A DNA stretch of 49,504 bases from the NCBI RefSeq assembly GCF_000315625.1, contig NW_005434647.1:1-49504 (forward strand), written 5' to 3'. The position numbers were made by a program, and so were the translations under genes. Shown in pieces: positions 1 to 49,504 of the stretch. The DNA comes from Guillardia theta CCMP2712 (taxonomy: Eukaryota; Protista; Cryptophyta). Under the pieces are notes generated by a model. That model worked only from the letters and a program-made list of their open reading frames with translations, did no database searches and was not told the origin of the DNA. How positions within the stretch are numbered: the first letter of the stretch is position 1; each line of letters starts with the position of its first letter.

Positions 1-96
1 GCTCCTCGCTCCTCTTACCACCCACCATCTCCTGATCCTCCTCCTCCTGCTCCTCGCTCCTGCTCCTCCTCCTCCTCCTCCTCCTCCTCCTGTCAC

Positions 97-111
97 CTGC
101 AGCTTGTCCAT
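97..111 (-). CDS. Possible first exon (MDKLQ) of a minus-strand gene running off the left end
   Basis: ATG GAC AAG CTG CAG followed by GT donor (gtgacagg) and a (GGA)n-rich intron-like tract, like other introns here; very short, so uncertain. Confidence 0.3.
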
Positions 112-164
112 GGTGACTGGACAAGGAAAACTCATCCCCCTCAGCTTCATTTTGAATTAGTCAA

Positions 165-630
165 CCACTGTACTCAGAGTCAACCGGCCGGGCCGCACCG
201 CCCGGCCCGGCGGGGGCCCAGGCTGAACTGAACCGTTCCCGGAGTACCGTACTACGGTCCGGCGGGAAGTTCGTCGGAAGGCTCGGCGGGCCCGGCGGGC
301 CTGGCCGCGCGACACTGCCGCAGTCCGGACCGTGATCGCCGGGACTCCGGGACACGGTCAGCCGGTCAGGAGTACGGTACGCGGCCAGCCACCGGGCCGG
401 AAAACGGCCGGGGGGCGGCGCCGGGGGGGTGTCGGGCCCAGCCGTCACTAGTATCAGCTTCAAGTCAATCATCCGAGTGAATGGCATGCCGCCCGGTCAC
501 CCGGCTCGGGCCCGGCCGCGGCGTAACCGGAGGTACATACTCAGGGTACGTCGTCGGTACGCCGCCGGGCCCACCCCGGCCCGACTCCGGTGACCGGGCC
601 CGCGGGCCGCCCCACCGTGACGGCGTCTGG
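165..630. other. GC-rich palindrome-dense intergenic block (class GC, copy 1)
   Basis: Dense CCGG, GGCC, GTAC, GACTC/GAGTC, GTCAC/GTGAC, CTCAG; shared words AGTACCGTAC (243-252), CACTGCCGCAGT (313-324), GCTTCAAGTCAA (457-468). Confidence 0.7.
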
Positions 631-699
631 TTTAGATCAGGCGGGGTTTAGTTAGCCCTTCTGTTTCTATCGGTGGCGGGGAACCGGGTAAAGTCAAGT

Positions 700-1100
700 T
701 CCGTACCCACCCACCCTTCTGAATCCTTTTGACCACCCCACCCTACAACTGATCTGGCTCAGTCGGGCCGACCGTGACACTGCAGAACCCCTCCACCCTC
801 CGGGTTGGACCCTACTGTCCGGGGAGACTTCCTACAACACCGTCACCACCCCTCCCTCATGCCATGTGGCTCCTCTACCCCCACCCCCTCTTGGCCCTTG
901 TCCCGGCGCCGGATGACTGAAGTGGACCGAGGTAGGCGATTCCTTTTCAGACCCACCCTACCCCTACCCCCGAGCCGATGCTTGGACTACCCCTTGAACA
1001 CTACACCTCGGAGTACCCCTGTTTTTAACCGTAACATAACTACCACCGGTACTATTCATCTACTACGACTACCCTCTCCTCGTCCCTGTTTGCATTTTAC
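700..1100. promoter_or_regulatory. TACCCC/ACCACCC-rich strand-biased block upstream of the kinase gene
   Basis: Repeated taccc/acccc words, ACCGGTAC at 1045-1052; lies in a divergent intergenic region; regulatory role is inferred. Confidence 0.5.
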
Positions 1101-1129
1101 CGTCATGTTACCGTCCGAGACGCTTCCTC

Positions 1130-1225
1130 GCGCCTCCTGCTCCTGTCGTGGCTCCTCCTGCTCCTGCTCCTGCTCCTGCTCCTTCTCCTCCTGCTCCTGC
1201 TCCTGCTCCTGCTCCTCCTGCTCCT
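1130..1225 (+). repeat. (CTCCTG)n microsatellite
   Basis: Direct reading; generates spurious SCSC/PAPA ORFs. Confidence 0.9.
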
Positions 1226-1817
1226 CAGTCCATTATCCTCTTACCCGGCCCTTCTTTGCCTTCTCGTATGGCCTCTACCTCGTCATCGCATCATGTTCAT
1301 CCGCTCCAGTCTTTCCTTCCTCCTCGTTTCCTCCTCTTTGGCTTCGTCCATGTGCCTCCTGCTCTGATCCTCGGCCTCCATCCAACGACTCGTCACTCTC
1401 ATCACTTCCCTTACAGTCATCCACACTCGTGTCCCTCGCTCGCCCCTCACCTGCTGCCTGCTTCGCTTGCCAACCCATGGGATCCCCCACAGGCGCAAGA
1501 GCTGAACCTGCGAGGGCTGCCGATGATCTCATGCTTCCTCACCCCTCTCAACCTCCTGCTGCTTCAACAATGTTTCTCTGCCTTCTTCTTCCGGTTCATC
1601 TGTTATGGACTCGACTGGTCATAATGTTGCATACCTTGGCAGTGACTTGGGTTGCAGGAATGAATTCGATTGAACGTATGAAGTTTGTTTGCGCATGTCA
1701 GGTCGATTGAACTTCTAGACCGAAATCAGTGCAGGTTGCGACCTCATCGCTTTTCACTCCGTCCACCTCTGAGAGGCTTCCCAACCTGCGCTAGTTCCTT
1801 GCACCCGACGGCAGGAG

Positions 1818-4800
1818 ATGCAGTTCACTCGCAGCTGCTCATACGAGGACCCCGGGTTCCAGGGGTTCTGCTGGGCCGGAGGAAGAGGAGCGTCGAGAGA
1901 GGTCAGGATGGTCTTGAGCTTCGGGGCCGATGGGATGATGAGGGGGCACGGCCATGACTCCAACGGCTCTTTCAATGTCACCGGTCAGTTCAACGCGAAG
2001 CAAGCTGAATTCGTGGTGTCATATGACAACCCGTTGGTGGGGAAACAAACCTTCAAAGGTCTGAGAAAGAGCGACATGTCTATCAGCGGCAAGTGGTTTG
2101 TGCAAGACGGGACATCCGGCGATTTCCACTTCTTCCATCCTGACAGCGACAAGCGGTTCCCTCCCTCCTATGAGAAAGACCGGCTCCAAATCTATCAGGT
2201 TCTGAACCGGATCGCGACGGGGGGTTTCGGGACAGTGAGCAGAGTGTTGCGGGTGTTTGACGGGAAGATTTTAGTGTGGAAGGAGCTGAACTACTCGAGG
2301 ATGAACAAGAAGGAGAGGAGGATGATGATCACCGAGGTGAATATCCTGCGGGAGGTTGACCATGCGCACGTGGTGAAGTACTACGACACGATCATCTTGC
2401 GAGACGAGCAGAAGATCTACATCATCATCGAGTACTGCTCCAACGGAGACGTGGGCGCCATGATCGACCGCTGCAAGTCGAAGAAGTCTCGGATGGAAGA
2501 GGCTTTCATCTGGCGGGTCTTGTCGCAGATTCTTCAGGCCTTGCAGTCTTGTCACAATCGTGAGGAGATCATCCTTCACCGCGACCTCAAGCCTGCCAAC
2601 ATCCTCCTCGACGACGCTTACATGGTCAAAGTCGCTGACTTCGGGCTGGCTGCTGTTGTCAACTCCGACTCCATCGCGAGCTCCAAAGTCGGGACGCCGC
2701 TGTACATGTCGCCCGAGCAGATCTCGGGGGCAGGCTACACGGCTAAGTCAGACATCTGGTCGTTGGGGTGCATCGTCTACGAGATTGCTGCTCTTCGCCC
2801 GCCCTTCGACGCTCAGAACCAGATGGAGCTCGCTCACTTCATCCGCGAGGGAAAGTTCTCCCGCATCCCCGACCTCTACTCCCCCGACCTCCACCGCGTC
2901 ATCTGCTGGATGCTCCAGCAGGCCCCCAAGAGCCGCCCGTCCGCCGACGAGCTGCTCTCCTACATGCAGCGGCTGGACGTGGGCAGGGCCTCGCCCGTGA
3001 GCAGCCCCAACGTGAAGGGCAGCAGCTCCTACTTCGAGAGCTTCCACCACATCTCCTCTGCCAGATTCTCCGGCCAAGACGTGAAGAGGACGCCCGACCA
3101 AAACTACGGCTGGCAGCGACAGGAGCGAAGCGAGGAGCTGGTGGAAGAGCTGGAGGGGATCAAACTTGCCTTGCGGAACCAGGAGTACTTGGTTCACTCG
3201 GTAGACGTGGAGGCGGTAGAGATGAAGGGAGGAAGCGTGCTAGTGGGAGATGAGGTGAAGGCCATCCAAGGGCGAGAGATTTCAGGGTGGAGGCCGGAGG
3301 CACTGAAGCAGTACATCAGAGCCATGAGGAAGGAACTCAAGGGAGGAGGCGAGCTCTCCCTCTGCCTCCTCCGCCAGTCGCACTTGGGCGGGGCTGCGTT
3401 TGTGATCACCAACGTGACCGTCAAGGACTTGCAGCACCAGGGGGAGCATGGCGCGCTCGATGGAATCAGGAGAGATGGCTGGAGTGCGGAGGGCAGGACG
3501 GAGGGGAAGAATCACTCGCAGGAGGGGCTCCTCCTCCCCTCCCAGCTCCGACCTGACGTCGGGCTCGGATCGCCCACCCGCCAGCAGGTTTGAGCTGCGC
3601 CGGCAGTGGAGGAGGAGATGAAGGTTGTGGCAGGTTCCTCTCGTCCCCAAGTTGTTGCTGGACGGCATCGGGAGTGAAGGAGGGAGCAGAGAGAACAGAA
3701 GTGCTCGGGAGGTCAAGTCACCGTCGTCGATGCATGTGATGCCTGAGTCCGTCTGGCAGCCCTCTGACCTTGTTTCAGCAACAACGCGTTCACCTCACCA
3801 GCACCAACCCGCTGCACAACCTCATCTCCCCGAGGTTCCTCGAGGTCAGCTGCTTCCGCATGGAGGATGCAACTGACGTCGCTCGCAGGAGAGACCCCGC
3901 AAGCTCATCTCGCCCGTGCACAGGGAGAGCAACGGTCATCATCTCGCCGTGTTGGAGGTAACCTTGCTCTCTTGCCTCCTCGACCTGAAGCCTCTACAGG
4001 AGAAGCATGCCGAGGCCCTGAGCTACGACGTGAGACTCCCCCTCAAGCCCTCAAGCCTCTCCCTCAAGCCTCTCCCTCATGCCTCTCCCTCAAGCCTCTC
4101 CCTCAAGCCTCTCCCTTTCTCTCCCCCCCTCAAGCCTCTCCCTTTCTCTCCCTCCCTCTGCCATTCACTCATCTACTCTTCTCACGCTCTTGTAGTTATC
4201 AGCCCCCAGGGGCAACCCGCTTGGAGTGCAACCTGCTCAGCGATACGGAAACAGGTCAACGAGGAGGAGGGAGGAGGTTGAGGACAAGAGGTGGGGGGCC
4301 GAGGAGGAGGAGCCGGAAGAGAAAGCCTGTTGCTTAGGCTGTCTCAGGACCTCGCACGTTCACTCCGAGCACGTGCCTCTCAACGGTGAGGACCCGATAA
4401 GCGAGTCTGCCATGACTCCTTGAAGCAGATCAAGCGGAGCGACAAGCGGAGCGACAAGCGGCTTGTCCTCCTTCAGTGCAAGTCTGCGCCAACGCCTCAC
4501 TCCTCTCGTTGACTGATTCAGCAGATGACAAGCGAAAGTGACGCGACGGTTGAGGAACTGAAGGCATGGGAGACTCGCCTGAGGAGTTGGGAAGAAGCTC
4601 TCAAGAAGAAAGACGAGGAGGTTGCAGCCCTCGACCATAGCTTCACTTCTCCTCCACTTTGTTTCCTCTTCACGCACTCACTGGTTTACAGTTGCAGCAA
4701 CAAGAAAAATCGCTCAACGCCAAGTTGGAGGAGGCGGTGCAGGCAAGCGCCACGGCGGGAGGGAGAAACTCGTCTGACGCTCCGGCAGGCTCGAAGGAGG

Positions 4801-4982
4801 GAGAGGGAGCTGTTGGCCGCCCTGGACAGGAGAAACGCGGGTAAGGACAAGGAGAGGAGAGGCTGCTGCGGCTCTGACGCATCGCAGAGCTACAGCACGT
4901 GCGAGATGCGTTGTTCAAGGTGGTGGAGAAGGGTCTCCCTCCCTCGGAGTCTCTTGTTGTCGGCAACGTGCAGGTCCGCTAG
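1818..4982 (+). CDS. NIMA-related Ser/Thr kinase (NEK2-like) with N-terminal beta-rich domain, PDZ-like segment and multi-exon coiled-coil tail
   Basis: GGFGTV, LVWKELNY (NEK2-type), HRDLKPANILL, DFGLA, VGTPLYMSPE, SDIWSLG; long exon 1818-3587 then GT-AG-bounded exons (VPLVPKLL.., ELKAWETRLRSWEEALKKK.., ELQHVRDALFK) to TAG ~4982; 5' end may extend upstream. Confidence 0.85.
4019..4150 (+). repeat. Intronic degenerate tandem repeat of CCCTCAAGCCTCT-like units
   Basis: About 6 copies of ccctcaagcc(tct) visible. Confidence 0.75.
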
Positions 4983-5144
4983 GTCGAGGGACATGGAGGA
5001 CAAGGGGAGTCGATTGCTCATATCACGGGCATCATTATCTTCATTATTATTATCATTATCTTAATCTTTAACACGCTTGTACTATATCTAGTAGGACATG
5101 AAAGGCGGGAGAGCTTCACCTTGTGCCTCCTCCTGCCGTCGCCT

Positions 5145-6496
5145 TCACTTGCTCCGATTGCTCTGCTTCCCGTCAGTTCCGTTTGCCGCCACCTCTCACT
5201 ACCTTGGACGGCGTCTTCTTGGGCGACCTAGAGCGGGCGGGAGACTTAGCACGAGCGGGAGACTTGGTGGCGCGAGCAGGGGATTTCCCACGGGCGGGGG
5301 ACTTGGGGCGAGCAGGGGACTTGCCACGGGCGGGGGACTTGGCCTGCGTCAGTTCAGAAGATGAAGGGGAGGAGAAGGGAAGGAGGGAGGGAGAGATGTA
5401 AGGGAGTTGTAAGGACTTGCCTTGGACGCTGGAGACTTGGCGGAGCTGCTCCTGTCCCTCGTGGTGGATCGTGACCGAGTCTCGGTAGCAGGAGGAGCCT
5501 TGCTTGGGGGAGTTCGTTCGCTGCTGGCCTCGCGCCTCACCACTTTCTGCATATAAGGATGAGGAGGGGAGTACAGTGACCCTCAGAGTCTCGCACCAGC
5601 ATCCACCAGCCCAGGAGCAGTACTCCCGCAGTAGGAAGCAGAGTGATGAGCGTGCTGTTGGAGCTCTGGGCACGAGTAAGAGAAGAGTGCGAGGTCACAA
5701 GAGGGTCTTCGTCACCTTGCCGCTGAACGCATCCTGGATGTTTTTAGCACCGGCGCCCAGGCCGACGTTGATGAAGATCATGGGGGCAGAGGCGAAGAGG
5801 GTGGCGAGGAAGTACTCCTTGAAGGAGACCTGAGTGACAGAGAAGCCGTAGCTGCACACGTAGGAGGGGAGCTGAGCTCATAGGTCAATGACAGCAGCAT
5901 CAGGGAGTGCAGTCCTTGCCGGGGAAAGACGCGCTGCCAGCACAAGCTGCCAACCAGACTGGGAAGTGGAGTCTACGATGGATCTGTAGAGCAAGGAGGT
6001 GACTTGACAGCCCGAGGGAGGAGCTTGAAAGACGTTGAGCTACCTGAAAGTCTCGTTCTTCTTCACAAAGTTCGCGACCCATTCGGAGAGTAGCGAGCGA
6101 CCCAGCCAGAAGCATGCGGAGGCCGCGAGGTTCTTGGCGATCAAGATAGCGATGACTCCGAAGTAGATCTTGAAGATGTAGCTGCAACATGGTAAACACA
6201 AACGCCAGCCGCAGTAGGTGTGTATACCCGACAAAGAGCTCCACGAACCATGAGCCGGGGAAGAAGAAGACGATGAAGAAGAAGTCGAGGATGATGATCC
6301 CAGCGAGGCCGAGCACCTTGTTCTGCTTGAACCATTCCTCCTGTGCAGCTAGCTGGGCCTTCATGTCCCATGACTGACCGGAGCGGCTGACGAGGAGCAG
6401 CAGGAGGACGACACAGCATGGGATGAGGATCTTGGCGTTGTTCTTCAGCATTTGAAGCATCTTCAGCGCCTGACAAACCAGAGTCAGAGACTTCAT
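5145..6496 (-). CDS. TVP38/TMEM64 (SNARE-associated Golgi, DedA/VTT family) membrane protein with basic KSPAR-repeat tail
   Basis: FFFPGSWFVELFVG-YIF..G, AASACFWLGR, ARLSP-LPSYVCSYGFSVTQVSFKEYFLAT motifs after splicing; last exon SNRSK* 5145-5162; start codon uncertain. Confidence 0.8.
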
Positions 6497-7019
6497 GCCA
6501 TCAAAGGAAACTCTTCATCCAACGTGAATAGACCATTCTCGAGTGTGCATCTCCAATCTGCCTATACTTTGACTCATAACTCATATCTGCAAACATGTGT
6601 TCTCATACAATCCACAATGAACGAAAGTTCTTAGTAGAGCATCGCATGGATATTATTTTTGTTCATGCTAATCAATTAGCCATGTGATCTATGTTTCGAG
6701 ACAAACCCCACCAGCTCGAAATAGAGTAACATTCCGGAAAACGGGTGCGAGGTGGGATGTTTTTGAAGAGGGATTATAAGGTCTGACATGCTCTCAACCA
6801 AGAGCAAACAGCACAGGATATGTATCGGCGATCATTTCTCTGGCATGCTGCATCGCTGCTTGGAGACAGCAGCCATAGCGGCTCGTCCCTCACCACTTCC
6901 ACCATGCCCGTCACTAGTCGCCTCTCCTGCCCTTCAAGTCCCGCCCCCCGACTTGAATTCAAATCTCCGACTTGCGACCGCATAGTCCCGTATCATTACT
7001 CAAACTTAAGTTAAATCAT

Positions 7020-7560
7020 AGTACCGTACAGTACTACCACCCCCGGGTGATCGTGTCCGGACTTGCGCGGCCGGACCGTCCGGCGCGGCCGCTCCGGTCG
7101 GAGGCTCCCGAGCTCCGACCCGCCGGGGCCGGCGGGCCGGACCGTCCGGGGACTCGAGGCGGCTTCGACCGTACCCGGCCCGCCGCCGGGGCCTCCCGGT
7201 GACGACGGTCCGATCGGACTCCAGTGCTGCGGCCCGGTGCCCGGCCAGTGCGCCGCACGCGGCCCCGCGGCACCGCGCCCGGGGCCGCGGGGCGGCCGGC
7301 CCCGACAACAGGCAGCGCCAGTGCAGTCACGGGCCGTGCAGCACACTCGGAGTGGGGGCCCAGCCCGGCCCGGCGCGGGCGGGCCAACTTAGTTTGTGAC
7401 TGACCGTTCTCACTGCCGCAGTGCGGCCTGTGCGTACGGTCGGCGTGAGGACTCGGGTGACCGTATCCCGGGCCATCGCCGGACTCGATGATCACCGTGA
7501 CTGATCAGTGGACCGTCACGGCGAGGCGTCTCCGTCCCTCACTGTGACGTCGGGTGCCGG
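7020..7560. other. GC-rich palindrome-dense block (class GC, copy 2a)
   Basis: AGTACCGTAC 7020-7029, TCACTGCCGCAGTGCG 7410-7425, many CCGG/GGCC/GACTC/GTGAC/GATC. Confidence 0.7.
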
Positions 7561-7714
7561 ATCGGCGTTTGCAGGTCTGGAGATGATGTGCAGCAACGGA
7601 GGGATCGAGCTCGCGCTGACATCCATCACATTGGATTTACTGGCAGAAGGTAAAAAGTGCCTCAAGCAAAACAAAGCAGGAACAACCTAAACCTCCTGGC
7701 ACACAGCGCACAGC

Positions 7715-8220
7715 GAGAAGCTGCACAATCACACACAAAACACAAGCGGCCCGAAAACAACCAGCACTGCTGGCACCCAGACGCGGCATCGCCAGCCCAA
7801 GCGCGAAGCCGCGCAGACAAGCAGCCTAAGGGTCAAGCAATCAAGCAACAAGCAGCAGGAGCATGCAGGAGGAATACAATCCCTTAGACGCGATACCCGG
7901 AGGCAGCCGACGCCGCCGTCGGACGGAGAAAAGGGCAGCCGCCGACAAGGAGCCGGCGTTGCCCGGGGGTCCGCCTGGGGCAGCGGACGGAGGGAGGCTG
8001 GTCTTCAGAGCGTCATCGATACAGTCGGGGATCCTCGCTCTCGACCCTCCTAGCGCCTGTTGCCTCGGAACTTCAAGTTGAAGTTGGCCCTTCCTGCTTG
8101 TCTGCGCGGCTTCCGAAGTTCGCGCGTGGGCTGGCGGTGGCGCGGCCGGGTCTGCTAACAGTTGCCAGCCGTGCTGGTTACAGGCTGGTCTTGTTTTGTT
8201 GTGTGTGAGTAAAACTTCTC
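7715..8220. repeat. Long imperfect inverted repeat (foldback, ~500 bp)
   Basis: 20-bp perfect arm match 7805-7824 vs 8094-8113; further matches TCACACACAA/TTGTGTGTGA, AACCAGCAC/GTGCTGGTT, CGCCAGCCCA/TGGGCTGGCG; central hairpin ~7933-7964. Confidence 0.85.
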
Positions 8221-8229
8221 TGCCGCTCA

Positions 8230-8660
8230 GGAAAATGAGCGAAGGGCGCCCGGCGGGCGCCCGCGGCCCGGCAGCCCGGGCCGCTCAGCGGCTGAGGCTG
8301 GCAGGCCCGGCCGCGGCCTGTACGGAGTCAGGCTCCGAGGTCCGAGGGAGGCTCGCCGCCGAGTACGGTCGACGGTTACTCTCGCCCGGCCGCGCCCGGC
8401 CCGTGACTCGGAGGGCCGGGCCGCGGCCGCTTCCGATAAGAACGGCCCGGCGGTGCCAGACGGTGCCTGAGTTTTGGCGCCGGCAGTCACGGATCGGATC
8501 GCGGCCGATGATCTGATGAGTTATGCCCGCCGCACCGGGGTGCCCCGGGCCGGGGGCCCCTGGTTGATATCATGATCCAAGTCAGTGACTCTGTGATCAT
8601 AGTCGCCGACGCCGGTCCTCAACAGGGCCGGGCCGCGCGCCGTTCGAGTCCGACAGGTTT
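8230..8660. other. GC-rich palindrome-dense block (class GC, copy 2b)
   Basis: CGCCGAGTACGGTC 8357-8370 (also at 26944-26957), CCGG/GGCC/GAGTC/GATC/CTCAG density. Confidence 0.7.
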
Positions 8661-8759
8661 CACGTACTGATTTTTAACTTAACTTTGAGTAAAGAAGTTT
8701 CATCTTTTCCGAGCTTGTTTAAGTGTCGCGGACGTTTTTTCCCAACGGCCGCCTACGCC

Positions 8760-9010
8760 CGTCACACCTGACCACCCCACCCCCACAATGAGGCGATCCA
8801 CCCCACTACTTTCCTTTCCTTCCTTTAGATGCCTAGTCACCCTTGATTAAACCCCCACTACCCCTAGTGAAACACCTACCCCCTGGAGAAATCACGACGG
8901 CCTCGAAAGTACCCCTACTTGATAGCGATTTCACTGTAGAAATACACCCCTTCGGACAGGTTGTCCTTCACTCCACCCCTGTTGATTGATCACCCCTACC
9001 CCATGGGTGT
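8760..9010. promoter_or_regulatory. TACCCC-rich block upstream of DAHP synthase
   Basis: accacccc, ctacccc, gtacccc words on + strand. Confidence 0.5.
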
Positions 9011-9044
9011 TCTAAGTCCGCTAACATCCACGTCCTCGTGCACA

Positions 9045-10737
<1,693 letters not shown>

Positions 10738-10897
10738 ATCTCATATTATTCTATTCCTACGTTTACTCTTTGATCCGGACGGAGTTTCGTGAAGCGAACT
10801 TTGGTCCCACGAAAATTATCAAAATTGGAATTGCGTGCTATCCACATCAAGCATCTAAATTGAAACGTCCTCTGATCACAGCAGCCTTGTTACATTT

Positions 10898-11970
10898 TCA
10901 AGAGCTTCCAACTTCATTCAGAAGTGAATACACACATGCGTAGTTTTGAAAGACTCTTGGCAGGGGATTCTGAGAAGGTACATGATCTTCTTGCTGGTTG
11001 TGAGACAGCTTGTAATCAAGATCCACATGATTGCATATTGCCAAAGCTTGACTTGCATCAGATGATCGTGGTTTTTGACTGGAAATTTCGACCAAAGGCG
11101 CAAGCACAGGTGCTTCAGTCTGTGTAGAGCAATCTTGCGTTTGGACTTGTGCTTGGCAAGATACTGCCAAAGCTGTGGTCTTGATTGGTTCGTCAAAAAT
11201 TTTGGATACCTGAACATGAACTTGCTTGCTATTTTGATTGTAGTCCGACACATTGTTGATTCTTAAGTAGGAGGAAGCCTTTTGGTCCTCATCTGCGACC
11301 ACCCGTTTAGAAATTTTGTTGAAAACGGTACTTATCGATGCCCCATGATTGATGTCATTACATTCTTGATCCCCCCCCCATTCGAAACAAGCTGTCTTCA
11401 ACCTCCTTTCTGGTAATGGTCGCTCTAATGGCAACGTTGTAGGTTTACGGAGTTCAGTTGTCTCCGGATCGAAGCTACGCTCGCGTAAAACAGGAAGACG
11501 TGAGTATTTTTTCTGTAGGAAAACGCTTTCGTCATTGACCTCCTTCATGTTTGACATGACATCTTTTTCTTGCAGGATACCCATGGAAGAGATCAAATCG
11601 CACTGCGAGAGCAAGAAAGTTTTCTGAATTTCCGAATTGTCACAAATCTGGTTCCCGGCATAAGGTGATTTCGACTGAGGAATCAAAGTATTTGAAGCAG
11701 CCCCATTACTGCAGTAATAGTTTTGCTTTTGCAAGTCCAAGGAAGCATGCAAACTCATTGATTGCATGTCGGTGGTGTGGTTGAAGACAGGGGTGAGATG
11801 GCTTGAAATGTTACGGAAAAAGCTTTTCTGAGTTTCCAGCTATCAACGAAAGAGTTTAGCAAAGAGGCCAAAATCGAGTTCTTTACCTGTTCTTGCTTGT
11901 GAGAAGATTTTAATTTCTTGACTTTGCCACCTACTCCCCTTGCGCCTCCCATCCAGTGAAAAGTGGACAT
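10898..11970 (-). CDS. Uncharacterised largely disordered protein with N-terminal WMGG-R..K..Q..QK.FF motif, possibly HEIP1/REDIC1(C12orf40)-like
   Basis: Exon 1 11970-11887 ([28 protein letters not shown]), 47-nt GT-AG intron 11886-11840, then in frame into the 289-aa ORF ([10 protein letters not shown]...). Confidence 0.6.
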
Positions 11971-12219
11971 CACAAGGAATGCTATACAGTGGAGCAAAAA
12001 TCCTGTCACAATCAATTAGAAGCGGAAGGTATGAAAGATAATCCATTTTGATCAGGAGCGAGAGGGGGAGGGAGAGAGGGAGGTGAAGGGCGGGGGATGA
12101 TTGAGCCGGCAGCATAGTTGGTTGCACTAAAGTTTGTGGCCTAAAAAAGGCGGGAGGGTCAATACAACTGGAAGCCCCGCATCCCCACTGCACCATCTCC
12201 AGATGCAATAATAACCTGC

Positions 12220-12520
12220 CCGTACTAATAATTTTAGAGCAATACCCTACTGGCTTCGAATAGAGATAATAATAATACCCCCTCCTTCTATGAGCTCGCT
12301 AGTTTTACCTCTAAAAACCATCTCCATATAAGAAAAGGAAAAAGTAATATATCTGTACCGGAACAGAATACAAAATTATCTATCTGAAAAATATACAAAT
12401 ACAACGCTACTGCCTGAGTGAAAAACATCTTTTAAAAAATCTACTGATCTATGTTGATCGTACAGTACAAATCTCTGAATAGTTCTGGTACAAATCTCTG
12501 AATCAAAAACCCCAATTGAT
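12220..12520. other. AT-rich block (CTAAAA/TTTTAG/TACAAA words)
   Basis: Abrupt AT enrichment next to a TACCCC block. Confidence 0.5.
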
Positions 12521-12599
12521 AAGTTGTGGGGGTGAGACACCCAAGTCAAAGGTGCAAGCAGGGGCCTCTACATCGCAATTCCTCTAAGTCTCTCTCAAT

Positions 12600-12850
12600 G
12601 CCAGAAGGCATAGTCTCACCTTATCCTCCCTCCCGAGGACGATTCTTCCACCCCCACCCCTTTAATCCTAAAACCCCACCCACCACCCCTGCAATTCCAC
12701 AACCTGAATCTACTACCCTACCCTGTTTCACCCTCTATCATGACCCCTTCGGCCCAAGCGAAATTCAGCAAATTCATACCCCTACCTCACCCCACCATTC
12801 ACTCTAATCCATCCAACTACCCCCTGTTTTCTCATACCCCGCCCTCCCAT
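12600..12850. promoter_or_regulatory. TACCCC/ACCCC-rich block upstream of PP2C
   Basis: cacccccacccc, ctactacccta, taccccta words. Confidence 0.5.
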
Positions 12851-12868
12851 CACATCCACCGGGCCACC

Positions 12869-15286
12869 ATGGCGCTACCAGAAGCGCCGTGCCCCTCAGC
12901 GTCAGTCGGCTCCTCCGAAGAGCTTGCGACGCATCGAGCCTCCTCCCCTCCGCCACCACTTGTGCCTCTCCTCCCACCCCTCCACATTTCATGCGCCTCA
13001 CATGAGACATGTGCTGTAGCCGACTCATGCAGGGTGGTCAGAGATGATGCTTCTTGCACTAGCGCACCCATAGGAAGCCTGTGGCGCCCGATTGCACGTA
13101 ATGGAAACTCCTGTGGCGGCAAATCGCTTGAAATCGCTAAAAATCTGAGGAGAGCTCGTCCATCTCGTGTGAATCTGAAGTTGATGCATCGAACCAAAAT
13201 GGCGGCAACGAGGACAAAGACAACTCAGAGATGATTGATTCAGTTGCCATGCCTCCTCCTAGGCCACACCCACATCTTTTGACGACAACTCTACTTCCTG
13301 TTGCTGCTGTTCACAAGGATAAGATTGATGAACAATCGGACAGTGAAGCAAGTTGCAGATCCACGCCTCCGGTAGATTGCCGATCTACCAACCATACAAC
13401 CGTAAGAGAAGCAGAAAAAGAGTCAATCTTTGAGGAAGGAAATCTTCTCCACAATAAAGGGATGGATGATTCCAGATTCGATGCGCATGAAACGGACCCT
13501 CAGACGAGAAGTGTATCAAATCAACAGAGCAATGAAGAGGCTTTTTCTGAAGGAAAGAGAAAATCAAACGTTTTACACGCTGTCAAGGACGACAGCGCGG
13601 CAAATAGCGTTATCCAAAAGAAGCGAAGGAAGGAAAAGTCTGCAGTTAGACTATCGTTCAGCGATGATATGGAGGAAAGCAATCGTGAGAACGTGAATTC
13701 ATCAAGTATTTCTCAACTTACAAAGAAGAGGTCAGCGCACAATTCTTGATGATTTTACTGCAAGAACTTCATTTTGAAATAATGTTTTTCATTTCAATTC
13801 TAGATTCAAATTGGAAGAAAAGAATCGAAGGCGCAGAGATGATGCCGGACTTCAGGAAAAGTCCTCACCCTTTTCTCCAGATCAAGTGAGCATGATACTT
13901 TCATACTTCATTTCTTGTGCAATTCAAACTCGAATTGTTACATTTGTGACTATTGCCTCAATCATTCATACGATCCTTTCCATCTCTCAACAACCCTTTC
14001 ATTCATCCTAAGCTCTCCGACTTCTTAATGATTGGAGTTTCAAGATTTCTTTTCATTGTGCAACAGCATTTGTTTTATATATTTCAGTGAGATTCTTGTT
14101 TTCCTTTGACTCGTTGATTGTAGCTCAAATCAAACGGCACTGTCAAAGTGTTTGATGATGATATCCATGCGTGCCGAATTCCACTGCAAGTCAGACATGA
14201 TTTGTCGGAACGACAAGGAAAAAGACCGTACATGGAAGATACGTCTCTGGTTGGTTTTATCTTGTGGAATAGGTGATATGATTGTAACCCATGAATTTTA
14301 GGTAATGAGCAATTTCATTCATAGAGGCTGGCATCTTTTGGGGTTTTTGACGGCCACGGTGGTTCAAGAGCATCGAAATATGCTCGAGACAATCTTCCTC
14401 ATGTCTTGCAAGAATCACTGCAGTCTGAAATAACGCCCGACGAAAATCAGATTTCTGAGGCAATGTCTGCTTCATTTGCTGAGATCGATAGAAGGTAAGG
14501 ACGTACTGTGTTGATTTACCACTTACAATTGTAAAATTCCTGTATGAAAGATTTCTCTCAATCGCACGAGAAGAGCAGTTGAGAGATGGGACCACTGCGC
14601 TCTTGGCTCTGCTGAGGAACAACTTTCTGCATATGGGATGGGTCGGTGATTCTCGTGGAATTCTTTCCAGGCAAGGAAGGTAGCGGATTCCAAATCCCCT
14701 GGTTTTCTTTTCATGTATCCGTACAGGTATTTGAGGGTTTCAGAAGACCACAAGCCTGATCGTCCAGATGAGCGCAAAGCCGTGGAAGCAAGGGGAGGGC
14801 ATGTCATTTTCAGGGGAACTTACAGAGTCAGTCCTGATGACAGTGCAATCGCGATACTAACCATTTTCAGGTTGCTGGCCCGACGGCTCTCGCTGTGAGC
14901 CGAGCTATAGGCGATATTTTGATGAAAGAGCCGAGGAAACTTGTCACTTCAGATCCAGAGATCAAGACCATAGAGCTTCTACCACAAGTGAGTATGGTTC
15001 AGGGCTTGCTGAGGTGATTTTGCCGCAGGACGAGTTTCTTGTCATGGCGTCGGACGGACTTTTCGACGTTATGCGAGACCAGTGTGTGATTGAGACTGTA
15101 AGCAAGCACATACGCGAGAACAAAAGGTTGGATGAAATCGTAGGGCCGGTTACCCTATTTTTGACTCAAATCATTAGTTGCAAAGGCGCCGCTGACAAGT
15201 TAACGGAGATGGCGATTGAGAAAGGAAGCTTGGACAATGTCACTGCGCTAGTGGTGCAGTTCTTATGGAGCTCTACGGATGATTGA
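12869..15286 (+). CDS. Protein phosphatase 2C (PPM family) with long disordered N-terminus
   Basis: GKRPYMED, FDGHGG, DGTTAL, WVGDSR, SEDHKPDRPDE, LAVSRAIGD, ASDGLFDV, GSLDNVT; catalytic domain ~14120-15286; N-terminal exon structure uncertain. Confidence 0.9.
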
Positions 15287-15616
15287 GGGTTGTTTGGATT
15301 CGCCTGGTAATATCAGGCAATTCAAGTTCTCATTGAGAGCTGCTTTGTATCAGTAGTTGCTGTCTCGTAAAGCGAATCAAGTCATTCAGAGTCAGGATTA
15401 AAGTTTCTTGTACTTGCCAGTGAGACTATAGCAAGATCGTGATGGTTTCAAAATCTCTTCAGGCCTCAAGGATTCGACGGTGGAATCTGCACTAGCCCAA
15501 TGGCTCAGCAAACTTCTACTTTAATACCAGTTCAACAGGTCTTGATAAACTGCAGGTGGCCAATTGCATGCCTGTACGTAGACAGCCCACGCGTTTCCAC
15601 ACATAAAGCACTATAA

Positions 15617-16199
15617 TCAATGGTGATGGGAGTGAGCAACTTTCACTGGATAACCTACGAGCAGTCAAAATGAACAAATACAAAATGTTGAAGTACAATA
15701 CCGATCAATTGTCGCTTGCCAATCACTTCACCGAGAACGAAACAGCCGTAGGTTTCAAGAATCGCTACAGCACCAGCTGCTACTATACCAACCTTCAAGT
15801 CTGGAAGTTGCGAAACGTTTGACATGAAATGGCTGAACTCTTCTCTGGCAGCTTGCAAACGCTAAAAGATGGGATCAGGTCAGAAATGTGGACACAGGAA
15901 CAAAGAGACACAACAACAGGACAGCGAGAAGAATAATTTCAGTAGGGGAGGTCAATGTAGAAAACTGAGCCTCTACCATAGAACACACTTTCAATGGCAG
16001 CACATACGCCGCAGCGTTGACCCAGAAGAGGGCGTACCTGTGGGTTGCCCCACCATGAGATCTTTGCGACTTCTTCACGGACACAAGAGACAAAAGTGGC
16101 AGCATCAGGAGCAGCAGGCAACTTCATGCTCAAGCTCCTTCTTTGCATCTCTGCCACTCTCCTCATGCCCCTCGTCACGTGCGCCAAGGCCATCTTCAT
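15617..16199 (-). CDS. Mitochondrial F1Fo ATP synthase subunit g
   Basis: ETYGCFVLGEVIGKRQLIG-YPV matches the subunit-g C-terminal E..F..GE.IG.R...GY signature; R-rich N-terminus resembling a mitochondrial presequence; last exon GYPVKVAHSHHH*. Confidence 0.75.
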
Positions 16200-16374
16200 T
16201 TCGCTCCGCGTCCTTCACAAGTATTTCCCGAAGGGAGGTTCCAAATTCACAATGAAAACCATTGATATTTGAAACATACAATGTAAAGTTTGAACCATAT
16301 AATAATATTTCATAAATCCTGCAATATCATCCTGATCTTTTGAAAATTTCCACCTTCAACTCAGAATTTCGTGT

Positions 16375-16650
16375 TGCCGCCGTCGGCGTCGACCGTTACG
16401 AAATCAAGAAATTGTAACCGCTACAACCTGCGTTGGGCCACGCGGCGGGCGGCCGGGCGGCCGCCAGGCTGATCCCGGCCCGATCTCGGACCGGCGTCCG
16501 CCCCCGGCCCGCTCGGACCCGGTCCGAGTGACACTAGGCTCAGGCTACTGAAGTCACGGACCGTCGGACATCATGTGAGCGGCCCGGCCCGGCGGCCGGC
16601 TATCATACCCGACGGCCGGGCCGCGATGACTGAGTGACGCCGACCGGGTA
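16375..16650. other. GC-rich palindrome-dense block (class GC, copy 3)
   Basis: CGGCCG, CCGG, GGACC/GGTCC, GTGAC/GTCAC, CTCAG/CTGAG words; preceded by an AT-rich stretch. Confidence 0.7.
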
Positions 16651-16684
16651 GGCAATTATGCCAGGGTAGTTGCAGCATGTTCAC

Positions 16685-17010
16685 CGCAAATACCCCTTAT
16701 TATTGCTCTATTTTCTAAGCATAATGGGGGTAGGGGTCATTGAGATAGGGGTGGGGCAACACGTGCGGGTCTTCCATGGAGAAGGTGACGTGGAGGAGGT
16801 ACTACCGGTACATTTTGATAGAGAGTACATGGTAGGGTAGTAACCCCTACCAGCTTCGATGGATGACTGATACCGGTACGTTTTACTTGAAAAAAAGGGG
16901 TAGTTTCAAGATTTTTCTTGTGTAGGGGTGGTAGATATACGAAAATCGGGGAACTTATGGGGTAGGCCTCATGTCCAAGGGAGGGTGGTTGTGAAAAGGG
17001 TGGAGTTAGA
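16685..17010. promoter_or_regulatory. TACCCC-class block in reverse orientation (GGGGTA on +) upstream of HYOU1
   Basis: ggggtaggggt, ggggtgg words; ACCGGTAC at 16804-16811 and 16872-16879. Confidence 0.5.
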
Positions 17011-17059
17011 TGATGGCAGGAGGCCGATATGCAGACAATGAAAAAAGTGAAGATGGGGA

Positions 17060-17159
17060 NNNNNNNNNNNNNNNNNNNNNNNNNNNNNNNNNNNNNNNNN
17101 NNNNNNNNNNNNNNNNNNNNNNNNNNNNNNNNNNNNNNNNNNNNNNNNNNNNNNNNNNN
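17060..17159. other. Assembly gap (100 N)
   Basis: Run of N. Confidence 1.
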
Positions 17160-17532
17160 AGGAGGAGAGGGCGGGGCACCGAGTTGGTGTGGTGAGAGTG
17201 AGTGAGGTTAAGGGGATGGCGAAGGAGGTGAGGAGGCGAGGAAAGCAAATTGTCTATAGCCCTTCTGGCAATAACTCCCTGCTCCCATCTGAGTTTCAAA
17301 CTTGTGGTTGAGAATGCGGCTCTGAGACACAGTCAACAAGTGAGAGAGAAGGGCGATCAAATCCGATTTTTCGAATGCTAAATTCATGATGATTCTCGTA
17401 ACTGAATTTGATTTGCATTTGTAACGGGTACATTACAGGAAGACAGCTGTATTGGATTCTTGTTTTCCACGTGCGAGTGCTGAAATGTTTTTCGATTGTC
17501 ATTGTCCTGACATTATCTTTAGGAGTGGTGAG

Positions 17533-18674
17533 ATGCTGAGGTCCAGGATGAAGGTGAGGTGAATTGACTCTGCTCCTGGAAGCTGAACTCTGGTGTGCTC
17601 AGGTTGCCTTTCAGCTCCTCGCTTGTCTTGTCCTTCTTGGCAGCGACGTGTCGCTGGCTCAGAACGTGCTCGGCATTGACTTTGGGTCTGAATGGATCAA
17701 GCTTGCAGTGGTACAGCGCAGCGCGGGAGTTCAGATCGTCCTGAACGAGGCTTCCAAGCGCAAGAGCCCCAATGCTCTCTCTTTCGGAGCAGAGCAGAGG
17801 GAGTTTGGTGACACTGCCATGGTCAAGCCTCACCTCGCCTTTACCCACACCCGCGAGCTGCTTGGAAAGAAGTATAGCAAGGAAGCGCTGGATGCATACG
17901 GCCCGCACTACTTTCCATATGAGATAGAAGAGGATGTGGAACGCTCGGCGATCAGAGTGAAGGAGGGAGATCGACATCTGTCGCCTGAAGCTCTTGTTGC
18001 CATGGTTCTCACCTACGCCAAGTCGCTCGGCCAAGCGCACACTGGCGAGAAAGTCGCAGACTGCGTGATCACAGTGCCAGGTTTCTACCGGCAGTTCGAG
18101 CGACAGGCCGTCCTGGATGCTGCAGCGATCGCTGGTGAGACGAGGAGAAAGATACTTGGATGAAGAATCAAGAAGGAGCGATGACCTTGCTGCCAGGCCT
18201 CAATGTGCTTGCGCTGATGAACGACCATACAGCGGTGGCACTCAAATATGGCATCGACCATAACGTCGCATCTCTCACGGAGCCACGAGTGAGCGAGAGC
18301 GAGAAGAGCGGAGGGGAAGGGCAGCATGGGAGACCTGACGAGGTGGCAGAATGTCGTCTTCTATGACATGGGATCAACTGCTACCCGCGTTTCTGTCGTG
18401 CAGGTGAAAACGCTGAGGAGCCTCCCGGTGAAGCCTTGCTTTTGCTCTTCTCACTCCTGTCGCTGCAGTTCAGTGCGATACCGGACAAGGAAGCCTTCCA
18501 GAAGAACAAGACGCTTGGGCAGCTCAAGGTGGACTTAACATCCTCGTCCTCCTGTTTCCTCCTGCCCTCTTCTCTATCTTCCTCATTTGCTGCCTAGGTG
18601 CTTTCGACCGCCTGGGACGAGTCCCTTGGAGGCTACGCTTTCACCAGCAAGTAATCATTTTCATCGTTTTTCTT

Positions 18675-18705
<31 letters not shown>

Positions 18706-20106
18706 GGGTCCCCTCCTGCTCCTGCTCCTGCTCCTCTTGAAGTTTCTTGCCCTCGTCTTTCTATCTCTCACTGCATTTGGTTAGAGTCGCTGAGATTCTC
18801 AAGGGCAAGAGCAAGATTGACCCCTCAAAGAACAGCCGCGCGATGGCCAAGTTGATCCAAGCAGCAGAAAAGACCAAGGTGATGTCCTTGTCTCCTTCCT
18901 CTTCCTTGTGCTCATGAAGCTTCGCAGGTCATTCTGTCGGCAAACAAAGACGCTCACCCGACGATCGAGAGCTTCATCGACGACTATGACTTCCGTGCCT
19001 CCATCATGCGCGCTGGTCTACTGCTCCTCTGCCCTCTCTCCCACTCATGTGAGCTCGCAGACTTCGAGGACGCGTCGCGGCATCTGCTGGAGCGTGTGGA
19101 GGGTCCGATCCTTGAGGCTATGAAGCGTGCGAACTTCACAAAGGACGACATCCATTCGGTCCTGGAAGAGAGGGAGAGGATGAGAACGGAGAGAAGAGGA
19201 GGGAGAGAGGAGGGAGAGAGGAGGGAGAGGGGGAGAGGAGAGAGGACTGGCAGGGGGACTGACAAGAGGCAGGTTGGAGTCATTGGAGGAGGATGGCGCA
19301 TCCCGATGGTGCAGGATAAAATTCTTTCCTCAACTGGCAAGCCTCAGCTGGACAAGACTCTCAACGCAGACGAGGTAAGGGCAATGAGGATTGGGCACCA
19401 GAAGAAGAGGCAGGAGCAGGGGCAGATCGAACAGGACAGGACAGAGGAAGGCCTCGCTGGGGGGGGGGGGAGAAGGAGAAGGAAAATGCTTGTGTGTCAG
19501 CCGAGCTGAAGGAGTTCAGGCGTTCTGCTTCGGCGCTGCTCTTTACGCTGCCTCCTTGTCCACTGCGTTCCGTCTCAGGAAGTTTGGAGTTCACGACATC
19601 ACCAGGTAGGAGGAGGAGGGTGTGGAGGTGTAGCAGAGGCTTGCGATGGGTGTGGAGGTGTAGCAGAGGCTTGCGATGGGTGTGGAGGTGTAGCAGAGGC
19701 TTGCGATGGGTGTGGAGGTGTAGCAGAGGCTTGCGATGGGTGTGGGTGTTGCCTGATGTCTGGCAGTTTCCCCGTGAGCATCGACATCGACTCGCTTAGC
19801 GGTGGAGTTGACGAAGTCGCTGAGACCGAAGGCGAGGAGGTGCGAGCTGGAGATGAGCTGGAGATGAGCTGAGAGATTGCAGGAGAAGGCGGAAGGATCC
19901 GAAAGCTCACCTGGCAAGAAGAACGTGAAGCTGTTCAAGGTTAGACTCTTGTTGCCCTACTCCTCTCCCTGCTCCTCTTCGTTTCCCTCACCTGCATGTC
20001 TGCCGCCTTTGCAAGTTCTGACGGGTTTGCAGGCTGGCCATCGGATCCCATCCAAGCGTCTACTGACCTTCAAGGTGATGATGATAATGATGATCGTAAT
20101 GATGCC

Positions 20107-20186
<80 letters not shown>

Positions 20187-22138
20187 GATAGAGCTAAAGC
20201 TGATGGCTTCACAGAGGGACGAGGATCTCACTTTCACCCTCAAGTACGACGACGAAGTTCCTGCTCACACCCCTGTGGTACTATCCTGTAGCTGCCACTG
20301 CTGCTGCTTGTGCTCCTCCTCCTCTCCCCTCCGCCCCCATGCACCATGCACTCTCCTCTCCTCTTCTTTTCTCCTCCTCCTCCTCCTCCTCCCGTTTTGA
20401 CTTCCTCAATTCCCTTGATTCTCTGTCTCTTGAACTGGCAAGGTTGGTGTCTCACTTGTGCCAGGTGATCGCTCGTTACAACATCACGGGCGTCAAGAAA
20501 GGTGAGCGAGGCTTCTTGTGTCTCCCTCTGTCTTGACGTGCTCGGGTTGGTTCTTATTCTTATCCCTTGTAGCGATGGAAAAGTTCCCCAACGCTACCGG
20601 CAAGCCGAAGATTAACGTCTCATTCCGGTTGACTCGCTCGGGGCTGGTGGAGGTTGACAAGGTGAGGGAGGAACAGGAGGAAGAGAGGGGGAGGAGCGGA
20701 AGTGACGGGAGGGACAGGCGGAGGTTGCTATCGAGGAGATGGTGGAGGTAGAGACGTGCGAGACCGTCAAGCCTCCGGCCAAGAACGAGACGCAGGCGAA
20801 CGAGACGGCAGGAGAAGCGAAGGAGGCGGGGGAGAACAACCAGACGGCAACGGGCAATCAGACGGAGGAGGAGGCAGAGAAGAGAGTCTGTACTGTCAAG
20901 GAAGAGAAGAGAGTGCGGCGAGTGGCGCTGGTTGTGGCGGCAGAGACGCCGGTGCCTCGCCCCTTCACGAGCACCCAAGTGAAGGAGACGAAGAAAGTGC
21001 TGGAGGACTACGACGAGAGGGAGAGGAAAATCAGAGAGCGAGCGAGCGCGTTCAACGCCTTGGAGTCCTACATCTACACCACCAAGGAGAAGCTCGAGAG
21101 CAACGTCGAGATGCGTGAGGTCACCACCGAGACCTTCCGCAAGGACTTCACAGCACAGCTCGACAAGATGAGCTCGTGGCTGGACGAGGACGGCTGGGAG
21201 GCCGACACCCTCCTCCTCCGCTCCAAGCTTGCTGAGCTCACACAGGTCCTGCTCCTCCCCATGTCCCCATGCTCTCTTCTGGCCTCTCCTCGGCTTCTCT
21301 TGTTCCCTTCCCCGTCACTTTTTGCTCATCGTGTCTCTCAGGTTGGCGATCCAGTTTTCTTCCGCATGAAGCAGGCGATTGAGAGACCTGTGGCAATCGA
21401 GAAGGCCAACAAGGTCCCTCCCCCTTACTCCCCTTGTCTCCTACTCTCCATACCCCTTTGCTCATCCTACTCTTCTCGATTCCTTCTACCTGGTTCTCCG
21501 CTTCCTGCTGCTTCCTCTCTTCTCTCTGTGCTCCGCTTCTCTTGTTTCTCATCTCTATGTCCCTTGCAGATGCTCGTGGCGATTGAGGAGAGCGTCAAGA
21601 ATCTCACAAAGAAGATGTCTTGGCTCAACGAGTCGCATACACAGGTCAAGATGGGAGGAGGAGGAGGATAGGTTGAGGGCGGAGCGAGAACCAGCAAGAG
21701 GGAAGGAGAGGAGATTTTTGTACAGGCTGACAGTCGAGTAGATGGTGACGAACAAGACGGAAGCGTTGAAGGAGTGGATGAAGACCAAGATGGAGGAGCA
21801 AGAGAAGCAGCCGGCTCACGAGGACCCAGTCTTCACCTCGGACGAGGTCTTTGCGAGGTGACTCTTTACAGCTTCACTTTCCTCAGGTGACCCTCGTGAT
21901 CCTCCACCTCAGGTTCCCTGCCATCGAGGAAGCGCTCAAGCGTCTGGCTCGCGTGCAGAAGCCTCTCCCTCCCAAGAAGCCCAAGGCCGAGAAGAAGGAG
22001 GTGAGGGGACGCGGGGAGGCTGCCGGTGCTGACCTGAAGGTGCAGAACGAGACAAAAGTGAACGCGACGGAGGAGACGGAGGGAGAGAAGGGGGAAGAGA
22101 GCAAGGGCGAGGAAGAAGAGACCAAGACCGAGCTCTAG
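17533..22138 (+). CDS. HYOU1: ER Hsp70-family nucleotide exchange factor HYOU1/GRP170/Lhs1, many exons
   Basis: Signal peptide then VLGIDFGSEWIK, IVLNEASKRKSP, CVITVPGFY, YDMGS, IGGGWRIP, LNADEA..GAA, NALESYIY, C-terminal KTEL* ER-retention signal. Confidence 0.93.
19618..19745 (+). repeat. Intronic 30-bp minisatellite, 4 perfect copies plus a partial
   Basis: Unit GGGTGTGGAGGTGTAGCAGAGGCTTGCGAT. Confidence 0.95.
20077..20185 (+). repeat. Intronic (GAT)n microsatellite
   Basis: Direct reading; lies between GT at 20075 and AG near 20213. Confidence 0.95.
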
Positions 22139-22199
22139 AGTTGGAGTAGGGGGAGCAGGAGGATAAGTAGATATGAGTGTCATGGGGATTTCGTTTGCT

Positions 22200-24100
22200 T
22201 AGGTCAGAGAAGACTTTCGGATTCTTTTCTTGCCACTCAATCGCCTGATGCTTTGAGGAGAGCTGAGGATCGCCATCACGTGTGGGTGTAGTGTCGGAGG
22301 ATCGCGTGATGTTCCTCCAGCCTCAGCTCGTCGCTTGAGTTGGGCGACTGGACGTGAAAATCCATCGAGAGGTCAGGACGAGGCCCCGTCGAGCTCCAGG
22401 ACCAGTCAAGCTGCTTCCTCCTCGCGAAGTCCAGCATTCCCGTCTTGACTCGACGAGATTCGTTGCCTCCGCTGCCTTTGGCAGTTGGCTGCCTCCCTCT
22501 CGCTGCCTCCCTCCGCATGGAACTGTCGCCAGCTGCTGCAGCATCAGGGACAGCACGAGGAGAGCACGCGCACCTGAAGCCACGCGGAGATACTCGTTGA
22601 AATTGACCCGCCTCGACGCGACACTCTAAGAAACCGACAAGAAAAGCTCAGTGCATCCTTCCTCCGCTTCCCCCGCCTTGCAGTCTTGTCATACCGTGGT
22701 ATGCAGAGAGTTGATGAGAGTGGGAGGAGATGTGCTTGTCTCTTGCTGGGGCTTGTGCCGTACGATCGAGCCAGGAGTGATCTTGAGACGAGATGCTGGA
22801 GAAGACGTGTAAAGGGCGAAGAGAGAGAGGGGGAGTGAGAAGGGATGGAGGGAGAGGGAGAGAGAAGATAAAGAAACATGAGCAGTGACTAGTAGCAGGT
22901 CGTTGGTCACCTTCGACCCATGACGAAGACATGGCCATGTGCTTGAGGATTGATCCGCGAGGAAATGCTGGAAAGCTGATCGAAGAGAGTGAGGGAGAGA
23001 ATGTCTTTCTTGGATCTTCTCTGCTCCTCCTCCCCCTCATTTCCTGCATCCTTTCATCCTTATCCTGAAACTCATTCAGACAGCGCGCGCGGGAGGAGGA
23101 GGACAAAGTCTTCACCTCTTCTCTCACTTGTCGGTCGTTGGATGGAGGGAGGTATCCCATCACGTTCAGCAGCTGGTCAGGCTCGGATCGCTCCTCTGAC
23201 TCCATGGCAGATGCTGGCCTGGGTCTGTCCTGTTGCTCCTCCAAGCGATTGGGAAGCGACGAGTAGCCGAGCGACGTGGCGGGTCTTGAGATTCTCAACC
23301 GCTTCTCGCTCTTTGACGTTTCTTTGGACGAGAAGATGCTGCAAACATTCTCAATACCCTGCTACTGCCCCTGCATCCCCCCCCTGACCGCCACCACCTC
23401 CTCTCCTTCCTCGTCACCACCAAACTTCTCAGGCAAGAGGAGAGAGAGCTGGGCTCACCATGTCTTTGTCTGCAAGGCGAACTGACGATCGCCCGCAGCT
23501 CTGTACCACAGTTAAAAGCGGAAGGCAGCGGAGCAGCATGAGCACTTGCGCGCGTCTTGCTCTTGTTCTCCCCCCGCTCGCCCCCCGCTGACGGGCAAGT
23601 GCGCTCGTCGGCTGTTGATGGCTTTGATGGCAGCAGCTGGGGACTGAAGTCAGGAACGGGAGGGAAGGGCTGGAGGAGGAGACGTCTCTTGGGAGGGCTG
23701 GGGAGGTCGAAAGAGCGCAGAGAAGCTCGGAGGTCCTGCAGCATCTTCATGGAGGCGACGGTCTCCCCGAAGAGATGGTTGGCTTGGCGGACCATCAGCC
23801 TCGCCTGCAGGTTGCTGTCGGTCTTGGCTCTCGCCAGATTCTTCCCGTCCTCGTGGAAGCGAATCGATGCTCTCTCCAGCCCTCTCACCTCGTCCACTGC
23901 GTTGCTGCCCAACTCGGAGGCGAGAGGCTCAAGCTCAACCTGTCCCGACATGCGAAGCTCCGTTGCTGCGTCAAATGCTGTTTCCAACCCTTTCCTTCCC
24001 TTGCAGCTTCCCTCTCATGTGATCATCAACACTAACATATCTCCTCATCCCCACGGTACATCCAGAGCAGTGCTATGACCTGCAATCCCGCCCTCCCATG
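22200..24100 (-). CDS. Uncharacterised multi-exon protein (RPASA/RPATS low-complexity motifs)
   Basis: ORFs 23295-23987 and 22648-23298 with coding-like composition interrupted by splice-bounded low-complexity introns; ends uncertain. Confidence 0.5.
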
Positions 24101-24101
24101 C

Positions 24102-24170
24102 CCTCCTCTCCTCTCCTCTCCTCTCCTCTCCTCTCCTCTCCTCTCCTCTCCTCTCCTCTCCTCTCCTCTC
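24102..24170 (+). repeat. (CTCTC)n microsatellite
   Basis: Direct reading. Confidence 0.95.
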
Positions 24171-24558
24171 TAGGTTTGCAGTCCGGCGTTGACGGGTCAA
24201 GCAGTTGACGCCCAGGGAGGGCTTTTACATGTAGGAGGGGAGGGGGAGGGGGAGGGGCTGAGAGATTATTTGAAGACTTAAGGAATGTGAGAGCTTAGGG
24301 GTATGGGTTCGACGAGTTCTCAAGTCCACTGCACGCTCTGAGGCGCAAGCGGTGTGAACTAGAAGCTGCTGAGATACAAGTCAGAGGGAAGCGGAGCATT
24401 GAGGTGGCCGAGCGATGGCAGCCGAGCAGGAACCGCGGCAGCTGATTAGGAGCAGGCCAAGGTCAGCAAGGCGACGACAGAGAAGATGATGCTGGAGGAC
24501 GAGGGAGTCTGAGGGAGAGGGTGGAGGCAACAAGCAGGCATGAGAGCGTCATGCTCCT

Positions 24559-26229
24559 TTACGATGAATCTTCGGGAAACTTTAAGAGTTTCTCCGACGC
24601 AATCAGCTGCGAGCTGTCGCTCACGAAGCTTGCTCGAACGTCAGGGCGAGACTTGAGATGAAATGCGCTCACGTCGTAGTCGAGAAGAAGGATGCTGTCT
24701 CGTAGCCTGCCGTCTCTCGGAGTAGGACACATGCTCTGCCTCCTCGTCGCCTCCTCCTCTAGTTCCCTCCAGAGCTCCAGCGGCTCAGTCGCAGGCGTCC
24801 TGTCCATGATGTCCTTGCGGATGTTAACGAAAGATCGCTCGAGCTCGAGCTCGTCGGTGTAGGGGGGCCCGGAGGAGAGGAGGAAGGGCATGTTGAACGG
24901 ATCTTCAATGATGTTTCCGACCTCCTCGATGGCAAAGAGAGCCCAGCAGATAATCGCCACCGCGGGGATCATCAAGATTTTCATGCTGTGAACGAGGACG
25001 AGGGGAAGAGTGAAGCACCAGACGCTGAGGAAGCGAGAGGTGTGACGGGAGTAGGAGAGAGGTACGGCAGTCTTGACTATCCTCTCGGCGTTTGCTATCG
25101 TTGCGATCAGGCGGCTCACCATGTTCTCTGCGTGCCCCCTGCTCTGTTTCACGTCTGCCACTGCGACGGCGATCTGCAAGGCATCCATCTCCATCTCCCT
25201 TCCAGTCGCCTCGTCCACTCGCTTGTTGGCTTGCCGGATCTTGTCGGGGTCGGAGAAGACGCATTTGACAATGGCTGAGAGCATCTTGCACACAGCAAGC
25301 GGGCGATGTCGAGACGTCCAGATGAGCTCCACGTCTTGCTCGGACAGGATCTCCTTGAGCGCCTCCTTCTGGCTCTTGCTACCCTGCGCCCGTCCCGACC
25401 TCAGGTGATGAAGAAGAATGACAGGGTAGGCGGCGAGCAGCTGGAGGAGGTGCTCCCGGTCCCACCCCCTCATCGAGCTGTGAGCTATGCAGCTCAGCTC
25501 GCGCACGGCAGAGATCATCTCGCTCCAGATCTTCCTCGCCTCCCAGAACCTGTCGTAGGCTGAGTTGGTGCGGAAGACGAGGAGGAGACTGAGCGCGCCT
25601 CCCAGGAGCGCGTGTACGGACGTGCTCATGCCCTGGGTGAGCAGAACGAAGTTGAAGGAGTTGGAGGAGTAAGCGAAGAAGACAGAGACGGCGAGGAGGA
25701 GGTTAGCGAAGAGATGAGACTTGATGCGAGAGAGGGTGGTCGAGCTGAAGATGGTGACGAAGTTGAGGGCCCACTTGCTGGACTTGTGGCGATCGGGAGC
25801 AAGGATGGTGTGCTTCTCTTGTACCCCTGTCTCCAGTCTCGTCACCTTTCATCCGCATCCTCGCAGCACGCGGGTGACCTATGCTCCAGTTGTCGTCCAA
25901 GATGGTGGTGGGGAGCAAGGAAGACATCTGCATGCTCTCTCAGACCCTCGCCACCCTGCCAGATCTCCACCATCTTGACGGTCCTTGGAAACGAAGCCGG
26001 GCAAACGCGCCTACTGCAAGGAAGCTTTACATGCATCACTTGCTCACAAACTCACCAACCTCAGGAGCTTTACATGAGCTGTGCTCACACCTAAGTCACG
26101 CTTGAGTTTAGAAACAATGGCATCGGCGTTACCGGTTGGGTTACAGAGTTGACAGTGATTGAAAGAAAATACACAGGAAGCATTGAAGATTAACATCACG
26201 AAAAGCCGGATGAAGACTGAGCATTCCAT
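24559..26229 (-). CDS. Bestrophin-like anion channel (bacterial YneE/RFP-TM, BST/VCCN type), probably plastid-targeted
   Basis: LLLVFRTNSAYDRFWEARKIW, VPLSYSRHTSRFLSVWCFTLP, AIEEVGNIIEDPF; upstream exons give the signal peptide MECSVFIRLFVMLIFNASCVFS-F. Confidence 0.9.
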
Positions 26230-26509
26230 CTTGAATCCAGCTACTCAAGGATGATGTTAGAAGAATTTTTGAAGCAAAAGCTACAGCACGTAGGAATACA
26301 AGATTGGAAAATGGAGGGAAAACAATACGAGAAGGAATGAATGTAAAACGAAGATCAGGGCAGTATGCCGCATTGGCTAGCGAGCACGAGGGCAGGATCA
26401 GTAGCTGCAGATAGGCAACGAGAAACGTAGAGGGGGAGGGGAAGAGGAAGCCTGTAATGGCATTCGAGCGTCGGAGCTAGACCGGTGTAGGGGAGAGCTT
26501 TTATGGTAT

Positions 26510-26666
26510 CTAAAAGTAGATATATAGAGCTATATATGGGACCTAAAAGTAGATATATAGAGCTATATATGGGACCTAAAAGTAGATATATAGAGCTATA
26601 TATGGGACCTAAAAGTAGATATATAGAGCTATATATGGGACCTAAAAGTAGATATATAGAGCTATA
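26510..26666 (+). repeat. 33-bp tandem repeat, ~4.8 perfect copies
   Basis: Unit CTAAAAGTAGATATATAGAGCTATATATGGGAC; internal 8-bp stem ATATATAG/CTATATAT. Confidence 0.95.
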
Positions 26667-26669
26667 AAG

Positions 26670-27060
26670 ATTCCCGGCCACCGCGGCAGTCAGCCCGCCT
26701 CCGGCCAGGGAGTCCAGCAGGCCCTGTGACGGGTCTAGGCCGGCTGCAGTGCGGCTCTCGAATGAGGCACCGGTGGCTCAGTTTGCTTGCCGCACACCCA
26801 CACCCCTTCCGACTCCCGTCATCAGAGTACGGTGCTGTACGGGCACGGTAACTTCACTGCCGCAGTGCGCCTTTGGCAACCGTCCGGTGTGCCGCCGCCG
26901 CCCCGGCGGGGCCCACCGAGTCAGCGGCGCCCGGCGTGACCGTCGCCGAGTACGGTCCGTTCCAGCCTGCCCCGGTCCCGGCCGCTGGCCCCGGAGTCGT
27001 GACCGTGCACAGCCGCGGCCGAACTTGGAAGCGGCGGTGCGGCATCATGGCATAATGCCG
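26670..27060. other. GC-rich palindrome-dense block (class GC, copy 4)
   Basis: TCACTGCCGCAGTGCG 26854-26869 identical to 7410-7425; CGCCGAGTACGGTC 26944-26957. Confidence 0.7.
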
Positions 27061-27099
27061 CCATAATTTACTTAGTTTTGTTTATCAGAACAGTGAAAA

Positions 27100-28450
27100 T
27101 TCTTTCATTTCTTGCATCAAAATCTTGTTGCTCCTGCTCAAAGTCATGTTATCCATGTTATCCATGATACATGCTGACGGTGAGCTCACCTCGCTAACAA
27201 ATCCGAGACTTTCATATGTTGAAATTGTTTTGCGCGCGAAGATAATGAGATTGTCTCATCTTGTCCTTGCACAACATAATCTTGCCTCGAATAGACCTCA
27301 ACAATCGCCTTGTAAGACATTTCGCACATCTCATCTCTTCTCGTGATACCTCCAGACTGTCATTCAAGTCATCATCACTAGCTTCTGATTCAGAAACTGG
27401 GACAGGCTTGACATGATGGATCTCTTCAGCATCGACCAAGCTACTGTGGTTGGCAGAGCAGCTCTTGATGGCCTCATCCAGCTCACACAGCACTTTGCTC
27501 ATCTCCTCCTGCAAGCTTCCACCTGTTCTCTCAGTGCACGAACGGTTGCTGGTGGTGTAGAGGCACCTGGAGGTTTCGTTCAGGCTGCGCAGATTCGATC
27601 TGCGGAGAGAAGAATTTGTGAGGTCCCTGAGAGCCTCACTACTGTCAGCACATGCTTGACGCTTCGAAACACCATCACTACATCCCAACCGCGAGGTCGT
27701 GACATCTTGTTGCAAGATGTCTGTTGAAACACGCACTGTGAGAGTGTTCTTCCTTATCCGTGAAAGCTGCTCTGGTTTCAAGTTTCTTGAAAGCTCCATC
27801 TAACAAAGGCAGGGGCATGAGAATGAATCATACCACGAGTCATGTTGTGCAATCTAACATCACCCAGTTGGACTGCAGGTCCTCGACGTCGTCAAACACT
27901 TTGGCAAGCAAGTCAAAGACTCCATCCTTCCCGGTACAATCTGTTTGGATGGTCCAGCCCAGCCTGCAACATGAACAATCATGTGATGAGATGGTCAACC
28001 AGATTATTAAGCAACCTCGTGAGCCGTGCATGGATGAATTCAATAATTTGGTCTTGACCGTCTGCTTCCTTGGTATCGTTCAAATTGGCATTTTGCCAAT
28101 GACTCAGCTCAGATCTATTATTTGGATGGCCTTCCTTTGGTGTAAACCAACATTCTTCTCCCCGTGGCCTGACTGAGTTGATCTGCGATCTCACCCTCGT
28201 ACTCGTGTCTGGGCGAGCATGGTTTCGAGGCTGCCGTACACGAACTTCCTGAGCTGCTTGCCAGGGAGTCACGCCGTCTTTCACTTGCTGCAGCATCTTG
28301 TTGATGCTTTCTCGCATTTGCTGCTCTGATCCAATCTCGTTCATATCTGCTCTGCTGCTCGTGCCGCTTCCTTCCGCTGCTTGCTCCACTGCTTGCTCCG
28401 CTTCCTTTTGAACTTTTGAACTGGCGTGGAAGCACCTCCTCTGAGTCCGG
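27100..28450 (-). CDS. Uncharacterised multi-exon protein
   Basis: Chained ORF segments (MNEIGSEQQMRESINKMLQQ.., KDGVFDLLAKVFDDVEDLQSNW, MELSRNLKPEQL..) with short introns; no recognised domain; ends uncertain. Confidence 0.5.
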
Positions 28451-28559
28451 CGGGCCTGACCGTCAGCACTAGTGGCAGGACAATGGCCCGGGGCTGATCT
28501 TGCCTGTAAGCCCAGGCCCTGCCGTGTAAGCAACTGCAAATTTGAACTGTTGCATGTAT

Positions 28560-28800
28560 ATTTCAAAATTACTTCAGGAAAAAGTTATTTTACAACAGGA
28601 ACATTCAACACACCTATTTTTAGGATATAGAACTTCTTTTAATACTCCAAAACTATCTTTTTGGAGAAATATTTCTATAGTTAGTATTTTAGTATTTTAG
28701 GCTAAGACTTCTTGTACCAGAGAGATATGCAACTACATGCATTTTTAGATTCAACCCTTTACATTAGTTATATAGGTCTAAAATGATATATTTAGAACCC
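28560..28800. other. AT-rich block (TTTTAG/CTAAAA words)
   Basis: Multiple ttttag, tatag, ctaaaa. Confidence 0.55.
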
Positions 28801-29460
28801 CTACCTCCTTCTTCCTCCAAGAATTAGGGGTACTATGGTTGGCTCCACCCGGCCGACCTCATCTCACAAATTTTCTCAAGTAAGTACCCCACCCCCCCAC
28901 CCACCAATGCCTGAAACATGATTTAAAAGGACGGGTCCTACCCCCCTTCGGTCATCCTCACCCATGACCACCCCCTTCATTCAGCTTCACACCCCCAGAC
29001 CACCCCTAACGATCGAAGAATCAGGCTCATGACCCCCTCCGTTGAGGGGTCACAAGTGGGTAAAACTGTTCCTGCACCCTACCCGGACCCCGACGTTCAT
29101 GTTGTCTTTGCTGGACAATACACCGGTACTGTACTACCCCACCCTTCTCGAATAATAAGTACCATTTGGTCTGCAATCAGAGTTGGAACTGATGACCCCG
29201 CATTCTATTTCCCCCATCGAATTCCCACCCTACCCCCTTTCCCACTCAACTTTTGACTCATACAACCCCGTCATCATCAACCACCGGTGTCGATCCTTGT
29301 TCACTACCCCCCGGCAATCAACTCGCTTGGCCATACCCTCTAACCCCCACGAGAGGCCGGGTACTACCCCTACTTCTATCGTTGTATCAACTACCCTAAA
29401 TTGTTTTCTACAAAAGAGGGGTAGTAATCATACTCGAAGGTACCCCCACCCCCACATTCT
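28795..29460. promoter_or_regulatory. TACCCC-rich block upstream of the cNMP-domain gene
   Basis: Many taccc/acccc; ACCGGTAC 29122-29129, ACCGGT 29283-29288. Confidence 0.55.
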
Positions 29461-30019
29461 CCCTGCTGCAGCTGCCTGTCGCCATCGCGCGCCTCTCCTC
29501 CTCTGCCGCTGCTGCCTTATCATGCACTCACCGTCCTTTCGCTCTCCTCCTCCTCCTCCCGCCCTCCAACCCCCCAAAAACAAAAACCTCTGTTAACAAT
29601 CTTCTTCGGTATTTCTTCCAACAGTCTCGCATTCCTCTCGTCTCCTTTCCTTTCTCTCTTGCTTCCCTTGGCCCATCTAGGGTGCTTGTTAGTACATGCT
29701 GCTTTTCTTGGCCACCAGTTTGTGATCGAGTTCTTGCGAGACAAGAGTTCCATTGTGCTGGTAGTGCTTTAGCTAGAGTCACTGCAACTTCATTCTGCGA
29801 CTTCATGGTTCGTTTCGGTGCTCATAGGCTGCTGACTACAATGTTTTCTGGTGTGTTTGCTTTGTCAAGTTCTCACTTTGCGTTTTCAGATTGAAAGTGA
29901 ACAAAATCTTATCTTCTTGGGCTTGTCCCACATCCACTAGATCAGCCTGCAAGGGCGTAAACGATTTTTCCATCTCAAGGCCTTAGGTTTGTTGTTTCTT
30001 ATTTCTGAGCGTGATCAAG

Positions 30020-32491
30020 ATGTCCAGAAAAAGCATTGAAATTGTGGAAACGTCCATGAAATTGGACTCCAATTCACTTTCATTGTTTCGGAGACAGCCC
30101 CCAGCAGAAAGTAATGCACTCGCACTTACCTCTCCCATAGACGATGACTACTTGCCGCCATCGTCTAATACAGGAGGCCTCTTATTAAACCCCAGCGTTT
30201 TGAAGAACGAAAACGACCTGGACGGCTGGGAGATAAAACCGTGCTCCTTCTTACACAATTGTAGAATAACGGTGATGGTTGGAAGTACTTTAGCAAATGC
30301 CGTGCCAGCAGAAAAAGGAGGCGACGACTGGATGAGAATGCGAGGTCAATACATTCAGTCGAAGGAAAGTGCTATTAAAGAAGTACATTGGGAGACAAAC
30401 AGGGTTTTGACCAAATTTCTTGATTGTGTGGAAGAAAATGATAACGCAATTGATACTATGGACTCGGAAGCATTGTATGAATTTGCGAGCAATGTTTTAA
30501 AGGTCCTCGCGAGTTTAAACAAGGTGGTGTCACCAATCTTTTCTGCGCGAATGCCCAGACCCTCCGTGAAACAAGTATTTCTTCCTCCGGTGGCGTCGGA
30601 CCCTGAGTATACGGCAGAAATTTTGTCTCATTGGGTAATTGAAACAGCCTCAACCACTCGCAAAGCACTTTCTTTCATACGCAGACAAGCAACGATTTTA
30701 AGTGACATTCTGAATGATGTGAAGGAGTCAGCGGATGAAGAGTTAGCCGAAATTGAAAGGTCAAGGAATGCAAATGTTGAAGAGGCCGCCGAAGAAAAGG
30801 ATGCAGCATATCAGGTCCATCCTGGACCGAAGCCAGAAAAGAAATCGGATGAGGACAAGTTTGCTGCTATAGCACATACAAGTGGCCCAATGCCAGACAG
30901 TGATCGATCACAAGATCTTGCCAAAGAGATCAAGCTGACAGGACTGATGACTTTCTTTGTTCGCAGAGCAGATTACAGGGCTTGTCAGGAATTACTTGAT
31001 CGCATTGGAGAGACACAGGACTCATTTGATAATCGGGGGAAGAACAAGAAGGGTTCAGTGGGACTGAATGTTCTTACAGCAATTAGGAAAGTACAGAACC
31101 AGACGGGAAAACTTGGTGTGCACCGTACTTCTCTAATGCCTAACGAATTCGAACTGGTGAGGAAAATGACGTTGTTCAGAGGAGGGATTGATAGCGGCGA
31201 CCTGCTGTGTGAAGTAGCAAGTCGCTTGAAGCCACTTCTTTTTCAATCTAGTACATGTGTAATAAGATCAGGAACTATCGGGATGGGAATGTACTTCATA
31301 AATAACGGCAAATGCAACGTTTCAGTACAAGGTTCGCAAGTGGCAAAGCTGGGATATGGTGACTTCTTCGGAGAGGTTGCTTTGACAATGGCTTCTCAAC
31401 GAACCGCGGATGTAGAGGCTGAAGGTCTTGTGGAACTATTTGAATTTACCCGGCGCGATCTCAAAGATGTTGTGTCAAAGTATCCTCACTTATTGAAACG
31501 CTTGAAAGACCAAGGAAGGGCTAGAATTAAACGGGCTTGTTCATCGCGTTTCAGGGTTATAGAAGATGGGGACGGTGAAGTTACTGTAACATCATCGCGT
31601 GATTCAGGCCAACGAGACTCACCCAGCAATCAAAGAAGTGGTAGTAAGGGCCAGTCAGAGCAGGGTTTGCAATTTGGTGATGGGGACGCAGTAGATCCTC
31701 AAATCGTACAGAGATTGAAGTTCCTGTTTGAGCCTGGGGTATCTGATGAAGAAGAAGATGTCGAACAACCAAAGCTCACCGACAAAGCCTGGAGAGACAT
31801 TGTGGGAAAAATGAGAAGGGTAAAGAGCATGAAAGTCCCAGGCAAACAAAACTGATGGATGTCCACCTCTTTTCAGGTTCAAGTACGTGAAGGTGAGAAG
31901 TTGGTAGGACCCGGGGTTGAAGGCAACAGCATCTACATATTGGAAGCTGGAGAATGTCATGTTCTCATAAACAATCTCAAGGTTGTCAATTTTATTTCAA
32001 ATTGAAAGTTCTTTCTCTGATCCTATCTTTCAGGTTTCTGGAATGCACCCTGGAGACTTCTTCGGAGAAGTCGCCCTGATGCTGTCGATCGAGAGAACAG
32101 CACAAATCGTAACCGCGACACCCTGTACATTATTACGCCTAAAGTCAGAGGAACTTTGTGATATTCTGGACGCATATCCAGCTCTGTAAGCTATCGCTTA
32201 TCCGACGAGTCGTTAGTTCTGACGTATGCGCACTCAGATACAGAAATTTGATGTCGTTGGCATCCAAACGCGCTGATAAACTTCAGAAAGCCTATGAGGA
32301 ACTAAAGGGGACCGAACCGACCACCACTGCAAAGGCTGCCAGCGAACCGATGGGCTGCGCACTTCCTCCAGGGTATGATTCTAACCCTGACGAGCCAGGA
32401 TCAGGTATGTTTGATGAGCGAAGGGCCGTCCCGCTGACAATCTGCAGCAGGTTCACCGGGTACTCGAATAGAACAAGTCTCGGATGAATAA
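30020..32491 (+). CDS. Protein with two cyclic-nucleotide-binding (cNMP) domains and a long helical N-terminus
   Basis: GMYFINNGKCNV..LGYGDFFGEVAL..RTADV and SIYILEAGECHV..PGDFFGEVAL..RTAQI; last exon GSPGTRIEQVSDE*. Confidence 0.85.
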
Positions 32492-32810
32492 GGCATGAAT
32501 CTTTGCCGTGAAAATCGCTGGAACTGATTGGATTTCCAGTCTTTGACTTGCAAACATGTTTATGTGGGGATTTGCGAATGAATTTCATCGTAGCATTTGA
32601 TGAAATCCAATGAATGTTGAAATATCTTTTCAGAGCTTTGCAAATCGCCATGTCTACTTTACACCAACCTTCTAATTAACACAGCGGTGCAGAGAACTAT
32701 CTTGTCACAAAGCAACCCTGCGTTTGCAGTAGGTTTCTTTCGAATTTATGACGTTCATTCAGCTCAAGTCATAGATGATGAATAGTTTAAGTGAGAGACC
32801 ACGAGCAATT

Positions 32811-33400
32811 TTAGGTAGGAGTTCTTTGGAAGAGCGGCAGCTTCGTTGGTTTCAAATGGTTGATATTCGGCACCTCACTGGATTTGGAAATGGTTGGCTG
32901 ATAGTCGTCCTCCTCTGCAACACATGCGATCTCGTCAATCTGATCAACTCGTGCCTTCTTCTCCTGATTTCCTTCGCCTCGCTCCATGGCCTGCCGCTTG
33001 TCCCCACTGATGGGGTCTTGAGTGTCCTCCACGTTCACGGACATCTTATAGGCTCTCGAGCATGAATTAACCTCGGCTAGGAAATATAAGACACCAGGAC
33101 ACACCGACTCGTACGCACCTGATCCTTGACGTTCGATTCTTCTGATCTCCCACCTTTCAAACTTGAGAACCCACAACTTTCACGAGATCACTGGCTCCTC
33201 CAATAAATAGCCACCTATCAAAGGATCTAAAACACTTCGAAGACGGCTTCTAATCGATTTGAGCTTCTTGTTCCTGTTCAAGCAAAATTATTCAGACAAG
33301 GCACACGCATCACTTTCATCTTCTCTTTACCCCCATGTTGCCTAAATTTGTATGGCTCACCCTCGCCCTTCTTTCCCATCCCATCTCTCTTGATCCTGCA
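32811..33400 (-). CDS. Uncharacterised small multi-exon protein
   Basis: Splice-bounded segments (NKKLKSIRSRLRSVLDPLI, VLKFERWEIRRIERQGSGAYE, MSVNVEDTQDPISGDKRQ..); both ends uncertain. Confidence 0.4.
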
Positions 33401-33879
33401 TACTCACACCTATTTTCTTTTCACATGCTCATCTGTCCTGGTGTGATCTGAAATCTTTTCTAAACTACTTCATGATAGACAAACTTCCTTCCATCACAAC
33501 ATGGTTTGAGGTGTTCAATTCTTCGATCCCCTTGCTTTCTCCTCATAGTGAAAATTATCTTTCATGTGGGTATAGATCAAAGTGCTAAACCCCCATGATC
33601 AAACACCCACAATTTCTCAAGTTTCCTCTCACTCAAGATATATATGTCTCATTCCTTCGGTCTTGAAACACACATTCTTTGTTCCTAACCTCTTCGTTCC
33701 CTGCTTCAAGAAACTAGTCTCAGCTCAGATAAGCTCTTCCTTTCGCTTCCCGATTCGCCATATCTTTCATTTCATCTGCTTCCTTATTACCTCTCCTGCG
33801 CCCCTTCTTCCCTCCCTTCCTCCTCTTTCCCATCCCTGAATCTCGATTGTCGCCATCTCCAAAGAGCTCCTCTTTCCCG

Positions 33880-34320
33880 CAGCCCCCACCCCCCTTATCT
33901 CCCTTCTTCTACCCCACCATTTGTCTCCCCTCCTCCTGCTCTGTTCACCTACCCCTTCCTTCTACCAGAAAAGTACCCCTGCAAGCCCTCTATTCTACGT
34001 ACCTTCTTTGTATCACCTACTCAGTCATAACCCCCACCCCCCTATCCCCCACAGGCAGACCCTCTATAATATACCAGATAGCCACCCCACCTGGCGGGTA
34101 CATGACCACCCCTACCACACAACTCGACACAATTTGGGTGCCAATTACCCACCCCTATCTCCTTATATGTGCCACTTAGTCTAAGGGGGGTAGTGAACCC
34201 CTACCAACCTCCTACTCAGCCTTTACCCTACCCCCCTCTTCAGCCACATAAAAGCAGTCCCACCAAAACCCCCACCTACCCCCGCGCTTTCGCCAAGATA
34301 TCAGTGGTTGAAGGGGGTCC
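33880..34320. promoter_or_regulatory. TACCCC-rich block
   Basis: Dense ctacccc, accaccc, tacccaccc words on +. Confidence 0.5.
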
Positions 34321-34459
34321 TCTCAGACAAAGGTGCTGGCCTTTTTACGGCCAAAATTTTTGATTTGGAGAGATTTTCAATTCTTACTGGTTATAATTTC
34401 AAATTAAATAACACACACATTTGAACATTTGGCATCAAAAGTTAACATGATTTAAGGAG

Positions 34460-34850
34460 TTCCCGCGAGCGACGTTGAAAGCCTCCGTCAACCGGCGAGA
34501 CTCGAAGGGAGTTGGTAGTACCGTACGCCGTACTCGGAGTACCCGCCGGGCCGCCGGACTCAGCGGTCAATGATTCGGCGGGCCGCAGCGGCCAGTTAAG
34601 TTAGCCTGGGCGGCTAACCGACATGACTGAGTCGCGGCGACTCACTGAGTCGGTCACCGGGTCAACTTGCAGGCTTCAAGTCAAGTTGACTGTCACACCG
34701 CCGGAGTCCGGGCCGACTCGGAGCCTGGGAGACAGGCTGAGGCTCAGCGGCTCGGAGAGCGACTCCGTACCGCCGGCCGCATCAGTGCTGCATCACTGCG
34801 GCAGCCCGGCCGGCCGCGCGGGCCTTACGGTGCCAGTACCGGGTAAAGTT
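34460..34850. other. GC-rich palindrome-dense block (class GC, copy 5)
   Basis: AGTACCGTAC 34517-34526, GCTTCAAGTCAA 34673-34684, CACTGCGGCAG 34794-34804, ACCGGGTAAAGT 34838-34849 (also at 683-694). Confidence 0.7.
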
Positions 34851-34983
34851 TCAAGCGTTTCATTCAAATACAGGCGAGGGTAAGACTGAAGGATCGAACA
34901 ATCAGACTCCGAGTGACTCATCATCAGTCAGTGATCACTATGAGCCGGATCGTTCGCCTCAAGACAAACATTCATATCATACG

Positions 34984-37500
34984 TTACATCAAAGTAGCCT
35001 CGGTGCGTGTCGTTAATCGTGATTCCAAGCGTCGTCCCCAACAGTTTACAGCAAAGCCCCTCATTTCCTCCTGCTGTTCCCACTGGATCGACGTTTGTTC
35101 TAGCGCACAGTGAGAGAGCAGGCAATAAGGTTTGGGGGGCATCAGCGTCACCTTGAGAAGCTTCTCGTCAACATCTTCCCTTGGCGCTCTCACCTGTTCG
35201 AGCACAAGTCACAGCAGCATCGTCGAGTCACGTCCCTACCTTGGAGATGGGAACCCACTCGTCCTCGTCCTCTGTGCCACCGACATACGTCACGTACAGC
35301 TTCTCCAGCCCCTCGCCGCCTTTTGGTGGTTTCATCTGAGCCAGGGGATCAGCGGCAGCCGGCAGGGGATTCCCCACTCTCACCTTCTTCACTTTTGCGT
35401 GCCACCAGTCTCCTTCCCACTTCACCTCCACCATGCATCCGTTGTACACCCACTCTGCCATGACGACCATCAGCTGCGCTCCACCGACGCCATGACGTTA
35501 CCGTGCACAGGAGCATCCTTCCTGGGTCTCTTTGTCTCCCGGTCATCACCGCGTCTGACGACTCAATCAGATAGGGAAGGAGAGGAGCGAACGGACCTTT
35601 CAGACTTCGACTCAGGAGGAGGAGGAGCCTTGTCCCGGATCGTTCGGATGTCATCGCCCACTTCTCTCTTGGAGAGGATAACGTACTCGATGAAGTGCGG
35701 CCACCTGCCACGAGCGACCGTGACCTGACACTCTACTCTCCTCACAGTCAAAAGGAGTAGCACCAGTTTGAATAGCCGCTGCTCTTGATGATCAGTTTCC
35801 TGGTCCAATCCCAGGGATTCTTGACGTCCAGGATGTTCTCTTCTTTTTCTTGAGCCTCTTTCTCTTCCTATTGAGTGCAAGCTTCAGCAGCAGCTCGTGA
35901 CTAGGAAGGGACAGACCTTAGTAGCAGGGGCTTGCTGCATGCAGGCGTAAGTCCACATGTCTCGTTTGTTGATGCGATTCTTGTCGATCTCTCTTTCCTG
36001 CGCATCACCATCGGTCTCAGCACAGCTCTGACAGGAGGACTGGTGGTCTGTTGGCACCTTCTCTCTGGTTGGAGACTCCGGCCGCCTCCTTTTTATCGCC
36101 ATTGGCTTGGAAGCATCGTCATCCATGAGGCCTGCCTCTGAGGAGGGCCAGGTTGAGTCCCCGTTGTCCAGAATTTCCTTCCTATCCTCTGCCATAGCCC
36201 GTGCGTCTGCATCGGCCTCGTTGAAGTCATGCTGGCCCATAGCTGAGAAGGAGCAGCACGTTAGGTCACAACCAGGGAAAGGGATCAAGTGTGAACCGTC
36301 AGTGCTCGAATTCGAGACCCCCTCCTCCTTCTTGATGGTGTATTCGTCTGATGAGGGCTGCATTTGCGACGATGAGAGGGCAGGGAGATGGTTTCCATTG
36401 TAAGGTTTCGCTCCTCTGTTGGATGCTTGAGGTGTCGTTGACGCCGGCCAAGTCCATACATCATTTTTGGGACTGCGGGAAAAGTCAACTTGTAATGACT
36501 TTGTGACAAATTCCAGACCTCATCATATTCTTGTTTGCTCCCGGTTTGACATTTCTGGAGTTTGGGTCGGACATAGAAGGTATGGATGTGGGACCTTGAT
36601 AGACATTTGACATGCTCAAAGGTTCACAAGGCACGTCTGAACTGCTACAAAGGAAGTCGATGGATCCCTTGCTGCTGCTTTGAGTCTCTTGTTCAACCTC
36701 TGCGTGGAAAGAATCATCCCGAAGTATTTCAGGTTAAGAAGAAGGAGTCTTACTTGGCTTGGATATTGAAAAGCCGTCTGTGAAGCTTGAAAGCGATGGT
36801 GTGCTTGGCACAAAACTGGTCGTGAGCGTCTTGAGAGGAGAGCTCGAGTTCTGAGTAGATAGAAATTCTTTGTAGGCCATTCCAATGCCAAGGAAGTTGT
36901 ATACATCGGCTGCTTTGATGTGCAAATTCCCTTTCCCCGGCGCGGGAGGGAGTTTTCTGAAATGCTTGAGCGCTTCGAAGTAGAATCGCGCGTAACTCTG
37001 GCATTGCTCAACTGTTTTGTTTCCAACTTTGGCAGCTACAGAAGCGAGAGATGTCAAATCCCTTGACGACGGATGCTCAGAGGGTCAACTCACCTAAGAT
37101 CGAGAAATCGGGAGGGAACTTTTGTGAGTCGATGGCGTTAACAAACCTTGTGTTCTCTTCCTCTGTCCAGAAATCGAAACCTTTCCTGAGTTCCTGAGGG
37201 CTCAACTGCGCATTTCCTCGCGGCTTCAACAAGTTGATGATGTCATTTTGCAACCCTGCCGCCACTTGTCAGCACGTGGACCCAGCGCGGCCAACCCTTC
37301 TGGCTGTGACCTGGGAGCTGAATGCCGTTCAACATCGAAGGAATCCCGTTCAGAAGCTGGAAGGTAGGTTGTTGCATGATGGACATGAAGTCGTTCGGAT
37401 GTCTCTGCGTGAGATTGTTCTGACAGGAAATCATCAGATACCCAACGATCGGGAAACAGAGAAACAAGAGACAAGCCTGCCACCCTGACCGCCCATGGCA
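34984..37500 (-). CDS. Putative chromatin protein with SANT/Myb domain and C-terminal Tudor/chromo-barrel (Agenet-like) domain
   Basis: FWTEEENTRFVNAI..F..VAAKVGNKTVEQCQSYARFY (SANT); GCMVEVKWEGDWWHAKV..LYVTYVGGTEDEDEWVP (Tudor-knot-like); start uncertain. Confidence 0.75.
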
Positions 37501-38189
37501 TGAGGAACCACTCTTAAGCCTCTTACCTTCACTTCCACTGACTTGGCGGAAACGTTTTGGGGTTGTGCCATCCACCACACCCCCTTGATTCAGAGCCGTT
37601 CAACCCGACGTTGCAGGATACTGTTCCTGAAGTCAAAGTGACTACTGAGGACCGAATCGACATAAGACAAGCCTCAACATAAAACACGAGCCGAGTTGCA
37701 AAAACTGACATGATCCTCAGATTTGATGCGGCAACAGGAATAGACGGGATCATGCACAACACTTGAAGCTATCCTTTAGCTCTCTACCAGTATCGGGAAC
37801 AGATAGGAGACGTAAATGTATCGTCCAACTTTCAAGTTCGAAGTAAAGTCATCGAAGCAAAAGAACAAGAGCCATGTGTGTGGCAACCGCATTTTGAGTC
37901 ACTAAAGACACACACAAGCACTGAAACAAGCAACAGAAGACTATCATCAAGCATCCTGAGAGCCGCATGCGCACTGGGTGTAAACATGGAGTCAGGGTTA
38001 AGAAGCCCTCGGCAGCGAGTCGGAGAGACGGGAAAGAGGAAGTGAGAGGGGTCAAGCTAGGATGGTAGGTTGGAGGCGATGTGAGGAGGAGAGATGAAGC
38101 CATGGAGGAGCCGCGACAAGGGAGAAGCGAGGGATGCGTCGTTAACATGCCACGGCGAATGGCGGAGGCGAAAGAAACGAGCAGGGGAG

Positions 38190-39260
38190 CCACCACCCCA
38201 CCCCTACCTACCTCTTGACACCAAGCTTTAGACTACCGTACCCCATCTAGTTTCTTAGTCCACGATTATGTACCCCCTTTTCTTCTGGGGGTTTATTATG
38301 AGAATAGACCGGTACTTTGTAGACCCACCCACTCGATTCTGTGTTTACCACTTGTACCCCCATTCTCAATCTTCTATGCATTTTCCTACACTCCAACGAC
38401 CACCCAACCTTCTCCCTGATAAACCACCCACCGTCGTTATCAAGTACCCCTCTGACTCTTTTATACACCCGTGCTCTTTACTGTCCTTGGTTATGATGAC
38501 ACCACCCCTTCCTTCACCCCCACCCCTATTTTAAACCACCCACCCATGTATCTGGACAATACCCCCACATCGATGGTTTTCCCAACATGACCCACCCGGC
38601 TGGGGCTGAATTCCTGTATGATGCGGTTACCCCCTCCTTCTCAATTACCACCCCGTATTTTCGATCCTTACCACCCTACCCCCTCTAAAACCTTATCCCC
38701 TCATATTGAAGATTTTCTACCCCACCTCATCTATACCCTCACATCTGTATAGAAACAAACCGGTTGTACCTCTACCCCTACCTACATTATTTTTAAAAAA
38801 ATCCCGGCTTGCTCAGCCTACCCACCCCTCCGATCCTTGCAGGTACCCCTACCCACTTTACCCCTGGTCACAAGGATCACAGATGTACCCTACCAACTTC
38901 AACCATCACCAACCCCTCATCATGTTCAACTACCGGTTTCTATCTGCGAAGAAGTACCCCTCCTCTCCCATCACTACCTACCCAACTACCTACCCAAGAT
39001 TGTACTTTGTTGGAGGGCGTGGGGTAGTATGAAGTGTTGAGTAATATCAATGCACTCGGCCCGGGTCTCACCGGGCCCGGCCACGTCACCGCAATAAAGG
39101 CAACACCAGGTCTAATAGCTAGCGGCTATTGCCTGCTCTAACCACCGACCCAACCCCTAGCATCCCCAGCAAAACTATTCACCCCACAGCGCTCAATGGG
39201 GGTACTGATGGTAAAACGGAGGGGTAGTCCACCAACCCTCTGAGGTAGACTACCGGCGGT
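38190..39260. promoter_or_regulatory. Longest TACCCC-rich block, between divergent SANT and UGDH genes
   Basis: Dozens of taccc/accaccc; ACCGGTAC 38308-38315, ACCGGT 38759-38764 and 38932-38937; GGGGTA words appear at the right end. Confidence 0.55.
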
Positions 39261-39493
39261 GAAGCAGAATGCGGGAAGGTGAGTTCATGCAGGGAGGACG
39301 GGACGGGAGCAGGAGCTTGGGAGCAAGAGCTTGATGAGGAGAGGAGAAGCTGTAGGAGAGGAGGAGCTGTAGGAGGATATAAGGAATACATTGGGAAGGG
39401 ATGGAGAAGCAAGGAGTGTGCATGTGGTGGGGGAGAGAGAACTACGCAGCCAAGTCGTGAGGGCTGCGGTGTAGGACGTCCTCGTCACAGCAT

Positions 39494-42400
39494 ATGAAGC
39501 GCACTGTGACGATTATTTCAGTGGAAGAGAATCAGCCGCCGTACACAGGCAAGATCTGCTGTATTGGCGCTGGTTACGTGGGAGGACCCACCATGGCCAT
39601 GGTGACGAGCGTCTTCATAATGGTCTGTCGCTGAGAGAGTGTGGTAGGTGGCGTTGAAGACAGGTCTCACTGTGACTGTGGTGGATCTTAACAAGCAGGT
39701 TCAAAGGCTCTGATTCCCTAAGTCAACGGCTGATTGTTCTTTTGCAGAGGATCGATGCTTGGAATAGTGACAGGCTGCCAATTTACGAACCTGGTCTCGA
39801 GGAGGCAAGCAGGACTGAGACGACCCCATGCGTGTGTGACTTGTCCTCTCTAGGTCGTCAAGCAGACCCGAGGGAAGAATCTCTTCTTTAGCACAGATGT
39901 GGAAGCTGCTGTAAGAGATGCGGCGATCATCTTTGTTTCTGTCAACACCCCAACCAAGGAGTATGGCTTCGGCAAGGGACGGGCAGCAGGTGCAGCACAG
40001 ACGCTTGTGCTCTCCGGTTGACTTTCCGAGTCAGACTTGACTTATTGGGAGGGAGCTGCTCGCTCCATTAGCAAGGCGACAGTTCCGGGCTCGGCTTTGT
40101 TCCAAGGATTCAAGATCGTGGTCGAGAAGAGCACTGTAAAACGAGGAGGAGGAGAGCAGGAGCAGAGGCATGGGGCAGGGGCAGGGGCAGGGGCTAGGGG
40201 AGCATTATCCTCATTCGGCTCCACTCGCAGGTTCCGGTCAGCACGGCTGACGCCATGACATGTGTGCTCCAAGAGAACTGCCCTGCTGGGGTTCACTTCC
40301 AGGTAGAGCCGAGCTGGCGTTGGAGAGACAATCTTAGTCTTCTCAAGGTGTTGTCAAACCCGGAGTTCCTTGCGGAGGGGACGGCGATCGCTGACCTGAC
40401 GCAACCTGATCGAGTTCTCATCGGAGGGTCCATGGTCTTGATGCTCCGTCCTCCAACGTGGTCTCACTTTCTCCCCGCAGAGCAAGGAGGGAATCATGGC
40501 GATCGAGGCCCTTGCTTCCGGTAGCCTACCCCTTTCTCTTCCTATCTCTTCACCAACCTCTGACCTTAGCATCTCTTCCTCTCCCTCTCCCTCTCCCTCT
40601 CCCTCTCCCTCTCTCCTTTTCCCTCTCCCTNNNNNNNNNNNNNNNNNNNNNNNNNNNNNNNNNNNNNNNNNNNNNNNNNNNNNNNNNNNNNNNNNNNNNN
40701 NNNNNNNNNNNNNNNNNNNNNNNNNNNNNNAGAGATTCCTACAGGGAGCCCATCCCTCCTCCCTCTCTCCTTTTCCCTCTCCCTCTCTCCCTCCTCTCCC
40801 CTCTCCCACCCTCTCCCTCTCTCACTCTCTCACTCTCTCCTTCTTTCTTGATTTCACTGCTCACTTTCCACCGTAACCCAGCCGTTCATATTCTCTCCCT
40901 CCCCCCACCCTCCCTACCTCGCCTCTCTCCACCTTGTTTTTCTTTTTGTCTTCTCTGGTCTGACTTCTCCTCAGTCTACGCTCATTGGGTCCCGCGCGAG
41001 AGGATCGTGAAATGTGATCCTCTTGCCTTGCTCTCTTCGCTGCCTCACTCGAATACCTGCAGCCAACGTCTGGTCAGCTGAGCTCTCGAAGCTGGTAGCC
41101 AACGCCTTCCTGGCTCAGGTCACCCTCGCACCACCCGCCTCCTCATTTCCTTTGAACAAGTGCTGTGTGACTTTGATAGCAGAGAATCTCATCCGTGAAT
41201 GCTCTTTCGGAGCTCTGCGAGGCTACAGGAGCGGACATCGACCATGTCGCCTCTGCCATCGGCTCTGATCCGGGCATCGGCCCTAAGTTTCTCAAGTGCG
41301 GGCCCGGCTTCGGAGGCTCTTGCTTTCAGAAGGACATTCTAAACCTGGTCTACCTCTGCCAGTCCGCTGGCCTCACTGACGTCGCCGAGTACTGGCTGCA
41401 GGTAGATGGGAACTGAACGTGATGGGCAGCAGCTGACTTGGTCTTGTCGCTCCTCCCTCTCTCCTCTCCTCTTCTGCAGGTCATCCGCATGAACGACCAT
41501 CAGAAGAGACGCTTTGGAAAGCTCATCGTCGACACCATGTGAGCGGTGCTCGCTCCTCCTGCGGCTTCTCACGTCCTCAGGTTCAACACCATCAACGACA
41601 AGAAGATTGCTGTCCTCGGCTTCGCCTTCAAGGCAAACCCCTCGAGCTCTTGCCGCTTCTGATGCTCGTGCAGGCTGACACTGGAGACACGCGCGAGTCG
41701 CCGGCGATCGACATCTGCGGGACGATGCTGAACGAGAACGCCAAGGTCCTCCTCTTCTCCTTGCTGTATACGTAGACATGGCCTCATGCTCGAACACCCT
41801 CTTCCGTAGTTTTTCCCTCCCCCCGCTCCTGCTGATCTCTTTCTGCTTTCTTTTCTTCCTTGCTCGCATTCCCTCCAAGTTCTTCACTTCCTTACGCTGG
41901 TCAGGTCACTGTCTTCGACCCTGAGGTCACAGAAGATCAGGTGCTGTGAAGCTTCAGCTACACAAGTTTTGACACTGCCTGTGCCCTTCCCGCCTTCTCC
42001 CTCCTCTCTCCTCTCTCCCTCCTCTCTCTCTCCTCTCTCCCTCCTCTCTCTCTCCTCTCCCTCCTCTCTCTCTCCTCTCCCTCCTCTCTCTCCGTCAGAT
42101 CCGCAGGGACTTAGCTTCTTTCGACAAATCGAACAGACTCACAGTTGTCAAAGGTAAGGTTTCTCACTCGGATGTCTTCCCCTCCCCTCCCCTCCCCTCC
42201 CTTCTTTTCCTTCCTCTCCCCTCTCCTCCTCTTCCTTCGACTCCCCTCGCTTCCCTTCTCCTTGTCTCTTCCTGCCTCTCTGACGGCTGCTATCATCATC
42301 TTACACACCGCACGTTCAGACGCCTACGAAGCTTGTCAACAGGCACACGCTGTCGTAATCATCACCGAGTGGAAGTGAGAACTCTTGTCCCTTTCCTGTT

Positions 42401-42754
42401 TACCCCCTTCCCCTCCTCCTCCTCCTCCTCCTCCCTCTCCCCCTCCTGCCCTTCGTCCTTTCTGATATGTCCATCATTTCCACCTTGTTCTTAATTTTGC
42501 TCGCTTGTTCCGGCTGAGCATCGCTACTTCAGGCAGTTCAGAGATCTCGACTACCGCCGCATCTTCGACACCATGTGCAAGCCAGCCTTCATCTTTGACG
42601 GCCGCAACATCCTCGACCACGACCAGCTGCAGGTATCTCATCCACCCATTTCTCGCCTGCCCCAGCTGACGTTGAGCAGAGTATCGGGTTTCGCATTCAA
42701 GGCCTGGGAAAGCCAAAGACGTGGAACTGGCGTTTCTGCTCGAGCAACCAGTGA
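39494..42754 (+). CDS. UGDH: UDP-glucose 6-dehydrogenase, many exons
   Basis: [94 protein letters not shown]. Confidence 0.96.
40631..40730. other. Assembly gap (100 N) inside a pyrimidine-rich UGDH intron
   Basis: Run of N. Confidence 1.
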
Positions 42755-42814
42755 GCTTGAGTCCAGCTAGTAGGCCTTTCGATCCCATGAAACGTGTTGC
42801 CATCAGCCATATTT

Positions 42815-43130
42815 ACCGCGGCACTGCCTCAGTTGCTCCCCGGGCCTCTCACGGCCACGCCCGGCCTCGTGATCCGATGATCGAGTCAGTCCCACCGTTC
42901 ACGGTCTGCCAGGCTGAAGTCTACCAGGAGTCAGGAAGGCGAGGGCCGAGCGGCCGCCGGACGGCGCCGGATCCCCGCGACACTCGGCGCAGTCCTGCCG
43001 GGGCCGGCGGACTCCTCCCGGCCGCAGCCTGAGGCCGGGCTCCGAGGCTGTCGGGGGCCGCCGATTGACTCTGAGTCCTTCCGGGCTGAGTCAGTCCCGG
43101 CACTGCCGGGTGTCCCGCCGCGGCACTCAG
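42815..43130. other. GC-rich palindrome-dense block (class GC, copy 6)
   Basis: GAGTC/GACTC, CTGAG/CTCAG, CCGG, CGGCCG, GCACTGCC words. Confidence 0.65.
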
Positions 43131-43386
43131 CAAGTAATTCTGAGGCAGGCTCGAAATAGTGTCGGGCAGTTGAAAATGCGGTTTGCCCTTCTTTTTCAGT
43201 CAATAAAAGAGTTGGTTGGCCGCGAAAATGCTGCAAGGGGGGAAGCGAGCGATGGCAAGAGAAGGGGCAGAAGCGACTATGCCTCCTCCTCCTCCTCGTC
43301 GTCGTCGTCGTCGCCTCGTCGCCTCGTTCTTCTCATCTCGTATCCTCGTCTCTTCCTCACTGTTGTAGCTCATCCTCAGCGGCTCC

Positions 43387-45667
43387 ATGGACCTCCGTGG
43401 CGAGATTACGAGCTTCTTGGCTCGGTTAGAAAGGGAGCATGAGAGCGGCGAGAAGGAGGCGGAACTGATGGAGATCATGCGAACAGATGTGGAGCTGTGC
43501 GTGAGAGTGACATGTCAGCTCTTCTGCTCCGAGCTTCTTCACCTCTCCTCCTATCAGAGCAACTTGCTGCTGTCCTGCCTTCGACAGACTGTGGAAGAGG
43601 AGGCGAGGGACGACAAGCATGCCTCTTCCTTCCTCCGCTCGCTGCTTTGCCTTCCTCATCTGCGGCAGGGGATGGTTCCGAGGGTCGCGTCAGTCGTGGC
43701 GCTCCTGGTGGGTCTGAACGCTTCCGTCTTCCTGCTCTTCAAGGAATACTTCTGTGAGATTTTGCCGAGAAGCGAAGAGAGCGTGAAGATAGCCCTCCTC
43801 TCCGTCATGGATGTCTGTGCGGACCGAGTGAAGGGGGATCGTGACCTTCTCCTCCTCCTCTTCCCCCTCCTTGATCATCCTTCCCCGATCATCGTTGGTA
43901 GCACCCTCCATCTCCTCGACAACGTGTTCCGGACGGAGGATGAGGTGAGCATCTACTTCCTGAGACGCGCGCTAGTCACTGGAGTGACTTCTCCTCCCAA
44001 CGTCGATCTCGTCGAGGACCAGGACGTCCACTCCTCTCCCCTCCGTGTCGTTGACGGCAGCGCCCTGTTCCATCTCAAGGAGGTCAGGCAGGAGGAGGAG
44101 GAGGAGGAGGAGTCAGCGTGCAGTGTGGCCGAAGAGTTTCTGTTGCAGAGGATTCCTTACCAGTTCCCTCCTATGGTCAAGGCCGCTCTCTTCCTGCTTG
44201 ACAGCAGCAGCTCGTTGAGTCTTCGCATGGCCAGGAGGGCGCTCCTGCTGTTCGGCCCTGGAGGAGCCTCGCAGAGGGTGGCGGGAAGACTTTTTGCTGC
44301 TATGAGAGAAGAAGCCTCCTACCAGTTTGCAATGCGCTCCTTCAAGACCCTCGTGCCATGCAGGACTGGGAGGAAGGAGGAGGAGGAGGAGGATGGACGC
44401 AAGGAGTTTTCGAGGACGGCAGGGAGGAGGTTTCTACAGCTTCTGCGATCCTTCTTCCTTCACGGTGAGTTCGACATGCGGGGTTGGGACGGGAGCGTGC
44501 GGCTGCAGGAGCTGATGGACCACGTGGAGGAACTGAAGGAGGCAAAGGCACGGCAGGGGAGTATGGAGGTGGATCATCGTTTCCTCCTCGAGAGCTCCCT
44601 CCTCGTCCTCGAGAACTCCAGCTGGTCCGCCAGCTCCGAGGAATCTGACGCCCTCGTTCGAGAGCTCCTGCTCTTCCTCCGACATCCCTTTGCCCTGCGC
44701 AACGCATGGCTGCGACGCCTCCTGGTTCGAGCTGCAGCTCGGGCAGCAGCTGGCAGAAAGGAAGAGAGGAAGATGAGAGAGATGGAAGAGGGTGAGGAGG
44801 AAGAGCAGGGAGAGAGTCTGCAGCTGCTTCTCGAGGTGGTGTGCATGACAAAGAAGAAGCTGTGGAGGACAGCAAGGGGGACGCGCCCTGTTTGCGGCCT
44901 TCTCAGGGAGCCGGTGCTGGGAGCAAGTCACTTCCTCGACTACCTGGAGGAGCGCGAGGAGAAGGAGCCGGCAAAGAAGCAGCATGCTGGGTTCGGGTTC
45001 GGAGGAAGAGCAGGAGGAGCAGGAGAGATGCCCAAAGGCTTCGGATTCATCAACCCAGCGCGTCAGGGAGGAGGAGGACTCGGAGGAGGAGGGGCAGGAG
45101 GGGGAGAAAAAGGAGGGGGAGCGGGAGGAAGTAGTGGTGGATTTGGAGTTGGGAAAGGAGGAGGGGGAGGATGGGGGCGTGAGAGCAATCTCCGGGAGGG
45201 CAGCAAGGAACAAAAGCAAGATGGTAAATTCTCAATTTTCATGTTCTCTTCTCGTGTCTGTTCTCCTCTTCCTCCTCCTCCTCTTTCTCATCTCTCCTCT
45301 GATCATCTCCCTTCTTCTCTTCTTCTCTTCTCTTCTCTCCTCTCCTCTCCTCTCGTCTTCTCTTCTCTTCTCTCCTCTCCTTTCGTCTTCTCTTCTCTTC
45401 TCTTCTCTTCTCTTCTCTTCTCTTCTCTTCTCTTCTCTTCTCTTCTCTTCTCTTCTTCTCTACTCTTCTCTTCTCTTCTCTTCTCTTCTCTTCTCTTCTC
45501 TTCTCTTCTCTTCTCTTCTCTTCTCTTCTCTTCTTACATGCTTGTAGCCGTGCAGGTGAACCATAAGAAGGCAGGAGATGAAAAGACATTCCCAAAACCG
45601 GTGAAGATCAAAGCTCCCTCCTCCTCCGCCTCCTGCTCCTCCTTCCCACCCCCAAACCCCCCCCTCT

Positions 45668-45699
<32 letters not shown>

Positions 45700-48600
45700 A
45701 CTTTTCTCTCCTATTCCTCTTACTCCTACTTCACCCGCTACTCCATTTTTGCGATCATCCTGATGGAGTCAAACGAGCATTCTTTGCTCTCCTCGCCTTC
45801 GCTGAGCTTCTCATGCCAGGGCGATCGAGTACGTATGACGTACAGCATGCGACTTGTGGATGGCGGGTGAGATTCTCTCCTGCTCATGCTCGTCCTCCTT
45901 CCCCTGCCCCTGCCCCTGCCCCTGCTTGTCCTCATCCTCGTCCTGCTCCTGCTCGTTGGTCTCAAGTTGTTATGCCCAGGAAAGAAATCGACTCGAACGA
46001 ACAGCGGTCCAAGGAGTTTTCATTTATCTTCGGTGATGGGCAGGTCCTTTCTCTGCGGCGGGGGAAGGGGGAAGGTGAAGGGGTCCGTGGCAGGTCATTG
46101 CAGGCTTGGAGGAGGGGTTGTCAAGGATCAGCGTAGGAGGGGAGGCGACGCTGAAGATCTCGCAAGCTCTCGGTGTTTTCTCTGCCCTCGGGCATCATCA
46201 TGATCACTCGATCCTTCGCACTCCTTCCTCTCCTCCTTGCCCGCTCTCTTTGTCTTCTCCTTCTCACCCTCCTCCGTCCCTCCTTCCTCTTGTCTCCCCC
46301 CTCGTCTTCAGCTCCTACCTGATCGTCTTCTCAGCTTATGGAGAGAAGCCCATCGGCTCGCTCATTCCTGCTCGGGCGAATCTTCTCATGGAGGTCAGAC
46401 TAGCCTCCTCCTCTGCCTTCCCTTGTTCCTCCTCTCCCCACCTTCTCCTCCACAACTCTCCCTTCGTCTTCCCTCCCCATCTTCCCATCATTTTGTTTCT
46501 CCTCCTCGTTCTCTACTTTATGACTTCTCCTGCTCGCTGGAACCACTTGATCGCCTTAACCCATCCTCTTCTCTCACCCTCTTCGTCTTTCTCTCTCCTC
46601 CTCTTCTGCTGCTGATCGTCCCGATCTTTCATGTCCAGGTCAAAATGATTGCCGTGAATGACAATGACGGAACGGTGGTGAAACACGAAGAGGGGGGAAG
46701 GCTGCAGGAGGAGGAGAGGAGGAGGAGGAGCGACAACAATTTATGAGATATGAGATGGAGGAGGACGCGGCTGTGAGGGCAGAGGTGGTGGAGGGATTGA
46801 GCTTGACGTTTCAACGTCATCCGCGCTCTCTGATCTCAGTCCTCCCCCTCCTCGTCGAGGGTTTCGACGACGAGAGTCAGATGGTGCAGGAGGCGATCCG
46901 ACGATGCCTGCGGGTTGTCGCGAGCAGGTCGAGAAGGGTGAAGGCTGCCGTGTACAAGAGCTTGTCGGAGAGGATGAAGGGAGGGCAGGAGGAGGGAAAA
47001 GCTGCGGGAGTAGGGAGAAGGCAAATCTCTGCCAGTGCTAGAGCAAGCATGCTCCGTACGTTGATCGATCTTGCCAGAGCAGAGGAGGAGGAGGAGGAGG
47101 AGAGGAACGAAGAACTGCTGCAGCAGACCTCTGAGCTGCTTCAGATCTCCTCTGAAGTTGTTCGCAACTTAATGGCGAATGGAGCTGACGAGGAAGTGAA
47201 GGTGAGGAAAGGAGAGGGAAGAGGGCCAGCGCCAGGGCGAGAGCGGTAGGGACGAGGATGGGGGGGGGAGAGAGAGAAGGGGAAAGGGAAGGATCCTAAC
47301 AGGATGTCAGATGCTAGAGGAGGCGATCAAGACTGGCGAGTCCGCACTCTGTTGTCATCTCAGACGAACAGTCAGGGAGGAGGAGCACAGGACGGCTGTG
47401 CGGGCGGAGGTCCGGAAGGAGGCTGCCTCCTCCCTCCTCCACCTCCATCAGTCGCTCGCTCACGACAGTCAGCGAGTCTTCTCCGTCCCCCATGCGCTCT
47501 CCTGCCTGCCCTACAGCGAGCTGACGTCCTTGCCGCTCGGAGACCTCCCTACTCTTCCTGCTCCTGCTCCTGCTCCTGCTCCCCTCTCGCAGCAGATTCG
47601 AAGAGCATACGAGGCGACGGGCTGCCTGTCGGAGAGGGAGGGGCAGGTGGAGGGATGGATCGACAGATACGCGAGGAGACGAGGAGCGTCGCACCTTCAT
47701 CGCAGAGAGCGCGAGACTTTCATGCGAGCATGCAGGAGCCTCTTCATGCAGCAGAGACACTCGCAGCTGGAGCAGCTTGTGCTTGCAAGGCTGGAAGAAG
47801 TAAGGAAGGAGGAGGGAAGGAGGAGGGAAGGAGGAGGGGAGATGAGTCAGGAGGTATGCTTTCTTGCTCTCACCAGGCTTGCAGACCTCCGAGCTTTTGC
47901 CTTGGATGGAGAAAAAGGAGGAAGAGGAGGATACTACCTTCTCCATAAGGGTCGACCACCTGGACTCTCTCTCCCTCCCAGGCCTGGCTGACGTCTTGCC
48001 CGAGGGCGAGGGTGGTGAGCGTCTCTTGCAGCAAGCACTTCAGGTCCTCTCTTACCCTCCCCCTCCTCCCCCTCCTCGCCATTCCCTCCCCTCCTTCCCC
48101 TCCTCCCCCAGCCTCATCTTCTCGATCAGCCTCACTTCCTATCAGGCGTCTTTCCATCCACGAGCGCACGTCAGACTCTCTGTACTTCCCGTGCTCTACC
48201 GGTGAGAGGAAAATCCCAACAAGCTTGCGCTTATCCTCCTCCTCCTCCCTCCTCTTCACCTTCCCTCCTTCTCCTCCTCTTCCTTCTTTTCTTCCTCCCT
48301 CCTCCTCCTCCTCCTCCTCCTCCTCCATCACCAATTTCCGTCTCTCTCCTCGTTTTCATCCCCTGCCGCATTCTCAAGAGATACGCAGAATCGCGAAAGA
48401 GGAGTGGAGCAGGATGCCTTCCTCTCAGCTCCTTCCAGCTGTCCAAAGGTGACTCTGCTTCCTCCTCCTCCTCCTCCCCCTCCCCCTCCCCCTCCCCCTC
48501 CCCCTCCCCCTCCCCCTCCCCCTCCCCTTCTTCGCTTCATGTGCATCATCTTGCAACTCCTCTTTCCTCTCTCCCTTTATCGAGCTCGTCTGACGGTCGT

Positions 48601-49152
48601 CCAGCGCTCGTCTGCTGCGCAGGGACCTGGTGGGCAGGAGCAAGGAGGTCATCGGGTGGGAGCATGAGGAGCGAGCGACGAGGGCTCTTGCTGCTCTCCT
48701 GCGCTTGTCCTGTGACGCGAGCTCCCTTGTATCCCGCGACTCGATGGCGCTGGTGGCCCTCCTGGCACAAGAGGTCTCCCCTCAACCCGATCGTCTCCTT
48801 TCAGAGCCTCTGGGCCGTTGCTACCCGCCAGCATGGAACCAGGCATCGTCTTCTCCCTCCTCTCCTCCCTCCTCATGCTGACTCCCTTCGTCACCGCAGG
48901 TTCTCGTGGAGCTGAAAGAGAAGCAGGCAGGAGAAGAGCAGCAGGAGCTTATCTACCCCATGTACGTCGACTCGTCCCTTCCGTACGATTTTGCGGGGAG
49001 AGAAAGGATGGAGAGCTACACGATGAAGATGCGACAAGGAAGGAGGAAGGAGCCTGAGGGATGGAACGTCTGCCAGGTGATGGTCAGGCTTGCAATAGGT
49101 TCCAAGGTGCTGACCCTCCTGCCAGCATCGCCTGGGTTATTCGGTCCGGTGA
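43387..49152 (+). CDS. Large alpha-helical (HEAT/ARM-like) protein with Gly/FG-rich linker and internal FKBP-type PPIase domain
   Basis: Leu-rich helical 5' exon; spliced FKBP: GDEKTFPKP-GDRVRMTY..-KEIDS..EFSFIFGDGQ-VIAGLEEGL..SVGGEATLKI-AYGEKPIGSLIPARANLLMEV; further helical exons; 3' end uncertain and may extend past the window. Confidence 0.7.
45316..45535 (+). repeat. Intronic (TCTTC)n microsatellite
   Basis: Direct reading. Confidence 0.95.
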
Positions 49153-49359
49153 CAGGAGTCCCAAATTGTATCTTCCTGAGCTTGAGCTCAAGGAGAATGT
49201 GAGTGCAAGGGGGGATGATGTAGATAACTTCTTGTAGTCTTTACTCCTTCCCTTACTCCTCCTCCTCCTCCTCCTCCTCCTCCTCCTCCTCCCCCTCCAT
49301 CCCCTTTCCCGTATGCCCCCTTCCCTGCCCCCTCCCCTCTTTATCTTGTCCTCTACCTG

Positions 49360-49445
49360 CTTAAAAACTATTATATATATATAAGTTATTTTTGCTGGTA
49401 CCAATCTTTAAAAGTATATTAAAACAGGCGGACCCTAAAACTCTC
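49360..49445. other. AT-rich block (TATATA/CTAAAA words)
   Basis: Abrupt AT island within GC-rich sequence. Confidence 0.45.
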
Positions 49446-49504
49446 GGCGCCCTCTTCCTCTCCCCGTCGTGCCTCCTGCCGCCCAAGTTCCTCCTCCTCC
49501 TCCT

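Follow-up and report, generated by a model that had tools for sequence, protein, structure and literature searches.

The window analysed here, a 49,504-nucleotide stretch of nuclear DNA of Guillardia theta, carries a kinase gene on the plus strand (1818–3593), a probable minus-strand open reading frame (ORF) starting at about 111, a divergent pair formed by a minus-strand gene and a plus-strand gene of the DAHP-synthase family (orientation from introns in RNA contigs), a PP2C gene and an HSP70-like gene on the plus strand (N-terminus of the latter at 17558–18160), a bestrophin gene on the minus strand (ATG at 25933), and a long plus-strand ORF with its ATG at 43387. Segmentation at a GC content of at least 0.66, followed by maximal-scoring-segment refinement, objectively recovered all seven GC-rich blocks of the original prediction within a few tens of bases of the limits given there. 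These are B1 (184–625; GC 0.749, CpG observed/expected 1.10, GC skew 0.02), B2 (7037–7567; GC 0.759, CpG 1.11), B3 (8244–8563; GC 0.772), B4 (16427–16648; GC 0.752), B5 (26673–27043; GC 0.725), B6 (34526–34843, previously placed at 34460–34850; GC 0.682) and B7 (42816–43124; GC 0.735), none of them assigned to a strand. The blocks are non-coding, strand-symmetric, GC-rich intergenic islands of 220–530 bp in which CpG is undepleted, each coinciding with a GC peak (GC 0.68–0.77, CpG observed/expected 0.94–1.11, GC skew near 0) against a background of GC 0.53 and CpG 0.73 for the whole window. A search for codon periodicity in the blocks detected none, Rfam gave no match to them, and Tandem Repeats Finder reported nothing within them. 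A possible small or decayed block that had escaped the earlier description lies at 28425–28535 and contains block vocabulary (GAGTCCGGCGGGCC, GGCCCGGGGC), although its CpG ratio of just 0.53 and palindrome score (z = 2.1–3.8) are marginal.

With respect to the genes, B1 is situated on the upstream side of the kinase gene and near the start of the minus-strand ORF, and B2 and B3 are flanked by the divergent pair. About 560 bp separate B2 from the assembled 5′ end (~6476) of the minus-strand gene, upstream of which it lies, and B3 precedes the first RNA coverage of the DAHP-synthase family gene by about 300–400 bp. B4 is located downstream of the PP2C gene and upstream of the HSP70-like gene. 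The start codons of bestrophin and of the long ORF follow B5 at 740 bp and B7 at about 260 bp, respectively. Overall, the blocks precede some genes, not all, by 250–750 bp, measured to the 5′ end or start codon. The proposal that the blocks are always intergenic and upstream of a gene was thus borne out for B1–B5 and B7, and the proposed absence of blocks from five convergent junctions could be verified for two of them, at ~3.6–4.5 kb and ~10.8 kb, by RNA contigs and a poly(A) site. Since the divergent junction at ~12.0–12.7 kb and several tandem junctions between B4 and B5 are also devoid of a block, the blocks are not a general promoter requirement; two to four genes occupy each interval between them. 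The GC content at third codon positions (GC3) tends to be high in genes adjoining blocks (kinase, 0.81; bestrophin, 0.77) and ~0.42 in genes of block-free stretches. Five taxonomically unassigned marine-metagenome contigs carrying bestrophin relatives contained no such islands.

The blocks examined at the RNA level, B2, B3 and B5, were not found in stable RNA. B2 had no RNA-contig coverage, nor had B3 within 8244–8499, and the RNA signal in the 8500–8699 bin coincides with a high-copy motif (8664–8694) just outside B3. For B5, 0.97 of the sampled words were present in DNA runs and 0.00 in 11 RNA-type runs, all of which contained the complete or nearly complete kinase gene. At the DNA level, the depth over B2 and B3 was near single-copy in DNA contigs (57–124 versus a baseline of 57–62; 71–97 versus 57 for B2 alone), and a single-copy DNA contig (8003–8688) covers B3. 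The sequence of B5 occurs in DNA runs from both 2011 and 2021, and B2 and B3 showed zero differences from contigs of the 2021 run, which is possibly the source of this assembly.

The surroundings of B2 and B3 include repeats outside the block class. Between the two blocks lies a high-copy repeat (7520–8002) with a summed DNA word depth of 57,000–272,000 versus 57, which is also present in RNA contigs; foldback arms (7735–7824 and 8094–8199) overlap it and extend past its right end, the inverted repeats I1, I3 and I6 were detected at this repeat/foldback, and contig links indicated an opposite-strand joint between 7559 and 7997. According to contig loose ends, other genomic copies of this repeat are flanked by block-like GC sequence. 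The 31-nt motif at 8664–8694 (plus strand; DNA depth ~320,000) marks the outer edge of B3 and occurs in many different contexts, also in tandem arrangements. A diverged inverted copy at 6993–7024 marks the outer edge of B2, so that an inverted pair of 32 nt with 81% complementarity brackets the B2-repeat-B3 composite; no copy of the motif was found at the other five blocks.

The long shared words reported earlier were each located as described: TCACTGCCGCAGTGCG at 7410 (B2) and 26854 (B5), with partial occurrences at 313 and, in reverse complement, at 34795; AGTACCGTAC at 243, 7020 and 34517; CGCCGAGTACGGTC at 8357 and 26944; GCTTCAAGTCAA at 457 and 34673; and ACCGGGTAAAGT at 683 and 34838. 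The first of these is a 16-mer whose core is also found in B1 and B6. Long palindromic words recur identically between blocks in differing order, and the word enrichment persisted against dinucleotide shuffles, different blocks having 119 10-mers in common (29 ± 7 in shuffles) and 27 12-mers (2.4 ± 2 in shuffles). An all-against-all blastn-short comparison nevertheless returned no match between blocks beyond 16–18 nt, in accordance with the predicted lack of colinear homology. Together with the near single-copy depth of B2 and B3, this argues against a transposon family, and the blocks form a motif-built class that has a common grammar and vocabulary and no common sequence.

The grammar itself proved to consist of odd palindromes with G or C at the axis. 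Odd palindromes with arms of at least 6 nt numbered 20 in the blocks versus 1.9 ± 1.3 in shuffles (z = 14), and perfect odd palindromes of at least 7 nt cover 50% of the block sequence, where dinucleotide shuffles give 20% and a trinucleotide Markov model 30%. The even-length palindromes put forward as a hallmark (CCGG, GGCC, GTAC, GATC and others) were explained by composition (33 versus 37.5 ± 6.7 under a Markov-2 model), and hence the supposed saturation with short palindromes holds for the odd, G/C-centred class and not for the even-length one. The strongest unit is the pentamer NN-S-N′N′, which reaches 2.5 times the order-1 expectation with 16 of 16 families enriched, and no W-centred pentamer family was enriched. 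A scan of NNSNN density normalised for composition selected from the window exactly the seven blocks and one trivial microsatellite, with z = 8.5 for B1 (80 versus 32 expected), 7.5 for B2, 7.2 for B3, where the grammar runs on to ~8660, 5.8 for B4, 5.7 for B5, 9.5 for B6 and 5.9 for B7, while all 30 coding windows with GC of at least 0.62 gave z < 2. Odd palindromes with A/T-containing arms of at least 4 nt amounted to 48 versus 13.5 ± 3.5 under the trinucleotide model (z = 9.8). Because of these pentamer scores and this A/T-containing excess, the dyad symmetry must go beyond composition, although the pure G/C palindromes (31 versus 28 ± 6) are fully accounted for by trinucleotide composition.

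Base complementarity is 0.49 at ±1 from the centre and 0.39 at ±2, against a baseline of 0.31, and this central maximum points to symmetry on the duplex rather than to hairpins. Arm lengths are approximately geometric (extension probability 0.4–0.5 versus 0.31 by chance), the palindromes reach 13–19 nt, and at least 10 distinct 7-mer families are present, each with just a few occurrences. B6 is the block richest in A/T-containing palindromes, such as TGAGTCGC.G.GCGACTCA and AGTCAA.G.TTGACT, and perfect AP-1-type sites (CTGAGTCAG, TGACTGAGTCG) occur in B4, B6 and B7. Tandem duplications were enriched at period 5 (26 versus 6.6 ± 3.7 expected), weakly at period 8, and not at periods 3, 4, 6 or 7; the duplicated pentamer is palindromic at 5 of 13 loci, about chance level.

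The quasi-periodic spacing also stood up to analysis, albeit on five intervals only (7.4, 8.7, 10.3, 7.8 and 8.3 kb; coefficient of variation 0.13), which place six loci at 8.5 ± 1.1 kb. Against a uniform null this gives P = 4e-4, which rises to 0.003 once a 3-kb exclusion is imposed and to 0.02 for one of 5 kb. Assembly gaps at 17060–17159 and 40631–40730, both in strand-asymmetric low-complexity tracts, lie 410 nt (to the right of B4) and 2.1 kb from the nearest block and touch no block sequence, but they leave the B4–B5, B6–B7 and B4-to-HSP70 distances uncertain.

These results confirmed that several gene-upstream regions of G. theta bear GC-rich, palindrome-built islands, of which the literature searched on G. 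theta and on palindrome-rich GC promoters, with incomplete coverage, contained no description. The best reading, to which we assign a probability of about 0.4, is that they are upstream regulatory islands resembling CpG islands and composed of dyad-symmetric sites for protein binding. Position alone suggests a role in promoters or regulation; identical long palindromic words in differing order are the pattern that conserved binding sites would give, and of the candidates named in the original prediction, clustered sites for symmetric proteins remain the most economical. On the other hand, 16 arm types and at least 10 7-mer families are more diversity than a few dimeric factors readily explain and look more like the product of a generic symmetrising process, and neither the regular ~8.5-kb spacing nor the excess of 5-bp tandem duplications is predicted by binding sites.

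That duplication excess, clear at period 5 only, and the pentameric unit of the grammar are what an unlikely alternative would account for, namely that the blocks are landing pads and/or excision scars of a cut-and-paste transposon with 5-bp target-site duplications of the Transib/RAG-like type. Among eukaryotic DNA-transposon superfamilies, 5-bp duplications are confined to Transib, which strongly prefers GC-rich targets and whose duplications include CASTG (within cCASTGg) and CGGCG (Kapitonov and Jurka, 2005; PMC1131882), both S-centred odd palindromes. If its transposase favoured GC-rich odd-palindromic pentamers, insertion and excision would leave a duplicated pentamer as a further target, and S-centred palindromic pentamers and 5-bp duplications would slowly accumulate in open promoter DNA; the block-like flanks of the other copies of the B2–B3 repeat would fit as well. 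However, the window yielded no Transib element, no terminal inverted repeats and no 5-bp target duplications, and the repeat at 7520–8002 has no recognisable CAC...GTG termini. The chance-level share of palindromic duplicated pentamers and the extension of the palindromes well past 5 bp also stand against it; moreover, hairpin-mediated excision should leave even palindromes (P nucleotides), the class that is unenriched, and very many fixed events would be required to build 300–500 bp at some 10,000 loci.

Less likely still are recombination or double-strand-break hotspots at promoters, at which GC and CpG would have risen through break repair and GC-biased gene conversion. Recombination hotspots lie upstream of genes in yeasts, plants and birds, and narrow, skew-free GC peaks upstream of genes, the high GC3 of adjoining genes and the regular spacing are in line with such an origin. 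GC-biased conversion nevertheless predicts no palindromes, least of all odd ones with A/T-containing arms, GC shows no consistent decay with distance from the blocks, and neither sexual reproduction nor recombination maps are documented for G. theta in the literature searched. Architectural elements spaced along the chromosome, whether replication origins or domain, loop or insulator anchors bound by a symmetric protein, are more doubtful again. Origins and loop anchors are compatible with the regular spacing only, and the blockless promoters, the several genes per interval and the absence of B2, B3 and B5 from RNA contigs or runs agree with an architectural role; yet five intervals are few, a minimum distance of two genes already lifts P to 0.02, the possible mini-block at 28.4 kb and the B2/B3 pair disrupt the regularity, and two of the five intervals contain gaps of unknown length.

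A local mutational footprint (left by hairpins, cruciforms or template-switch "quasi-palindrome correction") and clustered methyltransferase targets appear improbable; template switching and methylases had both been suggested earlier. Palindromes do define the blocks, their geometric arm lengths fit a process of creation followed by decay, B6 folds as single-stranded DNA at z = −3.8 versus shuffles, and many block words are formally type II restriction-modification sites. A hairpin loop, however, takes up 3 nt or more, whereas symmetry here peaks at the ±1 positions; strand switches at self-complementary microhomology give rise to even palindromes, which are unenriched; and part of B2 folds just marginally better than shuffles (z = −1.8), so that this footprint is not favoured. 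Nor are one or a few site-specific methylases, since all 16 arm types are enriched and no particular site stands out, and the undepleted CpG argues against heavy germ-line 5mC. Decayed old repeat or transposon copies, a degenerate (CCCGG)n microsatellite or a compositional artefact, which could invoke (CCCGG)2 in four blocks, the pure G/C palindrome counts and the inverted motif pair around B2 and B3, are very improbable, being largely refuted by the lack of colinearity at any sensitivity tried and of tandem repeats within blocks, by A/T-containing palindromes far above every null model (z = 9.8–14), by single-copy depth (B2, B3) and by the presence of the B5 sequence in the 2011 and 2021 runs and of B2 and B3, without differences, in contigs of the latter.

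In the regulatory-island reading, the blocks would be promoter-associated islands of regulatory DNA or open chromatin that exert their effect at the level of DNA, serving one gene or common to a divergent gene pair, and their dense dyad-symmetric arrays would be offered to two-fold symmetric (dimeric) DNA-binding proteins. The candidate sites would be the A/T-containing words TGASTCA, CTCSGAG, CACTGC-S-GCAGTG, GTAC-S-GTAC, GGAC-S-GTCC and GGTSACC, and the pure G/C words (GCCSGGC, CGGSCCG, CCGSCGG) would form the compositional matrix of the island. The half-sites of such proteins may overlap at the central G:C pair, as they do in AP-1/GCN4-type bZIP sites (TGA-S-TCA), and the proposed islands would represent a protist counterpart of CpG-island promoters.

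Seven GC-rich, palindrome-rich intergenic blocks, namely B1 (184-625), B2 (7037-7567), B3 (8244-8563), B4 (16427-16648), B5 (26673-27043), B6 (34526-34843) and B7 (42816-43124), were all recovered by segmentation at GC ≥0.66 with maximal-segment refinement, which established the blocks of the original prediction as real. Their lengths ranged from 222 to 531 bp (n = 7), and each showed a GC content of 0.68-0.77 and a CpG o/e of 0.94-1.11, as compared with 0.53 and 0.73 for the window overall, the GC skew per block lying between -0.07 and +0.06. By length and composition, all seven qualified as CpG islands under the formal definition of Gardiner-Garden & Frommer (≥200 bp, GC ≥0.5, CpG o/e ≥0.6). 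The ORF at 24559-25845 (minus strand) showed 100% identity with a bestrophin homologue of Guillardia theta (MMETSP/UniRef), and the introns in the window were short (43-57 nt, GT..AG); these features, together with the GC of 0.53 and two assembly gaps, therefore assigned the window to the nuclear DNA of this cryptophyte.

Every long word that had been predicted to be shared among the blocks was found at its expected positions, and such sharing clearly exceeded chance, with 119 distinct 10-mers and 27 12-mers common to blocks versus 29 ± 7 and 2.4 ± 2, respectively, in dinucleotide-preserving shuffles. The predicted lack of colinear homology was likewise borne out by all-against-all blastn-short comparison, in which the longest match was 16-18 nt. 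The searchable part of the full-text literature on G. theta or palindrome-rich GC promoters contained no description of the blocks, nor were they described in a G. theta ChIP-seq preprint (10.1101/2025.03.17.643675). The blocks form a genuine class of sequence that is sharply delimited and has apparently not been described before.

The grammar of the blocks was evaluated against dinucleotide shuffles, Markov-2/3/5 models and a composition-normalised scan, among which the order-5 Markov null was uninformative, being over-fitted to 3 kb of sequence. Odd palindromes, in which two complementary arms flank one central base, numbered 94 for arms of at least 4 nt as against 22 ± 5 in dinucleotide shuffles, and 20 for arms of at least 6 nt as against 1.9 ± 1.3 in shuffles (z = 14) and 5.1 ± 2.4 under the trinucleotide Markov model (z = 6). 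Even palindromes, which have no central base, occurred 33 times with arms of at least 4 nt (21 ± 5 in dinucleotide shuffles, 37.5 ± 6.7 under trinucleotide Markov); even-length palindromes were not enriched, and the proposed saturation with restriction-site-like 4- and 6-mers did not hold for such words as a class. The centre was G or C in 31 of the 35 palindromes with arms of at least 5 nt. Likewise, all 16 pentamer families of the form XY-S-Y'X' (S, G or C) were over-represented, overall 2.54-fold relative to the order-1 and 1.59-fold relative to the order-3 expectation, whereas the W-centred (A or T) families were not (0.83-fold). Complementarity around the central G/C was 0.49 at ±1 and 0.39 at ±2 and reached the baseline of 0.31 at about ±5, the value in the remainder of the window being 0.21, and arms were extended with a probability of 0.4-0.5 per step (versus 0.31) up to the longest palindromes of 19 nt. 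Perfect odd palindromes of at least 7 nt consequently covered half of the block sequence, compared with 20% and 30% under two nulls.

Pure G/C palindromes (GCCSGGC, CGGSCCG, CCGSCGG) were accounted for by trinucleotide composition (31 versus 28 ± 6), whereas those containing A/T went beyond it (48 versus 13.5 ± 3.5, z = 9.8), as exemplified by AGTAC.C.GTACT, CACTGC.C.GCAGTG, TGAGTCGC.G.GCGACTCA, AGTCAA.G.TTGACT, GTACTC.G.GAGTAC and CTGA.G.TCAG. A compositional artefact was rejected, the A/T-containing palindromes being left unexplained by composition. The 7-mer palindrome vocabulary comprised at least 30 different words, the majority occurring 2-7 times each, and the recurring block words included CACTGCSGCAGTG, CTCSGAG, GTACSGTAC and TGASTCA. 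In B1, B2, B3 and B5, palindromes repeatedly overlapped with their centres 4 nt apart, which accounts for the shared 16-mer TCACTGCCGCAGTGCG. Tandem duplications of period 5 were also enriched (26 versus 6.6 ± 3.7, z = 5.2; z = 2.9 versus Markov-3), their units including the A/T-rich CTGAA, GTACG, GGATC, AGTTA and TCAAG, and no enrichment was found in the blocks at periods 3, 4, 6 or 7. When the whole window was scanned with the composition-normalised score for NNSNN, i.e. pentamer palindromes centred on G/C, all seven blocks were flagged (per-block z = 5.7-9.5); the only other flags were a trivial (GAT)n at 20076-20186 (scan interval 20001-20300) and, marginally, a patch of 100 nt near 28.4 kb, and 30 other intervals with GC of at least 0.62, mostly in ORFs, gave z <2.

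A hairpin needs no fewer than 3 nt in its loop; strand switching at self-complementary microhomology yields even palindromes. Because the symmetry peaked immediately beside the centre and even palindromes were not enriched, an origin through hairpins, cruciforms or strand switching was disfavoured. It is hence the duplex on which the symmetry acts, as would be expected if a protein with two-fold symmetry, its axis running through a base pair, recognised or cleaved these sites. As single strands, B6 (z = -3.8) and part of B2 (z = -1.8) folded only moderately better than their shuffles. Dyad symmetry on the scale of entire blocks was rejected, as was the idea that B2 is an inverted copy of B3; the inverted matches were all short and at the level of words.

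With regard to genomic context, B2 and B3 sit in a divergent intergenic region, between a minus-strand gene (CT..AC introns, RNA contig end at about 6476) and a plus-strand gene of the DAHP-synthase family (RNA coverage from about 8900-9050, poly(A) site at about 10824), and the assembled transcripts begin 300-560 bp from the two blocks; the raw RNA run behind the poly(A) site was shallow and 3'-biased and gave no start sites. The bestrophin ATG (25933) has B5 740 bp upstream of it, B4 is flanked by the 3' side of a PP2C gene and by an HSP70-like gene (both plus strand), and B1 and B7 are upstream of the kinase gene (1818-3593, plus) and of a long ORF, respectively. An identified gene or long ORF was thus located downstream of six of the seven blocks, B6 being the exception. 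The absence of blocks from convergent junctions, as originally claimed, was confirmed at two of them (about 3.6-4.5 kb and about 10.8 kb). No block was present at the divergent junction at about 12.0-12.7 kb or at tandem junctions within the B4-B5 interval, the latter deduced from ORF layout; a block is therefore no constant feature of promoters. A codon-usage strand map of the window gave a signal too weak for use. RNA contigs also ran across two convergent gene pairs, namely the kinase gene with the minus-strand gene at 4900-6476 (across 3600-4900) and, at about 10800, the DAHP-synthase-family gene with the minus-strand ORF 10898-11767, which suggests that the 3' ends of both pairs overlap or abut.

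RNA-type contigs from two runs covered the flanking genes, with zero depth at 6500-7499 and 8300-8499. DNA runs of 2011 and 2021 contained 0.88-0.97 of the sampled B5 words, whereas the fraction was 0.00 in RNA-type runs; for the kinase gene, 11 of these runs gave 0.43-1.00, the value being 1.00 in nine. B2, B3 and B5 were thus not found in stable RNA, although unstable or non-polyadenylated transcripts are possible.

When B2 and B3 were counted as one locus, the block spacings were 7.4, 8.7, 10.3, 7.8 and 8.3 kb (CV 0.13, n = 5 intervals), with P = 4e-4 under a uniform null, rising to 0.003 when a 3-kb exclusion was imposed and to 0.02 when it was 5 kb. Assembly gaps of undefined length (17060-17159 and 40631-40730) fall in two of the five intervals; both are situated in low-complexity sequence, CT-rich or G-rich, and none of the blocks is affected by them. 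If the spacing model is true, the next block is expected at about 51.5 kb.

Several known element classes were tried and rejected. The blocks are not a transposable element or MITE family, given the longest inter-block match of 16 nt and no colinear similarity; B2 and B3 showed a depth of 57-124 in DNA contigs of the 2021 run against a single-copy baseline of 57-62, so that the original dismissal of a transposon family stood. As for element boundaries, an inverted 32-nt pair brackets the B2-repeat-B3 composite alone, the other five blocks having no copy; block boundaries have only short A/T-rich words in common, and a high-copy 31-nt motif, which occurs solely at B3 apart from a diverged version beside B2, is hence no universal boundary. 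A structured ncRNA gene was rejected on the basis of no Rfam match at the gathering score in the window and none significant at E ≤1 over 6900-8900, and on the lack of RNA-contig coverage of B2, B3 and B5; no tRNA was found in the window. Tandem Repeats Finder returned no array in any block, the 5-bp duplications being two-copy only. Coding exons were likewise discarded, with ORFs open in every frame on both strands, GC1, GC2 and GC3 all about 0.77-0.8, and the blocks not found in RNA. REP/BIME-like or mitochondrial GC-cluster-like elements were rejected for want of a consensus unit among the at least 30 7-mer palindromes. A phage database search with B1 gave no match, and five marine metagenome contigs with bestrophin relatives (without taxon label) carried no such islands.

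Further repeats and tracts were observed beside the blocks. Between B2 and B3 lies a very high-copy, highly variable repeat (7520-8002; summed DNA word depth 57,000-272,000 versus 57) with foldback arms at 7735-7824 and 8094-8199 and an opposite-strand joint linking 7559 to 7997; it also occurs in RNA contigs, has no second copy within the window, and its other genomic copies, seen as contig loose ends, adjoin block-like GC sequence. The 31-nt unit GTACTGATTTTTAACTTAACTTTGAGTAAAG (8664-8694, plus; diverged inverted copy at 6993-7024; summed depth about 320,000) appears in many genomic and RNA contexts, also in tandem, the 3-39-nt spacers often ending in CCT, and has no Rfam match. A metagenome scan with its 23-nt core gave one unrelated, AT-rich contig of 55.7 kb, in which 26 nt overlapping most of the unit (window 8671-8696) were matched exactly at 987-1012. 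Immediately to the left of B5 and adjoining it is a perfect-looking, AT-rich tandem repeat (26494-26666) of 5.3 copies of a 33-nt unit (97% matches).

A second class of intergenic tracts, built from the words CCCCACCC, CCCTACCC and GGTACTACCCC, was strongly strand-skewed and without colinear homology. Such tracts were C-rich on the plus strand at 732-986, 8771-8995, 12647-12816, 28886-29445, 33883-34275 and 38192-38846, and on the minus strand at 16733-16965. Seven of eight clusters were C-rich on plus, five of eight had a GC block or a possible mini-block no more than a few hundred bp away, and the divergent junction near 12.6 kb, which lacks a block, is occupied by one of them; these tracts could be core-promoter/5'-UTR sequence or another word-built element. 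The possible mini-block, a patch at 28425-28535 upstream of a C-rich tract and of a cNMP-binding-domain gene at 30011, uses block vocabulary with a CpG o/e of 0.53 and a palindrome z of 2-3.8, and may be a decayed or nascent block.

Elsewhere, composition shifts strongly over a few kb, 9000-17000 and 27000-34500 differing from the rest of the window, and GC3 is 0.77-0.81 in the kinase and bestrophin genes and about 0.42 in the cNMP-binding gene and ORF 10898-11767. The 827-residue ORF downstream of B7 (43387-45870), which gave no Pfam domain and no relatives in the metagenome scan, reads through (TTCTC)n (about 59 copies, 45244-45534) and probably does not code along the whole of its 3' part. 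In freshwater or lake-water metagenome runs, 31-mers sampled from the kinase gene were present at 7-59% and those sampled from B5 at 16%. G. theta is regarded as marine; these matches could reflect contamination, a spike-in or a close relative.

With respect to the function that we infer for the blocks, the best reading, to which we assign a probability of roughly 40%, is that they are regulatory islands of CpG-island type, placed upstream of genes and densely filled with dyad-symmetric sites that dimeric factors would bind, as AP-1/GCN4-type bZIP proteins do at TGA-S-TCA. The arm diversity, the 5-bp duplications and the spacing are left unexplained by this proposal, and the readings considered below may coexist with it, as they are not mutually exclusive. 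That a transposon with 5-bp target duplication used the blocks as landing pads, or left them as excision scars, appears unlikely. The Transib duplications CASTG and CGGCG are NN-S-N'N' words (PMC1131882) and a high-copy repeat separates B2 from B3, but a Transib-footprint test, in spite of the enriched NNSNN palindromes and period-5 duplications, revealed no Transib element, no CAC...GTG or inverted terminus and no target duplication of that family in the window. The duplicated pentamer units were palindromic at about chance frequency. Recombination hotspots with GC-biased conversion are a more doubtful explanation, and replication origins or loop anchors an improbable one. Still less credence is given to template-switch footprints or methylase targets, and decayed repeats or an artefact can practically be dismissed.

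Beyond the regulatory-island reading, it is possible, if on balance doubtful, that some 10,000 islands in G. theta with an undescribed grammar (odd palindromes, G:C axis, 5-bp unit) are made or read by a two-fold symmetric machine, either a Transib/RAG-like recombinase or a new symmetric protein class. In the first case the recombinase would repeatedly enter and leave promoter DNA, the genome thereby recording its target preference; in the second, an architectural or regulatory protein would set evenly spaced chromatin units of about 8 kb. If one island per ~8 kb holds across the 87-Mb genome, the islands would rank among the most abundant non-coding features of a reference cryptophyte genome, and the composition-normalised NNSNN score offers a simple computable marker for a subset of promoter-side regions in G. 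theta. The grammar, S- but not W-centred, odd but not even, and with a 5-bp unit, has a specificity rarely seen in non-coding DNA of eukaryotes and narrows the possible mechanisms, its sharpness pointing to a two-fold symmetric protein on duplex DNA rather than to hairpin formation. Its resemblance to Transib/RAG-type target preference provides a concrete hypothesis of transposon-promoter interplay testable with existing data.

Among known systems, bacterial REP/BIME elements and yeast mitochondrial GC clusters resemble the blocks in that they are GC-rich and palindromic, are confined to intergenic DNA and are scattered in many copies. These elements have a 20-40-nt consensus unit, form looped hairpins and are often transcribed at operon 3' ends, whereas the blocks are nuclear and eukaryotic, lie 5' of genes, lack a consensus unit and were not found in RNA.

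Transib is the sole eukaryotic superfamily with 5-bp duplications and prefers GC-rich targets, its duplications including CASTG and CGGCG (Kapitonov & Jurka, 2005; PMC1131882). Both are exact NN-S-N'N' words, and Transib/RAG-type target sites share with the blocks the pentamer unit, the central S, the GC-rich setting and the 5-bp duplications. The block palindromes, however, reach 13-19 nt, and even palindromes, which hairpin opening of the Transib/RAG type would give, are not enriched.

The AP-1/GCN4-type bZIP sites TGA-S-TCA are textbook S-centred odd palindromes, and in arrays of these or of MARE-type sites (TGCTGA-S-TCAGCA) the half-sites share a central G:C pair as in the blocks; TGAGTCA and CTGAGTCAG are both represented by exact sites within B4, B6 and B7. 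The arms in the blocks are nevertheless far more varied (GTAC, CACTGC, GGAC, CTC, GGT and others), all 16 pentamer types being enriched.

Finally, CpG-island promoters of the vertebrate type are, like the blocks, a few hundred bp long with GC and CpG well above a CpG-depleted background, lie on the 5' side of genes, are often common to divergent pairs, form no repeat family and mark only a subset of promoters. The blocks differ from them in lying 250-750 bp upstream of transcripts rather than across the start site and first exon, in having no GC skew, and in their strong odd-palindrome grammar, which to our knowledge is not a known CpG-island feature. The CpG depletion outside the blocks (o/e 0.73) would be at most an indirect sign of methylation there. 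In composition and position, the blocks match the familiar promoter-side GC/CpG island, and it is their grammar that is unusual.
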